64,000 bases of DNA from IMG/VR virus record IMGVR_UViG_3300021476_000423, positions 1 through 64,000 of that record; one strand, given 5' to 3'. The notes under the pieces are model-generated. The model was given only the letters and a program-made list of their open reading frames with translations, was not told the origin of the DNA and did not search any database. Of this stretch, positions 1 to 64,000 are shown one piece after another; the first letter of the stretch is position 1; the number at the start of each line of letters is the position of its first letter. This stretch comes from a virus. The position numbers and the translations under genes are program-made.

Positions 1-220
1 ATACTTGACCCTCATATTAAGCATGGTGAACATTCTAGCACCATCGTCGTGAATCCCAATCTTCCAAACACGGAATTTCTTGTAACTTTTGCTCATGAAA
101 TCCTTCACTACAAAGGACTGCCCCATAACTGCGATACTGTCGATATGTATTTCAATTCTAAAAGTCTGAAGGGAGACCTTCTAAGCAAAACACTGGCGGC
201 AATGTTGGCGGTGTCTACAA

Positions 221-463
221 TTGAATCTCGCAAATCAAAAAGAACTCAATGAGGCTGTTTACAACGACTATCAGATAGCCACTGAACGTCTGCGCTTTCG
301 ACGCAGAGAACTCATTGCTAAAGGACTAATAGAAGACACAATAGAAGTTGTTCGTCGGGGTTATCGACCTGATGATTCGATACATTTCACAACTACTTTG
401 AACACTTCCATTTTGGCCGACAGAGATAACAATACCATTACTTGGAGTTACACTTGGACTTGA
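221..463 (+). CDS. Small hypothetical protein with N-terminal LANQ tag
   Basis: Begins MNLANQKELNEA (TTG start), matching the motif shared by many small ORFs in this window. Confidence 0.7.
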   Translation: MNLANQKELNEAVYNDYQIATERLRFRRRELIAKGLIEDTIEVVRRGYRPDDSIHFTTTLNTSILADRDNNTITWSYTWT

Positions 464-717
464 TAAACGGCGTTAGTTAAATATCTCTTCAACCATAATG
501 CGTGTATGGTTGAGAGCAAGGACGACCTGAAGAAACTTCACGAGCACAACGAAATCGAACTTGAGTGGAGCCGACACGATTCAGAATTCAAAAGAGCCAA
601 AGAGATTGACCCCAATCTTACGGTGGTCAGATGCTCTTGTGCCGAGTGTCCTCATGCAACAGCCTATCAATGCGAGAAACAGGGATGTATTTGTTGCTCA
701 TCTCACGGCGTTTGGGA

Positions 718-1236
718 TTAGACATTCAATTGTTTGTGGTTGGCCAAAACTTTGATAGGAAGCCCTCTTTCGTCGGTTTCCTCTTCGTCATCTTCTCTAT
801 CATCATTGAAAGTCGTGGCTAACATTATTCCGAATGACCATTCCTCATCTACAAACTCACAGGTGAGTCTACCTTTCATGACATTTCCTTTTCCGTAGGT
901 TTCGCCGCCCACAACCGCACACGCTTGCTCCCAAACTTCATTGACCATCTCTGTGTAAGTATCAACAATCTCCTTAACGGAGGGAACAGAGTTTTCGCCC
1001 CAAGTCCAATGATAGGTATCGAAAAGCAATTTTGCCTTCATTGCCGCATTTTGGATGGCGTTTTGCATATCCTTAGAAATGTCCATATCTGGCATAACAG
1101 CATTCTTTGTGCTACTTAAGTTTTCTACGTCTTTCGTATTCTTCCCAATTAGCCGTCGCTTTAGCCCATTTACACTTCGAACAAAGGTTGACCAAACGTT
1201 TGGAAGGAAACCTTTCGCCACAGTTAACGCATTCAA
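718..1236 (-). CDS. Hypothetical protein with C-terminal LAN-like motif
   Basis: 172-aa ORF directly downstream of the DUF559 gene. Acidic tail ends IKVLANHKQLNV. Start codon uncertain. Confidence 0.6.
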   Translation of the reverse strand: MNALTVAKGFLPNVWSTFVRSVNGLKRRLIGKNTKDVENLSSTKNAVMPDMDISKDMQNAIQNAAMKAKLLFDTYHWTWGENSVPSVKEIVDTYTEMVNEVWEQACAVVGGETYGKGNVMKGRLTCEFVDEEWSFGIMLATTFNDDREDDEEETDERGLPIKVLANHKQLNV

Positions 1237-1238
1237 GA

Positions 1239-1577
1239 CTAAGCAAGTTTAACACCCCCTTCCACATAAGCCTTTAGATTAGAGAGGAATTGTTTCCAGT
1301 TGCCCTTATGAACATGAATGACCTTCCATCCCATCAAGGCCAATTCAGCATCACGCTCTTTATCGGCCCGAACTCCTGATGGAGTGAAGTGTTGTGCTCC
1401 ATCATACTCGATAGCCACTTTAAGCCTTACTATTGCGATGTCTGCCCAACGCTTCTTTCTGAAGCCACGGATTGGAATCTTAAAATTCAGTTGAGCATCT
1501 GGATAACCGCCTAATCTGACGGCATGGATTAATCGATTCTGTTGGATTGAGGTAGGCGGTCTCCATCTTCTTCCCAT
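1239..1577 (-). CDS. DUF559/Vsr-like PD-(D/E)XK endonuclease
   Basis: Pattern ADIA...VAIEYDGAQHF...DKERDAELALMGWKVIHV is typical of DUF559. Confidence 0.8.
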   Translation of the reverse strand: MGRRWRPPTSIQQNRLIHAVRLGGYPDAQLNFKIPIRGFRKKRWADIAIVRLKVAIEYDGAQHFTPSGVRADKERDAELALMGWKVIHVHKGNWKQFLSNLKAYVEGGVKLA

Positions 1578-1613
1578 AATGCTTAAGTAGCGAGACCACC
1601 TTATAAAGCCAGT
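1578..1613. promoter_or_regulatory. Overlapping divergent archaeal TATA promoters for leaderless genes
   Basis: CTTAAGTA (+) lies about 30 nt before ATG 1614 and CTTTATAAG (-) about 30 nt before ATG 1577. The same TTWAWW box 25-30 nt before ATG recurs before many genes (e.g. 506, 1945, 2348, 4412, 4808, 8706, 45486, 49822, 58103). Confidence 0.65.
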
Positions 1614-1910
1614 ATGCCTATCGTGCGTATTCCTACGCCCTTTCCTGTGAAACCAAAGGAAGAGCAGAAGTTGGCTAATCGGGATAAATTGGAAGCCGCT
1701 AGAAAGGAAAACTCAGAAGAGAATAAATCTATGTTGGGTTGCCCTTATAATGAGTTGCATCCTGATGGTTCTATTGCGACTTGCAAACTTCTTTTCGGTC
1801 ATACAGGAAATCATGAACTTGTTGAAACCGTTGCCGTTGGTGCTACTGGAACTGGACAAGTCACCTACTCATTTACCTTTCGAGTCGGCCCCGGCACTAT
1901 CGGGCTGTAG
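1614..1910 (+). CDS. Hypothetical protein with internal LAN motif and Cys/His cluster
   Basis: Contains QKLANRDKLEAARK and CPY...C...H..H. Confidence 0.6.
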   Translation: MPIVRIPTPFPVKPKEEQKLANRDKLEAARKENSEENKSMLGCPYNELHPDGSIATCKLLFGHTGNHELVETVAVGATGTGQVTYSFTFRVGPGTIGL

Positions 1911-1944
1911 CATTTAAATAGAGGAGCAACCTACCATATCCTGT

Positions 1945-2295
1945 ATGTCTTCAAGTCCTGAAGCGGCGGTCGAAATCCTGAATAATGCGACTCCCACTAC
2001 TGGAAGTTACTCTGGCAATCCAGTCCTTGTTCCCGGCTCCAATCATGTCGAAATCTTTGTAGTTGTGACTGCCGGAGCAGGAACCTTCACACTTTCTGTC
2101 CAACCTATTGAAAATGTAAGCGGAACAGCAGTAGGCAGTCCTTACACTACTGCGGCTCTGACTGCGGGCGGAACAGGAGTAATCCTACTGGATTACGAAG
2201 GGACAAACAAAACTATCGGAGATTCGCTGAAAGTCTCATGGACAGTTGTTGGAGTCGTTTCCGGAGTCTACGTTAGACTCATGAAAAAGAAGTAG
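1945..2295 (+). CDS. Small beta-rich putative virion protein
   Basis: G/T/V/S-rich alternating beta-strand pattern and its own TATA promoter. Confidence 0.5.
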   Translation: MSSSPEAAVEILNNATPTTGSYSGNPVLVPGSNHVEIFVVVTAGAGTFTLSVQPIENVSGTAVGSPYTTAALTAGGTGVILLDYEGTNKTIGDSLKVSWTVVGVVSGVYVRLMKKK

Positions 2296-2347
2296 TTGAC
2301 TTACGAATAGACTTAATAGGCCGAAGACAATCTAATATCACTTAGAT

Positions 2348-3742
2348 ATGGTAACAATAAGCACTGTCGATTCAATCAATGAACCAAATGTTGATGTAGG
2401 AGGGTCTTTCCAACACAAGGTATGGTTTGCTAACAATCTCTATTGGGTCATCTATGCTGATGGTGCGTTAGACAATAATATGCTCTATCGAACCAGTTCA
2501 GATGGTTCTACTTGGAGTTCTTCATCGGTCTTTTGCCCAAATTCTGAAGCAGATTGGCTCGACACATGGTTGATTGGCACAACCCTCTATTATGTTCGAG
2601 TGGTCAATTCGAGTTCGTCTCGTAATTTGAATTACCGCATTGGCACATTGAACTCAAACGGAACTATTACTTGGTCTGGTGCAGAACAGACTTTCCAAAT
2701 AGAATCTGGTCGTCTTCCTTGGGGGCCGACAATCTACGCCACTTCACCATCAGATATTTGGGTCGCAGTAAGCACAGCCATTCCCGGCGTTTCTCCACCT
2801 CAATATGAGGAATTTTGGCATTACAATGGAGTGAGTTGGAGCAATGTTTACGAATATTTGAATCCTGTCATTATTGCTCTTTGTGGCGTAGTTCGGTCAA
2901 CAGCCGATGGTGTTGTCGCAATTTTTGGAGATTCTGATGGAAGGAACGATGAACCATTACATTTTTCTCAATCCAGTGATGGTGGGAATACATGGTCTTC
3001 TATAGTCAACACTGTCTCCAACTCAAATGCGGGTTTCGCTTCATATGTCTCATATGGGCATATAGTCTACATCGCTTTCTTGACAGGAGCAGGCGGTCTC
3101 AATTTTGTAACCTATGATTCAAGCACACAAACACTGAGTTCAGAAATTGTTCTCCATACTGCCACAGGTGACAATTGGACTCCCACTTTAACCATAGGGT
3201 CAGATGGTGGTCTTTTGTTAGTCTATCATCCCGGCGGTCACATCTCGACTAACCATACCGTCTACTATAGAAGTAGTGTTAATGGTGGCCAATCATGGTC
3301 AATTGAAACACCTGTTTCAACTTCAGAACCATATCTAATTGATAATTCATTGTCGGCATCTTATTCTGCTAACTCTGGCGCAAATACAGGAGTCACTTGG
3401 ATAAGAGAACCGAGTGGCCCCGGAACAGCATACGATGTTAGATTTGGTGTTTTGCAGATGCCCGTTGTTCAACTAATTCCACCGAATGCTAACATTGAAG
3501 TTGATTCAATTGGTCAACTCATCTCATCAGATGGCTTAGTAACGATTTGGCCGTGGCCACCTAAACAGACCGTAATTCAGACCAACCAAGGAACTAAGAT
3601 AACTTACGATAGAAGCAACGGAACTTCTTCAACAACAACTGACAAACAATGGGGAAAAGCCGCGAATCCTACCGCCGTCTTGCAAGGCGATTCGTCGGGA
3701 ACAATCTGGTTAGGAAGCGATACCACTGAAGAGGAAGTCTAA
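2348..3742 (+). CDS. BNR/Asp-box beta-propeller protein (putative adhesin or receptor-binding protein)
   Basis: Asp-boxes SSDGSTWS, SSDGGNTWS and SVNGGQSWS. Paralogous to the propeller domains of 56616..58103 and 58150..60105. Confidence 0.7.
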   Translation: MVTISTVDSINEPNVDVGGSFQHKVWFANNLYWVIYADGALDNNMLYRTSSDGSTWSSSSVFCPNSEADWLDTWLIGTTLYYVRVVNSSSSRNLNYRIGTLNSNGTITWSGAEQTFQIESGRLPWGPTIYATSPSDIWVAVSTAIPGVSPPQYEEFWHYNGVSWSNVYEYLNPVIIALCGVVRSTADGVVAIFGDSDGRNDEPLHFSQSSDGGNTWSSIVNTVSNSNAGFASYVSYGHIVYIAFLTGAGGLNFVTYDSSTQTLSSEIVLHTATGDNWTPTLTIGSDGGLLLVYHPGGHISTNHTVYYRSSVNGGQSWSIETPVSTSEPYLIDNSLSASYSANSGANTGVTWIREPSGPGTAYDVRFGVLQMPVVQLIPPNANIEVDSIGQLISSDGLVTIWPWPPKQTVIQTNQGTKITYDRSNGTSSTTTDKQWGKAANPTAVLQGDSSGTIWLGSDTTEEEV

Positions 3743-4016
3743 TCGAAGGCTTGTGAATCGCTCACATCTGCAATCCCTATCCTCTTAGCCACCATCTTTC
3801 CAATGGTATTGGGATTGCTGGAATACAACTCTTCTGGTGTGTAGACAGAAAGAGCCGCCCCCTTGTGTGCAATGTGGGCTATTCCTTTGGTGAGAGTGAT
3901 GATACTCATCGAACCAGTGTGCTCCCACCATCCGATGATGCCGCCTCTTTCCAAGTCCTTTCTGCGTTCCCATTTACCCGAAGGCAGTGGGCCATATCTT
4001 GTCTCTGGAAATGCCA

Positions 4017-4412
4017 TTACTCACCCCCATGCTGTTGGGGTATTTGAAGATTCCTAATCCAATAGTCAGGATGGGTTTCCTTGATATGAAGCGGTTCCCA
4101 CGCCTTTATCTCATTTTCGGTTCCTGTGAATTCAACTCCGCATAACTGACATACAGAGGTATCATAGGATTTCCTTTCGGGTGGCCCCTGATGACCAGAG
4201 AGATTCAAAATTCGAGTAATCTTGGTGGCTATTTCAAGAGCACTGGTGACATCTTCTTGAACTCCTGCACCCTGAAGATAGGGTGCAAGGTCAGAAAGAA
4301 TGTCCATCAGACGTTCTCCTTGGTCAGTGGAAAGGTCGTCATGAGTGAGAAAGGAAGTGTCGATTTCATCTACTTCCTTTGCAAGAGCATTGAAATCAAC
4401 TGCCATATCCAC
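4017..4412 (-). CDS. Hypothetical protein with C2H2-like zinc finger
   Basis: CQLCG...HIKETH near the C-terminus. TATA box upstream. Confidence 0.55.
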   Translation of the reverse strand: MDMAVDFNALAKEVDEIDTSFLTHDDLSTDQGERLMDILSDLAPYLQGAGVQEDVTSALEIATKITRILNLSGHQGPPERKSYDTSVCQLCGVEFTGTENEIKAWEPLHIKETHPDYWIRNLQIPQQHGGE

Positions 4413-4451
4413 TAGGGGGCATGGCCAACTACTTAAAGATTGGTAGTTAGT

Positions 4452-4808
4452 CTAAGGCCCAATCAGGACGACGACACCACTAGCCCCCGACATATGGGTA
4501 TCTCCCATATTGATTTTACTCACGAACAGATTTGCACCTGCTGTGAAGGTGAGTCCTGTGGTGTTGCCAACTACTGCTGGCACATCAAGGAATCCAAAGG
4601 GGAAGAAGATATCTTGCCCTGTGTCTTTCCAAGCCACTAGGTCTATTACGACTACTTTATATCCCACACCAACCTCTGATTGGTAGAGAACCAAACTTCC
4701 GCTTACGCTAGGAGTTGGTCTCACTGATGGAGGACTCTTTGAGTCGTAGGCTCCCGATGACCCGACGACGGTTCCTGACTGAACACTTTTGATGAGTGTA
4801 GCAGACAT
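4452..4808 (-). CDS. Small beta-rich putative virion protein
   Basis: S/G/V-rich beta composition and its own TATA box. Confidence 0.45.
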   Translation of the reverse strand: MSATLIKSVQSGTVVGSSGAYDSKSPPSVRPTPSVSGSLVLYQSEVGVGYKVVVIDLVAWKDTGQDIFFPFGFLDVPAVVGNTTGLTFTAGANLFVSKINMGDTHMSGASGVVVLIGP

Positions 4809-4841
4809 ACCCTATCTATGGATGAGGGACTATTTAAGCAC

Positions 4842-5444
4842 TTAGGAGTTTATAGTGGTCTCAATCTGAGAGACGGACTTTAGGTAGTTATCCATCTTTT
4901 GGAGAGTGGGTTGATTCTTCGTCTTCTCGGCTTGAACTCTGACCATCATCACTAGAGTCTTTGCCGCACTCACCTGTTGTGCCGCCCCTACCTTATCTCC
5001 ATTGCCGAGAGCACTGATGGCGGCTTCGATGTAATGTTCGATGAGAGCATTGCCACCGGGCACATTAGCCAATTTCGGAAGACGATACTTTGGGTCATCT
5101 TCTCTGGCAACGCCGGGACTATCATCCAAAAGAGTGGCTTCATGTCTACGTTCTCCTGTCGTTGGTGAAGGATTCCAATCAGAAGAACCATTTGGAGACT
5201 TGGCCGCTAGTTGAGCCATACGTTTGGGGTCAGCAATGAATGGTATTTCATCGATAGTATCGATTTCATTTCCGCCCATCATTGGTGATGGATTGGAATC
5301 AACATGACCCCCTTCTCCTACTCGTGGTTGTCTTCGTCTTGGTAGTTCTTCAGATTGAGGAATCTCTTCGGCCTCTTGCACTCGATGTTCTTCGTCACCC
5401 GTCCCATAATATTCCGGCTCTCCATACATACTCATGAATCTCAA
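4842..5444 (-). CDS. Acidic hypothetical protein
   Basis: 200-aa ORF with acidic low-complexity N-half, helical C-half and TATA box upstream. Confidence 0.55.
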   Translation of the reverse strand: MRFMSMYGEPEYYGTGDEEHRVQEAEEIPQSEELPRRRQPRVGEGGHVDSNPSPMMGGNEIDTIDEIPFIADPKRMAQLAAKSPNGSSDWNPSPTTGERRHEATLLDDSPGVAREDDPKYRLPKLANVPGGNALIEHYIEAAISALGNGDKVGAAQQVSAAKTLVMMVRVQAEKTKNQPTLQKMDNYLKSVSQIETTINS

Positions 5445-5689
5445 ACAAAGTTCTCTGGAAAGAGGCTTATAAGGGTTCTAGTGAGATAGAGACTAAATAC
5501 GCCCCAAAGCACCAGAAACTCGGTCTCCTGTCCAAAGAAGAATGGTATGGCCACTAGAATAGCCAGCGTTGACTTCTTCAAGTTTTCATCCATAAAGGTA
5601 GAGGCCAGAATCCCATAAAGATTGGCGGGTCATGGCATTCGCAGTCGCAATCATAGGGCCGCGAACATTTATCATGTCTGTTCTCCTTT

Positions 5690-5881
5690 TCACTGCACTC
5701 GATTGTTTTCATGTTCGAACACTATATCATGGGTTGGATAGGAGGTTGCGTGTTGCAACCAAACCTCTTTCGCAAGAGCAGAAGATATAAAAACAGACTC
5801 GTAATCGCAGGTCTTACACTTGACTTTCCGGTTCCCCTCTCCTCTCGCTATTGTCAGTTTGTCGGTGTTGGCCAAGTTCAT
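5690..5881 (-). CDS. LANQ-tagged small Zn-binding protein
   Basis: Begins MNLANTDKLTIARG. Contains CKTC...H...H. Confidence 0.7.
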   Translation of the reverse strand: MNLANTDKLTIARGEGNRKVKCKTCDYESVFISSALAKEVWLQHATSYPTHDIVFEHENNRVQ

Positions 5882-6053
5882 TCTTGATGTCGTCTACCAG
5901 TCTAGGGTAGAATCGCCTAATAAATACTTCGTAGATTTCCCTCTCTTCAGGATTGAGGGTTCTCATGTAATCCCGTAGATGCTTGATTTCCTCTTCCCCC
6001 TTTCTCTCATCGTCAAGGTCTTCTTGATTGGCCAGTTTTATCCTATTGCTCAT
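5814..6053 (-). CDS. LANQ-tagged small protein
   Basis: Begins MSNRIKLANQEDLD. Confidence 0.65.
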   Translation of the reverse strand: MSNRIKLANQEDLDDERKGEEEIKHLRDYMRTLNPEEREIYEVFIRRFYPRLVDDIKNELGQHRQTDNSERRGEPESQV

Positions 6054-6591
6054 TGTCTACAATACTGAGTATGAAGCCGTCTCTAAAGAATCTTGCTATC
6101 CGTGTCTTCAGAGAATTGGGATTCTCCTTCTCTGACCATGCTTGGATGTAATTGAATTGGTCGGTATATTTTTGGATGAGAGCGACTATCCAAGCATCTT
6201 CAATATCACCACCATCGGTAAGCACAACCAAATTTTCACAATTGTTCTTCGTAGCATGAGTGGTGTAATTGAAGGAACCTGTCGCTAAAACTATCTCATC
6301 AACTATCGAAAACTTGTTGTGCATGATACCATCGGGTGGATGGAAAACTTGGACGTTCATTCCCGTCTTTACCAATGTATCATGAACTATGGCTTGATTA
6401 CCGAAAGTCTCAGACTTATCCATGATGACTTGCACTTTCACTCCGCGATTTTGAGCACTGATAAGAGCATTGGCAATGTCCATATCATTGAAGCCATAGA
6501 TAGCCACATTGATAGAGTCTTTGGCCAAGGCAAACAGATTAATGAGGGCTTCCTTGGCTCCACCGTTTGGTGAGAAGTAGACAAAACTCAT
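6043..6591 (-). CDS. Phospholipase D-family (Nuc-like) nuclease
   Basis: Single HKD motif HNKFSIVD followed by GSFNYT and NCEN. N-terminus has YFSPNGG...SINVAIYGF. Confidence 0.9.
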   Translation of the reverse strand: MSFVYFSPNGGAKEALINLFALAKDSINVAIYGFNDMDIANALISAQNRGVKVQVIMDKSETFGNQAIVHDTLVKTGMNVQVFHPPDGIMHNKFSIVDEIVLATGSFNYTTHATKNNCENLVVLTDGGDIEDAWIVALIQKYTDQFNYIQAWSEKENPNSLKTRIARFFRDGFILSIVDNEQ

Positions 6592-6869
6592 GGTTGTTCT
6601 AACCTTGTTGGTCGTTTCCAGCAGGTTCCGTCTTCAGCCACCCTGTATTGCATTGTTATAGTGCAAGATTGCCCACGAGTGAGAGATACCAAACCTTCGA
6701 CTGATAAAGTCCCAACCTCACTAATCACGACAGGGCCATTGCCAAAATCAAGTGCTTCCCATGCCTCTCCATCAATATTGACAAGAGTGCCAAAGCCAAC
6801 ATCGCTTAGTTGAACAGAGGCGCTTTTCTTCTTTGCTTTGGCGAGTTGATTCTGGTTTGCTAACTTCAT
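6588..6869 (-). CDS. LANQ-tagged small protein
   Basis: Begins MKLANQNQLAKA. ATGA overlaps with both neighbours. Confidence 0.7.
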   Translation of the reverse strand: MKLANQNQLAKAKKKSASVQLSDVGFGTLVNIDGEAWEALDFGNGPVVISEVGTLSVEGLVSLTRGQSCTITMQYRVAEDGTCWKRPTRLEQP

Positions 6870-7168
6870 GATTGGTCTCTCCTCTTAAGAGTGATTCCAG
6901 TATACCAAGGCACTTGAGCACCTTCAGCAACTAGCGGCAGAAAAGGACTTTCAACAAGGAACTCATACCTATCCATCTCCATATGGTAGCGAAGAGAAAG
7001 CACTTCGGACTCGGCAGGAATACCACTATCTATCTGATAGTTAGAATCAAAGAGTAGGGGTAATGCTTCTCGTGTAACATAGATGAATGCTTTTCCCTTT
7101 TTGCCATTAGGATGGCGAATAGGTAAGGCTCTTGCTATTTCTAGTTGTGAGGCATTAGCGAGACTCAT
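6866..7168 (-). CDS. LANQ-tagged small protein
   Basis: Begins MSLANASQLEIARA. Confidence 0.7.
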   Translation of the reverse strand: MSLANASQLEIARALPIRHPNGKKGKAFIYVTREALPLLFDSNYQIDSGIPAESEVLSLRYHMEMDRYEFLVESPFLPLVAEGAQVPWYTGITLKRRDQS

Positions 7169-7485
7169 GTTCTTTCATCTGTTCCTGTTGTTCCAACATC
7201 TGATGTTGCGCTTGTGACTCTGGTTCTTTCGCCTATCATAGCCACTCTATTCACATCAATGTTGTGGTCTGTTGTATTCAGAAAATTGACGTTTAGTGTT
7301 GCGCCCGGCGGCAAATGAATAATGGGTGTTTGACCGATAATCAATGACTCATCATGATTTGCACTGAATCCTTGTCCATCCCCTTCATAGACAGTATATT
7401 TGATTCCATCTTCATCCTCATTTTTTGCTTTTGAGGAGGGCGGTCTCCTTGCTACTTTAAGTTTCGTATCGTTGGCCAACTTCAT
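7165..7485 (-). CDS. LANQ-tagged small protein, first gene of the operon
   Basis: Begins MKLANDTKLKVARR. CTTTATAT box upstream. Confidence 0.7.
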   Translation of the reverse strand: MKLANDTKLKVARRPPSSKAKNEDEDGIKYTVYEGDGQGFSANHDESLIIGQTPIIHLPPGATLNVNFLNTTDHNIDVNRVAMIGERTRVTSATSDVGTTGTDERT

Positions 7486-7564
7486 GGACTGTTCAACCTC
7501 TGGCTTATCAATTAGACTATATAAAGATTTTATCTAAGAACCCTTGAAAAGTTAGGTGCTTTTG

Positions 7565-7915
7565 TTAACCACGATACACTGTAAGTCCAATTTGGAGGTT
7601 CTGGAAAGAACCACCACCTATCGTTACCTGTATAGACCATACTCCTACTTTATTCACTGTGAACAAACTGTATAGAGTAAATGCTGTCGAGAATGTTGGG
7701 GATGCCAATTTAAGAGTAGTGGTATCGAGCGTAATAACTGGAAGACCATTTGAAACAGTGATGGCAGGAAGTTCTGTTGATACAGTTCCAGTAAAAGACC
7801 CTTTCACCAAAATTTCCATGATGTCTCCTACGTTTAGACTTGGAGTATTGAATGGATTAGAAGTCGAAGTAGTCTTAACGACTATACGTTTGTTCCACGA
7901 TGTAAGAATGCCCAC
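7565..7915 (-). CDS. Small beta-rich putative virion protein
   Basis: T/V/S-rich. MGIL N-terminus like that of the adjacent gene. Confidence 0.5.
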   Translation of the reverse strand: MGILTSWNKRIVVKTTSTSNPFNTPSLNVGDIMEILVKGSFTGTVSTELPAITVSNGLPVITLDTTTLKLASPTFSTAFTLYSLFTVNKVGVWSIQVTIGGGSFQNLQIGLTVYRG

Positions 7916-7931
7916 ATCTCATTCGCCCATC

Positions 7932-8252
7932 CTATGCCTGAAGAGTTCCTGTGCTTGAGACTGTGCTATAGTTCTCAGAACCCGACCCCGCATTGGTGGC
8001 CTTAATTACAAGAGAAATTGAGAATGAGTAAGTTGTTATTGCTTGAGAATTGGCCGCACCCAACGAAATGTCAGCCCCACCATCTACCGAAACCTTCATA
8101 GTAACATCCACACCACCATCGCCAACAAAGGCTAAGACGGCACTTCCCTTACCAGAAATAGTGCGAATGGTGACAGTAGCACTAGCACCTACGCTGGCCG
8201 CATTGTCCGTATTATCGAATGTCTTTAGTCCGACCTTTATCAATATACCCAT
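7932..8252 (-). CDS. Small beta-rich putative virion protein (paralog of 8264..8614)
   Basis: Shares GLKTFDNTD, TISGKGSA, VSVDGGAD, IKATN and SSTG..QA with the neighbour. Confidence 0.65.
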   Translation of the reverse strand: MGILIKVGLKTFDNTDNAASVGASATVTIRTISGKGSAVLAFVGDGGVDVTMKVSVDGGADISLGAANSQAITTYSFSISLVIKATNAGSGSENYSTVSSTGTLQA

Positions 8253-8263
8253 CTCAATATCAC

Positions 8264-8614
8264 CTATGCTTGTGTGACTCCGGTGCTCGAAACAGAACTA
8301 GACATATGCGCTCCCCCTGAATCTGTATTGGTGGCTTTGATAGCCAACGATACATGGAAAGCATAGTCAACATCTATTTCTGTGTCGGCTGTTCCAAAGA
8401 CAACATCTGCTCCTCCATCCACTGAGACCGCCATGTTCACTTGCATATCGCCGTCTCCTGCTGTGGCTAGATGTGCAGACCCCTTACCAGAGATAGTTTG
8501 AATGACCACTGTTGAAGAGGCCAAAATGCTCTGAGATACGTCAGTATTGTCGAAGGTCTTCAGACCCGATGTAGTTGGTATTCCCATGTTGATACCTACC
8601 ATGTTAAGGGACAT
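8264..8614 (-). CDS. Small beta-rich putative virion protein (paralog of 7932..8252)
   Basis: Same shared blocks as 7932..8252. Confidence 0.65.
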   Translation of the reverse strand: MSLNMVGINMGIPTTSGLKTFDNTDVSQSILASSTVVIQTISGKGSAHLATAGDGDMQVNMAVSVDGGADVVFGTADTEIDVDYAFHVSLAIKATNTDSGGAHMSSSVSSTGVTQA

Positions 8615-8705
8615 TAGACTATTTAAGGTTTGAATGAATACATAAAGATTTATGGGAAGACCCTATCTAAAGCCTTAAAGACTAGATAGGACTATTTTAC
8701 TCTGT

Positions 8706-9185
8706 ATGTCCTACATTACACTAGGAACAGGAGACAAAGACCAAAATACCAATCTTCAGCCTCTTGGAGCCTATCTTTTGATAGGAAAGAAACGAAGGAC
8801 AAGCCCTAGCATAAATATTAACACACGAGACGGTTTAGTTGGCTTTATTGGCGAAGAGATTACAGATACCAATAACCACTATTCTGACTGCATTCGCCTC
8901 AACAGTGGAACTCGAAAAACCTTTATTTCTTACTCCACTTTGAATCAAGATACAATCCTTCAGTTTATAGGAAGTTTGGACGACCAACAGAACAGCGATG
9001 ATAGCCTAGTGAATGGTTACAAAGTGACTAATGATGATAACGAGCCAACCAACTTAATCATAGAGGCCAATTCCAAGTGGAAGTTAGTTGGAACTCTCAC
9101 AGACCTTCATGGCTTTATACAAGCGATTACTCAGTGTCCTTTAGCCCCTACTTCTGGGGAGTTAATTCTGTTTGTAGTGGAATAA
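8706..9185 (+). CDS. Hypothetical protein
   Basis: 159-aa ORF with CTTAAAG box about 30 nt before the ATG. Confidence 0.55.
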   Translation: MSYITLGTGDKDQNTNLQPLGAYLLIGKKRRTSPSININTRDGLVGFIGEEITDTNNHYSDCIRLNSGTRKTFISYSTLNQDTILQFIGSLDDQQNSDDSLVNGYKVTNDDNEPTNLIIEANSKWKLVGTLTDLHGFIQAITQCPLAPTSGELILFVVE

Positions 9186-9412
9186 GGAGTGATGATTGTT
9201 GGCACATTGTTCTCTTCTACACTCAAATAGATGGTCAGACCGTTCAAACCAAGCGTAATGAGGGAGTTGGCAATGGTAGCATCCAAACCCGTAGGAACAT
9301 ACTTGCCGACTAGATAAGGCGTAACATAAGCCGATAAAATATTGACTCCTGAAATGACGACAGCGAACACCCATTTCCTGACCTTCAGTTGATAGGTCTT
9401 CTGAAACGACAT
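9131..9412 (-). CDS. Small two-TM membrane protein (holin-like)
   Basis: Two hydrophobic segments after a basic N-terminus. Function is inferred only. Confidence 0.4.
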   Translation of the reverse strand: MSFQKTYQLKVRKWVFAVVISGVNILSAYVTPYLVGKYVPTGLDATIANSLITLGLNGLTIYLSVEENNVPTIITPYSTTNRINSPEVGAKGH

Positions 9413-9463
9413 ACCATTACCCTTCTTTGAGACCCCTAATAAGCATTCTTTAGAAAAATTGAA

Positions 9464-9568
9464 GGTGGCGGCTTATGAGACCGCCGCCCTCTCGTGCCGT
9501 GAGGCCGGAAGGTGCTGGCGCTTGGATGTGGGGTCAATTACAGCGCCACGGTTGAACTCCCACATCTA
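9464..9568. ncRNA. Candidate structured ncRNA with pseudoknot
   Basis: Hairpin GGTGGCGG/CCGCCGCC, hairpin GCC-GTGA-GGC, and crossing helices TGGCGCT/AGCGCCA and GATGTGGG/CCCACATC, all in an intergenic gap. Confidence 0.45.
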
Positions 9569-9905
9569 CAGGGTTAGATTCTAGACTACTTAAGGATTTG
9601 GTGTGGCAGGGGGATGGGCATAGGCATACCTAATGCCATAGCCTATCACAAAGGCACACACAAGAAGTATCCCCAATCTGATTATCGTCAGAGACGCATC
9701 CATACCCTACTAGCCGAGATGAGACCCTATAAAGGTTGGGGAGTCGGAATCGTCGGATACGACTCTTTCCCACAGACCTTTAACCCTGCCTTGGTAGTCT
9801 CATGGCATGGCACATTGCTGTGTTTCCCCAATACCAATCCCCGACCCCCTAGTGTCTGTGCCCTTGCTTCCCACCATATGGAGAGTCCTCAGTGATATTT
9901 GAGGA

Positions 9906-10178
9906 TTACTTGAGTGCTTTGACTTTGGCGCTACCGACACGAGTTCCCTTGAAAGACCTCATAGTTTCGTAGACTCCTTTACCATCCATGATTTGCCCAT
10001 ACTTCTTCTCTAGTGCATTGACGAGAAGGGTTCGGGGAGATACACCGGGGTCATTGTTGAAGAGATTCTTACTGAGGGTCACGATTACAGAAGTTCCGGC
10101 TGTATCGCGGGCAATGGCTCTGACGGTCGTTCCATCACCAAAGAACTCACAATCCACTTCTTTGATATCGAAGTTCAT
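9906..10178 (-). CDS. Hypothetical protein
   Basis: 90-aa ORF with TATATAAAG box about 28 nt upstream, directly downstream of the tRNA. Confidence 0.55.
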   Translation of the reverse strand: MNFDIKEVDCEFFGDGTTVRAIARDTAGTSVIVTLSKNLFNNDPGVSPRTLLVNALEKKYGQIMDGKGVYETMRSFKGTRVGSAKVKALK

Positions 10179-10214
10179 AGTAGCAGGGTTAGATTCATGG
10201 CTTTATATAGATTA

Positions 10215-10292
10215 TGGCGGGCCTAGTGGGATTTGAACCCACGACGACCAACTTAAGGGGTTGGCGTTCTAAACTGACTGAACTATAGGCCC
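10215..10292 (-). tRNA. tRNA-Lys(CTT), CCA encoded, atypical C33
   Basis: Reverse complement folds into a full cloverleaf: GGGCCTA TA GTTC-AGTCAGTTTA-GAAC G CCAAC-CCCTTAA-GTTGG TCGTC GTGGG-TTCAAAT-CCCAC TAGGCCC G CCA. TTTATAAAG box lies about 25 nt upstream. Confidence 0.9.
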
Positions 10293-10870
10293 AACCTACC
10301 CTTTTGGTCAAGACTTTATAAACATTCTAGATAGTCCATCGCATAGTAACCCTCCCGACAGTAGCGGCAATCCTTGTCATACCCCTCATAGTGGTCTCTC
10401 TCATGAAGCCGAAGAGTCAGTAGAGTGGTCGCTTCCTCTTCCGTCAAGACAATATACCCATCTTCTATGCGTCCCAAGTGTCCCATACGTCCCTACGGGA
10501 CGAGACTCTATAAGGGTTTGGGGTGAGGTTGGGGTAGGGGTATGGGGTATATCCTACCATCGGCCCCAATCCTTCATCTAGGATGTGCAGAGTAGTGGAG
10601 GCGGAGAGGGGTTAAGTCTCTCCTATTAGGAGCAAGGAGTCCCTATAGAATGTGTGGTCAGTCGGTTGTGTATGTGAGGCTGTGCTATCCCCTGCCCTGC
10701 CCCGCCACCCCCCCTCCCCACCCCTATTTAAGAATGCTTGCCGGATTCCATAAGAGAAGCACAGGTTCCTTGTGGTTTGCGGCCAAAAGGTTGATATACC
10801 CTATACCCTGCCAGTCTGCCGGGGGCCAAGCGCCCCATATAAGCCTCTTTGCCGTATTCCATAGAGTCGC

Positions 10871-10916
10871 ATAGCACATCGTTCACTCTGTCGGCATATA
10901 GCACATCCTTCACTCT
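10871..10916 (+). repeat. 19-bp imperfect direct repeat
   Basis: ATAGCACATCGTTCACTCT (10871) and ATAGCACATCCTTCACTCT (10898), one mismatch. Confidence 0.7.
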
Positions 10917-11286
10917 ACGCGGCAGGGTTCTAGTTTCCAGTCATTTCCACAATAGCGGCGGCAATAGCATGAGACGACCCCATGTTGCGGCCTCTATTGT
11001 GTAAACGGCCTCTCTTATGCGTAGAGGTGTGGCATGAGAGCAGAGGATAGTAGGTGTGTCCTGTCTCATGTCAGTGTGTAGCCTAGCACTCTGCCTAAGA
11101 CCCTACAGACAATTGAAGGATTGAAGACTCTAGCACACCACGATAGAGACCATGAGACAGCCTTGATTTACAAACCGCCTAATCAGAACTCGCCTGTATC
11201 GCCGCCAATGCTCTCAAAAGCGGAGTTTAGTATTTAATCAAAATTGGTAAGGGGATGGGTTGCAGGGAAGGGGGAAGTGTGGATTG

Positions 11287-11315
11287 CGGCAACAAGCCAC
11301 ATATACCCTATACCC
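11287..11315 (+). promoter_or_regulatory. Early-type promoter motif CGGCAA-N8-ATATACCCTATACCC
   Basis: ATG 11329 lies exactly 28 nt after the first A of ATATAC. Same spacing at 16233 and 22064. Confidence 0.7.
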
Positions 11316-11328
11316 TGTTACAAGGCTT

Positions 11329-11712
11329 ATGGATTCGTCTAGCATCGTGCAAGCGGCGGCAACCATGAGAGGGCCATTAGTTAGAAGCCACTATCTTGTT
11401 GCCGTGACCGAGAAGCGCCTAGCGATTGGCCGCTTCGGGTTCAGAGAGGGAGTGAAGGGAGAGACACTCGTGGACGTAGGCAACGCCAAGTCAGAGGCCG
11501 ACGCAGTGTCGAAGGCCGTTGCTCGGTTCGCTCGCAAGATGCGAATCAACCCCATCCTAGTCGGAGTCTCGCAGGTAAGGAAGGTCGAGACAGCACAGAC
11601 TCAGGTAGACCAAGCCTTCAGTGCAATGGACTTGGACAAACTCGCCGCCAACATCGGGAAGGGCAACGTAGTCCAGTGCGGCTCTATCGCCATTAAGGTG
11701 AGGGGAGCCTAG
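11329..11712 (+). CDS. Hypothetical protein, first gene of the plus-strand array
   Basis: Start reassigned to ATG 11329 (MDSSSIV) on the basis of promoter spacing. Confidence 0.6.
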   Translation: MDSSSIVQAAATMRGPLVRSHYLVAVTEKRLAIGRFGFREGVKGETLVDVGNAKSEADAVSKAVARFARKMRINPILVGVSQVRKVETAQTQVDQAFSAMDLDKLAANIGKGNVVQCGSIAIKVRGA

Positions 11713-12761
11713 ACTTGTCAGCCCAACCAGAAGAGCACAGGGTCAGCGACGCAGAGGCCGAAATGATTGCGGCCAACATGACCCACGAAGTTCGGGACGC
11801 ACTCCGATATCTCGGCGGAATCAAGTCCATCGAAGTCCTAGTCCTTCGAGTAGACTCAAACACTCGATTCCTGACCATCGACCTGAAAGCCAAACGGGGC
11901 ACTAACGGATACTTGGGTCTCGGCTCAGTCGTGACCGAAGTGGCCAGAATCGGCAAGTGGACTTTAGGGAGCGCCAGAGTCCTGAGCAAATCAACTCTTC
12001 GCCTTAACTTCGATTTCAACAGGAGCGCATAGACTTGCGAACCTTCAGGGCCAAATTCGACGCAATGAACAACGGAGCGCACTACATTGCCAGCGAGAAA
12101 TTCCGAGCCTACGACTTGGAGCAAGCCATGAAAATCGCCAAGTCCAAACTCCTTTCGCCAGCACTCTTCGGCCTTATCTCAGTGAGTGAGGTCTAGACTT
12201 TGCAGAAGAGAGAACGGGAAGCACTGAAGGCCGCACTCAGCAGTGCGGTCAGCATGATAATCGTAGGCAACTATGACCAAGCCAAGCGCACACTTCTCAC
12301 CATTCGCGGCGAATTGGACTCGATAAATTGACTCAGCCAACTTCAGACGACTACAGGACAACCGACGCTTACCGCACTTACCAAGAAGCAATGGACTATC
12401 TTCAGTCGGCTTACGAAGCCATGATTAACGCCAGCACCTTCCAAGATTCATCTGCCTTAGTCAACATCCTTCTCAACCTAGCGCCCGTTGCCAAGTCCAT
12501 CAGAAATATGCTCGATGAGTTGGACACGCAAACGATGAACGAGAGGGCACAGGAAGAATAGACCATGTGTCTCGACTTCGCCGTTTTTGCGGCAGACCAA
12601 TTCACCCACTACAAAGCCCAACGACTAGACCGAGCGATAGGGGTCGAAGTCACAAGTGACGACGAAGGACTTTGCATAACTCGGTATTGGAGTGGGGCAT
12701 ACTTGGGATTCATGACCCTAGATGAAATCACACACGGCCAACTGAAGGAGAGCAACTAACT

Positions 12762-13652
12762 TTGACAGACTCCGAAGTGACGGAAGAAAGCCAAGTCGCA
12801 ACCAACACTTACAAGCGAAGGCAAGCCGAGTCCTTCGCCTTTGTAGGCGGTGGGCCAGATGGATGGAGAGTGAGCACCGTTAGGAACGTCAGAACTTCGC
12901 TAAGTCCGAAGGGTCAGCAAATCACACGACCAGAGTTCGACATACCGGCCTATCGTTGGGTCACGCCTTACAGTGATATGCACCCTGAAGCAAGAGGCGG
13001 AGGCGCATATTGCGAATTGTGTGGATGGGCGGGCATTGTGGACATTTGGTATATCCAGAATGATAGCAAATGGCTCATCATGCAAGTCGGTTCGGTTTGT
13101 GTGAATACTTTCATGGGCGCAGAGTTCACAGCGAAGACGGTTCGCAAATTCAGAGAGAACAAACTCAGGATAGCCTATGACGGATGGAGAGACGGAGCCG
13201 TGGTGGAAATCAACAAACGGGGCACTGGCGCAAGTCAGTGGCTAAGTTACAGTCTCTACCAATTCAAACAGAAGATTATCAAGTCCTACCCTGAGACCAC
13301 TTCGAGCCGAGTAATCTTGAACATCTTCAAGAAGGCCAGAACCTTCAACCTTCCAATCCCTGCCGAAGTCCTACCAGACCAGACGGCAGAGCAAACCGTA
13401 GGGCCGGACTTTGGCAAGAAGGACACACCGAGACAGGGGCCGACTTACAGTCAGACCAAACAGACCAACGGCGTAAAGGTTTGGGTCGGGGCCGGACTTA
13501 GAGAGCAAGCCACACAGACACCAAGTCCGAGACCAGTCCAGCAATACCTAACCATGATTGACCGGGGCCAGATTTTCGTTAAGGTTGCCGGGGCATGGGT
13601 CAAAGCAATCAAATCAGCAACGGGTGTGTGGATGCCACAGGGAGCGATTTAG
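12762..13652 (+). CDS. Hypothetical protein with Zn-binding motif
   Basis: CELCG...WYIQN...VGSVCV in a 296-aa ORF. Confidence 0.6.
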   Translation: MTDSEVTEESQVATNTYKRRQAESFAFVGGGPDGWRVSTVRNVRTSLSPKGQQITRPEFDIPAYRWVTPYSDMHPEARGGGAYCELCGWAGIVDIWYIQNDSKWLIMQVGSVCVNTFMGAEFTAKTVRKFRENKLRIAYDGWRDGAVVEINKRGTGASQWLSYSLYQFKQKIIKSYPETTSSRVILNIFKKARTFNLPIPAEVLPDQTAEQTVGPDFGKKDTPRQGPTYSQTKQTNGVKVWVGAGLREQATQTPSPRPVQQYLTMIDRGQIFVKVAGAWVKAIKSATGVWMPQGAI

Positions 13653-14368
13653 ACTTGCTCAACTTCTGCAAACAGGACGGGCGCATTCTTCAGAGTCCTG
13701 AAGAGAGAGACAACGGACTTTGCCGCTATTGCTACCGTGGCATTGCGGCCAATACTTCAGCGTTCTTCTCAACCTTCAGAGCAACCATGAATTACACAGT
13801 CCAGTCAGTCATTCCACGCCGAGTTAGCAAAAGCAGACGACTCAAGCCTAGCATCGAACCCCATACAGACCTAGTGACTTGGGCAGATTCTTCGCCCGAT
13901 TTTCGGGGTCACTTGGCAAGCACAACCATGAAGACACGAGAGATTCACTTCAATTGGGAAGGGGTGACTAGGGGTGCAACGAAGACAGCCAAAGTTACCA
14001 AAGGCAACATCGAAGACAGTCTGTCAGACTACATTGCCACAATCCAAGTCCATGAGTTGATTCATGCAGTAGGCCAAGTCGGACACACCACACAAAGGAG
14101 TTTGGGTTACAAAGTCGCAAGTAACCGAGCCTTCGATAAGGTCATATCTCTCATGGGTCACACATGGGGCACTGCCATTAACAAAGGCGTGGCTGACTTG
14201 GACGAAGTTAACACAGACTTGCCAAACCCACACCGAACACTTGATAAAGTCCCGGCTCCTGAGAGCCTACCAATGAGCACAAACTTGACAACCGAAAAGA
14301 ACGACCCTTACCCAACCACGGCAGACGATTGGGCTAGAGTCTACGCCGCAAAGAAAGGAGCCGAGTGA
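13595..14368 (+). CDS. Putative HExxH metallopeptidase-like protein
   Basis: VHELIHAVGQVGH motif. True start is probably slightly downstream. Confidence 0.45.
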   Translation: MGQSNQISNGCVDATGSDLDLLNFCKQDGRILQSPEERDNGLCRYCYRGIAANTSAFFSTFRATMNYTVQSVIPRRVSKSRRLKPSIEPHTDLVTWADSSPDFRGHLASTTMKTREIHFNWEGVTRGATKTAKVTKGNIEDSLSDYIATIQVHELIHAVGQVGHTTQRSLGYKVASNRAFDKVISLMGHTWGTAINKGVADLDEVNTDLPNPHRTLDKVPAPESLPMSTNLTTEKNDPYPTTADDWARVYAAKKGAE

Positions 14369-15070
14369 CTTGGAGAGCATACTTAGCCGCAACTACCTTC
14401 TAGACGAGATAGCCAATGCCAAGCCGACCGTGGACTTGGACAAGAGCATAATCAATGAGGCCAACAACAGGTTCACAAAGAAGACTTGGAAGACTGACAG
14501 TGCACTTGGCGCTCTTCAACTTGAAGAGGATTTCAGGACTGCCGCCGCCGACCTACGCCGATTCGCAGACGAGTTAGTGATGGGTCAGAGCGAAGCATGG
14601 AGAGCACGAGAAGTTTGACAACCTCTGCACTTAAGATGGGTCTCAACTACACCCTTACCGAGTTGGCCGAGACTAAGGCCGAGTTGAAGAGACGATTCAA
14701 GCGAGCCTACAGTCCCGACTACAAGATGGACTTGGGCCAAGCCACCTTCGACATTATCGCCTTTGAGGATGGGATTCTAGGAGCATGACGGTCAAAGACT
14801 ACGACAGGAAGGACGTTATCAAGAAAGCGCCAGAGTCTTTGGGTTTGGTTGGCCGTGGACTTTGCGGCGAGACGTTGGCTTACGCTTACCAAGTTAGTCC
14901 AAAGACCTTTGCTTACATCACCCTCAATCAAGATGGTTCTTGGAAGGCTGAGAAGGTCTCAATAAGATGAGCAGTAAGACCAAACTTAGCCACGGTTGCG
15001 CCTACGCAGAGGGCGAGCACCAACATTACTTCAGAGGCAAAGTCGAGCACTGCCCCGACGAGATGAAAGA

Positions 15071-16222
15071 TTGAGCAACAACCAGACCACACTGCCCGAC
15101 TTCCTTCAGACTAAGGTAGTGGGTCACAGGACTAGAGCACTTCAGCCGCCTCTGCCGAGAGTCCGAAGTCCGGTCTGGAAGATTGACAAGTCCCAAGCCC
15201 TCTCAGAGAATTGGGTCGAGTTCCTACGGGCCAAGATGGGAGTCGCATTCGAGTTGGAGTATAACTACAAGTGGGAGACGACTTGCACCAAGTCATGGCA
15301 AAATGAGTTGAACCATGAGCGCAATATGATTCACGATATTCACGACGACCCCACACTTGCCAGTAACGAAGGTCAAGAGTTCGTAATTGAGGCACTGCCG
15401 CAGGTCTCAAGCGAAGAGTTTGCGGCCCGTCTTCCCATGAAAGTCTTCAGAGACCACTTTGAGACAGGGGGCCATTGTGGAATGCACACCCACGTTATAG
15501 TTCTGCCCTACGGGAAACACAAACCAGTCCCGATTCAAATCGCTAAGAACGGGTGGCAACTCTTCAGAGCCTTTTACCCCGGATGGATTCATCTGTTTGG
15601 CAATTACCCCAAGCGATTGTTGAGGTCACGATGGGCAACATGGAAAAACAACTTCATAGAGTCACCAACCAAAGAACCGAGTTGGGGTCACAAATCGTGG
15701 GCAACGACGGCGGCAGAAGATAAGAGACACAATGGCGGCATTTCGTTTGAAGACTGTAAACTCATGGAAGAATACGAAGATGACGAAGGACGAACACGAC
15801 AAAAATTCGAAGAGGAACTTAGACCTACACTTACCAAGTTCGACGCAGAGATTAGGGTCAGCGATTCGACGCATGAGTTAGACCAAATCGTTGCTTGCAG
15901 AGCACTCAGTAAGGCTCTCTTCTTGCGGTCGGCAGACTTAGCCACGGTGGGCGTTATCGACCTACCAGACGCAATGGAGAGCCAAGTCATGGAAATTGCG
16001 AGAGACGTTCAAAGCAGTATCCAAGACAGATTCTTCAAAGTCTATGACGTTGATGATGGCGTAGACGACGGACTTGAAGCAAGACAGGGCCAAGCCATGA
16101 GGTCGAATGCCGTGGCCTTTGTGCGTGAGATGCAACCCTATCTAACACCCTATGAGATGAAACAAGTTAGGTCATGCCTTATCAATCCCGTCAGACGAAG
16201 AGGGGTTGTGAAGTGGCGATAG
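15071..16222 (+). CDS. Amidoligase (COOH-NH2 ligase, glutamine-synthetase fold; Amidoligase_2-like), copy 1
   Basis: Motifs GVAFELEY, HDDPTL..GQEFV, CGMHTHV and DAEIRVSDST. TTG start at 15071 overlaps the upstream micro-ORF stop. Confidence 0.75.
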   Translation: MSNNQTTLPDFLQTKVVGHRTRALQPPLPRVRSPVWKIDKSQALSENWVEFLRAKMGVAFELEYNYKWETTCTKSWQNELNHERNMIHDIHDDPTLASNEGQEFVIEALPQVSSEEFAARLPMKVFRDHFETGGHCGMHTHVIVLPYGKHKPVPIQIAKNGWQLFRAFYPGWIHLFGNYPKRLLRSRWATWKNNFIESPTKEPSWGHKSWATTAAEDKRHNGGISFEDCKLMEEYEDDEGRTRQKFEEELRPTLTKFDAEIRVSDSTHELDQIVACRALSKALFLRSADLATVGVIDLPDAMESQVMEIARDVQSSIQDRFFKVYDVDDGVDDGLEARQGQAMRSNAVAFVREMQPYLTPYEMKQVRSCLINPVRRRGVVKWR

Positions 16223-16232
16223 TTATGGATTT

Positions 16233-16261
16233 CGGCAACAACTCAGATATACCCTACACCC
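16233..16261 (+). promoter_or_regulatory. Early-type promoter motif
   Basis: CGGCAA-CAACTCAG-ATATACCCTACACCC, with ATG 16275 at +28. Confidence 0.7.
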
Positions 16262-16274
16262 CTAGTGACTTCGT

Positions 16275-17900
16275 ATGATTCCAACTTCAACCGTCGAGTT
16301 CGCAGACGACCCCATTGTAGGGGAAGACCTAGCGAGACATGGGCCGACGAGTCAACCTATGTGCCCCTACTGCATGAATCTGGTCACTGACCATCCGAGC
16401 GAAGAGAGCGAGAACGAAGACAACTTCAATCACGGCCACAGGACTATTGGGGAATCCCAAGTCTGCCGCAGAGTCTACCAGTGCGGTTATGCTCAACCGA
16501 CTAACGGTGAGGCGGTTATGCTTTTCTACGTTTACCACGACTTGGGCAACATGAGCAATTTTGCCGTTGCCAAAGTGCGTGAGATAACCAGTGAGACGAT
16601 TGACGACTCTGACGTTATCAAGTTCGGGCGCAAGAAACTCAGGGCAGATATCAAACCGAAGTGGCGATTCAGAACCAAAGACGCAACTGAATCAGACCTT
16701 ACCGAATACTTCAGAGACAATGTAGTTGTGGGTATAGAACTTGAGTTGGACTTCAAACCGAACCGACCCATTTCAGACAGCCAACTTCTCCGACTCTTTG
16801 GGACTGAGCACACTGAATACCACCACCTTCCGGCTTGCCCCTCATGTGGGAGAGCCGAGTGTTGGAGTCACCTACCAGACAATCTCATTAGAGCCATTGA
16901 GAGAGATGCCAGCATTGAAGGATGGGAGTTCATCGTCTACGGCGGCAGACTTGCGCCAGAAGAGTTCGCAAGGCGGCTCCCGTTGAATAAGATGGCGGCA
17001 CACTTCAAGCCGACATGGAGAAACAGCATTCACTCTCATGCAATGCTAGTTCACAACATTGCCAAAGTCCCACAGGTCATTATCAAGAACGCATGGCAAC
17101 TCTTCAGATTCTATTACCCCGGATGGGTCTATCTGTTTGGCAACTTCAGCAGAGAGCAAGGCTTTCTCAGGTCACAGCCAGCGAGTTCGGATTATGTCCC
17201 CTTCAAACTCTTCAACAAGTCACCCTTCTCAACCAGATGGATTAGAGACGTTTCGTATGCAACTCACAAACAGAACGGCGGCGGAATGTATTTCGGCAAG
17301 TTCGGTGAGGCAGGGGCGGCAAGGTTGGCTGAGTTGAACAAACCAGAGTTGACCAAGTTCGACATTGAAATCAGGACTTCAGATTCAACGACTGACATGG
17401 AACAAATCGTGGGATTGAGAGGACTGACTAAGGGCATGGTAGTTAGGTCAGCACAACTCAGCAACTTCGGCCTCATTTCGGTCGAGACCGATAAGGAGAC
17501 TTGGGAGAAGGTGAAGGCCGTAACTCAGAAACTCAATGCAAGGTCGGGTCTCACCGAAGAGGATGAGGCATTCATGAAAGCGCAAGCCATTGCCTTTGTG
17601 AAGGAATTAGCACCCTTCCTCAGTGAGTATGAGAGAATGTGCCTCAAGTCACTCATCGAGAAACCAGTCAGAACAAGGTCAGAACAAGAGCAAGCCAAAG
17701 TCTTCAATGTGAAGACAAGTCCATTAGCGAAGGACATGAGGCGGCTCATTGCACTCGGAGAAGTTGAGGCCGACACTGAATCAGCATGGATTCAGAAGGT
17801 TGCAGACCTAATCGACTCGACAACGGCAGACGTTCAGGATGCAGTGAACGACCTGAAAGCCTACTTCGACAAAGAACTTCGTAGGATGGTGCAAGCCTAG
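16275..17900 (+). CDS. Amidoligase copy 2 with N-terminal Cys-rich extension
   Basis: Motifs GIELELDF, ERDASIEGWEF, SIHSHA and DIEIRTSDST. Shares KNxWQLFRxxYPGWxxLFGN with copy 1. Confidence 0.75.
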   Translation: MIPTSTVEFADDPIVGEDLARHGPTSQPMCPYCMNLVTDHPSEESENEDNFNHGHRTIGESQVCRRVYQCGYAQPTNGEAVMLFYVYHDLGNMSNFAVAKVREITSETIDDSDVIKFGRKKLRADIKPKWRFRTKDATESDLTEYFRDNVVVGIELELDFKPNRPISDSQLLRLFGTEHTEYHHLPACPSCGRAECWSHLPDNLIRAIERDASIEGWEFIVYGGRLAPEEFARRLPLNKMAAHFKPTWRNSIHSHAMLVHNIAKVPQVIIKNAWQLFRFYYPGWVYLFGNFSREQGFLRSQPASSDYVPFKLFNKSPFSTRWIRDVSYATHKQNGGGMYFGKFGEAGAARLAELNKPELTKFDIEIRTSDSTTDMEQIVGLRGLTKGMVVRSAQLSNFGLISVETDKETWEKVKAVTQKLNARSGLTEEDEAFMKAQAIAFVKELAPFLSEYERMCLKSLIEKPVRTRSEQEQAKVFNVKTSPLAKDMRRLIALGEVEADTESAWIQKVADLIDSTTADVQDAVNDLKAYFDKELRRMVQA

Positions 17901-19217
17901 ATGTGTCGCATGGCTTTGATTCTCAGCACCGACAAGCCGCTTAACACCTTCGAGTTGGCTATGAAGTCAGCATGGGCTAACCACAACGACGACGGCGTAG
18001 GCATCTACTGGCGAGACTTGTCCGGCAACCACTTGGCGAGATTCAAGGACTCTAAGGACTTGGCGAAAGTTCCCAACGACTACGACCGGATGCTGATTCA
18101 CTTTCGCAAGTCTACCAAGGGCGAAGGGACTCATCCGTTCCGTTGCATCTGCCGTCCCGACCTGCACAGCGAGCAATGGATTATGACCCACAACGGAGCA
18201 GTGGACGACTCGACAGCGAGAGCCAGCCTAGTCAAAGCGATTGAGAAGAAAGGTCTCACAGCCCACGAGTTCTCGACTAACATCGACTCCGAACCCTTCA
18301 TTCACATTTGGGGCGAGTTGGCTGAGACCGACCTACTTGAGAGAGCCAAGGTATTCACAGCACAAGTGAATGAGTTACAACTTCACGGTTGGGCCAACCT
18401 CATCTTCTACAACGTGGTCACAGATGAGTATGTTGTCTTTGTGGACACAGCGATTCGCGTTGTCCAATCCAAAAAGCGGGACATCACAGTGATTTGCTCG
18501 GACTCGGCATGGCTAGACTCTGATGCCAGCAGGAAGTTGGGTGTGACCGACGCAAACATGAACCAAGGCACTGTCATTTACGGAAAGGGTCTCAAGTTCA
18601 AGACTAAGAAGAACGTTTGGGTTGTGAAACCAAGGGGTTATGGAAACCAAACAGCACTTCCAAGTTGTGAAATCCCGAAGGGAGCCGTCAACAATGGGGC
18701 CAAAGGATTTTTCAGTGGAACAGAATCCTACTACAGCGATAATAAGTGGATTGAAGACCACTACTACAAGGAGAGCAAGATTCCCGATGTTGACTTGGGC
18801 GAATACTTCTGCGTAGTCTGCCAACAGTCAAAAGAGTTCCACAGGTTCTATACCAAGAAGGAAATGGAATTGGCCGAAAATGCAAGGATGAAGGATATCG
18901 AGACCGTGAAACCCGAAGTATGGGAGCCAAAGTCACTTGAGGGTCACATACTCGCAAAGCCTACCAACGTAGTCAAAGAGGGTAAGAACGTTGCCAAGTT
19001 TGGGAGTGGATTCGTTATGCTCAGAGTCACAAATTGCTTCTGCCGCCCACAGGATGATGCAAACCGACCCTCTAATGGCATTTGCCAACTTCACTATGTG
19101 AAAGGATTCCGACAATTCTTCCACGACCAAGACGGTTATTGGTATCTTGTCAGACGCACAGACTACACTACAGGAGACGGAACCGTGGCCTACGACTCAG
19201 GGTCGAGTGGTGATTAA
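17901..19217 (+). CDS. Class II (Ntn) glutamine amidotransferase with C-terminal extension
   Basis: N-terminal MCR, then HNDDGVG, IHFRKST, THPF, HNG and DSE. Confidence 0.85.
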   Translation: MCRMALILSTDKPLNTFELAMKSAWANHNDDGVGIYWRDLSGNHLARFKDSKDLAKVPNDYDRMLIHFRKSTKGEGTHPFRCICRPDLHSEQWIMTHNGAVDDSTARASLVKAIEKKGLTAHEFSTNIDSEPFIHIWGELAETDLLERAKVFTAQVNELQLHGWANLIFYNVVTDEYVVFVDTAIRVVQSKKRDITVICSDSAWLDSDASRKLGVTDANMNQGTVIYGKGLKFKTKKNVWVVKPRGYGNQTALPSCEIPKGAVNNGAKGFFSGTESYYSDNKWIEDHYYKESKIPDVDLGEYFCVVCQQSKEFHRFYTKKEMELAENARMKDIETVKPEVWEPKSLEGHILAKPTNVVKEGKNVAKFGSGFVMLRVTNCFCRPQDDANRPSNGICQLHYVKGFRQFFHDQDGYWYLVRRTDYTTGDGTVAYDSGSSGD

Positions 19218-19220
19218 ACC

Positions 19221-19874
19221 ATGACAGACATTCGAGTTCACAAATCCGGCGAAGACCTACTTCGAGATGGATTCATCGGAGTCAACAGCAAACCCAACGG
19301 CAAGTTCGAAATCAGAGGCGCAGTGATTAGGTTCGAGACTTCACCTGCCGCAAGTGACTTCGAAGACCCCAACTACAAGGTGAGCGTGTGGGTTCCAAAC
19401 TCAACCTACATGGCCGACAAGAAGAAGGGGGGCAAGCAATTCGAGATAAACACCAAGGGCAACGGCAACTACAGCAACTACATCACATTCAAAGAGTTCA
19501 TGAAAGCAGTTTACGAAGCCGTGACCGGAGCGCCGCCCAAGACAGGACGGGAATCAGTGAGCAAGGAGATATTCGGATTCAGCGTGAGTCTCAAGGAGAG
19601 CATTGAGAACAACAAGGAGACAATCAAGGAGTCCATCGACCCACTGACAGAGGTTATCAAACTCCCCAAGCAAGAAGTCAAAGTCGAGAACAAGGTCACA
19701 GTCACCTACAAAGGTGTGACAAGCAACGGCGTAAAGGTAACAGCCAAGGGCCATGACGGGTCTTGCCAATGTGACGAATGCAGGGCGGTTCAAGCGGCTC
19801 TCAATGAGTTAATCGAAGGCCGCAATAAGGGCACATCACAGATAAGCAACGACGAATACATGGGGTATGCCTAA
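19221..19874 (+). CDS. Hypothetical protein
   Basis: 217-aa ORF in the operon, with HDGSCQCDEC near the C-terminus. Confidence 0.6.
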   Translation: MTDIRVHKSGEDLLRDGFIGVNSKPNGKFEIRGAVIRFETSPAASDFEDPNYKVSVWVPNSTYMADKKKGGKQFEINTKGNGNYSNYITFKEFMKAVYEAVTGAPPKTGRESVSKEIFGFSVSLKESIENNKETIKESIDPLTEVIKLPKQEVKVENKVTVTYKGVTSNGVKVTAKGHDGSCQCDECRAVQAALNELIEGRNKGTSQISNDEYMGYA

Positions 19875-19877
19875 GAC

Positions 19878-20921
19878 ATGAAATTCGACTTTCCTATCGA
19901 GTGTGTCGTCAAAGAACTAGAAGGATTGCATGAAGTCATTCTCAGTGAACAAACCACTCCTCTCAAACGAAACGAGTTGATTGCCCAAGTCCAAGACACT
20001 CTTCAGAGACTCAACGGTTCGATTTTGTGCAATTGCCATGACCATCGTTGCATTTACTATCGAAATCAGATGTGCTTATGCCGTGCAAATCTTAAATGTC
20101 GAGAGATAGGATTCACTTTCAATCTGCCGAGAAGTAATTTCAGTGATGAGCAGTTGGCGGTTTTCAAAGACGCAGTAACCACAGAAGAGGCGAGTCGCAA
20201 GCCTAACGAACCCTTCATTGTGTGGAAGGTTAGAGTAACAGCAAAGGTTGACGAAACAGCCTATTACGTCTGGAATTACAAAGACGTAGGGACAACTCGA
20301 TATGGTTATCCATCATGGCGAGATACAACAGAGTCAGCCGGAGAGACAAACTTCAAGGCTTACATGGCGCAACTTCGTCACGACCCTGTTATGGCCAAAT
20401 CTGTAGGATGCTTTGCGTGTTCGGTAGTCTTTCAAACTCAGGAAAATCTTGAGGCTCATGTGGACAGACTAAGGTTTTTGCACGATACAGAGCACACGAC
20501 AACGGCAAAAATGGTTACACCAGACAGCGTAACTTCAGTAAGACCTTCGCCGCCAACCTACCACTACCCAATTCCTCCGCCAACGGTAAGACCTAGACCC
20601 TTCGCAGGTGGTTTTTCAGGGCCAACATCGATAGACCGATTCCCGCGAGATGCACATGACACTCCAACCACTTACAGAACGACGTTTGCAGATTACATGA
20701 GAGACAACATAATTGCTACTTATCCAAGTGCGTTAGGGTGCTATGAGTGCGGCAAAATCTTCCCACAATCAGAGATGGTAAATGACCACTTGATGCGAGC
20801 GCACGGTTACGAATCGCCAATCTCTGACGACCTTGTAGTTTACCCAAGTCCAGAATTAGACTGGATGCAAGATGAGGCGGCAGAAGACTACAATCCTGAG
20901 AGGGACGGGCCTAACCGATGA
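19878..20921 (+). CDS. C2H2 zinc-finger protein
   Basis: CFAC..F......AH and CYECGKIF......HLMRAH, plus an N-terminal CNCH cluster. Confidence 0.65.
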   Translation: MKFDFPIECVVKELEGLHEVILSEQTTPLKRNELIAQVQDTLQRLNGSILCNCHDHRCIYYRNQMCLCRANLKCREIGFTFNLPRSNFSDEQLAVFKDAVTTEEASRKPNEPFIVWKVRVTAKVDETAYYVWNYKDVGTTRYGYPSWRDTTESAGETNFKAYMAQLRHDPVMAKSVGCFACSVVFQTQENLEAHVDRLRFLHDTEHTTTAKMVTPDSVTSVRPSPPTYHYPIPPPTVRPRPFAGGFSGPTSIDRFPRDAHDTPTTYRTTFADYMRDNIIATYPSALGCYECGKIFPQSEMVNDHLMRAHGYESPISDDLVVYPSPELDWMQDEAAEDYNPERDGPNR

Positions 20922-21257
20922 GACGAACACCACAACAGATAGCCATAGCCACACGGCTAAGTCTTTATGGCAAATTGAGCAAACGACTCGACATTGAATG
21001 CCGAGTTATTGAGGCAGACGCACTTCTCAAATCGACATTGGACTCTGGCTCAGTCACTCAAAAAACCAAAGTCTATGCGACACTTAACAACAAACTCGGA
21101 ATTGCGTTGGGATGCAATTGTCACAATATGGTTTGTGTATTCCGCAACCGAAGCGGAAGTTGTGAGTGCATTGGGAATTCGTCGGCAATTCATTGCACCG
21201 GACTTTACGCTTTCGGCCAAAAAGGTGATAACCTAGTCCTTCCACAGAGGGTTCATC

Positions 21258-22109
21258 TTGAGTAACAACATTCAATCCGTGGTCTTCGTAGATGTCGGCG
21301 TAAGCAAGACGGAAACGCCACAACGTCTAGCGGCCAGACTAGAACCAATACTCAAGGCCAATGGCATCGAGTTCTTCAACAACCCTACTGAAAGACCAAG
21401 AGGCGATTACCTAGTCATTAGATGGGGTGCGACCAGAATGCCACACTTGGACAGTGGAGCCAAGGGCATTCTAAATCCTGCCGAAAGGATTGCTCTCAAT
21501 GCCAACGACAAACGGGCCGCACACAGAGCAATGTTAGAGGCTGGCGTGAGCACTCCGCAATTCTGGACAACGTGGGAAGAAGCCAAAGTTAAGGCAACCG
21601 AGTTGGGGTGCGACTTGCTCCGACGCAGACTCCACCACACAAGAGGGAAGGACATCTTGAGACTCAAGCCAAGCGACGAATTGCCCCGGCGCAGAAGGTC
21701 GGGATACTACGTCCAGTTGTTAGACAAGGATGCCGAGTTCAGACTCCATGTGTTTGGAGACAAGTGCATTGGCATGGCGCAGAAGGTCAACAACTCAGGA
21801 CAAGGAGACTCACTGATTTGGAATGACGACAACGGATGGGACTTTGTGTATATCCCACAGGATGAGAGAGAGCAGATTCCCCACTACAAGAAAATGGTGG
21901 CCGAGTCAGCGAAGGCTCTCAAGGCCATTGGCTTGAGTTTTGGGGCGGTGGACTTGGTTATGGTCAAAGGTCAGCCCTACATACTCGAAGTCAACACAGC
22001 CCCGGCCCTTCACCAGACCAAACGTTACTCCAAAGCAATGTTGGCATGGGTTGTTAGGGAATTCGGCAAACATTTAGATATACCCCCTACCCTAGAGTCA
22101 GAATCATGA
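21258..22109 (+). CDS. ATP-grasp ligase (RimK/YheCD-like, phage type)
   Basis: Motifs IRWG, DKRAAH, YYVQ...EFRLHV, FGAVDLV and YILEVNTAP. Confidence 0.85.
   Translation: MSNNIQSVVFVDVGVSKTETPQRLAARLEPILKANGIEFFNNPTERPRGDYLVIRWGATRMPHLDSGAKGILNPAERIALNANDKRAAHRAMLEAGVSTPQFWTTWEEAKVKATELGCDLLRRRLHHTRGKDILRLKPSDELPRRRRSGYYVQLLDKDAEFRLHVFGDKCIGMAQKVNNSGQGDSLIWNDDNGWDFVYIPQDEREQIPHYKKMVAESAKALKAIGLSFGAVDLVMVKGQPYILEVNTAPALHQTKRYSKAMLAWVVREFGKHLDIPPTLESES
22064..22092 (+). promoter_or_regulatory. Early-type promoter motif inside the 3' end of the ATP-grasp gene
   Basis: CGGCAA-ACATTTAG-ATATACCCCCTACCC, with ATG 22106 at +28. Confidence 0.65.
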
Positions 22110-23088
22110 GCACAAACACTTTCGCTTGCTTGGAGCATGGGCTTATTACCCATGACGCTCAAGAATGAGCACGACACCTAGCGAGACAGCACAAGGGTTG
22201 TCTCCTAGAGGAATCAGCATAGACCTTCCAAAGCCTTACACCTACAAAGCCACATTCAAAGCACTAGAGCCGGAGCCAGAACCGATAGCCCCTGCCATAG
22301 ACATTGAAGAGATAGCGAAAATCCTAAACCCTCAATCCATTAAAGGAGAAGTGGAATTGAAAGGAGAAAGAGTTGCCAGAACTTAAGCAAGTAGACGATT
22401 GCTCTTATCAGGAATGTGGTGATACAGCCGTTCACTACCATAAAGTCTTATCAGACGGCACAGAGTCATGTCCTGATGAGATGAGAGATTGAGACTCATA
22501 CTCGAACCTCACAAATACAGTCCTGAGACTTGTTCAGGATGCTATGCGATGGAGCAATACAAGCGATATTTCAATCGCAATGCGGAGACTCACATAGCAT
22601 GACCAAACGACCAAAGAAACAACCGAGCATCGACAACGCCGGAGACCAGAGAGTGATAGAGGCTCAGAGACATATCAATGAAGCCGATACACGCCCGCTA
22701 GGTGGTCTTCCCAAGTCATCACCCTTCCCACTGAAGGAAGAGTCTTTCCTATTCTCAATCATAGTCACAGTGCGAAATGACAAAGTGATTGAAGCAACGA
22801 AAGCGCATTCGCTTATGCTCGATTCTCTTAATGACATGAGAAAGAAAGGGGAGATAGTGCGTTATCAGACCAGTGTGACTCAAGTGATTAACAGAGGGCA
22901 AGACGTAAGTTGACTTGGAATCGAGCCATCTATACTTGGCAACCAAGAAGGCTTTGGGCTTCACTTGCTTGCAGACTCACAAGCCACAAGTGGCTTGAAG
23001 GGTCTTGTCCTACAATTGGGATGCAAGAATACATTGAATCGGCTAGGGGGCGAGTGTGTCAGCGATGCAAAAGAGCAGAGATTTGGAT

Positions 23089-23493
23089 ATGATTCGCCGC
23101 TACAAACCCGCAGACTATGAGAGGGTCGTGGACTTCATCCGAAAGTTTGGAGACCACCATATACTTGGACTACCAGAGCGCAAGTCAGATGTGAGAGTAG
23201 GCTTTCTCAAAGAGTTTGATGGAGAGATTGTCGGGTATTCGGCTATGAGTCTCGACCAAAGGTATTCAATCACAGTTGTTCATCCTGATTGGCGGGGCAG
23301 TGGTCTCGGAAAGAGACTTCTCCATCGAAAGATTGATTGGGCCAAAGAAAAGGGTCTCAAGTATCTTGAGACAAAGGTGGGTGTGTCGAACTACGCCAGC
23401 ATCGGAATGCTCAACAAAATCGGTTATGAAGTCGTTGGACTAGGCACTGCTACCACCGGAAAGCCTACCCTAACTATGAGATTGACTCTCTGA
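23089..23493 (+). CDS. GNAT acetyltransferase
   Basis: Acetyl-CoA motif VVHPDWRGSGLGKRLL and N..SIGML.KIGY. Probable start MIRRYK. Confidence 0.85.
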   Translation: MIRRYKPADYERVVDFIRKFGDHHILGLPERKSDVRVGFLKEFDGEIVGYSAMSLDQRYSITVVHPDWRGSGLGKRLLHRKIDWAKEKGLKYLETKVGVSNYASIGMLNKIGYEVVGLGTATTGKPTLTMRLTL

Positions 23494-26400
23494 TGGCCTA
23501 CCATTGTATTATTTGCCAATACAGAACATCATTCTGGTATTTGGCCAAACTCCATCATTCGCTCACAAAAGGCTATCACAAGCCGAGAGGTTTGTGGAGA
23601 CGACTTTTCTACAACAGCACAGTCTCAGGACACACCCTAGTTTACATCGAACCAGAGTTTGACCCAATATGAAACTCTCTCCAAAGCAAAAGACTTGGCT
23701 CTTTGCCGACATTGTAGAGTTCATCCAATACCTAAGATTCGGTGAGATTCCAGAGCGATTCAAATGAAACTAAACCGAACTTCAACTTGGGACGAGAAAA
23801 CAGGGATGATTGTCGAAGACTACACTTGGATAACTCCCCTTTGGCATCTGGAAGAATACGAGACAGTATGGGGCCGCAGAACGCCCAAATTTCAGAAGGA
23901 AAAGCCAGAGGATATTTGGCTCACTGACCTTTGGATGAAAGAGATGTTCGAAGCAACATGGAGAAGGAAGGCATGACAGATTTCTACAACCCTTACAAAG
24001 AAACCTCATGGTGGTATGAAGGGCGATGCAGTTGCGGCGGTCGAATGTGGACTCCTGATGGTATAGAAGAACATGGTTCACCTAGTCAGGTTCGCAAATG
24101 GCATGAAGAACACAAAATCACATATCCCAATGGACTTCACACGCTTTCTATCTATCGTGTAGTCGAGAGAGCAACACACACTTTCGCAGAGGCTTTAGTC
24201 AATTGACCGACTCTTCTGATGACATTTTTACCAAAATCAAAAGGGACTTGGGCGCATTCGGAGAACAAAACAAATGGCTTCTAGATGCAATCGAAGAGTA
24301 TGGGTCAGTCAGATATGACGAAGGTTATGATGATGGAATCGAAGCCGAAGCCTATGATGAGGACATGAGAGAAGATTGACCAAACTCTATAGTTACAAGT
24401 TGCTCAATCCACAACCCGTTCTGAGAGCCTTAACGAATCGGCGGCTCATTAGAAGGATGGGATGGAACAGTGTTTTCATGGGGATGGACATTCACTACTT
24501 CAATTCTAAGTGGGCCAACAACGGGATGGAAGATTAGAGATGCCTTACATTTTCATCGATGACACAAGACCACCGATGCCACCGAATCGCAAGGTAGTCA
24601 AACCCCTCTTAGGACTTGAGTTCATGATGCTAGAGATAGCAGAGACTAGAAAAGCAATCAAAGAGAAAATTGCCTTTGTTGAAACCGAAGAGAGTTTTCC
24701 GTGGGATGATGAGAAAAGGCGAGAAATCTATAACAACGCTCATAAAACAATCAGTGCTCTCAACTTACTTGAACAAAGCCTACTCTTTTGGGGCGGTCGA
24801 AAGAACTACGGAGAGATTCAACCTTGACTTGCGCCGTGATAGGATGCCCCAATGAGAGAACATCCACCTCATCGTTGTGCGCCAAGCACTACAGAGCATG
24901 GGAGAAGTATCGAGACCACTCAAGCAACAATGGAGCCAATGAAGTGATATTGGCCTTCGCCTTTCTAGCCGATGCAGAGCACAAACTAAGGAGCGAGAGC
25001 AATGGCCAATAAAGTCGTATTCTATCTTGGTTTCACCATAGTTTGTGGAGCCTTCTTACTCTCATTGTATGTCGCACTTGCTTCGCCGCCAGTGGAATAC
25101 GGAGTTAGCGGCATGAACGGGTCGAGCGCATCCTACTATTCATGGGGTGGCCCAATTCTTCCCTTCTATGTCTCACTAATCATACTTCTGATAGGCTTTG
25201 TCACAGCAATCATTGGAACGCAGATTCCTTCTGGAATCCGGCAAGAAGACTCATATAGGGTAGAGAGTGGGGTATAGGGTATGGTTAACTTCAGAGAGTT
25301 GGCAGAGCGTCTTCGTAAGGCCGAAGAAAGGGAAATGAAAAGGGGCTATGCTGGCGAGTGGGCTTACTACAAGTTTGCCGAAATCGATGCCGTGGCCTCA
25401 GAGTTAGAGAGATTAGAGTAAAATGACACTAGCGGAAGTTGCGCCATCGAAAGCAGATTTGGAAAGAAGGCAAGGCAAACTCATCAAAGAACTTGAACGC
25501 TTCATCGAAGAGGTTGCTGATGTTGACTTCGGTAGGTTGGAACCAACAAGTCGAGACAGAGCAGGAGTGACGCTTGGTGGCACAACATCAGACCTTTCAC
25601 AACTACGTCAAAAGTTCTACATGAACATTGAGAGGGGAGAATAAATGAGAAGCGAGCAAGAGATTCGGGACATGGTAAAGACCACAGAGCGTCAGATGAA
25701 GTATGCTCAAACGGCTATTGCCAATCCAACTTCACCATTTGACTCACAACGGCTAGTCATTGACTCTGTATGGATTAATGCTCTCAAGTGGGTGCTCGAA
25801 GAGGACTTGGATGCCGACACTAAGAGGGAAATGTAAACTTGGCAAGAGACTTGAGTAAGATTCAAGTGTGTGATTGGACTTTGGTTGAATTGGCAAAGGA
25901 AATCAAGAAATACACTGATTCTCTTCAATATCTTACCGACGAATTTGAGAGGCGCATGAGGTAGATGAAGGAACTTCGCTTCCAGCGTTATGTTCGAGAC
26001 AATACAATGGCGGGTTCGGGAGAGAGCACCTACACTTCACTCCAATCCCTGCGAGACATCTTTGAAGGCTATAAACTAGGGAAGGTCTATCCATTAGAGG
26101 ACAACACCTACCTTGTGATTAAGAAAGATGAAGTTCTAATCTACAGTGCAAAACAGCAAGAACACCTAAATAGGGTGGGGTAGGGGGTATACCTATGATT
26201 GAAGGGAACAACACCAAAGCGAAGCACGACAAAGAGCATACGACTCTAGAGCCAGAGTTCTGTATGTGGTGCTACCTTGAGTTGAACGACATGGCGGCTC
26301 AGATAGTCGGAGGTTCAAGATACTGATGAAGGATTCAACAGGACTAGGACTGACGGCATTATCAGCAAGCACATTAGCAGTGATAATGGCTGGATTTGGG

Positions 26401-28856
26401 ATAGCATGGGGAGCCGCATTCTTCGGCGGAATGGGCGGATTCTTCACATGGGGCGCTCTGGAAGCAAAGGATGAGGGAGACTAGATTTCAATATGAGCCT
26501 CAAGCCCGGAGTCTGGCGTGTCACTTGGGTTGTGAACCCCAAGACCGACGATGAAGTGAAGATGTCCGAACTTGTCTATGAGGTAGGCAATGGCGATGAA
26601 GCAATAGCCAAGATAAAGGCCCGATACACGCAGGGCGAAATCATCAAAGTGACTGGCGTAACTCAATTGAGGTAGAAAAAATGGTCAATACTAAGAAGGA
26701 TACAGTTATAGAACAAGCCAATGCCTTCAAAGCGAAGTATGGTGAATACCCGACAATGCCTATCACTGTTCGCTATGATTATCTCTCCCAACAAAGTGTC
26801 GTTGGAGAACTCAAACCTGTCAAAATGGGTGGCTATATGATATTCGGCTATCCCGGCATAGTCTCGCCACAGGATGCCGAAGTCCAGAATCTCACCTTAC
26901 TCAAGGATGGGCAAAACCGACTCTTCCCCAATATCAAACCAAAAGAACTCGAAACAAAGACGGTGTTTTACTAAATGATAAACTACACTCTCATCATAGC
27001 AGTCATTGGATTCATGGTCATATCAGTCAGTGTAGTTCTGATGGCCTACTTCAGCAGTCGGCGCAAGAGTTTCAGACAACAGAAAGAGGAGAGCCACAAT
27101 GGGCAACGGTAAGACATCCTGTTACGCTTATGGATGCCGCCAACCTGCGGAACTAGAAATTACTTTTCCCTTTAATGTGAAAACTCTTCGTTACTGTAGG
27201 AAAGACGGACAATGGGAAATTGCTTCCAATCAGGGCCAACTTGTGAGAGAGAAGAAAGGTGGACGATGGAAAGACCTTCTTCTTCGTGACCCCGCCGACG
27301 AGACAGAGCCACGCATCATGCTTCAAATCCTCTACAATCTGTTGGCTAACATAACTCGGAATGTTGGCCGAAAGCAATCATGGAATGAGACAGTCTACCG
27401 TCGCATACTTCACGCAAGAAAGTTGGCCAAAGTCTACGTCAATAAAACAGGGGGGATTACCCACTAATGGAAGAGCAAAAGAAGACCGTCGAAGTCACCG
27501 AGTATACTTGTTCCTTCTGCTATGGGGTCAAATCCTACAGCAAGAAGAAGATTGAGAGGCATGAGAAGAAGTGCGCCTCCCGACCCTTTGCTCTTACACC
27601 TTATGAGTGGGGCGAGAAAGAACTTGACGATAGAGGCATAGGACAATATGCCGAAGAACTTTTGAGAGATGCCGTTAGTCAAACACCAAAGCAAGATGGA
27701 TGGAGCCATGATGGGAGCCAGATTGAGTTGGACTACCCCTATCTTCGCACTGAGAAATGGTATGCAAGAGACTATCTCGAAGTGAGAGCCAGAGACGTTG
27801 AAGACGTTCTGAAAATATTGAAGAGTCCGGCATTCATGGAACAAGTCCAAAAGAGGGCTGATGAGATGAGGGAGAAGGCTATCAAACTCATTGCTGACTT
27901 CGCCAAGAAAGCCAAGTTGGAGATACCTGTAGAGTTGGAAGAGAAAGATGATGTAGCAGGGGATGTGGAACTAATGGAGGTAAGGTAGTTGGCCCAAGCA
28001 ACCGTCAAAAACCGAATCCGAAGTGGGAGTGGATATAGAGTCAGTCTTCGTAGCACTGAGATTCCGAGTAACTTTGACAAGCGTGAACCAGTCGTGGGTT
28101 TAGCAATGGGTCTTAAGTTGGACTTCCGACCACCCAAAGACATCGATGAGATGATGGATATTCCGCCTCAGAAGTCAGATGGCGCAAGCCAAATGTATAT
28201 TTGGTTTAGTGAGTTCGACATAGCCGACATCGCCGCCTATCTAGTCAACATGGGTCTGATGAAGTCGGAGTTAGTGCAACGTAGGATTGCTGAGAGCAAA
28301 GAGTTCTTCGAACAGGAGAAGAAGAACCTTGGTTAACGCACATTATGGTTGTGTCGAAGTGGGCGATTTCTACATTTACGTCAGTGAGGCAATACTCAAC
28401 CATGACAAACGAAAGCAAACCCAAGCCATCAACATCACGATTGCTGAGAAGGATACTGGTTGGATTCAACAGGGTCTTGATTGGAAAGTGCCTCTGCCGA
28501 ATCTCTCTCCATTGGCCAAGAAAATGAAAGCCAAGCGTTTGAGTAGGATAAAATCTTGAGTATCATCGGCGTTCTCATCGTAGCGACAGTGATGATTCTA
28601 ACAGCATGACCCTCAAAGAACGGGTTGCCTATCTAGAGGAACGAGTGCGGCAGATGGAAGTTGAGATGGGTCGAATGGAACGTGATATTGCTCAACTCCT
28701 GAGAAGGGGAAGAAATGATTGGCCCTATCCACCCTATCGCCCATTACCACCTGACAGACCAGACATTATCATTCATTATGGTGATGAACCGCAACCCTAC
28801 CTCAAAGGCAACCTACCAAAGCGAAAATACAGTAGAACAGGATACGGAAGCAAATA

Positions 28857-29456
28857 ATGGGTCTCGAAATCACTCTCAGTCAAGAGAAGTTCCTTCAAGC
28901 CGTCTATGACTGTGGAGTTCGCCACGGCATAGACTTGGCCCAAGGCCGTCCAGACAAATTGGTGGCTGACAAAAGCCAAACTTTGGCAAAGGAAATCATG
29001 GGAATCAAAGCCGAAATTGCGGCGGCGGCAATGTTCAAAGCAGAATACAAACCCTACAAGTTGGGTCTGAATAACAACAGTCCCGACCTAGACCTACCAG
29101 ACGAAGTGGCTGTTGAATGGTTCGGTTTGCCAAGCGATAGTAAGATGGAAGTCAAATCGCGGCCAAATCGGATGCTCTACTTTGTGAAACTCTTCCCACA
29201 TGAGTCGGCTCGAATCATTGCTCTCTTCTCTGATGTCGGCGGCTGGCAAAGTCCTTCCGTAGAACTTGTTGGTCTCATCACTTACGATGAAGCAATGGCT
29301 CTCTACAAAGCGAATCCTGAAGGACATACCATCGACTTCAAGGCAGGAGTTGGGCCGCAACCTGTCTGGCGTGAGAACGAACTATCCAAATTCCATCTTA
29401 CTCCCTTTGAGATAAACCGACTCGCCAATCAGGGTCTCAAAGTGAGAGAGATTTGA
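28857..29456 (+). CDS. Possible PD-(D/E)XK-fold nuclease
   Basis: GIKAEIA...PDL...MEVKSR. Ends INRLANQGLKVREI. Confidence 0.4.
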   Translation: MGLEITLSQEKFLQAVYDCGVRHGIDLAQGRPDKLVADKSQTLAKEIMGIKAEIAAAAMFKAEYKPYKLGLNNNSPDLDLPDEVAVEWFGLPSDSKMEVKSRPNRMLYFVKLFPHESARIIALFSDVGGWQSPSVELVGLITYDEAMALYKANPEGHTIDFKAGVGPQPVWRENELSKFHLTPFEINRLANQGLKVREI

Positions 29457-31153
29457 GAACAAGGCTTATAAAGTCGGTCAACGAAGGTGTGAGCCATGAG
29501 TGAGAAACTATATGTCGATGTTGAATGCACACTCAAACCGTCTGGCAAGCCATGTGGCTTCAAGACCAGACTTTACGCAAAGGATAAAGCAGGAGGGCTA
29601 GAGTTAATGCGACATTTGGAAGAGTCTCATCGTGTCCATCTTGTTAATGTCCAACCCTTGTCCTTCTTTGTTATTCGAGATACCAATGACCCAACGATAA
29701 AGAATCAAGTGATAAAACCATGAATGAAGAAAGCGACGAACAAGATGAGGACTTCGAGTTGGACGAAGACTTCGACTATGACGACGACTCAGGAGACCAA
29801 GACGGAGCCGAGAAGGATTATGAGTCAAACTGATAGGCCGAGTATTCCTGTCCGTTGTCGTGTATGTAGGACTAGATTCCTTATCACCGAGTTTGAAGAC
29901 GAGATGGGCGAGCCTAAACTCTGTAGCAAAGAATGTGCTGATGAGTTTTCATCATGACAACCACTGACCCCACTATTCAGGTTGAACTCACACAACACGA
30001 TTTCTCTCGTATCTATTATGCTCTCACGACGTATCTTACTTATGAGGCCATCAAACTCTATCTGCCCGGAGCAAAGCCAGAATACATACGCCGACTCATG
30101 AAAGAGAACAAAGAGACAGCAAACCATCTGATAGACCAAGTTCATGCTTATCGCCGTTCTCATGTGACCAAAGACGACGCAGGAGTTGTCCATCTCCATC
30201 TTTGGAATCCAAAGGAAGCAAGACTTTTTACTTACACTTGCCGAGATTGTGGTGTTTCAATGACCATTGAGGCTGATGATGGACATCCTGCTCATGACTA
30301 TTGGATGGAATGTCACAAATGCCCAAAAAAGTGAAACAATTATGAGCAAATTCAGATTCAAACTCGGAGACAAAGTTATGGGACTTGCTTCGAGTCTTGG
30401 TTTAGACATCGTAGTTGTGGGTAAAGTCGCTACGAGAGAACATCGGTTCGACAGAGAAGAACGCACTACTTTCATAGGCAATTACTACAAGATTGTGCTC
30501 GACAAGAAAATTCTACCAATCGATGCTTACCCACGCTCAATTGCGGTAGTCGATGGAACCTATCATCTCAGTGAATCTCGTCTTCAGAAGTTCAATAAAA
30601 ACCGCTTCAACAAAGTATTGGGAGAATGGTTCATGTTCAACTCTGCGGTGAGGTCGATGAACAGGTCAAAAGGACTACTTTACGCCGAAATGTATGGCGT
30701 TAAGGGGCCAACTCTTGCCTAGACGCAAGAAGAATCAGTATGTTCACGTGGTTTGCATTGATTGTGGTTATGTGGTTATAGGAGCCAAGATTGTTTACTT
30801 CGCCATCCCAACCAATTGGGTATGCCGAAAGTGCAATCCAAAATACAATGGAAAAGGAATGGTTACAAAAGGAATGCTTGTGGCCACGGTGTTAGAAGAA
30901 TGAGTGAAAGTGACCAGTGGTTCATCGTAGGACGAAACGGATTGGCCGATGAGAAACTTGTCATCATTCCAATCGGCAACATCCTCTTCGACTTGGAGAT
31001 AGTCTGTGTTCCAAAGCGGCTGGCTAAACTCCATTGGGCCGAGAAACGAATGGAAGAAGCACGACAAACCATTGCTGAAATTGGCTTAGAAGACGAAGAT
31101 GCCACCAAAACCTACGATGCTTACAAACGCCAAGTCTACAAGTTGGCTTTCAA

Positions 31154-31612
31154 ATGAGAGAAGTAGTCGGGGATATCTGGAATTTCTACGATAACGGTAA
31201 GCAGTGGATAGTTATCCCTACCAATGGTGATTGGAATAGAAAGGGTGAGGCTGTCATGGGAAGGGGTTTGGCTTTGGATGCGGCCATTCGATATCCTGAC
31301 ATACCACGGCGTTTGGCACTGGTGCTCATGAGTAATCACGGCAATCATCTGACTCAGTTTGACGATAGAAAGATGTTCACTTTTCCTGTCAAACATCACT
31401 GGCGAGAAGATGCTAACCTAGACCTGATTTACAGAAGCACAAACGAGTTGAGAGCCAGAATTGAATATCAAAATTTGAGTCCTGTTTACCTACCGAGAGT
31501 GGGATGCGGAAACGGTAGGTTGGCGTGGAAGGATGTGAAACCAATACTAGCCGTGTTGGACGATAGATTTACGGTTGTGTTTCCGGCTGAGTCTGTTGCC
31601 GACCCAAGATAG
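31154..31612 (+). CDS. Macro domain protein (ADP-ribose processing, DarG/Poa1p-like)
   Basis: Motifs GDIW, IPTNG...VMGRGLA, FPVKHHW and LPRVGCGNGRLAW. Confidence 0.85.
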   Translation: MREVVGDIWNFYDNGKQWIVIPTNGDWNRKGEAVMGRGLALDAAIRYPDIPRRLALVLMSNHGNHLTQFDDRKMFTFPVKHHWREDANLDLIYRSTNELRARIEYQNLSPVYLPRVGCGNGRLAWKDVKPILAVLDDRFTVVFPAESVADPR

Positions 31613-33533
31613 GTTTCCGTGTAGCGGTCGCTTCAGCCTCTTCGACCTGTTGACGAGAAGCCTCAACCTCTTTCTTTAACTCTTCAACCTCTTCTTCTAG
31701 GGTCGAGAGCATTCCTTTGGCCTCTTCATTGTTGAAGAAGCCCTCTACGGCGGCGGCTCTCCAATCACTCTGCTCGGTCTTTTCTCCCCCTTCTGCACCA
31801 AATCCCTTACCTTCCTCATCTGGAAACTCCTTGTCGCTTGGCGGTCTAGAGGCCATATCACGGTCTGGACTACCAAAGGTGGGCTGTCCCTCTCTGGTCA
31901 TACCCGGCGCACCCTGACCCGGCATACCACCACCTGCACCCGTCTGTCCTAGCGGTGGCTCCTGCGGCCCCAACTCTTCCTGTAGTTTGTCCTCAGAAAG
32001 CGGCTCAAAGCCGAGAGCCTTTCTCACTTCGTTCTTAGTAAGGATTCTAGAGGCATAGAGTGGAAGGTAGGTCTTGGCTTTGTCTTCGAGAGTGTCTTCC
32101 TTCTGAGGCTTCCAGATGAACTTGGGCACATCGAACTCTTTGATAATCTCGTCGGCCAAATCGCCGTAGAGCGACTGCATAATCATAGTCATAAGAGTGT
32201 GTTCGAGTTGGGCATTAAGAGACTGGCGGTTGCTGTTGGTGAAGGTGAAGTATCCCTTCTCAACGGTCTGAGCCGTTGCTCTGTTCAATCCGGCAGGGTC
32301 GGTAAAGAACTTCGGGACAGTCAAAGCATAGGTTCTCATATTGTGAAGCCACTGCAACCAGAACGAAGTGGTCTGCATCCTGTCGATTGGCGGGTCGATA
32401 GGGTCTACCTGCACCGGAGTCGTTGCCCTAATCACAAGCGACTGGCCGGGTTGAGCATTGTTAAAGAACCTCTTGACCTGCTGATACTGTGAAGCGGTCA
32501 CATCCGGTGTGGGCAATCCAACAGTGTTAGCCCCACCTACTCTGACCAAGAACATCGGCTTCAGAAAGACATTCATGATGGCTCCCATCGTTTGCTCATA
32601 GTTCTTGATGAGTTCCTGATGGAAGAGGATGGGTCTCAACATGGAAACACCGTAGACAGATTCGTAAGTCCATGATGTAGGCATATAGCGTAGGTGAATC
32701 ATCTCGTCGGCTAGGAAGGTGACAAGCGGAAAGACATAGTATTGGACATACCCTAGTATGGTTCCGTAGGCATCCCTTCTGACCCGCATATACATCGGGT
32801 CGAGTGGCTTGAATCGTGTAATCTCCCCATATTTGTTCTCTATCTTGTGGCCGGGATAGAGTTTGTCGTGGCGGGCGGCAACTTCCATACGGTCAGTCCA
32901 CCAATACGACTGACCATTCTTTGAGGTAGCATTGTAAGAGATACGGAGTGCTTCCAAATCGTGTTCTTCTGGTGAGAGGCAATACCAAGTCCTGACAACC
33001 TCACAATAGGCATTGCCAAAGACGAACATATCCTTCACAAGTATCTTGAGCAGATTGAGGAAGTCATGGCGGTCTAGGAATGCTTTGACATCCTTGGTAA
33101 CGGTTTCGAGTGGATAGTCGAGTTCATATCCTTGCGAGATGGTCATCTGCGTGTGGAAGTCAATCGTGGCCCGAATGAACGGCTCCTGAACGTAGTATTG
33201 CTTATACTTCTGATAGTCTTCGGTAGGGACGGCTCCCCAAATCTTCTCCCAAACAGCGACGTAAGGATAGACCGTAAAACCCATACCCAAGCCGGGTAGT
33301 TCTTTGGTGGCATATTCTTCCCACGCAAAGTCTCTCCACCATGCTTCACCTCTGTCTATCTGACCAATCTGTTGCTCGGTTGGCGGCTTGTAAGAGGCTT
33401 GGAGACGGGCTAGAGTCTGGTCATCAAATCCTCTCGGAGAACCTGACTGTTGGTCGATGGTGCGATTCTGACCTGTGATTCTCGCTTGTCGAAGTGCTCC
33501 AACGAGAATATTATCCTTATCTTCACTACTCAT
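31569..33533 (-). CDS. Portal protein
   Basis: Portal-like blocks Y..EPFIRATID, FVFGNAYCEVVR, KPLDPMYMRVRRD..G, EMIHLRY...YGVS and ILTKNEVRKALG. Long acidic C-terminal tail. Confidence 0.85.
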   Translation of the reverse strand: MSSEDKDNILVGALRQARITGQNRTIDQQSGSPRGFDDQTLARLQASYKPPTEQQIGQIDRGEAWWRDFAWEEYATKELPGLGMGFTVYPYVAVWEKIWGAVPTEDYQKYKQYYVQEPFIRATIDFHTQMTISQGYELDYPLETVTKDVKAFLDRHDFLNLLKILVKDMFVFGNAYCEVVRTWYCLSPEEHDLEALRISYNATSKNGQSYWWTDRMEVAARHDKLYPGHKIENKYGEITRFKPLDPMYMRVRRDAYGTILGYVQYYVFPLVTFLADEMIHLRYMPTSWTYESVYGVSMLRPILFHQELIKNYEQTMGAIMNVFLKPMFLVRVGGANTVGLPTPDVTASQYQQVKRFFNNAQPGQSLVIRATTPVQVDPIDPPIDRMQTTSFWLQWLHNMRTYALTVPKFFTDPAGLNRATAQTVEKGYFTFTNSNRQSLNAQLEHTLMTMIMQSLYGDLADEIIKEFDVPKFIWKPQKEDTLEDKAKTYLPLYASRILTKNEVRKALGFEPLSEDKLQEELGPQEPPLGQTGAGGGMPGQGAPGMTREGQPTFGSPDRDMASRPPSDKEFPDEEGKGFGAEGGEKTEQSDWRAAAVEGFFNNEEAKGMLSTLEEEVEELKKEVEASRQQVEEAEATATRKPILGRQQTQPETQP

Positions 33534-33590
33534 ATCTCACTGTTCCAATTCTTTAAATAGTCCAAGTGCTTAATAAGCATTCAGGGAACC

Positions 33591-35519
33591 ATGAGCGATA
33601 AATCGGTGAAGAAAACACTCGACTGGCCTAACTGGAAAGAGCATCAGACTCTACCCGTTCAAGGTCATTACACTGAAGAAGTGCAAGACCAAAGCCAAAA
33701 CCCTAGCCAACAACTCAATCCTACTGAGAATCAGAATATGACCCCTCTCGGACAAAACCAATTTATGCCTACCGCCACTATTGGATATGGGGGAAAGGGC
33801 GAAGGTAGTGTCGTATGCGGAAGGCACAATAAATCGTGGTTTTCTCACACTCAAGCAGAACTTGAAGAGGATATGGCAGAGGGCAAGGTTAGTGCTGAAG
33901 AGGGCACCGAAATCACGCCCGAAGTAGAGGCCGACCTTTCCATCGATGTTGATTGCCCCTCATGCGGTAAGCAGTCCTTCTTAGGGCCGCTAGGCTCTGA
34001 GAATGTCTTCAAGGCTGGCAAGTGGGTGTGCCCCTTCTGCAACTACATTGAGGTTATCGAATCCGAAGAAGACTTGGAAGACTTGCTTTTTAATGTCTTT
34101 GATGATGAAGAGGATTTTACATTGGACGAACAAGATTCGTTAGAATGTCCGATATGTGAGCAAACCTTCAAAGAGGATGAGTTAGACCATCACCTATCCT
34201 TCGCCCACAGTTTGGGGAAGAGTGAAGTCAGCATTCGAAATGTTGACCCTGCTTGGTGCGAAAAGCACAACAAACCAATAGACCTACACAATGGGTTTGA
34301 GATTGATGAAGATACTCGTGAATCAATGGGTAAACCAGAAGAAGTCCAAGGGATGACATCGAAAGATGTGGATACCTTTGTCGGAGGCCGATGCAAACAC
34401 GGAAAGCATATCAATGAACCCTGTGAAGGATGTGACGAAGCGAGACAAGCCGAACTTGAGTATGATTACGAAACTGACGAAGAGGGAGTGGCCGCTATGA
34501 AGGAAGCCCCTCTGACAGACCCAAGAGAAAGAGACAAAGAAAAGGGATTGGATGTTGAAAAGGAGCCGGGTGCAGACCTTTCGCCAGAGGCTCAGAAGAT
34601 TGCAGGAGTTGACCCTGAGAGTAGGGCGCAAAGACAGCAAGAGAAACCCAAGTTGGAAGTGGATATTGACCAGAAGATTACCATCCTTGGAAAGACAGGT
34701 TCGGGTAAGACCAACCTCATCAAAGTTCTCATGTCGGACATCCTACCAGACTACCATTTTGTAGTGTTGGATGCTATTGGCAATCTAACCGAATATGAAG
34801 GTCAGCCTAACGTAGACTATCATCAGACCAATCCTACCAATGATGCTGAAGTTGACCAGATAATCTACTCGGCGCTTGAGAAAGGAGACTGTATGGTTGT
34901 GATAGATGAGGTTGACCGTTACAACTCCAAGAAGGGCACAATGCTCAATGAGTTGGTGAACGTGGGCCGCAACTACGGTGTTGGAGGCGTTTTCGCCGCC
35001 CGTAGAACAGCAAGTATTGATAAGGATGTTTTGGCTAATTCATCCTACATCTTCACTTTCCAGCACATTCTACCACAGGATTTGGACGTTCTCATTGATT
35101 GGTTCGCACAACCAGAAGAGACCTTCCGAGACCTACAAGAGTTTGAGGCCATCCTATTCAAAGACGGAGACCAGATTTGGGTAGGTCTAGTGCCAGAAAA
35201 GCCTACGACCAAGCCAACTAAGAAACCCACTCTTCCCAAGAAACCGAAGCAACCACAACAAAAGGGTAAGGGGCCAGAGCAGAAGGGACAATCACCAGAG
35301 GGTGGGAGCAAACCACCTACCGACGAAGGTGCAGAGAAAGAGCCAGTGGAAAAGAAGCCACCCGAACTAACTCCGGCTGACGAAGGTGAGGTTCAAGCCG
35401 CAGAGAAATCTGAGGCGAGATATGCCGCCGAAGCCCCATTTATGTGTGAAATGGATGGTCAACGGTTTAAGTATGAGAGTGATTTCGAAGACCATATGGT
35501 GAGTCAACACGCCTATTAG
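33591..35519 (+). CDS. FtsK/HerA-superfamily (A32/B204-like) ATPase with long acidic Zn-finger N-terminus
   Basis: Walker A GKTGSGKT, Walker B VVIDE, arginine finger GRNYG, and ARR..ID. Multiple CxxC and CxxH clusters. Confidence 0.75.
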   Translation: MSDKSVKKTLDWPNWKEHQTLPVQGHYTEEVQDQSQNPSQQLNPTENQNMTPLGQNQFMPTATIGYGGKGEGSVVCGRHNKSWFSHTQAELEEDMAEGKVSAEEGTEITPEVEADLSIDVDCPSCGKQSFLGPLGSENVFKAGKWVCPFCNYIEVIESEEDLEDLLFNVFDDEEDFTLDEQDSLECPICEQTFKEDELDHHLSFAHSLGKSEVSIRNVDPAWCEKHNKPIDLHNGFEIDEDTRESMGKPEEVQGMTSKDVDTFVGGRCKHGKHINEPCEGCDEARQAELEYDYETDEEGVAAMKEAPLTDPRERDKEKGLDVEKEPGADLSPEAQKIAGVDPESRAQRQQEKPKLEVDIDQKITILGKTGSGKTNLIKVLMSDILPDYHFVVLDAIGNLTEYEGQPNVDYHQTNPTNDAEVDQIIYSALEKGDCMVVIDEVDRYNSKKGTMLNELVNVGRNYGVGGVFAARRTASIDKDVLANSSYIFTFQHILPQDLDVLIDWFAQPEETFRDLQEFEAILFKDGDQIWVGLVPEKPTTKPTKKPTLPKKPKQPQQKGKGPEQKGQSPEGGSKPPTDEGAEKEPVEKKPPELTPADEGEVQAAEKSEARYAAEAPFMCEMDGQRFKYESDFEDHMVSQHAY

Positions 35520-35565
35520 TATCCCACCGTGGATACTCGGTAAGTTCGACCCTACTACTTGGTTA

Positions 35566-35799
35566 TTGGCGCAAGAGACTCATCTCCTGCTAGGCATTCT
35601 AGCCATCATCTTCTGTAAGGCTTACGACCTTCCCTATTGGCAAGGTGTAGTCGCAATGTCGGCCTTCGTTCTCATCAAAGAGTTGCTTATCGACCCTTGG
35701 CTTGAGGGCAATCCATTTTTCTGGAATGGAGCCATAGATACCTTGTTCTATGTAGTGGGATTTGGAATAGGTCTAGGATTGGTCTACCTACTCAAGTAG
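35566..35799 (+). CDS. Small membrane protein
   Basis: Three hydrophobic segments. Start uncertain. Confidence 0.5.
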   Translation: MAQETHLLLGILAIIFCKAYDLPYWQGVVAMSAFVLIKELLIDPWLEGNPFFWNGAIDTLFYVVGFGIGLGLVYLLK

Positions 35800-36273
35800 G
35801 AAACCTTAAATAACCAATTTGGGAAGTTGCCCCCATGAGCCTTGCAGGGAAACTCAAGGGACAAGTAATCGTCAAAAAGACAAGGGAAATTGCTGGACTT
35901 CAGGAAAGGATTCAGCCACCCTGCGGCCTTTGTGGAAGAAAGACCTATCGTTTGAATGATGTCCATGCTTCAGTATGTTTAGGATGTGACGAAGACGATG
36001 TGCTTTGCGATTGTCAACCAATCCAGAAGTTTGGCACCCAACTAATAGGTTAGTTTCTGGATATTCAAACCAAACCGAGCATCCTCATTCGACAAGAGAA
36101 AGCGGTCAGTCACTATATCGATAGGAGCGTGGCCGAATTCAATCGTGATGTGTGTGCCATCAGGATGGTAAACGAAAGCAATGAGGAATCTATCGAGAAC
36201 GCTGTGCAACTCGACTAACCGTTTCATATCCCTATATTCGTAGGGTTGATATTTAAGGAAATTGATTGCTAAA

Positions 36274-36471
36274 CTAGGAGCCTATTCCATAATTAAGTCT
36301 TATCCAATGGCCTTGTTTTTGCTGAGTGTGCTCTGCTGAACGTCTTTTTATCACCTTGTAAGTCGGCTCATTTTCATCCTTCCAATCACAACTCTGACAG
36401 TAAGCGGAATAGGTATGGCGAGAATCGAGCATGATGGCTTTGTCGAGTTGTTCTTCGTTGGCGTAATTCAT
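36274..36471 (-). CDS. LANQ-tagged small Zn-binding protein
   Basis: Begins MNYANEEQLDKA. Contains CQSC...H....H. Confidence 0.7.
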   Translation of the reverse strand: MNYANEEQLDKAIMLDSRHTYSAYCQSCDWKDENEPTYKVIKRRSAEHTQQKQGHWIRLNYGIGS

Positions 36472-36776
36472 GTTTCCACCTTATCCAAATGCACAATGCG
36501 ATTGTGTTTTCCATCTGTTTCGTCATTCACCATACACTTTTCGCAAATGAAAGAATCGCATCCATAACACCAAACGAAATTAGTAACTATCTCACCACAA
36601 TTGAAACAGGGGCCGATGAACTCTGGTATGAATTCCTCTCTGGATAGGTCGTCGGGAAGACCCAAATCGGCTCTCTCTTGGTCGGTAAGGGAAGCACCAT
36701 CAATCGGAACTCTCAGCAGACCATTTCCCTTCTTGAAGAAGGTCTTATTGAGTTCCCCTTGGTTAGCCAATTGCAT
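36468..36776 (-). CDS. LANQ-tagged Cys-rich protein
   Basis: Begins MQLANQGELNKT. Contains CFNC, CYGC and CEKC...H. Confidence 0.7.
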   Translation of the reverse strand: MQLANQGELNKTFFKKGNGLLRVPIDGASLTDQERADLGLPDDLSREEFIPEFIGPCFNCGEIVTNFVWCYGCDSFICEKCMVNDETDGKHNRIVHLDKVET

Positions 36777-36947
36777 TATCTATCAGCATCCATCAATTGG
36801 TCGAAGTTGGCTAAAAGCATTCCGTATTCATGATGTGAGGCTTCAATAGTGGCACAAGGGTCACATAGGGCTTGCTCAGGATGCTGAATCGGTTCGCATC
36901 CACAGAGACATTGTAACAGGTCTTCAGGAAAGTTTTGACCGCAACGA

Positions 36948-38234
36948 CTACACCGCATTTGGATGCTCCCTTATTTTGGCGATGTCTGTATTGAGATAGA
37001 TTTCGAAGATATTTTTTGGTGGCGAAAAGTGATGTTCTCTACCCTCTGTGGCTATGTGTTTGGCTATGATGGGCATGGCCCTTGCTTTATCTTGCCAAAC
37101 TTTTGTTTCAAAGTAAAGACGTTGAGCAGGTGTGACCATTCTTTCGTCTTTGATTGCGGTTTCTTTAAAGATGGAACTCATAAGTTCATCCCAAGAATGC
37201 TGAAGTGCTCTCAGAATGCGGTCTTCGGGCATAGGAGGAAAGGTGGCTTTCTCTAGTATGTTCCGTGGGATTGGTGGCAAGTCGGGTAAGTCTATCTTCT
37301 CTTTGAAGCCGATGAGTCTACCGTTCTTGTAGACCTTCCCCACCACACCCTCTCTCTTGTGCCGCTTGGCCCACGTTTTCCATTCCTCAATCTTAGGTGA
37401 CAGGTCTTCCATCTTCCAAGGTGTGAAAGTCTCAGTGGCTTCTACAAGAGACAACTTGTAGTGGTAGGCCATCTGATAGACTAGAGTGTAGGGCAGATAA
37501 GACTTGGCATCTATATCGTAGATGTCAAAGAGATACCAATGAGCATACTTGTGGGCTGGCTCAATGCGAGTCGGCCCCTTACCCTTGTTGACCAACTCAC
37601 CATAGAGAACGAGATTCTTGCCAAAATTCATCCATTCTGACCGAAGCAATTCTAAGGCATTTGGATACTCTGGTGTATTTGAGACTCGATAAATCATCTT
37701 GGGGTCAGCATTGACCATATTGTGACTAGACACATGAATCATCTTCTTTTCTGGCTCAACTTTCACATTCTCTTCAAGCCACAATGAGACGTTTTCGCCA
37801 TCTCGCTTGGGAAAGACGTAGACTATCTCGCCTAGTAACTCTCGTCCTTCCTCTTCAAGCCGCTTGACACACTCTAACTCTATGTAGCGTTGCCACGGAT
37901 ACTTTTGCCCAAGAGCATCACGCATCTCGACAAATCGCATGGTCTCTTCGTCTACCACTTCTTTGACAATAGTAGGCAGTTTTAGTAGTTCTTCGTCAAA
38001 AGATTGGTAGATAACCTTGTAGAGAGAATCACTTCGGTAGGAGATGTCAGGGTCTTCAACTTTTTCTACCTTTTCCAATATTCTTGCGATTCGATGAGTC
38101 GGCACAATCTCTGCAATCTTTTCAAATTCCTTCAGAGGCAAATCAATAAGTTCTTTGTAATCTCTATATTGGATTCTATAGTTACCTTCTGTAAATCTTG
38201 CTTTAGCATAGGCTTCCTCTAATTTTCCTTTCAA
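36948..38234 (-). CDS. ATP-dependent RNA ligase with N-terminal MJ1316/DUF504-like domain
   Basis: Nucleotidyltransferase motifs KRDGEN, YGEL, LFDI, EGVV and KEK. N-terminal IQYRD...VPTHRIARI. Confidence 0.75.
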   Translation of the reverse strand: MKGKLEEAYAKARFTEGNYRIQYRDYKELIDLPLKEFEKIAEIVPTHRIARILEKVEKVEDPDISYRSDSLYKVIYQSFDEELLKLPTIVKEVVDEETMRFVEMRDALGQKYPWQRYIELECVKRLEEEGRELLGEIVYVFPKRDGENVSLWLEENVKVEPEKKMIHVSSHNMVNADPKMIYRVSNTPEYPNALELLRSEWMNFGKNLVLYGELVNKGKGPTRIEPAHKYAHWYLFDIYDIDAKSYLPYTLVYQMAYHYKLSLVEATETFTPWKMEDLSPKIEEWKTWAKRHKREGVVGKVYKNGRLIGFKEKIDLPDLPPIPRNILEKATFPPMPEDRILRALQHSWDELMSSIFKETAIKDERMVTPAQRLYFETKVWQDKARAMPIIAKHIATEGREHHFSPPKNIFEIYLNTDIAKIREHPNAV

Positions 38235-38514
38235 GGACTACATCCTGTCGCAGATTGCAGGATAATTGCATCGCCAAAGTTCTGCTCGTAGACACTATAG
38301 CAACCACCTATTTGAACGACTGGAAGAGAATAAGGTGAGTCTACGACATACCCATGCTTGAAGTAGAGTTTGCTTCCGTCTGCGTTTACCCCTATTAGCG
38401 TATCTTTGAACTTAAAGGTGGTTTGATTGACATAAGAGAAGGAGATACCAAGTCCCAATAATATCAGGACTATAATTCCAACAATTACGATTTTATCCGC
38501 ATTTTCTCTGATTT

Positions 38515-39264
38515 TCATGGGTAATCCACTTGCTCCACTAGGTCGCGGTCATGGTAGATAAGGATTTTGTTCCCTAACAGAGCATAATGTTGGTCTTGGG
38601 GTGACGAATCAACCCTAACAAACCTAGTGGCTCCATGCACTTCTCCCACCTTGAAGGGGCCAGACAAATGGCCAGAGAACCAGATGCGGGGTCGGACTAT
38701 TCCCACCACATCGGTTAGCACTTGAAACTCTTCAGTGGGATGGAATCTCGTTTCATCGGACATAGGAATACTGGCATGAGTGCAAAGCACATCTATCGGC
38801 CCTTTTTGGGCTAGAGTGTTAGCGGCGGCAAGGTATTCTTCTGGTAGAAGTCTAGGAACCCAAGTGATGTCAGTAGTATGCCCTTTGTAGGTCTCTTTGT
38901 AATTCATTCTACGTCTTCTTTCTTTCACATCACCCATGATGCCATTGATGAAACCGAACTTCCAACTCTGTATCATCCGTGTCTCGCCATCTCTAGCCCA
39001 TACTTTACTCCTATCCAGATTCCGAAGCCCCTTCATCATCTGCACATTGTCATGGTTGCCGAAGATGGCGTGAACTTTAACCACTTGAAGTAGGTTCTCC
39101 CATTCCTCTTCATCCCAAGCATACCCCGTATCGCCGCAAAGCACCAAGTCACTTGGTCTATGAAAGTCAACCATCTGAAGCATCCACTTGAGAGCATCCC
39201 CTTCCCACACTCGACCATGAAAATCCTTCTCGTAATGGATGTCAGACATGACCATGATGCTCAT
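38515..39264 (-). CDS. Calcineurin-like metallophosphoesterase
   Basis: Motifs SDIH, CGD, GNHD, THA and SGH. Confidence 0.9.
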   Translation of the reverse strand: MSIMVMSDIHYEKDFHGRVWEGDALKWMLQMVDFHRPSDLVLCGDTGYAWDEEEWENLLQVVKVHAIFGNHDNVQMMKGLRNLDRSKVWARDGETRMIQSWKFGFINGIMGDVKERRRRMNYKETYKGHTTDITWVPRLLPEEYLAAANTLAQKGPIDVLCTHASIPMSDETRFHPTEEFQVLTDVVGIVRPRIWFSGHLSGPFKVGEVHGATRFVRVDSSPQDQHYALLGNKILIYHDRDLVEQVDYP

Positions 39265-39488
39265 ATTCCTATGCTCCCAAACATTTGTCTGTGAACCTCT
39301 GCTCTAACTCTTTTCATACCTTCGAGTGTGAGGTCTGCTTCATAAGTAATTTGGCCGTTTTCCCAATGTGCATCAATTATTTTTCCGATAATGTTACCCA
39401 ACTCATCTTTGAGAGGAACGCCCACCATACCATAGCAATTGGCCTTATTCAGTTGTTCTTGGTTGGCCAACCGAAGTTGCTGACTCAT
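39261..39488 (-). CDS. LANQ-tagged small protein
   Basis: Start reassigned to ATG 39488, giving MSQQLRLANQEQLNKA. Overlaps the stop of the upstream ORF. Confidence 0.65.
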   Translation of the reverse strand: MSQQLRLANQEQLNKANCYGMVGVPLKDELGNIIGKIIDAHWENGQITYEADLTLEGMKRVRAEVHRQMFGSIGI

Positions 39489-40694
39489 AGTTCTTTCCCT
39501 ATCACAGAGAAAACAATAGCACCTATGAAACACAGACCGCTTACGATTATGTCTGGTGTGTTGTTGCGAATCAAACCTATCGTCAAAGAGACAAAACCAA
39601 GGACTCCTACAATGAAACCGCACAACATAATAAGTTTGTCGGTCATTCTTTCATCCCATGCCCATAGAGAATGCAAGTGAAGCAATACCACGCTTGGCGA
39701 AGTTTGAACCTTCTCAGCCCCTTACCCGCATTTGGAGAGAGTGCTCTGGCCAAAGAGAGAATACAGTCATCAATGTCTTGTCTCGTCATAAATTGGAAAA
39801 GTTCAGTTTCTTTCAATCTTCATCGCCTCTAATGGGAATCTCTATGTCCTGCCCACTTTTGTTTCGGGTGTAAATGATGAGCATTTCATCTGACCCCAAC
39901 TTGAGTTTCCAAGCCGGATAGAATTCTCCGGTCTTTGCACTCTTACGCATGAGAACAAGTTCCTTAGTCATTGTGGATTACCCCATTCTCTTGCCATGCT
40001 CCACAACTTGGCATAGAACAATAGCCTATCATACTTCCACTTGGGCCATATCCACTTCTCCAATCATGGATATGCTTTTTGGCTTTTTCCCCATGAATAA
40101 ATCGCTTGGCATCTCTATCCACCTTTACTTCCTGTAGTAATTGAAGAGCATAGGCTTTGAGCGCATGATTCATGAGTGAATTACCTACCATCAGGTCTAT
40201 CGCTCTTATTGCGTCTATAGCCTTCTCTAGTTTTGCATCCATCAGCCTTTCCCCCTTCTACTTGGCTTATATTTGCTCACGATTCTCTGCTTCTTTGGTT
40301 TCTTACCCAAAGCAATCTCTTCGTATTGGTTGGTGCAACAACCGTCGCAAGTGTGAACTTCATTACTATGTCCCACCCCATGTTCACAGAGTTCTTCCAC
40401 ATCACCATCATCTCCAATGATGAAATCGCCCGTCAATTGGGCTAATTGCTCATTGGTAACATAGGGTTTCATATCTTCTTCCCATCTCGCACACAGGGAT
40501 ACCACACTACGGCTGAGAAACCACAAAGAACGCACTTGAAGTAGGGAGTCATTCTGTCTCCAACAAGAAAGACAGGCTTGCCGCCATAAACGTGCTGTGG
40601 CCCTCTTTCACATTTGATAACCTCCGGTGGTCTGCCTCTTATCTTTCGGATGTGAGAATGCCGTGACTCCAAACATAGCCCAAATTCCATTTGA

Positions 40695-41183
40695 TTATCT
40701 CCTCCTTCGGTGGTATTTAGCCGTTCTGTCCTTTGCATTCATATATCGTTCATAGGCTTCTCGACTTAACCTATCGGCCTTCTCATTCTCCTCTCTAGGA
40801 ATCCACTGGAACTTAAGGTTCTTGAAATTGAACTTGAGTTTGGCGGCTTCGAAATAGTAGGGTAGATAGGCACCTTGATTGGTTCCCCATTCTCCATTCA
40901 ACTGTTTAGCCACCACTTGATTGTCAGTGTAGAAGATAATCTCTCTGTCAGTTAGGGAACGGCCAACCAATATTCTAAGAGCATCTGCCACGCCAGCATA
41001 CTCGGCCACCACAGAAGTCATACCCTCTCCTTCACCAATCACACCATGCGCCGAGTAGATTTCGGTGCGGTCATCCTTTCCTATGACCACCTCAATGATA
41101 ACTCCATAGGTTGCCACCCCGTTGGGATTAGAAGGTTCGCATAAACCATCAGTATGGACTTCTATCATGATAGAACAATCCAA
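40695..41183 (-). CDS. rnhA: Ribonuclease HI
   Basis: Motifs HTDG...NP, AEYAG, YTDNQVVAKQLNGEW and WIPREENEKADRLS. Confidence 0.9.
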   Translation of the reverse strand: MDCSIMIEVHTDGLCEPSNPNGVATYGVIIEVVIGKDDRTEIYSAHGVIGEGEGMTSVVAEYAGVADALRILVGRSLTDREIIFYTDNQVVAKQLNGEWGTNQGAYLPYYFEAAKLKFNFKNLKFQWIPREENEKADRLSREAYERYMNAKDRTAKYHRRRR

Positions 41184-44100
41184 TAGGGTAGACGGGATAA
41201 AGCATTGAGATTCTTGATGTAGTCATCGTGCAGTAAGTAGGCTTCCTTTTCGACGGCTTCCCGAAGTTGTTTGATATGCCGAAGCGTTGTCAATTTGAAT
41301 ACCTCTGCTTGTGTTTTCAGAGGAATGACTCTTTCGTTTGGGTCATCAAGTTCGAGAGATATTCGGGATGCAAGAGCCACACGCCGCATCTGAAGAATAA
41401 TCTTCCCTGCAAGTATCTGATTCCAGTAGTCCAAACCCACTTCCGAAAAGTTAATCAACCATTCCTCAAACTTTGTTCTTTTGACGAAGGCTTTGCGACG
41501 ACGATTTTCTAAGGTGGCTTGTGCTCTGCTGAAGCGTCTAAACTTAGTGTCATCGGTGAAGTAATAATACTTCTCTTCTTCGTCATACTGGATTTCGGGA
41601 TACTCCCTCTGCCAATCGGCATAATCCTGATGAGCCACTTCTTTCGTATATTTGCGATAGAATCGAATCGCCATTAGAATCTGAGTATGGCCCCAACGTG
41701 GGTCGTAAAAAACTTCGTATGTCTTCTTTATGATGGGCAAGTCATCCAGAGCCTTCCACTCTGGCACTTGGTCAATCTTTCGCCAACTCATCCTTCTCTT
41801 CCTCTTCCTTCTTGATTGCGCCACCCGGCAAAGCCCCAATCATGGCTATCTCATGCGCTTTAGTGGCTTCTTCGGCCACTGACTTGAGTTCGGGTGCGGC
41901 CTCTTCCAACTTCTTTTGGCCGGGAATCTCTGGTGGCGGCGGAATGGGTCGTTGCTCCATCTTACTCTTGATAGAGAGAAGCAACACCAACTCGGCTCTC
42001 ATCTTCTGCTTCCGCTTGGGGCGTGTGCTTGAAAGACCGATGTGCGCTTGAAGCATCTTAATCCTGCGTTCCACAGTGCCTTTGATGTAGACATTCCCCA
42101 TGACTTGGGAGAATCCTGTTTTAGCGTTCAATTTGCGAAGTTCCTTGGATTCCTCAGAAGTGAGAGCAGTCATTTGCCCCCCACTCTAAGTAGAAAGACG
42201 GCTATCCCTATCAAAACATCGATTGTGATGGCATCACCAAAGGCACTAGACTTTTTTGTAACAATCGATACTAAGGCTCCAAAGCCAGCGATGACAAGCA
42301 TCACAAATGCCCAAATAGGAAGACCGTATATCATCTGCCCCGCCTCTCACGCATCAACTTTGCCAGAAGGTCGAGCCTATCCTTGAGGTAGGTCTGGTCG
42401 TTCTGGTTGTCTTTGAACTTCTCGTCTAGGGTTTTCAGTTGCTCATCAAGTGATGGCGGTGTGTCAACCAAGGCTCCTTCATCATATCCGGGGCCATTGT
42501 GAGTGTCATTGTAGAACTCAATATCTTCCTTTGTTTGTTCGTCTCTCTTTTCGTAGGCTGGACTGTCGCTCAAAATCTGTTGCTCCCTGCAAACATGATG
42601 GCATCTAGAACAAGTCCTACTACGACAAGAAGGAAACCAAAAATGGCTTCACCCACTCCCGGCCATAGGGGTGAGTTGAAAGCAACCCATATTAGATAGA
42701 TTCCAAATGGAACCATTGCTAAGATGCTCAAGAATATCGTCATCACGATTATGTCTGAAATTCTACTCATGCCGCACCCTCTGGCTTGCCGATATTAAAG
42801 GATTCTCGACTTGCTCCATGCTTCTCAATCATGTGGTTGATTCTAGCCTCATTACTGTCTGGTTCTATCAAAACTCCGCATCGTGGGCAATGTGGGTCTG
42901 TGGTTCTTTTGCTACAGTCATCACAAAGCCAATATCCGTGAACTTCTGTCAAATGAGGTGTTTGACCGCAATTCTCGCAATTCAAACCCTTGGGACTCCC
43001 AATCTGACCAGTCGCTAACTGTTGAGCAAAATCGACTTCAACAACCTGCATTCCAAGACAATAGGCAACTCCTAGCATGGAAATCCATACTAGAACACTT
43101 GGAATACCGTAAGGGTCGTAAAAGAAACTCAACACAAACCAGAATACCGCAACTACTATCCACTTGGACGACCCCTTCATCTACTCTTCGACCTTCTTGG
43201 GTTCTGGCTGAACCTGTCCTGCTCTACCTCTGGTCTTGGGAATGATATATCCGGCTTTTCCGGCTTGAAGGGCAGAGAGGGCTTCCACTCTGGCCTTCTT
43301 GAAGAGTTTCTGATAGGCGGCAACTCTGATGGGCGCATCGAGTTTGGTGCAACTACACGCATATTTGCCGTCGATAAAGACGTTGACAGGCATGGAGATG
43401 GTTTCACTCACACTTCTCCCCTTTCGACAACAAGGTAAAGTGAGATTCCGCCATTTCTTTCCGTATCTTCAACATACTCCTTTTGGCAACGGTCTCCACA
43501 GAAGTAGAGAGCCAACTTTCCAAATTTGAAGAACTTCCTATCTTCATGAGACCCATTCTCTTCATGGACTTCCTCTCCACACCAAGCACAATTTTTAGTC
43601 ACTTTTCTTCGCCTTTGTCCGGTCAGCGTCAAATGCTTCAAGTGCTTCGATGAGTTCTTCGTCGAAAATATTGAAAAGCAAATGTCCAATTGCCGCATCC
43701 TGTTCATCATGAGTTAATGCCGTTGACTGTCTTGCTTCAATCAAAGCGACATACAGAAGTTGCCCTACCCTTAGAGGTGGATACTTACTCAACACTCTGG
43801 TCAGGATTGAGAGAAAGTTGGCAAGAGTTGTGAGGTCTCTGGTGTATCCCTGCATCGCTGGCTCTCTCATAGCCACAACCTTTCTAGCCACTTTCACAGC
43901 CGTTTCGTGTATCTCTTGGTCTGAGAGGTCAGATTCAATCGGTTTGTCGTCTTGCATTGGATATCCTTCGTCTCTATCACTCATGATTGAGCACTTCTTT
44001 TCTTATCCAAATCTCGTAAAAGAAGACCAAGCGACCCCAAAAGAAATCCGGCTATGACTAAACATCCAAACCCAACGGAAACAGACGAAGACTCTGAAAG

Positions 44101-44374
44101 AGCGAACAAAGTCAAACCTAAAGCAATTTGAAGCGGATAAATGCAAATGTTGATGATTGCAAACACAATTCCAAGCGGAGTTCCAACGGCAAAAGTATTG
44201 ACCACACTTGTTGTAGAATTGAGAGACAAGAGAAAACTGATTCCCCATCCAATGATGGCCATAAGGCTTGTCCACGCCAGATACGACCCAAACATCCCAA
44301 GTTTAGTCATACACAACCTCACTCTTTGATGGGGTAAATAAAGATTCTAACCGAAAACAAGGAAAGTAGGGTCA

Positions 44375-45223
44375 CTATGCGGTGGCCCTAGCCTTTAGAC
44401 GGTAGACGGTTCCCTGACTGTCGGTGTGTATCCCTTCCAAGTAGGGTTGGAACGACTCGAAGGGTATCTTCAAGTTGTTCTCAACATAGGTCTTCAAAGT
44501 GGCTTCTGGCACTGGTTTCGAACCATTCTCTGTCCTGAAAGTCATCCAGAGAGTGAATGCGTTCAGTTTGTCAGCCGACACTTCGACAGGGGCGGTTGTT
44601 GCTTTTGCAACCGGAGTGGGTGGTGAAGGGATGGGTGGTATCGGCTCTCTCTGCTCTGGTGTCTGCGGCTTTGGAAGAGCCGCTTCAAGACTGTTGGCTC
44701 CTGCATCTCGAATATCTGAAACGATGCTCAAGTCCTTCACTTGGATGACAGGTGTAGTTCCAAGCACCTTTCCAGTCTTTCTGTCCTTGTTCTCCCTTGG
44801 GTCTTGAACCCTTCCTTTGACGGAGACGACCTTTGCGGTCAGACTCTCGCCATCTTCAAGTTTGTAACCGAAGGGCGGAAAGTCGAGAATGACTTTGGTG
44901 GTTGTATCTGAACCAAGGAGAGTCCATTTCGTTAGCCGAGTTGCGACCCTTTGTTGGCCAGCACACTTGGCGGTGGTGCACTCATAGGAGATTCCTGCCT
45001 CAACTCCTTCCTTCTTGGTGAAGCAGAAGGGGCAACCAACGTAACTTGAAGTGCCTAGCACTTTGATAACTAGGACTTCGGCTCCGTTGACCCAATCTCC
45101 TTTGTTGAGGTCACTGAGGTCTCGCTTTGGATTCATTTGGTCATACATCTGACGAACTACATCGTCAGGGAATTTGACAAGTGCGGGATATTGCTTGCGG
45201 ATTTCTTCTACGCTTGTAGTCAT
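44375..45223 (-). CDS. RPA-like ssDNA-binding protein (OB fold with Zn finger)
   Basis: YVGCPFC..K...C....C insertion typical of the RPA70C-type OB fold, then VSVKGRV, a Pro-rich linker and a small C-terminal domain. Confidence 0.65.
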   Translation of the reverse strand: MTTSVEEIRKQYPALVKFPDDVVRQMYDQMNPKRDLSDLNKGDWVNGAEVLVIKVLGTSSYVGCPFCFTKKEGVEAGISYECTTAKCAGQQRVATRLTKWTLLGSDTTTKVILDFPPFGYKLEDGESLTAKVVSVKGRVQDPRENKDRKTGKVLGTTPVIQVKDLSIVSDIRDAGANSLEAALPKPQTPEQREPIPPIPSPPTPVAKATTAPVEVSADKLNAFTLWMTFRTENGSKPVPEATLKTYVENNLKIPFESFQPYLEGIHTDSQGTVYRLKARATA

Positions 45224-45485
45224 ACAGACCCCTCTGTTTGTGGCCTATTTAGGTGTTCTACTTGCTTTGCGACTTTGCGATTCGCAGTCTTACGAACACA
45301 ATCATCGCAGATGGGTTCCAAATGAGTTCCGAATTTCTCGTAGACGGCAGGTATTCTAATCTCGTCACAATAGTAACAGGGTTTGGCCGACATTACGTCT
45401 TGCCGTTCTACACAACATTAATAAAGATTTTTGCCGTTTTCCTTGGAAGAGGCTTTAAATAGTTCGGAGGGGGTATACTATACCA

Positions 45486-46208
45486 ATGTCTGCGCCTACT
45501 GCTGGACTTGATTGGAACGCTCTGCTTCAGAAGGCCGAAAAAGCCATTGGTAAGTTTGAAGAGGGTGTGGGAAATCCGGGCGTATATTGTTCTGAAGGGC
45601 ACAAACCTGTTGAAATGGATGAAGTATTCGATAAGGGTCAGAATGGATACCAATGTAAAGCGTGTGGACGAACCGTCTTTCCAAAGACAGAGGATTTTCA
45701 CACACAAAACGAGCCACTAACTGGCATCGAAGATGTGAGAGGAGTGGAACACGCCTATTACGAGAAACAACTTGCGGAAATGGGCAAACTACTTGAGGAA
45801 GCAGAGGCTCTGATGAACCAAAAGGTCTCCCCTACTCAACCAGTCGAAGTCAGTCGCACCGAAGAATCGGAATATGGTGAATTGCTGACCCATCTTAACG
45901 AGTCAGCAGACACAGCATGGGAAGAAATGCTCAATCTCAAGTCGCTTATTGATGCTGTCAATGATGCTGTAGATTCAGGAGCGATGTCATCAAATGAAGC
46001 CGAATCACATTTGAGTTATGTCAGTCAGAAGATAGAAAGTGGTCTTCAAGCCCTTGGAAGGGGTGTTGGAATGAAAGAGAGTGAAAGCGAAGATGTAGAC
46101 AAACCAAAACCTATCTATCATGTGGCATCGCCAAGCGAGTATGCTCATGCTCTGCTAAGTCCAACTGAACTCCCAAAGAAACCTCAAGATGAGGGTGAAT
46201 CAACGTGA
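45486..46208 (+). CDS. Acidic Zn-ribbon protein
   Basis: CSEGH...CKACG in an E-rich protein. TTTAAATA promoter upstream. Confidence 0.6.
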   Translation: MSAPTAGLDWNALLQKAEKAIGKFEEGVGNPGVYCSEGHKPVEMDEVFDKGQNGYQCKACGRTVFPKTEDFHTQNEPLTGIEDVRGVEHAYYEKQLAEMGKLLEEAEALMNQKVSPTQPVEVSRTEESEYGELLTHLNESADTAWEEMLNLKSLIDAVNDAVDSGAMSSNEAESHLSYVSQKIESGLQALGRGVGMKESESEDVDKPKPIYHVASPSEYAHALLSPTELPKKPQDEGEST

Positions 46209-46492
46209 GTGGAGACCAATCTTTCATTGAACGAGTTTTGAGAGACATTGCCGATATCAAAGTATCGATGGCTAGGATAGAAGCAAAAACCGAGAACATC
46301 AGTGACAGAATCGAAGTCATCAATCATAATACCACTGACAATGCTCAACGTTTGGCTATTCTTGAAAAGGCTCAAACTAGAACTACAGATTTCAGTGACT
46401 TTGCAAAAAGAGCGATGGTCACATTTGCCGGAGTAATCGGTGTTGCGGCATCGTTAGCGTTGCTTCTTAACTTTCTAGGACTTCACATCTGA
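46205..46492 (+). CDS. Coiled-coil protein with C-terminal TM (holin-like or lysis accessory)
   Basis: Heptad pattern followed by one hydrophobic segment. Confidence 0.45.
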   Translation: MSGDQSFIERVLRDIADIKVSMARIEAKTENISDRIEVINHNTTDNAQRLAILEKAQTRTTDFSDFAKRAMVTFAGVIGVAASLALLLNFLGLHI

Positions 46493-47218
46493 GGATTTCG
46501 ACTCTTTCTTACCCTCTCTACCGCCCCTTAACGAGTATCCCAAGATACTACCTATAATCAGAGCGAGTAGTGCAATCAGCCAAGGCAAGTAGGCGTTGGC
46601 GAAGAGATTGTAAACCACTTCAGTCGTGGTAGTAGTCACTGTAGTTGGTTTCGTTACGGTGACATCCTGAGTAATGGTCTGACTTTGCACATTTGTCACC
46701 GTAGCGGTAACTATTTGGTCGTGGGTAACAGTTTGTGTTGGCCCTGTTACTGTTGCGGTAACAGTCTGAGTTTCAGTAACGGGCGGCTGAATAACTGAGA
46801 AAGTCTCAGTTTGAGTCACCGTTTGTGTGGTCGTTATAGGAACGTCTTGAATCTGAACTTGAGTCACTGTAACCGTGTTGGTTTGAGTTGCGGTCACTGT
46901 GTCACTCTGCGTAACTGTCGCTGTTGCCGTCTGTGTGACTGTTGCTGTTTGAGTTGCCGTTGTTGTTGATTGCGGCACTAACACCTGAATAACGAAACAC
47001 CACGCTCCACTCGGAACTTTGAAGGGGTCGTTATAAGCAACGTGCCACATACCATTGGCGTTGATGGTGGCTGTCCCAAGGGTAGTCGAATAGCCAGAGC
47101 ACCCGCCTTGCCATGCGGAAGCAGGAATCACCAGTAGGAAGGCGAGAGCAAAAAGACTCACTACAACAGCAACCGAAAGTCTTCGTGCGCTTTTCTCTGT
47201 TACTCCGAATTTCATCAA
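46475..47218 (-). CDS. Thr-rich cell-surface protein (signal peptide, TVTQ repeats, C-terminal TM anchor)
   Basis: Hydrophobic N-terminus ending PASA, long T-x-T repeats, and YLPWLIALLALIIG followed by a basic tail. Confidence 0.75.
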   Translation of the reverse strand: MMKFGVTEKSARRLSVAVVVSLFALAFLLVIPASAWQGGCSGYSTTLGTATINANGMWHVAYNDPFKVPSGAWCFVIQVLVPQSTTTATQTATVTQTATATVTQSDTVTATQTNTVTVTQVQIQDVPITTTQTVTQTETFSVIQPPVTETQTVTATVTGPTQTVTHDQIVTATVTNVQSQTITQDVTVTKPTTVTTTTTEVVYNLFANAYLPWLIALLALIIGSILGYSLRGGREGKKESKSSDVKS

Positions 47219-47903
47219 CGACCCTTCGTTAGTAGGCTATATAAAGATTTATGCTGTTTTGGGAAGTCTGTGTCGTTCCCATGCTATCCACCAAGTTACA
47301 GCAACAGTCCCTACTATCTGTGAAGCGACCATCCATTCTTTGATGCTAGTTATATCGAAAACATAGAGAAGCACAAGTATCCAACCAAGTGTTAGAGCCA
47401 TTATCTCAATAACGACTTGACCATCAAGGTAGGATTTCTCATTCAAATAAACCACACCACCAACCGCACCTTTCCTTCGCCATAGAGTTCATCGAGAACT
47501 CCCATGAAAGCGAAGACTATTGGCCACCCCTTTTTGAGTTCCTTAATCTCAAAAACTTGGGCTATCTCAGTGGGAGTGATGTAGGTCTCAAAATGAGCCG
47601 ACTTTCCATCTGCCTTATGCGCTTCTTCAACCTCTTCAGAGAGGTCATCAGGAAGACCCCGATTGTTGGCAATAGGTTTGGCTGGCTTCTTGAGATAGTG
47701 GTCGTCTACACCAAAGAGGATACTGGTGACATCGGGGGCTTGGCCGACCAGAGCGCCAATGCGAAGCGTTGGATGCCAAATGAGTGCTTCATCCAAAACT
47801 TCCACGAATCCGCGAACAATCTTCAAATCGCCTCTCGTCAGTGGGACGAAATCGGGGTTTATAAAGGTTAGGTCGGAAAAAAAGTGGATGGCTTAGTAGT
47901 CGT

Positions 47904-48146
47904 CTAAGCCAACATACGTTTCACGAAGCCAGTCGCAAACCCAAGAGTCGCACCTGCGGCTCCTAGAGGGACTGCGGCTCCTGAGACAAATGGGACTGCT
48001 GGAAGTCCCGCATAGCCAGTGAAAAGCGAGATTGCTCCCGCAACCACCGACCCGACTATGCCCCCTGCGGCAGTCGCAAGGGCAGTTTGTCCAAGGAACT
48101 TGGCCTCAGACGCTAGGTATGCCTTCACTTCTGCTGAAGATACCAT
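47904..48146 (-). CDS. Small Gly/Ala-rich membrane protein
   Basis: Two GxxxG-rich hydrophobic helices and its own TATA box. Confidence 0.55.
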   Translation of the reverse strand: MVSSAEVKAYLASEAKFLGQTALATAAGGIVGSVVAGAISLFTGYAGLPAVPFVSGAAVPLGAAGATLGFATGFVKRMLA

Positions 48147-48208
48147 AGGAATAGGGTCGAGTTTATCCTACTTAAAGATTAAGGACAAAAGATATACCCT
48201 ATATCCCC

Positions 48209-49822
48209 TTAGAGGGTGGCTTTGAGGGTCAGATACCGCTTTTCTGGACAGTAGGAGAATGGGATAGACAATCTAAGTGGTGTCTTCTTGGTCGAGTATT
48301 CCTCTGGAATGTCGGGCCGTCCTTTGATGCCGAGTGCCTTAATCACTTGCTCAACGGGCCAACTCTCTTCGAGCACTTCAAACTCAAGGTCGTCAATCAC
48401 ATTGTCCATCAGATGGAGTTCTGTCCTGTCTGATTCCTCACCCCTATACCAGATGAATCCAAATCCCTCCGCCATGATGTCCATGTCTTCCTGCTCGAAA
48501 TTGTCGCTAATCTCATCGCCATAGTCACCCTCATGAGTGATGTCTGGCACTTTGAAGAAGAAATTGATGCTCTTGTCGGCTCCAACTACCACCATAACTT
48601 TCTCATTCTCATCGTTGAGATAGCCAGTTACATCTCCGGTGCTGGCAGTCGGTGTGACGGGGTGCATATGGACAGTCCCGATGAGTTGTTCCCCTTCGTG
48701 AAGTTGCTCGTTGGGTTCAAGCACAATCTCCCTATCCTTGCCAAACTGTTCACCGACTACCCCTATCTTCCCATGCTCGGCCACGATAAGGAATCCACCT
48801 GCTTCATTGTCATTGGTGACAGAGTATTCAATCATCATCATGAGGTCGTTGTAGAGGCGTTCTGGTATCTCAATTTTATCGGGCAACTCCACACCATCAG
48901 CAGTGTAGGTCTGTGGTTTCATGTGAATCTGAGAATCATCGTCGTCGGTTGGCTCTTTCTCTCCTGTCTCTGGCTCTGGAAGTTTGGGGTCAGGATTCAA
49001 CTCCTTGTCAGGATTGCTAGGGTCTGGTTCTTCTATTTTCTCAGGATACAATCGGGACTTTGGAATTTTTCCTGTGCCATGACACTCTGAACAAGTGCCA
49101 ATATGATGTCCCATTATACGAGACGGTTCTCCTGTTCCATGACACCACGGACAATCTATCATTTCTTGGTCAGGTTCTTTCTTGGTTTGGCCTTTGTCGA
49201 GAATCTTCACGGCTCCCGGCTCAAAAGTAGGGTCGGGCACTGATTTCGCTTCACCAGTCTTTCCAAGTGGAATCTCACCACCCTTCTGAGCATTAGGGCT
49301 GACGGCCTCTTTTAACTTCCAAGTCTCGCCACAATCGTTACAAAGTCCGATGGTTGTGCCAGTTTGACTCTTGGTCTTCTTGGTGTTGTCAGAATTGCAC
49401 CGTGGACAAGTGCCGCCATAATTCTTTCCTGCTTCTTCCTTCGGCTCATCAAGTTCATTGCCCCTATAACCACAAGCCGAACAGTAGATGTCTCCCGTAT
49501 TAAGGTCTATTGAAGCAAGGTCATATTGGCACTCTGGACAAGAAGTCGTATCTCCATTCTCATCGTCTTGTTCTGGTTTACTTGGATTGGTCTTGTCATC
49601 ACAAGATTGGCAGAGCGTAATTCCGCCGGGTATCGGATGTGCTCCTTTCTCACCACAAAGTTCGCAGTAATCTCCCTGTGGGTCACTCTCCTCTTTCAAA
49701 GCAAGGTCTACAGAAGGTTCGGGGTCGTCGAGATAGCCATTGGCATCAGCCCATTTTTCTAACATCCAGTCACTTTTGGTTTTCTTCATCTTCTTAGCCA
49801 TGAGAGTAATGTAATCAACCAT
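48209..49822 (-). CDS. Multi-Zn-ribbon protein with C-terminal JAB/MPN+ (JAMM) metalloprotease domain
   Basis: NEAGGFL...GTVHMHPVTPTASTGD. Four CxxC...CxxC units, one of DnaJ type (CxxCxGTG twice). Confidence 0.7.
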   Translation of the reverse strand: MVDYITLMAKKMKKTKSDWMLEKWADANGYLDDPEPSVDLALKEESDPQGDYCELCGEKGAHPIPGGITLCQSCDDKTNPSKPEQDDENGDTTSCPECQYDLASIDLNTGDIYCSACGYRGNELDEPKEEAGKNYGGTCPRCNSDNTKKTKSQTGTTIGLCNDCGETWKLKEAVSPNAQKGGEIPLGKTGEAKSVPDPTFEPGAVKILDKGQTKKEPDQEMIDCPWCHGTGEPSRIMGHHIGTCSECHGTGKIPKSRLYPEKIEEPDPSNPDKELNPDPKLPEPETGEKEPTDDDDSQIHMKPQTYTADGVELPDKIEIPERLYNDLMMMIEYSVTNDNEAGGFLIVAEHGKIGVVGEQFGKDREIVLEPNEQLHEGEQLIGTVHMHPVTPTASTGDVTGYLNDENEKVMVVVGADKSINFFFKVPDITHEGDYGDEISDNFEQEDMDIMAEGFGFIWYRGEESDRTELHLMDNVIDDLEFEVLEESWPVEQVIKALGIKGRPDIPEEYSTKKTPLRLSIPFSYCPEKRYLTLKATL

Positions 49823-49856
49823 ACTAGAGAAGATAGGGCTTCGGCAGTATTTAAGC

Positions 49857-50570
49857 CTACAGCATCGTATCGGGAGACTTCAAGAACAGCCGCCAATCAA
49901 TGGGTTCTGGTTTGCGCTCGTAGAGTTTGAGAAAGCGTTTGGTGTATTGGTCAGGATGGGTGGCTTGTCGCAGAATCTCTGGCAAGTCCATTGAAGGGTC
50001 GATAGGAACCTTCCATCTTGGCAATGAAGGATGGTCGGGGTCTACAGAATGTTTGGTGAGTGTAGTGCGACAAATGCGGTCTAATGAGAGAAAGGCTTTC
50101 TTGTCAAGCAGATATTGGAACCAAGTCGAGAAGACGGCGAACATCCTTTCTCGATACTGCCGCAACTCACCCATCGTAGTTGGTGTGATGTGGAGATAGA
50201 TATGGAACCCTTTGCCACCAGAGAAGAAGAGTTCGAGATGTGGCCAAAACATCTTGTAGAAGAGTTGACCCCTACTCCAAATGGCTTCAAAGGTATCCTT
50301 CTCACCAGTGATAGGGTTCGTTCTTATGTCGATATCGATGAAGATGCGGTCAACCGTCACTGCATCCTTCTGGTCTACGGGCCAAGTCTTGCTCACTAGA
50401 GGAGTGTAGAAGGGAAAGTAGGTGTCTTTTGTTTCCATGATGTGCTCTAGGTTATACTGGTATAAGTCGGCTTTGGTCTGAACTAGGGTTCGCTCCACTC
50501 CGACTTGGGCAGGAAGCACCCTAACGTCTCTGTCCCAATAGAGCCTACTTAACTCAATTAGACTGGTCAA
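49857..50570 (-). CDS. priS: Archaeo-eukaryotic primase catalytic subunit
   Basis: Motifs FIDID, FSGGKGFHIY and DRICR. Confidence 0.8.
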   Translation of the reverse strand: MTSLIELSRLYWDRDVRVLPAQVGVERTLVQTKADLYQYNLEHIMETKDTYFPFYTPLVSKTWPVDQKDAVTVDRIFIDIDIRTNPITGEKDTFEAIWSRGQLFYKMFWPHLELFFSGGKGFHIYLHITPTTMGELRQYRERMFAVFSTWFQYLLDKKAFLSLDRICRTTLTKHSVDPDHPSLPRWKVPIDPSMDLPEILRQATHPDQYTKRFLKLYERKPEPIDWRLFLKSPDTML

Positions 50571-51993
50571 GGGCGTATCTAATCGATTTGAGGTTGATGG
50601 CCTTCAGTTGTTCAACATAGACTTTGGCTTGCTCTAGGATGTCCTGTGTCACCACTTCCAGCATATCACTCATGCCACTTATCTCTATGCCAGCCAACCT
50701 TGGAAGATTGTCAACAACTGCCATGTTGATAGCCCCACCCCTTGTGTGAGGGTAGGAATGGGCATAGTGAGCCAGAAGAAATGACCTAACTTCTATGATT
50801 TCGCATGGCTCAATCTCGTCATAGAGACTCCTCTCGTAGAGAGGTTGTCGAGTGAACTCTTTGATGGTCGGCTGATTCCAAAACTTCTGCAAAGTCACTG
50901 TCGCTCTCTCTTCCATCGCCCTATAGGTCTCAATCAGATTCTTTCTCTCAACATCGTCCAACCCCTCTGACCCTGCCTTGTCCTTTACTGGCGTATAGTC
51001 ATTGTATGCGATAATCCCAAATCTGCGTCCCATCGCATATGAGTTCCTGCATAGGTGGGCAAGAATATCTCGCATCACCGATGTATGACTTCCCGATAAT
51101 GCCAATGGATTGGCTGTCGCTATGAATGGGCAAGCCGCAACTATGCGTATGGTTGCGCCCCCTGCTCCTGACAATGACCATCCCTGCTCCAACAATGTCA
51201 TAAGAAGTCCTGCCACGTTCTCTACTGCCAGACTCTCTATCTGCTCTATGGTGAGCGCATAGTGCTGATTGTCAAACAACCCTCTTGCTATGTCGTCTGT
51301 CCACTTGGCCGTTCCAATCAATGTGTTCTTTGTCGTCTTGTCATACCTTGACCCTACGATGTCATAGAACGAAGTTTTGCCAGTGTTAGGTGGCGTTATG
51401 ATGAGAGTATGGGGCTGATATTTCATCACATAGCCATAGGGAATAGCCGCCTTATAGACCGTCTTCAGATTATCATCTGTCTCTCCCTTGTAGGAGATGA
51501 TGTTAGTCACCAAGTCCAACCAGTCTTGAGTTGGCTTCATTGTCCCATAATCGAGATACTTGTTTAGTAGTTGCTCATCAAAGTGGAAAGAGGTCTCAAA
51601 GGTATAGGTAGACAAATCATCCCACTCTTCTATGCGGGGGTCTCTCTCCTGCCCAACCTTCTTGAGAATGTATAGCCTCTCATCTCTATCGAAGATTCCA
51701 TCCAGACGAGAAGGCAAAACTCTGGCCAACGGTAATGAGGTCTTCTTGCTATGGATAACATTCTTGGTGTCTAGAATGTAGGCTGGCGGCGTGGTTGTGG
51801 ATACCATTCCCCTATACAACTTAGCCCCCAAGTTGGCCACAACACCCTCTGGCGTATCATCAAAATCCACTCTCTGATACATCGGCTCAATCATCTCAAA
51901 AACATTGAGCGCCTTGCCCATTTTGGCGTTATTTCCGTTATGACCGTTATTATCTTGGCCCGACAAATTCAACACCCATTGGATTCTGCTCAA
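50554..51993 (-). CDS. Divergent MCM-like AAA+ ATPase/helicase
   Basis: Walker A TPPNTGKT, atypical Walker B LTIEQIE, LLEQG, sensor ATANP and arginine finger RRF. Lies between PolB and primase. Confidence 0.6.
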   Translation of the reverse strand: MSRIQWVLNLSGQDNNGHNGNNAKMGKALNVFEMIEPMYQRVDFDDTPEGVVANLGAKLYRGMVSTTTPPAYILDTKNVIHSKKTSLPLARVLPSRLDGIFDRDERLYILKKVGQERDPRIEEWDDLSTYTFETSFHFDEQLLNKYLDYGTMKPTQDWLDLVTNIISYKGETDDNLKTVYKAAIPYGYVMKYQPHTLIITPPNTGKTSFYDIVGSRYDKTTKNTLIGTAKWTDDIARGLFDNQHYALTIEQIESLAVENVAGLLMTLLEQGWSLSGAGGATIRIVAACPFIATANPLALSGSHTSVMRDILAHLCRNSYAMGRRFGIIAYNDYTPVKDKAGSEGLDDVERKNLIETYRAMEERATVTLQKFWNQPTIKEFTRQPLYERSLYDEIEPCEIIEVRSFLLAHYAHSYPHTRGGAINMAVVDNLPRLAGIEISGMSDMLEVVTQDILEQAKVYVEQLKAINLKSIRYALDQSN

Positions 51994-52198
51994 ATTTCGC
52001 TAAGTTACCTTGATTGACCTGATGCGTATGAGTTCCCTTCACATCAGCATAACACAACGGACATTGACCGTTAATCATCTGAATGAACAAAGTGCTACCC
52101 TTCCACTGATGTTTGATGTATTTCAACTTTCTTTCTAGCCGCCTCATTGCTTCTTGGTCGTGAGCAAAGTTGAGTTTGTCTTGATTGGCGATTTTCAT
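51950..52198 (-). CDS. LANQ-tagged small Zn-binding protein
   Basis: Begins MKIANQDKLNFA. Contains CPLC...HTH. Confidence 0.65.
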   Translation of the reverse strand: MKIANQDKLNFAHDQEAMRRLERKLKYIKHQWKGSTLFIQMINGQCPLCYADVKGTHTHQVNQGNLAKFEQNPMGVEFVGPR

Positions 52199-52407
52199 GT
52201 GAATTCACTTTCATCGGTTGTAACGATAGAAATTCCATCAAACGATAAGGCTTGACCTTTTAGTTCGAAAAGCCAATTGAGCCAAAGTCGTGTTGTTTCA
52301 TTTATGATAAGAGAATGATAAGGTGCATTGAACTCTTGCCACTGCTTAACGACTTCATCCCAATCAATTTGAGCATTGTCCAACTGCTGTTGGTTGGCGA
52401 ATTCCAT
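52195..52407 (-). CDS. LANQ-tagged small protein
   Basis: Begins MEFANQQQLDNA. TAATG overlap with the PolB stop. Confidence 0.7.
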   Translation of the reverse strand: MEFANQQQLDNAQIDWDEVVKQWQEFNAPYHSLIINETTRLWLNWLFELKGQALSFDGISIVTTDESEFT

Positions 52408-54539
52408 TATGCCAACACCGTTTGGCTTGCTGGCATAATCTTCTCCTTCTTGTATTTGCTAACCTCTTCAATTACACCAAGTCTCCACATGAGGGGGTCT
52501 AACTGATGAGATACATACCAAGAGTAGTCAATCTCGCCCTGTTGAACCAGATTGATGAGTTTAGGTATTGCGCCCCTAGTCATATAGTATTGCACCACAC
52601 CATACTCTACCATATCGGTGGGAACCCATCCTGTCTTCATGGCTTCTTTGAGCGCCTTAACGTGCTGTGGCGTTCCTATCCGCCGCATCTTCCCGTCCTT
52701 TCCCTTCCTCATGCCCCCATATTCATCCACATCCTTCCCCATGTGTTTCTCCATGACAAGTAGAGGGTCGTAGACTCCTGAGAAGAGTTTGTCCTTGGTG
52801 TCTTCATAGAAAGCCATGATTTGTTCCTTGGGGGTCTTGGTCACTAGGAACCGCTTTATGGCATCCTGTGTCATCCTTGCCAATTCGCACCAATCGCCCC
52901 GCAAACCTTCCATACCTGCTTCTTCAAATTTATCCACAACCTCTCCCGTTTTGTCAATGTGGACAATTCCAAAGTAACGCTTTTTGGCCTTCTCACCTTT
53001 GGCCGACTTGGGGAAAGTTATGAGTGACCAGAAGTTCTCCCTCCCGTAGACGATGTTATCCACATTGTAGGTCTTCCGAACATACTCATTGATGAGGTCA
53101 CGAATGGTGTCGGCCTCATCCATCGTTCCCACTACAAAGCAGGAATCTGTGTCCAGATAGAGAACCGTATAGCCCAATGAGGTAAGAAATTCCTTAACGT
53201 GAGTCTCAATATCCCTGCCGTGGAAAGTCACACTATCTGCTACTTCGACAGATTTGAAACGATAGTAAGATGAGGCAAAGATGCCATAGAGAGCATTGAC
53301 CGCAATCTTGTAAGCCCATTTCTCTATCTTATCTTTGGCGTTCCGTTTTCCATAGAGAAGTTCCATGACGATTGGCTCAATCAACTTGAACTTACCCAAT
53401 GGGGCCAACTTCCATGCCAATAGAATATTGGGGTATAGTGAATCAACATCATACTGTAAGACGTTCTCGAAGGTTCCCATGCGAAGGATGTCCACCAGAC
53501 CGCCCGGATATTTGGGCCTAGTCTTGTAAGCCGTTTTACAGGGTAAAACCCACCCTATTTGGTGAGCATACTTGAGAAAATACTGGTCTAATACTGGTGT
53601 AATAGTAATCATCTGTTTGAGGGGATGGACTCCAAAGATTTGGTCAGGAAAGACATGGCCCTGTTTGGCTAACTGTGTCATCACACGACTATACTCCTGT
53701 TTCTCATCTATCTTACCAGTGAACTCAGCATCCCATAGCACTCTCTCCTGAAGTTGTTCGTCTGGTAGTGTGCTAAGTCGAGTATTGACAAAAGGTTTCC
53801 TCTCATCGAAAAGTCGTCTTGCCACCTTACCAAGTGCCCACTGACTTCTGAAATTCTTGCTCATGAATCTGTAGGCCAATGAAATGTCTGCAAACCGAGT
53901 TTGAGAGAAGTCGAACTTGACCTTATTGTAGGCTAGTCGCTTGGCAAAATAGGGAACGTCCCACTCTTTGCTATTCCAACCCTTCATGAGAGCAATCTTG
54001 TTCTCGGTGATAAAGTCGGTTGCCCCTTGTAGAACCTTGGCTTCCGAACTCTCTGTTCCCTGTTGAGTGATAGGATTGTATGTCCACGCATATCTTTGGC
54101 CTTTGTAAACTATACCAATGGCTGTGATTGGTTCGTTAGCGAGTTCAGGATTGGGCCTTCCACTGCTATCATCTTCCTCTGTATCCCAAGAGGCTTGATT
54201 CGGATAGTCGTCGCAAGTCAAGTTCTCGTCTAACATCCACACTCCAACATACTTTTTGTCGGCTTCATAGACGCTGATGGACTTGCTCTCAGCATAGTTA
54301 CGAAAGTTCTTTACCTGCCCCGGAACATTGAACAGATACTTTTTGGTTGATTCCTCAGTATCGAAGGTGCGAAGGTCTACCCTCTCGAATTTGGCGGCAG
54401 TATTGAGTTCTCGGTTGGCCGGAATGTAGCAGTAGGGTGGAATAGGGTCATTGATGATTTCCATTTCGCCATTTCGCCAAACCTTCATTTTGACCCTGTT
54501 ACCATCAATGATGTAATTGGCACTGTCGAAAGGAATCAT
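52407..54539 (-). CDS. polB: Family B DNA polymerase
   Basis: Exonuclease motifs WDTE and GWNSKEWD. Polymerase motifs YDVDSLYP, KIAVNALYG, YLDTDS and KKRY. Start reassigned to ATG 54539. Confidence 0.95.
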   Translation of the reverse strand: MIPFDSANYIIDGNRVKMKVWRNGEMEIINDPIPPYCYIPANRELNTAAKFERVDLRTFDTEESTKKYLFNVPGQVKNFRNYAESKSISVYEADKKYVGVWMLDENLTCDDYPNQASWDTEEDDSSGRPNPELANEPITAIGIVYKGQRYAWTYNPITQQGTESSEAKVLQGATDFITENKIALMKGWNSKEWDVPYFAKRLAYNKVKFDFSQTRFADISLAYRFMSKNFRSQWALGKVARRLFDERKPFVNTRLSTLPDEQLQERVLWDAEFTGKIDEKQEYSRVMTQLAKQGHVFPDQIFGVHPLKQMITITPVLDQYFLKYAHQIGWVLPCKTAYKTRPKYPGGLVDILRMGTFENVLQYDVDSLYPNILLAWKLAPLGKFKLIEPIVMELLYGKRNAKDKIEKWAYKIAVNALYGIFASSYYRFKSVEVADSVTFHGRDIETHVKEFLTSLGYTVLYLDTDSCFVVGTMDEADTIRDLINEYVRKTYNVDNIVYGRENFWSLITFPKSAKGEKAKKRYFGIVHIDKTGEVVDKFEEAGMEGLRGDWCELARMTQDAIKRFLVTKTPKEQIMAFYEDTKDKLFSGVYDPLLVMEKHMGKDVDEYGGMRKGKDGKMRRIGTPQHVKALKEAMKTGWVPTDMVEYGVVQYYMTRGAIPKLINLVQQGEIDYSWYVSHQLDPLMWRLGVIEEVSKYKKEKIMPASQTVLA

Positions 54540-54673
54540 ATTTGAACTATACACCCACAATCAAGACCCAATTGAAGAGGAAATCCAAGCCAATAACTCA
54601 TTAGCATCCGATACCCATGTTCTGGACACTTGATAAGATTCCATCCTAATTTGTCTTGATTTGCTAACTTCAT
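54536..54673 (-). CDS. LANQ-tagged 45-aa Zn-binding microprotein (absent from the ORF track)
   Basis: MKLANQDKLGWNLIKCPEHGYRMLMSYWLGFPLQLGLDCGCIVQI*. Overlaps the PolB start and the upstream stop. Confidence 0.7.
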   Translation of the reverse strand: MKLANQDKLGWNLIKCPEHGYRMLMSYWLGFPLQLGLDCGCIVQI

Positions 54674-54855
54674 AGTTCCCACCTACAGTTGCAGGACAGA
54701 TACAGCGTAATTCTGATGCAACCACAATCTTCATTCACCCAAGTAACCTGCAAAACGTCTTTAGTGCCATGTGTTGGACAAACTGCTTTGAAGCCACCAA
54801 CTTCTTTGGAGTTGCTTGCCTCATCTAGTTCGATTTGATTCGCAAGGTCAGACAT
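54670..54855 (-). CDS. LANQ-tagged small Zn-binding protein
   Basis: Begins MSDLANQIELDEA. CPTHG...LSCNC resembles CPEHG...LDCGC of the neighbour. Confidence 0.7.
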   Translation of the reverse strand: MSDLANQIELDEASNSKEVGGFKAVCPTHGTKDVLQVTWVNEDCGCIRITLYLSCNCRWEL

Positions 54856-55285
54856 CTTGAATCACCATTCTAATGATTTCGTAGAGGTCGGGGTCTGACT
54901 GCTCTAAAGTCTCCAAACGTGGCGGCATCAATCCAGCCACTCTAGCGTGGTCAACCATCTGAGGAATGGACTCTAGGACTTTGGTGCATGGGGCCAACTC
55001 GTGACATTGCTCAAAGTAATCTTGACAATACTTGATAGCATCGTCAGGCGAGACCTTGAGAACGGAGATGAAGTAGGGGGCTATCACAAGCCACAATAGT
55101 CGCATCCTGCCGTCTCTGACGGGGTGCATCAACAGTTTAGGAATGTAAGCATAACTCGTAGGGTCTCCGCCCGGAAGACTTGGCGAATGCTCCTGCTCTG
55201 ACCTCTTGAATTGCGCCATAAAGGTCTCAACATTGTATTGAGCCTTCGTTTTGTCGTCCATTGACAAAGAATCGGAAGAGGCCAT
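54848..55285 (-). CDS. priX: PriX-like primase non-catalytic subunit
   Basis: YAYIPKLLMHPVRDGRMRLLWLVIAPYFISV...AIKYCQDYFEQC resembles the PriX helical domain as I recall it. Confidence 0.65.
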   Translation of the reverse strand: MASSDSLSMDDKTKAQYNVETFMAQFKRSEQEHSPSLPGGDPTSYAYIPKLLMHPVRDGRMRLLWLVIAPYFISVLKVSPDDAIKYCQDYFEQCHELAPCTKVLESIPQMVDHARVAGLMPPRLETLEQSDPDLYEIIRMVIQDV

Positions 55286-55297
55286 ATTAAGGATTCT

Positions 55298-56284
55298 CTA
55301 CTCTTTCTTGGCCTCTTTCTGAACAGCCTTTACTGCCTCTAGTTCCTTCTTGTCAGTATTCTGGAATCCTTGGTCGGTGATAAGAAGTGGTAACTTGTAT
55401 CCATACTCTGGCAGATTGGGATACCTTATTACTACCAACTCTCTCGAACCGTGGGGCGAAGTCATCTTCTTGAAACCGAAGAGGACTTTGTGAGTATGGC
55501 CAATGGCTTTGCCACCCTTCTCCTTCAGAAAATTCTCATCCATAAAAGAGAACATATTGGTAGGGTCATAGGAAAGATGGTTGGTCGTGAAGACATAGAT
55601 GGGTTTGCCAGTCTTGGCCTTTCGCTTGGCACATAACTCTTTGACGGTGCTGAAGAAAGCCTCTTCGACTTGCGACCTGAGACCCAAGTTCTGTCGGCCC
55701 CCTGACGCAAGAACATTGAAGACCGTGATAGAGTCGAAGACCACATATCGGATGTCCTTCTCATTGATAAGTTTGTTGAAAGCAGAGTTCTCAGTATCGA
55801 CCCTTATGGTCTTGAACTCGAACTTCGCTCCCTTTTGTTTCTCTTCAGCCTTCTTGTTGGCCTCTTCCTGACGCTTGGTTAGGTCTTCGGTAGATTCGCC
55901 CTTTTGAGGCTTCAGTGACTTTGCTTGTGCTTCTGGCGCTTCTGAGATGATGACCTTCCCATAGACTCCTATGAGAGCCAACATCTCTTCGACATTGGGG
56001 ATGTATTGATAATGGACAACAGGTTCCACACCATACTTCTTGGCAAAGATTTCTTGCCACGGCTTGTGTGGCTCCATATTCAACTCATTGTCCTTCTCGA
56101 TTTCGACGGTGAACATAAAATCGTCTGGCTCTTCAGTGTCGAAGTAGGCAACCTCGCCGCCCTCTTCCTTTACAATCAGATATCCTTGCTCATAGGCAAA
56201 GAGACTTTTGCCAGCCTGTTTCATGCCACACGCACCTGTGATAACCGATGAAGGCATGGGTAGATTGGTTTTGAGAAACTTCAT
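55298..56284 (-). CDS. RadA/RadB-like RecA-family ATPase
   Basis: Motifs GMKQAGKS, YFDTE, VVFDSI, TTNH, GGKAIGH and YPNLPE...ITDQGF. No N-terminal HhH domain. Confidence 0.8.
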   Translation of the reverse strand: MKFLKTNLPMPSSVITGACGMKQAGKSLFAYEQGYLIVKEEGGEVAYFDTEEPDDFMFTVEIEKDNELNMEPHKPWQEIFAKKYGVEPVVHYQYIPNVEEMLALIGVYGKVIISEAPEAQAKSLKPQKGESTEDLTKRQEEANKKAEEKQKGAKFEFKTIRVDTENSAFNKLINEKDIRYVVFDSITVFNVLASGGRQNLGLRSQVEEAFFSTVKELCAKRKAKTGKPIYVFTTNHLSYDPTNMFSFMDENFLKEKGGKAIGHTHKVLFGFKKMTSPHGSRELVVIRYPNLPEYGYKLPLLITDQGFQNTDKKELEAVKAVQKEAKKE

Positions 56285-56615
56285 TGACGAACCTTCGATT
56301 GCAAGGTATAAAAGGATTCTACTTAATGTAGAAGGTTTCGTCAGGATTGGGTTTTTCTTCGCCTTTCATCGCCTCTTCAGTTTGTTTGATGAATTCGTCA
56401 AAATTGTGGGCGTGGAGCATCACCATCTCCAAGTCGGCCTTATAGTTGGCGAGTAGAATACCAGTCTTGCGATTTTGGTCTTGAAGAAGACCCTTCATGC
56501 CGATGAGCAATAGTGTCTCAAACAGAAGGACGGCGGCGAGAACGCCAATTGCGGTAGGTTCAATCCAAGACATACCCTATACCCCTTTTTAAAGCCGTAG
56601 GACTTAATAAAGATT

Positions 56616-58103
56616 CTAGGTGAAACTCACGCCACCCGCATAAAGCGGCAAAAGAGATGGATTAAGTGCTCCTAACCACGACGCTGTTATGACATTGTTC
56701 TGAGCCGCTACTTCCCACACTGAGACAGGAGGATAGCCAAAATGCGGCAAGACGGTTTGAATCACTTCTGGTGCACCCCAAGTCACACCAAGGTCATGAC
56801 TAACTTGGCACTTCATGTTTGAGAAGTTATCGGTGTAAACTACAATCAAAGTCGTTCCAACTGCGGCTATCGAAACCCCCGGACAATCACCGTTGATTGT
56901 GGGAATTGTATCAAGCAATGTTTCAGAACTTGTTGTGCCATCACCAATATTGTAGGTTATGAAGTAAATCTGACCTGCCCCCTCTCCCGGCGGTGCGACC
57001 GTCCAAGTATTGTGGGGATAAACTATGTAGGCAATGTTTCCCACAACTACTGCATCGCTAAACTGTTGAGAGAAAACTCTAGGCATATTGAAGTGACTCC
57101 ATATAGTGCCTCCATCTGTCGTGTAATAGAGTGTGGATTGAGTGGCCAATTCTTCACCCCAAAATGCGATGTTGTTATCGTTTGTTTGAGAAATCACAAG
57201 TTTCGGTGCGTCGTTTGTCCATTGGAAATCGACATTGGATTGTGTAACCATTAGATTGCTAACCCCATTTTTCCATATTGCCCATTTCTGAATCCCACCA
57301 CTGAATGGTGCTCCCCAAAGAGTTGCCGCCCAAAAGTTTCCAGTCGAATCTACATCGAAGGTAGGAAACTGGTAGGCATAAGGCGTGATGATGAGTTGTT
57401 CTGGTATACCCCATGTTATTGTTCCATCAGAATTGGGCGTTCCCCATCGCCAATAGAAGTAACGGAAGAAATTGTAGTAGAATCCGTAGTAAAAGCGATT
57501 CAAAGCAGGATAGTAGTTTACACCGCCCCCAAAGAAGGGAACATCTGCAAAACTAGCACTGAGTTGAGTTGCGGTGCTCCAAGTCATTCCATCAGGACTT
57601 GTCTGATAGTAAATGTAGTTTCCAATGCCAACATAGAACGACCAAAAGAGACCGCTTGCAAAGAAAATCATAGGCATATCGTTTGTGTTATTGAGACCTG
57701 CTGAATTTTGGGTTTCAGCAACAAAACTGTTGGCATCTGGCACTGCTTGGAAGGGTGGGCCAATCTCAATTGCAGAGACATCTACAGTGTAGACTTGCGG
57801 CTGACCGCCCATGTGAGTGTTACCAACGTTAGTAATTTTCACATTATGACCCACACCTTCGACATCAACCAAAACCTCTTGCTGACTCTGCCATGCCCTC
57901 AATGTGGTCTCTATGTCCTCTTTGTTGACGAAATCTTGTGGAACCACTACAGAAAGATGATACTCGGTATTGAAGGCTCCAATCGGTATCATCGTATCGC
58001 TGTAGGCTTGAACTCGACTGTAGAGCCTACGTTTGGCCTTTAGAGTGGCCTTGAAGTTGGCCACTTCAAGATGAATTCCGCCAAGTGTAATCTGAGTCGG
58101 CAT
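56616..58103 (-). CDS. Tail-associated protein with BNR beta-propeller
   Basis: About 115-aa N-terminal domain followed by Asp-boxes SPDGMTW, TTDGGTIW and SHDLGVTW. Confidence 0.65.
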   Translation of the reverse strand: MPTQITLGGIHLEVANFKATLKAKRRLYSRVQAYSDTMIPIGAFNTEYHLSVVVPQDFVNKEDIETTLRAWQSQQEVLVDVEGVGHNVKITNVGNTHMGGQPQVYTVDVSAIEIGPPFQAVPDANSFVAETQNSAGLNNTNDMPMIFFASGLFWSFYVGIGNYIYYQTSPDGMTWSTATQLSASFADVPFFGGGVNYYPALNRFYYGFYYNFFRYFYWRWGTPNSDGTITWGIPEQLIITPYAYQFPTFDVDSTGNFWAATLWGAPFSGGIQKWAIWKNGVSNLMVTQSNVDFQWTNDAPKLVISQTNDNNIAFWGEELATQSTLYYTTDGGTIWSHFNMPRVFSQQFSDAVVVGNIAYIVYPHNTWTVAPPGEGAGQIYFITYNIGDGTTSSETLLDTIPTINGDCPGVSIAAVGTTLIVVYTDNFSNMKCQVSHDLGVTWGAPEVIQTVLPHFGYPPVSVWEVAAQNNVITASWLGALNPSLLPLYAGGVSFT

Positions 58104-58149
58104 CTAGTAGTAGAGGGGGAGGTAGGCTTATAAGCCTTAAGATTAGGCA

Positions 58150-60105
58150 TCATGTAATGTAGATGGGCGCACACAGAAATGTCGGTGTTGCTTCAATAGA
58201 CGATACAACAAATGATGGACTCCAAGTTATTCCAAGGTCAAGACTTCGCAGATGACTCACCGTATTAGCGGCATTTGAAACATAGAAAACATCCAGTTGG
58301 GTTAAGGAATTGGTAGAGATTGTTGGATAGGTTCCTGCGGCAAGAAGAGTGGCCGAACTCCAACTGAGTGCTCCATTGTTGAACGTCCAGAAGTAGATGT
58401 TGCCATCATTGGCGGCGGCAACAGCATACAGAGTGCTTCCCACAATCACAAAATTGGCTTGGGCAAACAATGTGGTAGGTGGCATTACAGTGTTAATGGA
58501 AGGAGAAGTCCATGAGGAACCCTGATTGTCAGACCATTGAACCACCAAATCGAAAGCATTGTTCCCTGCCACTACTATCCGATTTGAAGGAAATTCACCA
58601 ATAAAAGGTGGGTAAGGTGTGAAACCCTGACTAATTGCCGAAATCGTAGTCCATACGACTCCGCCATTAGTGGATTTAGCCATCGAAAATTGTGGGCCGA
58701 GTGTATTTGTGCCAGCATAGAGAGTTCCAACGGAATCAAGGAAAATGTTGCTCTCATTTGATACGGCGAATCCTGTAGAAACAAAAAGCCAATTAGCCGC
58801 CCAAGTAATGGTTCCATTTGAATTGAGGGTTCCTGTTCTGTAGATAAATCCCCACGCAAAAAAACCTGTCGCAGAAATAGCACAATAGACAGTCGAACCA
58901 TTCACCCAAGTTGAAAGAGCATAAGGTGAGTTGGTAAGATTGATAAAACCGCCCGGAAATGGCCCCATAGAGGTTGTTGCACTCCATGTGACTCCATCCG
59001 ATGATGTTGCAAAACCAAAATCAGGACTACCATCATAAAAGAAGGCCCAAGACAATCCATTTGCAAACCAAATCTTCCTCTCTTCGGCGTAGGCCGTTGG
59101 TGATGCGACACCAGTAGCATCGATGGTAACGGGAGCATGACCTCCCTTCCAAAATCTAACATTGTCTGCTGAATCCGACCACATAACAAAACCATTCGCA
59201 AGCGCCGGAACAGAGAGGTCGATGTTTGTCTCGGTATCAGTTTTGACGATAGTGCTATTAATGTCATACAACTGCTGTTTAGTCGCTGTAACAGCCAAAG
59301 CGTCTGTGGTAGGGATAGGCTTTCCAACCCACCCTCCACCCGAAATCTTATCCACTTCAAATAGATAGCCAGTGGCTTGTTTTGTAGGAGTCACTATCTC
59401 AAGTGGACTGGCGTTGGTAAGTCTAGAGGCCAACCAATTGTAAGTAGCGATAGAAACCTTTGGAATTATGACGGCATAGGAATTGCTTCCAATACCGAGT
59501 TGCTGAATGATGTCAAAAGCATTGGGAATCGTTTGAGATAGAGTTTTTTTAGGTATGGTAAGGTCAAATTCCGACCCACCCTGATTGATGTAAGCCATAC
59601 TTCCGAGAGCAACATAATCAACATACATCTTATGGTTGGCTTGCATTTGAATGCCATAAACAGTTTGAGGAACGATGATAGAAAGGGAAAACCACTCATA
59701 CTGAGTGCTAACGGGTGTAACTGTAATGGTCTGAAAAGGAGTGCTTGTATTATCGAGAAATTGAATGGTCAAAGTAGCACTTGCGGCACTGGCCGTTCTT
59801 GCTCGCACTCTCAATAGAGCGATTTGATTAGCCGGAATACCCACTTGGAAATTGTGTCTCGCATATCCTACCTGACCTTCAGGAAGAATGAGTTCATCTC
59901 CATTAGTGATGATGGGACTTGCTGTTGGTGCAAAAACCCCTTTAGTAGTTATTGTGTCATTCGCAAAAGTGATAGTCTGAAAGGAACTTCCTACCGTAGA
60001 GGGGATATTGGTATCCATCCAACCAATGGTCTGGTCAGTCATACGGAAAGAATCTTCCTTCCAAGTGAGCCATCTTATTTCAAGTCCGAGAGGAGGATTG
60101 GTCAT
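58150..60105 (-). CDS. Tail-associated protein with BNR beta-propeller
   Basis: Asp-boxes SSDGVTW, STNGGVVW, SDNQGSSW and SLDLGITW. Confidence 0.65.
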   Translation of the reverse strand: MTNPPLGLEIRWLTWKEDSFRMTDQTIGWMDTNIPSTVGSSFQTITFANDTITTKGVFAPTASPIITNGDELILPEGQVGYARHNFQVGIPANQIALLRVRARTASAASATLTIQFLDNTSTPFQTITVTPVSTQYEWFSLSIIVPQTVYGIQMQANHKMYVDYVALGSMAYINQGGSEFDLTIPKKTLSQTIPNAFDIIQQLGIGSNSYAVIIPKVSIATYNWLASRLTNASPLEIVTPTKQATGYLFEVDKISGGGWVGKPIPTTDALAVTATKQQLYDINSTIVKTDTETNIDLSVPALANGFVMWSDSADNVRFWKGGHAPVTIDATGVASPTAYAEERKIWFANGLSWAFFYDGSPDFGFATSSDGVTWSATTSMGPFPGGFINLTNSPYALSTWVNGSTVYCAISATGFFAWGFIYRTGTLNSNGTITWAANWLFVSTGFAVSNESNIFLDSVGTLYAGTNTLGPQFSMAKSTNGGVVWTTISAISQGFTPYPPFIGEFPSNRIVVAGNNAFDLVVQWSDNQGSSWTSPSINTVMPPTTLFAQANFVIVGSTLYAVAAANDGNIYFWTFNNGALSWSSATLLAAGTYPTISTNSLTQLDVFYVSNAANTVSHLRSLDLGITWSPSFVVSSIEATPTFLCAPIYIT

Positions 60106-61371
60106 TTATGGAGTCACTTCTATGATAGTGTATGCAGTAGCAGTAACACCATTGTTGTCTGTTCCGATAAGTTCGAACAAGGCTCTATAGCCAGCCGCCG
60201 CCCCGGTAAGTTCAATGTAAACAGGAATCAAATCTGAGGCAAATGGAGTGTCCCTTGTGTATGTTCCTGCTGGAATCACAAAGTCAACAAAAGTGTTTAG
60301 AGGAGTTCCATTAATCGTAGAAGTGGCTTGATTGATAATACTATGAATATCGGATGGAATTTTGAAGGAAATATGGATGTCGGCAGGTTGCGAGTATGTA
60401 GGTTCAAGCGGATAATATTGGAAACCCAACTGCACATTAGGTGGAGCCGCCGATGCCGATAAAGAGACCTTGTTGGTAAATATCTGAGTCTGATAGCCAA
60501 GAACCGAATCCGCCTCAGACGCGGTATGGGTAAACAATAATGCACCAAAAAGCACAATATGGTCTGCAAAGACTCCTGTGACTGAGTTGATTTCGTCTCT
60601 TGGTGTTCCACGGCCAATTTCTATCGTCTGGTCTATCATGAACCCTTGGACATTATCCACATACAAATTGAATGTGCCATTGTTACTGTCGGCATTCACA
60701 AACGTTGATTGTGTTGGAATTGTTGGCGTAGGATTGTGAGTTACCTCATAAACTCCTAATCCATACTGTGCCGCACTCTGAGAGACCACCAAAGTAAAAC
60801 TGCAAGCCGCAAAAGAATTGGTAAGTGGGTCATGAGCATAAATATTGACTTGATAGGATGGAGGATGATTAGGACTAATCTTACCACCAGTGTTTTGTGG
60901 ATTTATCCAAAGTGTTTGGAAGTTCGTAGCGACATAGGTATTGAGTGAATTGCTAACATTCGGAGTAAGCATAAAAGGAAGAGTGGCTTTCCATCCTTCG
61001 TTGGTTCCATCCCACACTCCTTGCACCCAATTGAGATGGGTTGACCCTATAAGAATAGGTAGAGGTGCACCATCGGTTGGCACAGTTGTCGCATCTGCCG
61101 GAGAAAGATTGGGGTCTACTGTAGTGTCAATTTTCTTAATGAAAAACGACATCGTAAGAGGATTATTGAATCCTTTGATTGCAGAGACGTATATTGTGAC
61201 GCTATCCTTCGTTGTAGTGGTTTGAGCATTTTTAGTAGACTGAAGGGTGCTTGAAGGGGGATTAGGTTCGGAGGGGGGATTGGCCGGAACCGTGTAGTTT
61301 TGGGGCACTTGAATGAGAGCATTATCTACCCCTATCTGATAGTCGGATGCTAGAGCCGGAACCGCAGACAT
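60106..61371 (-). CDS. Putative tail/virion protein
   Basis: T/N/P-rich beta composition. Shares the module FNLYVDNVQGFMIDQTIEIG..E...TGVF...HTA with the upstream gene. Confidence 0.6.
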   Translation of the reverse strand: MSAVPALASDYQIGVDNALIQVPQNYTVPANPPSEPNPPSSTLQSTKNAQTTTTKDSVTIYVSAIKGFNNPLTMSFFIKKIDTTVDPNLSPADATTVPTDGAPLPILIGSTHLNWVQGVWDGTNEGWKATLPFMLTPNVSNSLNTYVATNFQTLWINPQNTGGKISPNHPPSYQVNIYAHDPLTNSFAACSFTLVVSQSAAQYGLGVYEVTHNPTPTIPTQSTFVNADSNNGTFNLYVDNVQGFMIDQTIEIGRGTPRDEINSVTGVFADHIVLFGALLFTHTASEADSVLGYQTQIFTNKVSLSASAAPPNVQLGFQYYPLEPTYSQPADIHISFKIPSDIHSIINQATSTINGTPLNTFVDFVIPAGTYTRDTPFASDLIPVYIELTGAAAGYRALFELIGTDNNGVTATAYTIIEVTP

Positions 61372-61412
61372 ACTGAAGTAAATACCCTTCTGTGCTTATT
61401 AAGCCTTCTAAT

Positions 61413-64000
61413 CTATGGAGCAACGAATGGGAAATGCGTTCCATAAACCCTTCTTTGGGTTGGATTGTAATTGATGGCTGTATTGGGATTGTTGGTTTGG
61501 GCATTCTGAATGGATTGTGTATGAGTAGGGTCAGACTGATATGAATAATTAATGTAGGCCGTGTAAGTTACATTTGAAGGATTAGTCGTAGTTTTTTCAG
61601 GAGGGTGATGCGTATTATCGGGCACTACTGTTCCATCATCTATGACTTCTGTTGCGGTAACTCCTGAAGCGAGCAAATCGAAAGTATTTCTCTGTCCTTC
61701 ATCCAAATTTCCCAAGCCACCCCAAGTAGATTGGGTGCTTCTGTAGACGTTGTAACTTTGTGCATAGGGAATAATCGGCCATCGGATTTCAACCTGCTGT
61801 GGAGCGAGAGGTTCGGGAGTTGTATTGGCATCGGGTTGACCCGTTACTCCTGCATTATTGCCAGTGAATATCGTTCCTGCTTGAGAGCCATCTGATTCAT
61901 TGCCTTCAGGATTGAGTGCCGTCACAATATACCAGTATTGTTCTCCTGCAACAAGATTAGCCCCTAATGCCGCAGAACCAGTGTAAACCACATTGAGACC
62001 ATTTACTTCTGTTAGATTTGAAGTATCAAATGGTTGAGTATCAGCAGTGAATGGAAGTGCTGTAACAAGAGTGTAAGTAACAACACCGCCAAGAATAGAC
62101 CAACTTGCTCCTGCACCACCACCTGCTACCGAATTGCCATTCCATGTCATATCAAGAATGCTGGCGTAGGTATCTCCCGGCCCTTCATTGGCAACATAAG
62201 CATTGTAAGAGACTGCGCCCGGAACAACAGCAAACTTACCGTGAACCGGAAAACCAATGGTTGCGCCCTTTGCTGGATTAGAGCGTCCTGTCATCGCAAA
62301 CTCATAGCCAGCCGCATCGACAGCCGTAAAGATAAAGAAAGTGGATACATTGAATGGGACTCCTGACCCACCATCAGCAACAGGAGAAGGAAGAGTGCTC
62401 ATCAGAGGGTCGGGACACCAAGCATTTGCGGCTGTATTGCGAAGAATTATCTCATACTTCCCTGATAAACCATCAAGTAATTGTGCCGAAGCACCCGTAT
62501 AGAGGGGCGAAGCGTGAGATTTGGACAGGAGAGAGAGGATGTTGGCTAATTGATTAGCACCAAGAATACTATCGTAAATGGTCAAACCGTCTGGTTGGAG
62601 GACTGTGAGCCATACGTCATTCTGAGCAGTGCCACCCAAAGCCGAATCAACTTCCACTCCAAACTGATAGATGAGAACATCATCGGCCTTCACACTGAGC
62701 AATTTATTCATACTATTGTAAATTGAGATGTTTGCATTGTTTGGAATTTCTTGTGCCCATATCGGGATGTCAGTATGTTGAAAGTCGGGGTTGACATTAT
62801 CCATACTTCCTGTGTCATTTACCGAAATGGTGAGAGGACTGTTCCTGTTAGTAATGAAATCTCCGCCACCCTGATGGACTGATGCGCCCGTCTGCTGTTG
62901 ATTCTTTCCTATCACCGATTTGTCAGAAGGAGCCACTGACGTATACATAGATTGCATGGCTCCGGCATTGCTACCCTTCTGTGAGGTAGGGTCGTAATTG
63001 TTTGCCCAAGTTGTTCCAAGTGGAACATTGAGAACAGGGAAGGTTAATATGATAGAAATGTCTTCGCCATTGTCGGCATCCCATTTGATGTTGATAGTCT
63101 TGACTCTAGCAGTGAATCCAACCGAAATGAGAGCACCCGTCGATGAGTCGTAACTGCCGCCAAGTAGATTACCATTGCTATCTTCCATTACTCCTTGAAG
63201 ACTTGGAGCATTGATAAGGATGTAATCGCCGGGATAGAGAACGTGAGAACTAGCATAGGTATAGTCGGGTTTCAACTCAATGTTAGGAATGGGGTGCTGG
63301 AAGAAGCCGATGCTCGTCCCAACATATCTCTGAATCTCACCGGGGTCTACCACATTGGCTAGGGTTTGATTAGTCTGCTTCAGTCCATATTCGGCAATGC
63401 TTCTCTGATTCTCGATTGGTGTGGCCACAACATCTGACCCTTGGAAACTACCACCAGTAAGCACCCAACTGTTGTTCATCGAAACATAGTCATAGGTGGG
63501 TTTGATTGAAACAATGTTATCTCCTTCAGAATAGACTATCGTATCGACTGGTAAATAACCATTGGTAACACCAAATTCAACATAATCCATCGGATACAAA
63601 AGATTGGCAGGTAGAGTTCCGGCGGGGTCTAATGAGTTGTCTCCCAAGTGGATTCCTGACCTGTTCTGACCATTTCCCAATTTGCTATGGATAGGGTCGA
63701 AAAGCATCACTGTAAGAGTAGGTAAGGTCTTCGGATAGAGGCCCGCAGGTGAAGAGGTCAACTCAACAATCTCTCCTGCGTAGTGTGTATTGGCTGAATT
63801 TGGAGCAACTGTAATAGTGAGAGTGTTAGGAAACACTCCTGTAATCGTAAAGGTTTCTTGCGTTCCAAGACCCGCACCAATGTAAATCATCTGACCATCA
63901 GCAAATCCATCAGTTGAGGTAACATGGAAAGTGCTTGACCCCGGCCCCGCAGTTGCCGTTAGGGTGGTAGCCACAAAACCGGGGATTGGGAAATCGCCGA
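61413..64000 (-). CDS. Large tail/baseplate-like protein with FN3-like domains (5' end beyond the window)
   Basis: Frame stays open to the window edge. SIAEYGLKQ hub-like motif. YWYIVTALNPEGNES and SYNVYRST are FN3-like strands. Confidence 0.65.
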   Translation of the reverse strand, partial: GDFPIPGFVATTLTATAGPGSSTFHVTSTDGFADGQMIYIGAGLGTQETFTITGVFPNTLTITVAPNSANTHYAGEIVELTSSPAGLYPKTLPTLTVMLFDPIHSKLGNGQNRSGIHLGDNSLDPAGTLPANLLYPMDYVEFGVTNGYLPVDTIVYSEGDNIVSIKPTYDYVSMNNSWVLTGGSFQGSDVVATPIENQRSIAEYGLKQTNQTLANVVDPGEIQRYVGTSIGFFQHPIPNIELKPDYTYASSHVLYPGDYILINAPSLQGVMEDSNGNLLGGSYDSSTGALISVGFTARVKTINIKWDADNGEDISIILTFPVLNVPLGTTWANNYDPTSQKGSNAGAMQSMYTSVAPSDKSVIGKNQQQTGASVHQGGGDFITNRNSPLTISVNDTGSMDNVNPDFQHTDIPIWAQEIPNNANISIYNSMNKLLSVKADDVLIYQFGVEVDSALGGTAQNDVWLTVLQPDGLTIYDSILGANQLANILSLLSKSHASPLYTGASAQLLDGLSGKYEIILRNTAANAWCPDPLMSTLPSPVADGGSGVPFNVSTFFIFTAVDAAGYEFAMTGRSNPAKGATIGFPVHGKFAVVPGAVSYNAYVANEGPGDTYASILDMTWNGNSVAGGGAGASWSILGGVVTYTLVTALPFTADTQPFDTSNLTEVNGLNVVYTGSAALGANLVAGEQYWYIVTALNPEGNESDGSQAGTIFTGNNAGVTGQPDANTTPEPLAPQQVEIRWPIIPYAQSYNVYRSTQSTWGGLGNLDEGQRNTFDLLASGVTATEVIDDGTVVPDNTHHPPEKTTTNPSNVTYTAYINYSYQSDPTHTQSIQNAQTNNPNTAINYNPTQRRVYGTHFPFVAP

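What the first reader, a model, noticed from the sequence alone, without database searches (positions are those of the whole stretch)
221..54855. A shared 'LANQ' peptide tag on unrelated small viral proteins: candidate sorting, docking or leader system
Seen: N-termini MNLANQKELNEA (221), MNLANTDKLTIA (5881), MSNRIKLANQEDLD (6053), MKLANQNQLAKA (6869), MSLANASQLEIA (7168), MKLANDTKLKVA (7485), MNYANEEQLDKA (36471), MQLANQGELNKT (36776), MSQQLRLANQEQLNKA (39488), MKIANQDKLNFA (52198), MEFANQQQLDNA (52407), MKLANQDKLG (54673, a 45-aa ORF missing from the track) and MSDLANQIELDEA (54855). Further copies are internal (QKLANRDKLEAA in 1614..1910) or C-terminal (VLANHKQLNV in 718..1236, LLANFDQLMDA in 36776..36958, and a weaker RLANQGL in 28857..29456). 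Consensus is [LIFY]-A-N-x3-L-x2-A. Codons vary synonymously (TTG/TTA/CTC/CTG/CTT; GCC/GCA/GCT/GCG; AAC/AAT), so selection acts on the peptide rather than the DNA. The downstream protein bodies are largely unrelated. I saw no N-terminal copy in the 20-kb plus-strand array. Inference: a short amphipathic linear motif recognised by one common partner. It could be a capsid-targeting sequence (analogous to the N-terminal CTS of T4 internal proteins), a docking motif for a viral or host hub, or a leader read by the viral amidoligase, ATP-grasp or JAB enzymes. I do not recognise it as a described motif.
Basis: partly seen in the sequence, partly recalled or inferred. Interest (0 to 1): 0.92.

Follow-up and report, generated by a model that had tools for sequence, protein, structure and literature searches.

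The report
Shared docking tag on viral miniproteins
A roughly 107-kb tailed archaeal virus puts the same 11-residue peptide (L-A-N-Q-x-E/K/Q-L-x-x-A-R/K), on a floppy linker, at one end of about 16 otherwise unrelated small proteins made alongside its replication genes; it looks like a common docking handle, but what reads it is still unknown.

Summary
Thirteen small ORFs in the window, plus one beyond it at 91493-91687, start with M-x(1-5)-[LIFY]-A-N-x3-L-x2-A. About 0.2 such starts are expected. Shuffled and reversed sequence, a complete sister virus (G001) and 1.25 Mb of unrelated viral DNA give essentially none.

Selection acts on the peptide, because third codon positions of the invariant Ala, Asn and Leu carry almost no information. 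The protein bodies are unrelated by BLASTP.

The tag is modular. Orthologous bodies in G001 lack it, and it also occurs at a C-terminus behind an acidic linker and at an internal position. AlphaFold models it as a disordered extension. This supports a short docking motif and argues against a translation signal, a paralogue remnant or a strictly N-terminal leader.

Tagged genes sit in transcription units with the 'replication-type' promoter, next to PolB, PriX and the RNA ligase, not behind the promoter of the structural genes. That weighs against the capsid-targeting idea.

A papain-like protease shares the tag's distribution among four genomes, but its family is widespread without tags.

I found the tag only in this virus family. 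The scan has noted comparable shared tags in other, probably archaeal, viruses. I rate it a new variant of a known kind (targeting or docking peptides).

The parts
221..463 (+). Tagged ORF, 80 aa, TTG start, (M)NLANQKELNEA
   Evidence: 30.2 bits. Orthologue P0140 in a 110-kb contig starts MKIANQKELNEA.
5690..5881 (-). Tagged ORF, 63 aa, MNLANTDKLTIA. Body has CxxC...H...H. Overlaps the next tagged ORF by 68 nt.
   Evidence: 22.8 bits.
5814..6053 (-). Tagged ORF, 79 aa, MSNRIKLANQEDLDD. The tag starts at residue 7.
   Evidence: 24.8 bits.
6588..6869 (-). Tagged ORF, 93 aa, MKLANQNQLAKAKKK
   Evidence: 30.0 bits.
6866..7168 (-). Tagged ORF, 100 aa, MSLANASQLEIARALP. The tag and linker are an extension of 17 alignment columns on a body that G001 has without it.
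   Evidence: Alignments. AF2 gives residues 1-18 pLDDT below 50 and the body 73-88. The 63% homologue P0122 keeps the tag.
7165..7485 (-). Tagged ORF, 106 aa, MKLANDTKLKVARRPP. First gene behind a class A promoter at 7529.
36274..36471 (-). Tagged ORF, 65 aa, MNYANEEQLDKA. Body has CxxC...H...H.
   Evidence: 23.5 bits.
36468..36776 (-). Tagged ORF, 102 aa, MQLANQGELNKT, Cys-rich. Orthologues in G002 and G003 keep the tag.
   Evidence: For the G002/G003 pair pN/pS = 0.18.
39261..39488 (-). Tagged ORF, 75 aa, MSQQLRLANQEQLNKA. The G001 homologue has another N-terminus.
   Evidence: 31.0 bits.
51950..52198 (-). Tagged ORF, 82 aa, MKIANQDKLNFA, Cys/His-rich, just downstream of PolB.
   Evidence: Homologues P0133 and P0136 keep the tag.
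52195..52407 (-). Tagged ORF, 70 aa, MEFANQQQLDNA, abuts the PolB stop.
   Evidence: The G003 orthologue is tagged.
54536..54673 (-). Tagged ORF, 45 aa, MKLANQDKLG, immediately upstream of PolB.
   Evidence: 22.1 bits.
54670..54855 (-). Tagged ORF, 61 aa, MSDLANQIELDEA, between the PriX homologue and PolB.
   Evidence: 27.2 bits.
1614..1910 (+). ORF of 98 aa with the tag at residue 20 (QKLANRDKLEAARK). The G003 orthologue carries it at residue 2.
   Evidence: 20.3 bits.
718..1236 (-). ORF of 172 aa with a C-terminal copy (..DEEETDERGLPIKVLANHKQLNV*) behind an acidic linker. The G003 orthologue has a matching tail. The G001 orthologue ends before it.
   Evidence: Alignment. 16.4 bits on the first 7 columns.
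36776..36958 (-). Cys-rich ORF of 60 aa with a C-terminal copy (GMLLANFDQLMDADR*).
   Evidence: 16.7 bits; 19.2 bits.
7518..7529 (-). Class A promoter-like box AATCTTTATATA, 44 nt upstream of the first tagged gene of the 7485-5690 cluster.
44335..44346 (-). Class A box AATCTTTATTTA, heading the minus-strand gene run that extends to the tagged genes at 39488 and 36776-36274.

Best explanation
The tag is a lineage-specific, modular docking peptide.

Its roughly 11 residues, [LIFY]-A-N-Q-x-[EQK]-L-x-x-A-[RK], sit at the end of a disordered linker. It is usually at the N-terminus, sometimes at the C-terminus and once internal. It is attached to about 16 small proteins of unrelated fold, about half of them Cys/His-rich and probably zinc-binding.

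These proteins are expressed with the replication and early gene set. I infer that the peptide folds into a short capped helix on binding one common partner. It would thereby bring a changeable repertoire of small effector or accessory proteins to the same place or machine.

Shown here: enrichment, selection on the peptide, modularity, predicted disorder, conservation in three viral lineages, absence from a fourth, and genomic context.

Inferred: that there is a single reader, that the peptide binds as a helix, and that the proteins act in the replication or host-takeover phase.
For: - Enrichment at protein ends is far above chance and cross-validates between genomes.
- Synonymous sites are nearly free while Ala, Asn and Leu are invariant in 28 of 28 tags.
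- Tagged ORFs are under purifying selection, with pN/pS of 0.18-0.47.
- Bodies are unrelated by BLASTP and have no Pfam or PHROG function.
- Modularity. G000 6866-7168 equals the G001 60269-60526 body plus an N-terminal extension of 17 alignment columns. The 718-1236 family has a C-terminal copy in G000 and G003 but not in G001. The 1614-1910 family has the tag internal in G000 and N-terminal in G003.
- AF2 models the tag and linker as disordered (pLDDT below 50) on a confident beta-rich body.
- Tagged minigenes lie between PriX and PolB in G000, G002 and G003, whereas PriX abuts PolB in tag-less G001.
- Class A promoter boxes head the tagged cluster at 7485 and the minus-strand gene run that extends to the tags at 39488 and 36776-36274. 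Class B boxes head the tail tube, tail-fibre-like and capsid-module genes. G002 and G003 have class A boxes upstream of their tagged runs.
- The tag was found only in this virus family. The strict DNA pattern in IMG/VR hit only this family plus lysozyme-internal chance matches. A profile search of the 5.8-billion-protein set returned 11 hits; the eight retrieved are small tagged proteins with bodies like families already seen here, and the other three are encoded by the window's own contig.
Against: - No partner was identified, so 'one common reader' remains an inference.
- Only four near-complete genomes were available, so the phyletic contrast with G001 is a single event.
- The temporal meaning of the two promoter classes is inferred from the genes they head, not measured.
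- No RNA or protein data exist for this virus.
- About half of the tagged bodies are Cys/His-rich, so some of them may be distant paralogues.
Confidence: 0.55

Rival explanations
1. Capsid-targeting peptide. The tag loads the small proteins into the procapsid, as the T4 CTS or an encapsulin cargo-loading peptide does, for delivery with the DNA.
For: - The closest documented precedent is the T4 internal proteins, which are diverse and share only a CTS (PMC3012670, read).
- The virus has an HK97-type capsid protein, a scaffold-like protein and a prohead protease.
- A tag on a flexible linker at either terminus resembles encapsulin cargo-loading peptides. That comparison rests on my own knowledge; only listed papers.
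- Many carriers are small and diverse, as anti-defence cargo would be.
Against: - Tagged genes lie in class A (replication-type) units, 40-100 kb from the capsid module, and none sits behind a class B (structural) box.
- G001 keeps the portal at 72%, the MCP at 85% and the scaffold at 60% identity, yet has no tags, while it retains several of the bodies untagged.
- No conserved cleavage motif follows the tag.
- The scaffold's own N-terminal 'ANAS' in G000 is not conserved in relatives.
Confidence: 0.15
2. Recognition or cleavage signal for a virus-encoded enzyme. Examples are a degron or processing site for the papain-like C1A protease (G000 94672-95526), or a leader for the amidoligase/ATP-grasp cluster.
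For: - The C1A protease is one of only about ten genes present in the three tag-bearing genomes and absent from G001 (two of the ten are tagged ORFs themselves). It is 63-65% identical among the three.
- G001 carries an unrelated GDSGS serine protease in the same slot.
- Viral copies of the protease have a private hydrophobic plus Pro-rich insert.
- [LIFY]-A-N would suit a papain-type P2-P1-P1' site. This is inference.
Against: - The protease belongs to a very large cellular and viral family (about 8000 proteins scoring E <= 1e-10; the 120 listed are 51-72% identical).
- Eighty unrelated viral contigs carrying a homologue, 1.25 Mb in all, hold no tags.
- The protease has a class B (late) box, unlike the tagged genes.
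- The ligase, GATase and ATP-grasp genes are all present in tag-less G001.
- C-terminal and internal copies do not fit a classical N-terminal leader.
- There is no Gly-Gly or other cut site.
Confidence: 0.1
3. There is no common reader. The motif is what is left of one fast-evolving paralogous family, or a generic helix-start motif that these proteins need for their own folding or stability.
For: - Several bodies share Cys/His patterns.
- One neighbouring pair is weakly similar (E = 0.004).
- The motif reads like an N-cap box (inference).
Against: - The other bodies are unrelated by BLASTP, and they differ in length and composition, some Cys/His-rich and some not.
- Orthologues in G001 fold without the tag.
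- The tag occurs at the C-terminus too.
- It is modelled as disordered and detached from the body.
- It has stayed invariant while bodies diverged to 30-40% identity.
Confidence: 0.12
4. Nucleic-acid or translation-level signal. The conserved start of the ORFs would serve initiation, coupling or recombination rather than act as a peptide.
For: Most copies are at start codons, and many starts overlap the previous stop.
Against: - Each Leu position uses six codons and the Ala position four, and third positions are nearly uninformative.
- There is no conserved upstream sequence apart from the start codon.
- C-terminal and internal copies exist.
Confidence: 0.03

Closest known systems
Capsid targeting sequence (CTS) of phage T4 internal proteins (IPI, IPII, IPIII, Alt)
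   Same: A short shared terminal peptide on otherwise diverse small viral proteins (PMC3012670). Carriers are scattered in the genome.
   Different: There is no sequence similarity. The tag here also works at the C-terminus and internally. No protease cut site follows it. The genes sit in replication-type rather than structural transcription units. Packaging is untested.
Encapsulin cargo-loading peptides
   Same: A roughly 10-residue peptide on a flexible linker at either terminus of unrelated cargo, in a system with an HK97-fold shell. This comparison is from my own knowledge; papers were only listed.
   Different: Cargo genes normally adjoin the shell gene, whereas here they are tens of kb away. 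The consensus differs (Gly/Ser/Leu-rich there, LANQxxLxxA here). There is no evidence of binding to the capsid protein.
Adaptor repertoires with a common docking box (poxvirus ankyrin-PRANC/F-box, SOCS/BC-box)
   Same: Many variable viral proteins share one short terminal module that plugs them into a single machine. This is from my own knowledge.
   Different: Those modules are longer folded domains that bind a known host ligase.
Double-glycine leader peptides cut by C39 peptidases (LSxxELxxIxGG)
   Same: A helical N-terminal motif with Glu-Leu and i/i+3 hydrophobic positions. The viral C1A protease has a weak C39-like Pfam hit (E = 0.0012).
   Different: The spacing of the first Leu differs by one residue. 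There is no Gly-Gly cut site. The carriers are 45-172 aa proteins, not peptides. The protease family occurs widely without tags.
Shared terminal tags noted by this scan in other, probably archaeal, tailed viruses (e1-831089, e1-2847532, e1-5724767, e1-5827551)
   Same: Many unrelated small proteins near replication genes share one short terminal peptide that is specific to a virus lineage.
   Different: The peptide sequences and ends differ. Those notes are unverified AI reports and I did not test them here.

Membership tests
T4-type capsid targeting sequence | Strictly N-terminal peptide removed by the prohead protease at a consensus site | tested here: not met
   Copies also occur at the C-terminus and internally. 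No conserved residue or cut motif follows position +10. Cleavage itself cannot be tested with these tools.
T4-type capsid targeting sequence | Carriers present inside the virion | not testable with these tools
   This needs virion proteomics. No culture exists and no RNA or protein data were found.
T4-type capsid targeting sequence | Carriers made together with head proteins | tested here: inconclusive
   Tagged genes follow class A boxes and structural genes follow class B boxes. The timing of the two classes is inferred, not measured.
Encapsulin cargo-loading peptide | Cargo gene adjacent to the HK97-fold shell gene | tested here: not met
   The MCP is at 102152-103072. The tagged genes are at 0.2-7.5, 36-39.5, 52-55 and 91.5 kb.
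Encapsulin cargo-loading peptide | Short terminal peptide on a flexible linker | tested here: met
   AF2 gives residues 1-18 of ORF 6866-7168 pLDDT below 50. An acidic linker precedes the C-terminal copy in 718-1236.
RiPP or double-glycine leader | Conserved leader followed by a defined cleavage site, with precursor genes next to the maturase | tested here: not met
   There is no Gly-Gly or other conserved site. The carriers are folded proteins. The ligase cluster (13.6-22.1 kb) has no tagged neighbour and is also present in tag-less G001.
PIP-box (PCNA-interacting peptide) | Q-x-x-[LIM]-x-x-[FY]-[FY] | tested here: not met
   Gln is present in only 18 of 28 tags. The positions of the aromatic pair hold small or charged residues (Ala at +9). 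The invariant residues are Ala, Asn and Leu. The virus encodes no PCNA.
Short linear docking motif (generic) | 3-12 conserved residues in a disordered region, gained and lost independently of the folded domain, on unrelated proteins | tested here: met
Short linear docking motif (generic) | A defined binding domain that reads it | not testable with these tools
   No reader was identified, and the phyletic profile gave only weak candidates.

The most novel reading that the evidence does not exclude
A family of archaeal tailed viruses runs an address-tag system. One 11-residue peptide, swapped on and off genes during evolution, plugs a fast-changing set of small effector proteins into a single hub. 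The hub would be either the packaging or capsid machinery, making this an archaeal counterpart of the T4 CTS that delivers proteins with the DNA, or a virus- or host-encoded enzyme such as the co-distributed papain-like protease, with the miniproteins acting as substrate adaptors. Similar tags noted elsewhere in this scan would make this a general but undescribed principle of archaeal virus biology.
Probability: 0.15. Interest if true: 0.85.

Novelty: new variant of a known kind. Interest (0 to 1): 0.6.

Why it matters
Most genes of archaeal viruses are small ORFs of unknown function. A shared, transferable handle on about 40% of the small proteins in the replication-side operons would mean that many of these unknowns act through one hub. 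It also shows terminal peptides being gained and lost on orthologous proteins between sister viruses, which is rarely documented.

Tried and rejected
1. Co-fold of the tag (33-aa alignment A2) with three candidate readers at once: the C1A protease, the 229-aa protein at 69138-69827, and the MCP (collected). The tool returned no verdict (runs scored 0.34, 0.00, 0.00). This is no evidence either way. The tool was unreachable seven times before that.

2. Phyletic profiling over four genomes. Genes in G000, G002 and G003 but not G001 are:
- the C1A protease;
- 69138-69827;
- a reverse-strand ORF call at 68669-68998 that overlies a small conserved plus-strand gene upstream of 69138-69827;
- the Endo VII gene at 99842-100276;
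- a membrane Zn-ribbon protein at 42767-43180;
- a Thr-rich membrane protein at 46475-47218;
- a tail-fibre-like protein at 84008-84376;
- a LAGLIDADG homing endonuclease at 93606-94016;
- and two tagged ORFs themselves.
ORF 19221-19874 was a false call, because G001 has it. One contrast is too few to name a reader.

3. The C1A protease as reader was down-weighted.

4. AF2 model of 69138-69827 (pLDDT 80). Foldseek against the PDB gave no match with E <= 0.001, and only 7 relatives exist in 1.84 billion representatives.

5. Host mimicry. The pattern search of 401 genomes of the class of the nearest uS2 donors (Nitrososphaeria MAGs, 35% identity) gave 48 hits against 14 for the control. The 30 fetched as loci were short or internal reading frames, and none is a host family with this N-terminus. 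Three of those genomes (G240, G292, G336) are unpublished, and the negative result does not depend on them. The true host may lie elsewhere.

6. A replacement tag in G001. No comparable enriched terminal motif was found.

7. MCP search of genome contigs for proviruses found nothing.

8. Portal protein (31569-33533) against the phage collection by tblastn: no match.

9. PDB sequence searches of the 479-aa and 537-aa replication-operon proteins found nothing.

10. ESM Atlas search for 36468-36776 gave only unnamed small Zn-type clusters.

11. Sequencing runs: no RNA holder was listed, and the only full holder is a cave metagenome that may be the source of this DNA.

13. The 'RLANQGL' copy in 28857-29456 was rejected because the spacing is wrong and it scores below 10 bits.

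Full report
**What the window is.** The window is the first 64 kb of a single 106,907-bp virus record, G000.

The virus is tailed.
- It has an HK97-type major capsid protein (102152-103072), a tail tube protein and a GpA-type large terminase (74176-75738).
- It has a portal (31569-33533).
- It has a coiled-coil scaffold-like protein and a putative prohead protease fused to Zn-ribbons (my reading of the sequences, with Zn-ribbon Pfam hits).

Its other genes look archaeal.
- It has a PriX primase subunit (54848-55285) and a weak RadA/Rad51-like hit (55298-56284; below Pfam's cut-off).
- It has XPF/ERCC4-HhH, a TFIIB-type Zn-ribbon and a divergent uS2.
- It has a family-B polymerase and an RNA ligase.
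- The nearest cellular uS2 sequences are from Nitrososphaeria MAGs at only 35% identity.

So the host is probably a member of the Thermoproteota, but it has not been pinned down.

- Counting the whole genome, G000 has 14 N-terminal copies: 13 in the window plus 91493-91687, which has a GTG start.
- It also has one internal copy (1614-1910), two C-terminal copies (718-1236 and 36776-36958), and a Thr-for-Ala variant at 96440-96574.
- Among 188 called proteins, the loose regex occurs 11 times within six residues of the start and 6 times in the remaining ~33,000 residues. About 0.2 N-terminal hits are expected by chance.
- A PSSM built only from the tags of two relatives finds 13 hits of at least 12 bits in G000. 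It finds none in the complete sister genome G001, one in reversed G000, and no hits of at least 15 bits in shuffled DNA.
- 1.25 Mb of unrelated viral contigs gave a single 16.6-bit hit.
- An unbiased search for enriched gapped words at N-termini ranks AN...L first.

**It is a peptide, not a DNA signal.**
- In 28 aligned tags from three genomes, Ala(+1), Asn(+2) and Leu(+6) are invariant.
- Position 0 is Leu in 25 of 28 tags (otherwise Ile, Phe or Tyr). Position +3 is Gln in 18 of 28. Position +5 is Glu, Gln or Lys in 27 of 28. Position +9 is Ala in 21 of 28. Position +10 is Arg or Lys in 15 of 28.
- Each Leu position uses all six codons and the Ala positions use all four. Third positions of the invariant residues carry 0.1-1.0 bit. 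Upstream DNA is unconserved except for the start codon.
- Tagged ORF pairs between G002 and G003 have pN/pS of 0.18-0.47, so these are coding genes under purifying selection.

**The tag is modular and sits on a floppy linker.**
- BLASTP finds no relation among the bodies within G000, apart from one weak neighbour pair. Pfam and PHROGs give no function.
- About half of the bodies are Cys/His-rich. AF2 models one body (6866-7168) as a small beta-rich domain.
- Three comparisons show the tag being added to or removed from an otherwise conserved protein:
  - G000 6866-7168 is the G001 60269-60526 body plus an N-terminal extension of 17 alignment columns (tag and linker).
  - The 718-1236 family carries a C-terminal copy behind an acidic linker in G000 and G003, whereas the G001 orthologue stops before it.
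  - The 1614-1910 family has the tag at residue 20 in G000 and at residue 2 in G003.
- AF2 gives pLDDT below 50 with no secondary structure for residues 1-18 of 6866-7168, and 73-88 for most of the body.

These results rule out a role in each protein's own fold. They also rule out any mechanism that needs the start codon or a free N-terminus.

**Distribution.**
- Relatives were found through the portal and capsid proteins. Three are near-complete: G001 (105 kb), G002 (91 kb) and G003 (106 kb).
- G002 has 7 clean tags and G003 has 7. Orthologous tagged families keep the tag while their bodies fall to 35-40% identity.
- G001 has none, and I found no substitute motif there.
- The strict DNA pattern in IMG/VR hits only this family, apart from an internal lysozyme peptide.
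- A profile search of 5.8 billion proteins returned 11 hits; the eight retrieved are small tagged proteins with bodies like families already seen, and the other three are encoded by the window's own 110,754-bp contig.
- The 401 genomes of the class holding the nearest uS2 donors contain no host protein family with this N-terminus.

**Context.**
- The tagged genes are minus-strand minigenes inside long operons with replication and nucleic-acid enzymes:
  - five around a PLD-type nuclease (7485-5690; the nuclease was identified);
  - a C-terminally tagged and two N-terminally tagged genes just downstream of the RNA ligase, and a fourth tagged gene just upstream of the phosphoesterase (39488-36274);
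  - two on each side of PolB.
- In G000, G002 and G003, one to three tagged minigenes lie between PriX and PolB. In G001, PriX overlaps PolB directly.
- About 40% of the small proteins in these units carry the tag (plus the four ORFs that my gene caller dropped).
- Two promoter-like boxes are distinguishable.
  - Class A, AATCTTTA[TA]DTA, lies 24-44 nt upstream of the tagged cluster at 7485, of 8614, of the 44322 operon, of 48146 and of the HerA-like ATPase.
  - Class B, GC[CT]TTAAATA, lies 32-38 nt upstream of the tail tube, tail-fibre-like and capsid-module genes and of the C1A protease.
- That class A is early or middle and class B is late is my inference from the genes each class heads.

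**Who reads it?** This was not solved.
- Genes shared by the three tag-bearing genomes and missing from G001 are few.
- The most striking is a papain-like C1A protease (94672-95526), 63-65% identical among the three. G001 has an unrelated GDSGS serine protease in the same slot.
- However, the protease belongs to a very large cellular and viral family. Its homologues occur in 80 unrelated viral contigs that have no tags. It also carries the class B box.
- The 229-aa protein at 69138-69827 lies in the region upstream of the terminase gene (directly adjacent in G002 and G003, about 4 kb away in G000). It has no recognisable fold and few relatives.
- The amidoligase, GATase and ATP-grasp cluster is present in G001 too.
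- The virus encodes no PCNA.

**Conclusion.** The finding is real. The best reading is a transferable docking peptide that is read by one partner during the replication or host-takeover phase (confidence about 0.55). Capsid cargo (0.15), an enzyme recognition site or degron (0.10) and a reader-less family remnant (0.12) are the alternatives.

I know of no described motif with this sequence or behaviour in archaeal viruses. The nearest concepts are the T4 CTS (PMC3012670) and encapsulin cargo-loading peptides.

This scan has noted comparable lineage-specific terminal tags in other, probably archaeal, viruses. Two other first-stage notes describe this same tag in overlapping windows of this genome. 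None of those notes is independent evidence.

Noticed in passing
window 7518-7529, 8639-8650, 44335-44346, 48169-48180 (class A); G000 67508, 84411, 95560, 101298, 102056, 106349 (class B): There are two promoter-like boxes with fixed spacing to start codons. AATCTTTA[TA]DTA lies 24-44 nt upstream of replication-side units. GC[CT]TTAAATA lies 32-38 nt upstream of structural genes and the C1A protease.
   Followed up: partly
G000 94672-95526 (-), beyond the window; G001 64139-65194 (-): This is a papain-like C1A protease captured from a very large cellular family. The viral copies have a private hydrophobic plus Pro-rich insert of 30-40 aa. The sister virus G001 has an unrelated GDSGS serine protease in the same syntenic slot, a non-orthologous replacement. 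It could be an egress enzyme.
   Followed up: partly
window 33591-35519 (+): A 642-aa HerA/FtsK/A32-like ATPase sits divergently next to the portal gene, in addition to a normal GpA-type large terminase at 74176-75738. The role of a second ATPase of this superfamily in a tailed virus is unexplained.
   Followed up: no
window 6043-6591 (-): A PLD-family (Nuc-like) nuclease, unique to G000, is inserted in the middle of the run of five tagged minigenes.
   Followed up: no
window 10215-10292 (-): A tRNA-Lys(CTT) gene. IMG/VR classes the record as a provirus, and the same proteins are on record on a 110,754-bp contig, about 3.8 kb longer than G000.
   Followed up: no
G000 69138-69827 (+) and a small plus-strand gene just upstream; G002 58431-59262; G003 24630-25723: A two-gene module upstream of the large terminase gene is present only in the three tag-bearing genomes. 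The 229-aa protein folds confidently (pLDDT 80) into a three-helix N-domain plus a beta/Zn-ribbon domain with no PDB match. It could be a small-terminase analogue.
   Followed up: partly
window 5814-5881: Two tagged ORFs (5814-6053 and 5690-5881) overlap by 68 nt in different frames.
   Followed up: no
window 13595-22109 (+): A peptide-ligase-type cluster comprises a GATase-II-like protein, an ATP-grasp protein, a C2H2 protein and large unannotated proteins. It is conserved in all four genomes, including tag-less G001.
   Followed up: partly
G000 93606-94016 (-): A LAGLIDADG-type homing endonuclease ORF lies next to a nucleotidyltransferase-like gene. It has relatives elsewhere in G002 and G003.
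   Followed up: no

Follow-up and report, generated by a model that had tools for sequence, protein, structure and literature searches.

A probable, divergent amidoligase cassette of the phiEco32/LUZ24 type in a tailed virus with a very probably archaeal host

The window, a stretch of 64,000 nucleotides (positions 1 to 64,000 of IMGVR_UViG_3300021476_000423), belongs to a tailed virus of 107 kb. A gene cluster on its + strand, at 13.6–23.5 kb, encodes an HExxH protein followed by a pair of paralogous ligases and a class-II glutamine amidotransferase (GAT), and further along a RimK-like ATP-grasp ligase and a GNAT acetyltransferase (Table 1). All the genes named in a first-pass annotation were present where it had placed them. 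The cassette core consists of the short ligase (amidS), the long ligase (amidL), GAT, p217, the ATP-grasp ligase and two Cys-rich proteins. We consider it quite probable that this cassette is a divergent, functional member of the phiEco32/LUZ24-type amidoligase cassette, carried by an archaeal virus. The core is present again in five IMG/VR records, which represent four distinct viruses of 38–106 kb (L021 and L022 are near-identical and count as one relative); two of these relatives have complete genomes, each about 105 kb long. It was also found in peat contigs and on one Thaumarchaeota MAG contig. The gene set stays syntenic in distant relatives, with the order of the last three module genes shuffled, and from amidL to the ATP-grasp ligase successive genes show translational coupling, being spaced or overlapping by 0–8 nt; the cluster is not a chance arrangement. 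Searching a collection of phages and archaeal viruses with GAT and the portal by tblastn gave no match.

Table 1. Position of the cassette and its neighbouring genes in the window.
Feature	Coordinates	Strand	Description
p296	12762..13652	+	Upstream neighbour; 3' end overlaps HExxH gene
HExxH protein	13595..14368	+	Candidate zincin metallopeptidase; N-terminal CxxC...CxxC segment
Three small ORFs	14370..14970	+	Coupled; 82, 63 and 61 aa (ORF list)
Microprotein	14967..15074	+	35 aa, Cys/His; ends CPDEMKD; stop overlaps ligase start at 15071
amidS (copy 1)	15071..16222	+	Short ligase, 383 aa; predicted GS/GCL-fold ATP-dependent carboxylate-amine ligase
amidL (copy 2)	16275..17900	+	Long ligase, 541 aa; amidS fold family plus N-terminal Zn-type segment and CxxC..C..H insert
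GAT	17901..19217	+	Class-II (Ntn) glutamine amidotransferase; Cys right after Met; fused C-terminal Cys/His-rich domain
p217	19221..19874	+	3' of GAT in window and five relatives
zf347	19878..20921	+	N-terminal 7-Cys domain and two C2H2-type zinc fingers
p115	20918..21265	+	Small; 7-Cys domain as at zf347 N-terminus
ATP-grasp ligase	21258..22109	+	RimK family, phage-cassette subfamily; phrog_2599, phiEco32 gp80 homology
p73	22165..22386	+	Small ORF (ORF list)
Microprotein	22373..22492	+	39 aa, Cys/His; ends CPDEMRD; paralog of 14967-15074 microprotein
p127	22530..22913	+	ORF
GNAT acetyltransferase	23056..23493	+	Loosely linked to module

The two ligases are tandem paralogs, as annotated, with 38% identity across about 290 residues (E 5e-37). 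The amidS ORF covers 14996-16222, and its probable TTG start at 15071 gives the 383-aa protein (as P0001) whose N-terminus matches those of the orthologs. The glutamine-synthetase-type fold proposed earlier was recovered in the AF2 model of amidS (pLDDT 75, pTM 0.82), and was assigned to amidL via paralogy and the family profile. When the model was searched against 48,161 chains with VIA, the best 18 were all YbdK, GCL, Dop, PafA or GS (Z 9.4–15), followed by one lengsin (Z 6.9), and the next chain reached only 3.9. Consistently, a Foldseek search of the PDB agreed on a GS/GCL-type fold, and the best matches in BFVD were phage proteins named 'Amidoligase enzyme'. YbdK/GCS2 and PafA/Dop are ATP-dependent activators of the glutamate gamma-carboxylate. 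The window ligases share with them the fold and the E-x-E, E, H, E-x-R catalytic layout, but the identity is only 7–14%, no PDB chain was matched at the sequence level, and the window has no Pup, Mpa or proteasome context.

Pfam Amidoligase_2, which was expected to recognize the ligases, matched neither of them, and together with the COOH-NH2_lig HMM gave no match anywhere in the genome. A family profile search among 1.8 billion proteins yielded 80 representatives, only one of whose 70 members used for the A2 profile carries an Amidoligase_2 annotation. This profile scored 352 bits for amidL and 213 bits for amidS. Its sole match among 355 ORFs was phiEco32 gp84 (24.6 bits, E 2e-7), while the best of 1775 shuffles reached 7.2 bits, and the alignment with gp84 shares the motifs GxExE, DGSxxxGxE and CxxHxH. 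From the fold of the short copy, the transitive profile and the conserved catalytic residues, the window ligases are remote relatives of phage amidoligases, a family membership that rests on fold and transitive profile rather than on a Pfam match.

Twelve residues (E-x-E, D, G-x-E, H-x-H, N, R, E-x-R, D), covering the metal, ATP and acyl-phosphate positions, are kept in all the short and long copies examined, so both ligases are predicted to be active. The altered metal-binding motif that had been ascribed to amidL (SIHSH versus GMHTH) was not supported, because this difference falls inside normal family variation and the complete residue set is retained by both copies in every virus. The extra Cys-rich segments of amidL were confirmed: an N-terminal CPYC...H.H...CRR.Y.C stretch and a CPxCGxxxCWxH insert are shared by the amidL counterparts in six relatives, and amidL orthologs exist in all relatives (41–67% identity). 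In the tree, the short copies group in a single clade (100/100) that descends from the long type, indicating that the duplication is older than the viral clade; the phylogeny thus points to an in-lineage duplication as the origin of the second ligase. The two proteins may form a heterodimer or act in a two-step pathway, and one copy could be a deamidase instead of a ligase, because some enzymes with the GS fold, Dop among them, are hydrolases.

GAT lies directly 3' of the long ligase and begins with MC, which predicts an N-terminal Cys nucleophile. Its matches to GATase_4 (1.5e-4) and GATase_6 (5.9e-4) are just under the Pfam cut-off, and three orthologs exceed it; 12 of the 24 GAT homologs have a precomputed PF13522 or PF13230 assignment. 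R66, N95-G96 and D126-S127-E128 are invariant in the alignment, the MCRMAL start is conserved wherever a start was called, and the C-terminal Zn-type modules vary in number from homolog to homolog. The ATP-grasp assignment was upheld by phrog_2599 (5.9e-33) and by direct homology to phiEco32 gp80 (1.3e-13). Orthologs in L019-L023 show 57–59% identity, and in L006 the same slot is taken by a different RimK-like gene (rimK_fam 1.9e-24, LysX 3.3e-16). The window enzyme resembles the RimK/LysX/CofF/MptN alpha-L-glutamate ligases in NCBIfam (MptN 3.5e-8, rimK_fam 4e-7), but these scores, like those of the L006 gene, are all under curated cut-offs, no S6, LysW or cofactor-pathway genes accompany it, and its subfamily occurs in viruses (homologs in 240 phage records by tblastn).

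The other three core proteins are not enzymes by prediction. p217 has a conserved domain of roughly 110 aa at its N-terminus, followed by a low-complexity linker and an acidic stretch, and a C-terminal G-Y-[AYW]; orthologs are present in L006, L007, L019, L020, L021 and L022, its AF2 model reached a pLDDT of only 38, and an Atlas search gave no match. For zf347, orthologs were found in every relative covering the region, and these score similarly to the window protein with Pfam zf-C2H2 (4.3e-5, under cut-off). The Cys pattern common to the N-termini of zf347 and p115 was seen in an alignment of four of each, and p115 orthologs are present in L006 and L019-L023.

The archaeal host proposed by the annotation agrees with the gene content of the virus. 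A PriX match was obtained with 53.7 bits, and among 14 control genomes this profile scores only in Sulfolobus. LonB_AAA-LID, a TFIIB Zn ribbon, ERCC4 and MCM were detected by Pfam scan, and a related contig is binned within a Thaumarchaeota MAG. Judged from these genes and the binned contig, the host is very probably archaeal, and most likely a TACK archaeon of the ammonia-oxidising Nitrososphaerota (Thaumarchaeota). A peptidoglycan target is therefore unlikely, in line with the non-peptidoglycan substrate suggested earlier, and the occurrence of the cassette in a peptidoglycan-free host argues against the older cell-wall idea.

Among phages, the cassette is known from phiEco32 (gp88-gp77), from the LUZ24-like group, for example UFV-P2 (ORF21-29), and from Sinorhizobium phage phiM6 (gp70-79). 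Its computational prediction goes back to Iyer, Abhiman, Burroughs and Aravind (2009, Mol Biosyst 5:1636), as cited in PMC10580990 and PMC11706807. The annotated parallel with phiEco32 was substantiated: one tailed-virus operon combines a pair of GS-fold ligases with a class-II GAT and an ATP-grasp ligase of the RimK-like kind, in the order ligase, ligase, GAT, ATP-grasp that is also seen in phiEco32 and UFV-P2 (PMC3890496). The relationship is by homology to gp80 for the ATP-grasp ligase, and by profile to gp84 and by fold to amidoligases for the ligases. In phiM6 the same genes occur in another order and are accompanied by a gamma-glutamyl cyclotransferase (GGCT) and a C26 gamma-glutamyl hydrolase, an indication of gamma-glutamyl chemistry. 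Unlike the phage versions, the cassette in the window has a very probably archaeal host, ligases too divergent for Pfam, a lineage-specific paralog instead of a PF14395 COOH-NH2_lig protein as second ligase, and Zn-type modules on GAT and the long ligase. It adds p217, two 7-Cys/C2H2 proteins and the upstream HExxH protein, and a GGCT gene was not detected in the virus. The archaeal version thus differs from known cassettes in its in-lineage second ligase, its Zn-finger partners and this GGCT result. Vyasavirus brisbanense, an archaeal (Poseidoniales) virus, has an amidoligase and a GATase among its auxiliary metabolic genes (PMC11706807). Compared by description, it too is tailed and has been given an archaeal host, but it is marine and euryarchaeal, its pair was found through standard annotation, and a second ligase, the ATP-grasp ligase and the partner proteins are absent from the published description (PMC11706807).

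The literature searched reports no enzyme activity, substrate or product for phiEco32-type cassettes. We infer a Glu/Gln-type substrate, and tentatively favour a specific Glu-type modification of a protein or peptide. Each GS-type ligase would phosphorylate a carboxylate at the expense of ATP and then join it to an amine; the likeliest carboxylate is the gamma-carboxylate of a glutamate-type residue, as with GS, GCL, PuuA and PafA. GAT would hydrolyse glutamine and pass the ammonia to the long ligase for making a carboxamide, a channelling suggested by the adjacency of the two genes. The RimK-like enzyme would attach alpha-linked glutamate-type residues. The net product would be a short Glu/Gln-type peptide or amide on an acceptor, most likely a viral or host protein or peptide, and the HExxH zincin may serve as a trimming or removal activity, in the role that GGCT or a C26 hydrolase would have in phage cassettes.

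A somewhat unlikely alternative is a free small molecule as the product, such as a gamma-glutamyl amide or a short Glu/Gln peptide, or the reworking of a host amine or cofactor tail, the latter resembling the work of the RimK relatives CofF and MptN on F420 and methanopterin. Nitrogen metabolism would then be redirected, or a signalling or inhibitory metabolite produced in infection. The GS-fold relatives (GS, GCL, PuuA-type, YbdK) mostly use free glutamate, the closest NCBIfam neighbours of the ATP-grasp ligase are MptN and RimK-family cofactor/peptide ligases, and the GGCT or C26 hydrolases of phage versions are typical for small gamma-glutamyl compounds. The amidoligase/GATase pair has also been classed as auxiliary metabolic genes in print (PMC10580990, PMC11706807). 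However, no transporter or further metabolic gene is linked to the module, and the three non-enzymatic partners (p217 and two Zn/Cys proteins) and the Zn-type modules on GAT and the long ligase are a pattern more typical of macromolecule recognition.

A contribution to nucleobase hypermodification of the viral DNA is improbable; here, for example, an amino acid or amide on a modified pyrimidine would help evade host nucleases. In viral metagenomic contigs, amidoligase and amidotransferase genes do turn up together with genes for thymidine hypermodification (PMC8989533), and the C2H2 zinc-finger proteins of the module could bind DNA. But the replication genes lie 26 kb away on the opposite strand, and no dUMP hydroxymethylase, thymidylate synthase, 5-HMUDK-type kinase, aGPT-Pplase or TET/JBP was among the matches listed from Pfam scans of most ORFs of at least 100 aa (one scan listed 25 of 28 families). 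It is equally doubtful that the ligase paralogs are a PafA/Dop-like pair joining the terminal Glu of a small protein to target lysines, with GAT and the ATP-grasp ligase preparing or extending the tag. Dop (Z 13.2) and PafA (Z 12.5) are among the best structural matches of amidS in the VIA search, yet YbdK and GCL match no worse. Four relatives have an acidic-tailed protein of 84–100 aa, always ending in Glu, between the ligase genes, but it has no significant homolog in the window virus (p127 scored 7.9 bits, E 0.97, with its profile). The virus encodes LonB-like and papain-like proteases, whereas neither a proteasome nor an Mpa-like partner is linked to the module. A ligase/deamidase split is not readable from the sequence, because both copies keep identical catalytic residues.

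For the GNAT gene, annotated as part of the cluster, firm membership was not supported. It matches Acetyltransf_1 (2.6e-13) and only generic GNAT families in NCBIfam (RimI-like 5.9e-8). Its ortholog (66% identity) lies five ORFs 3' of the module in L021/L022, the only distinct relative with a GNAT nearby; none was found in the flanks of L019 or L020, and the L023 contig stops about 1 kb beyond the module. p127 matched nothing in Pfam or PHROG, and p73 had no Pfam match and no ortholog among the relatives. Upstream, the HExxH protein had no Pfam match and zincin neighbours at lead level only (0.88–0.91) in the Atlas, and its VHELIH-x6-H is conserved in the orthologs of L004, L020 and L023. p296 matched nothing in Pfam or PHROG, and over its C-terminal half it shares 55% identity with the ORF preceding the HExxH ortholog in L004. 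The small ORFs at 14370-14970 had no Pfam match; by eye, the 63-aa one and the small ORF at the same position in L004 share YxLTE[IL]AETK. The sole ortholog found for the 14967-15074 microprotein is in L006 (7183-7371), ending CPDAMRK.

Genes on the plus strand between about 12.3 and 22.1 kb are tightly packed, and each enzyme gene that the first-pass annotation had named in its peptide-ligase cluster was found where it had been placed. The short and the long ligase share 38% identity (E 5e-37). The gene for the class-II glutamine amidotransferase (GAT) starts 1 nt past the stop codon of the long ligase, and three conserved proteins, p217 and the Cys-rich zf347 and p115, are encoded between the GAT and the ATP-grasp gene.

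Positions of features in the window, elsewhere in the same genome and in related loci
Feature	Position	Strand	Remarks
tRNA-Lys(CTT)	10215-10292	-	ARAGORN; just upstream of the plus-strand gene array
HExxH protein	13595-14368	+	
Cys/His microproteins (two)	14967-15074; 22373-22492		paralogous, ending CPDEM[KR]D; flank the enzyme genes
Short ligase	15071/14996-16222	+	paralog of long ligase
Long ligase	16275-17900	+	paralog of short ligase
GAT	17901-19217	+	MC start
p217	19221-19874		orthologs in L006, L019, L020, L021 end in G-Y-[AYW]
ATP-grasp	21258-22109	+	
GNAT	23056-23493	+	generic GNAT (Pfam, NCBIfam); a few small ORFs after ATP-grasp
Portal	31569-33533	-	
Terminase-like ATPase	33591-35519	+	
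RNA ligase	36948-39264 region	-	Pfam 2.1e-10; adjoins calcineurin-like phosphoesterase (1e-10)
PolB	52407-54560	-	
PriX primase subunit	54860-55153	-	53.7 bits; beside PolB and RadA-like gene
LonB-like protease, 791 aa	own genome 70822-73197, outside window	-	LonB_AAA-LID 32 bits; also Lon_C, AAA families
Ribosomal protein S2, C-terminal-part match	own genome 90828-91496 (L027:10628-11296), outside window	-	Pfam 38 bits, above cut-off
Papain-family C1 peptidase	own genome 94672-95526, outside window	-	2.2e-13
RimK-like gene of closest relative	L006:4363-5286		Pfam RimK 1.2e-10; rimK_fam 1.9e-24; LysX 3.3e-16
Small acidic ORF of relatives	L019:8001-8303; L020:8122-8409; L022:1626-1919 (= L021:112-405); L023:8139-8393		

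Standard profile annotation misses both ligases entirely. Searches of Pfam, PHROGs and NCBIfam with the two proteins gave no match. Amidoligase_2 (PF12224) matched neither ligase, nor anything in the six-frame genome, at E<=10, and COOH-NH2_lig (PF14395) had no match in the six-frame genome at the same threshold. The family profile found just 80 cluster representatives among 1.8 billion, and the Amidoligase_2 HMM matches just 1 of 70 family representatives (1.3e-7). The AF2 model of the short ligase (pLDDT 75, pTM 0.82) was compared with 48,161 PDB representatives. The top 18 matches (Z 9.4-15) were all YbdK, glutamate-cysteine ligases, Dop (Z 13.2), PafA (Z 12.5) and glutamine synthetases, followed by one lengsin (Z 6.9) and then by a chain at 3.9. 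Foldseek agreed with this comparison, and the best matches in the viral structure library BFVD were phage proteins named amidoligase.

A wider profile (A2), built from 70 of the 80 representatives, scored 352 and 213 bits against the long and the short ligase. Of the 355 ORFs of phage phiEco32 it matched gp84 alone, at 24.6 bits; shuffled ORFs (1775 in all) gave at most 7.2 bits. The alignment with gp84 spans the GxExE, DGSxxxGxE and CxxHxH motifs. This bridge is made by A2 only: the close-family profiles A1 and A3 gave nothing significant among the phiEco32 ORFs, hhalign against the single gp84 and gp86 sequences was not significant, and the family profiles did not match gp86. Profile searches of PDB sequences for the ligases, the GAT and the ATP-grasp found nothing, nor did scans of viral and genome contigs with the ligase profile. 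In every related virus, all short and long copies retain the same twelve residues (E-x-E, D, G-x-E, H-x-H, N, R, E-x-R and D), and the metal ligands of the ligases presumably correspond to those of the E. coli glutamate-cysteine ligase GshA. Fold, sequence bridge and catalytic residues are thus three independent lines by which both proteins belong to the glutamine synthetase (GS)-like carboxylate-amine ligase superfamily. The amidoligase identity proposed earlier holds on these grounds, but not by the Amidoligase_2 and COOH-NH2_lig HMMs.

The same annotation had described an altered metal-binding motif in the long ligase. This claim was removed because the catalytic residues are kept in every copy of both types, and the SIHSH of the long copy lies within the spread of the short-copy orthologs. 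The extra Cys-rich segments ascribed to the long copy are present; they are conserved and contain both Cys and His. In the ligase tree, the short copies group in a single clade (100/100) that descends from the long type, which indicates that the duplication predates the viral clade and that both copies have been kept since.

The window GAT has Cys at residue 2; against Pfam domains of the GATase_4/6/7 type it scored 21.2 and 20.3 bits, where 23 and 27 are required. Orthologs from three related viruses (43-51% identity) reached 27.1-32.5 bits, above the cut-off (PF13522), and precomputed GATase families were assigned to 12 of the 24 GAT homologs. The N-terminal Cys, R, N-G and D-S-E are invariant, and Cys/His modules, in an array that varies, make up the C-terminal half. 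The ATP-grasp protein matched phrog_2599, the ATP-grasp family of phage cassettes, at 5.9e-33 and phiEco32 gp80 at 1.3e-13; its matches cover 240 phage records from phiEco32-like, LUZ24-like, phiM6-like and related groups. It lies near the RimK/MptN family in NCBIfam, below cut-off (TIGR00768, 29.7 bits against 143), and its resemblance to these enzymes goes no further than the ATP-grasp and RimK-like level. In 50,697 phage records, tblastn found no match for the GAT, the portal or one distant family member.

The module is also carried by five IMG/VR loci, which were counted as four distinct viruses because two of them, L021 and L022, are near-identical. The same gene set was found on peat-metagenome contigs and on a contig of 4.2 kb assigned to a Thaumarchaeota MAG. 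Gene order in the relatives begins with the short ligase, one or more small ORFs, the long ligase, the GAT and p217; the ATP-grasp, p115 and zf347 come next, in an order that varies. The GNAT recurs in L021/L022 only. In L006, which among the metagenomic relatives is the closest, another RimK-like gene occupies the position of the ATP-grasp. BLAST found no similarity between this gene and the window ATP-grasp, which suggests a non-orthologous replacement.

The phiEco32-type cassette, reportedly predicted in 2009, is present in hundreds of phage genomes, and we know of no product assigned to it since. In phiEco32 the order is gp86 (COOH-NH2 ligase), gp85, gp84 (amidoligase), gp83 (GAT), gp80 (ATP-grasp) and gp77 (GGCT). 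Like this cassette, the window has a gp84-type GS-fold ligase (by fold and the A2 bridge, not by Pfam HMM), a class-II GAT adjoining a ligase, and an ATP-grasp of the gp80/phrog_2599 subfamily. In contrast, the second ligase of the window is a paralog of the first and not of the PF14395 gp86 type, and an HExxH protein is encoded upstream instead of a GGCT/AIG2 protein (PF06094, no match in the genome at E<=10). Phage phiM6 has the same gene set in another order, with an extra C26 gamma-glutamyl hydrolase and GGCT, whereas the LUZ24-like phage UFV-P2 keeps the phiEco32 order (PMC3890496). An amidoligase and GATase pair is also listed for a Poseidoniales virus (PMC11706807). By these comparisons, the window module is a real and conserved form of a known viral cassette that has diverged, and its carrier is an archaeal virus.

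The window covers the leading 64 kb of an IMG/VR record of 106,907 bases. The virus is a tailed one, and capsid, tail-tube and terminase gpA families were found in the rest of the genome. The window also holds a RadA-like gene. Among 14 control genomes, the PriX family has matches in Sulfolobus only. LonB_AAA-LID, TFIIB zinc ribbon, ERCC4 and MCM families were found in the viral genome, together with a weak TackOD1 match. These genes and the related contig in the Thaumarchaeota MAG make a TACK archaeon the very probable host, with the Nitrososphaerota as the likeliest group; they speak for the archaeal host of the first-pass annotation and against a bacterial one. The similarity between the tRNA region and this MAG carried no information. 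Related records are 38-106 kb long. Two of them, G002 and G005, are 100% complete at about 105 kb (105.7 and 105.3 kb) with direct terminal repeats, which makes it probable that these tailed viruses are free and lytic or do not integrate. The record itself is classed as 'provirus', yet no host-like genes were seen.

The remaining proteins of the array were examined for their sequence features. HExxH-x6-H is conserved in four orthologs of the HExxH protein, which recurs upstream of the module in L004, L020 and L023 with this motif intact. This protein had no match in Pfam and gave lead-level zincin neighbours in the Atlas, where its model is poor (pLDDT 0.38). A 7-Cys domain is common to p115 and the N-terminus of zf347. 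p217 opens with a beta-rich domain of about 110 aa, followed by a low-complexity linker, an acidic stretch and a C-terminal G-Y-[AYW]; AF2 from six sequences gave pLDDT 38, and the Atlas search found nothing. A single-stranded DNA-binding (SSB)-like p217 was considered from this layout alone and was dropped, having neither fold nor profile support.

In the four more distant relatives, the gene for a small acidic protein of 84-100 aa separates the two ligase genes. The N-terminus of this protein is basic, its core reads PLK..NEG..F....AVS.NR.IE and its acidic tail always ends in Glu (..VME, ..FME, ..WNE, ..WSE); by analogy it is possibly a Pup- or LysW-like tag or carrier. No significant homolog was found in the window virus; the match of p127, a window ORF near the enzyme genes, was not significant and this candidate was rejected. 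The first of the two microproteins overlaps the start of the short ligase by 4 nt. The sole ortholog seen (L006:7183-7371) ends in CPDAMRK, and the microproteins were discarded as a universal substrate, being found only in the window virus and L006 with a last residue that is not conserved.

In the module, three enzymes are predicted to form amide bonds with the use of ATP and a fourth to hydrolyse glutamine. All four appear intact, and they are co-inherited with non-enzymatic partners predicted to bind zinc. The GS-type ligases would convert a glutamate-type carboxylate to an acyl phosphate, and the GAT would supply ammonia to the adjoining long ligase. The RimK-like enzyme would add a glutamate-type residue, and the HExxH protein could serve in trimming or removal. 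Here a duplication has re-created the arrangement of two ligases, which suggests that two separate ligation steps are functionally required.

No experimental study of such a cassette was found in the literature searched. Papers on the amidoligase pair call its function unknown, with cell-wall modification or secondary metabolites as guesses (PMC10580990, PMC11706807). In a clade of viruses whose archaeal hosts lack peptidoglycan, the cassette remains intact and under selection, which disfavours the cell-wall hypothesis and favours a target common to bacteria and archaea. The zinc-type recognition modules and the fixed partner proteins favour an acceptor that is a protein or a peptide. Less probably, the product is a free metabolite or the target a DNA base. 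Co-occurrence with thymidine-hypermodification genes has been noted (PMC8989533); Pfam scans of most ORFs of at least 100 aa revealed no gene known from DNA hypermodification.

In the Pup system, a small disordered tag ending in Gly-Gly-Glu/Gln is served by a ligase/deamidase pair. By analogy with pupylation or LysW/LysX, the cassette could be a viral protein-tagging or carrier-protein system, a reading that we consider rather improbable. The Glu-ended small acidic protein, or p217 with its acidic G-Y-x tail, would then be the carboxylate substrate that is extended, amidated and conjugated by the ATP-grasp, GS-type ligases and amidotransferase. If this is true, the phage cassette would amount to ubiquitin-like conjugation machinery that bacterial and archaeal viruses carry in common. 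The fixed partners new in the archaeal version (p217, the two 7-Cys/zinc-finger proteins and the HExxH protein) and the Glu-ended protein of the relatives are concrete candidate substrates, so that old hypotheses are constrained and new candidates offered.

Elsewhere in the genome, the RNA ligase and the neighbouring calcineurin-like phosphoesterase are possibly an RNA-repair pair, and the S2-like ORF sits among viral genes.
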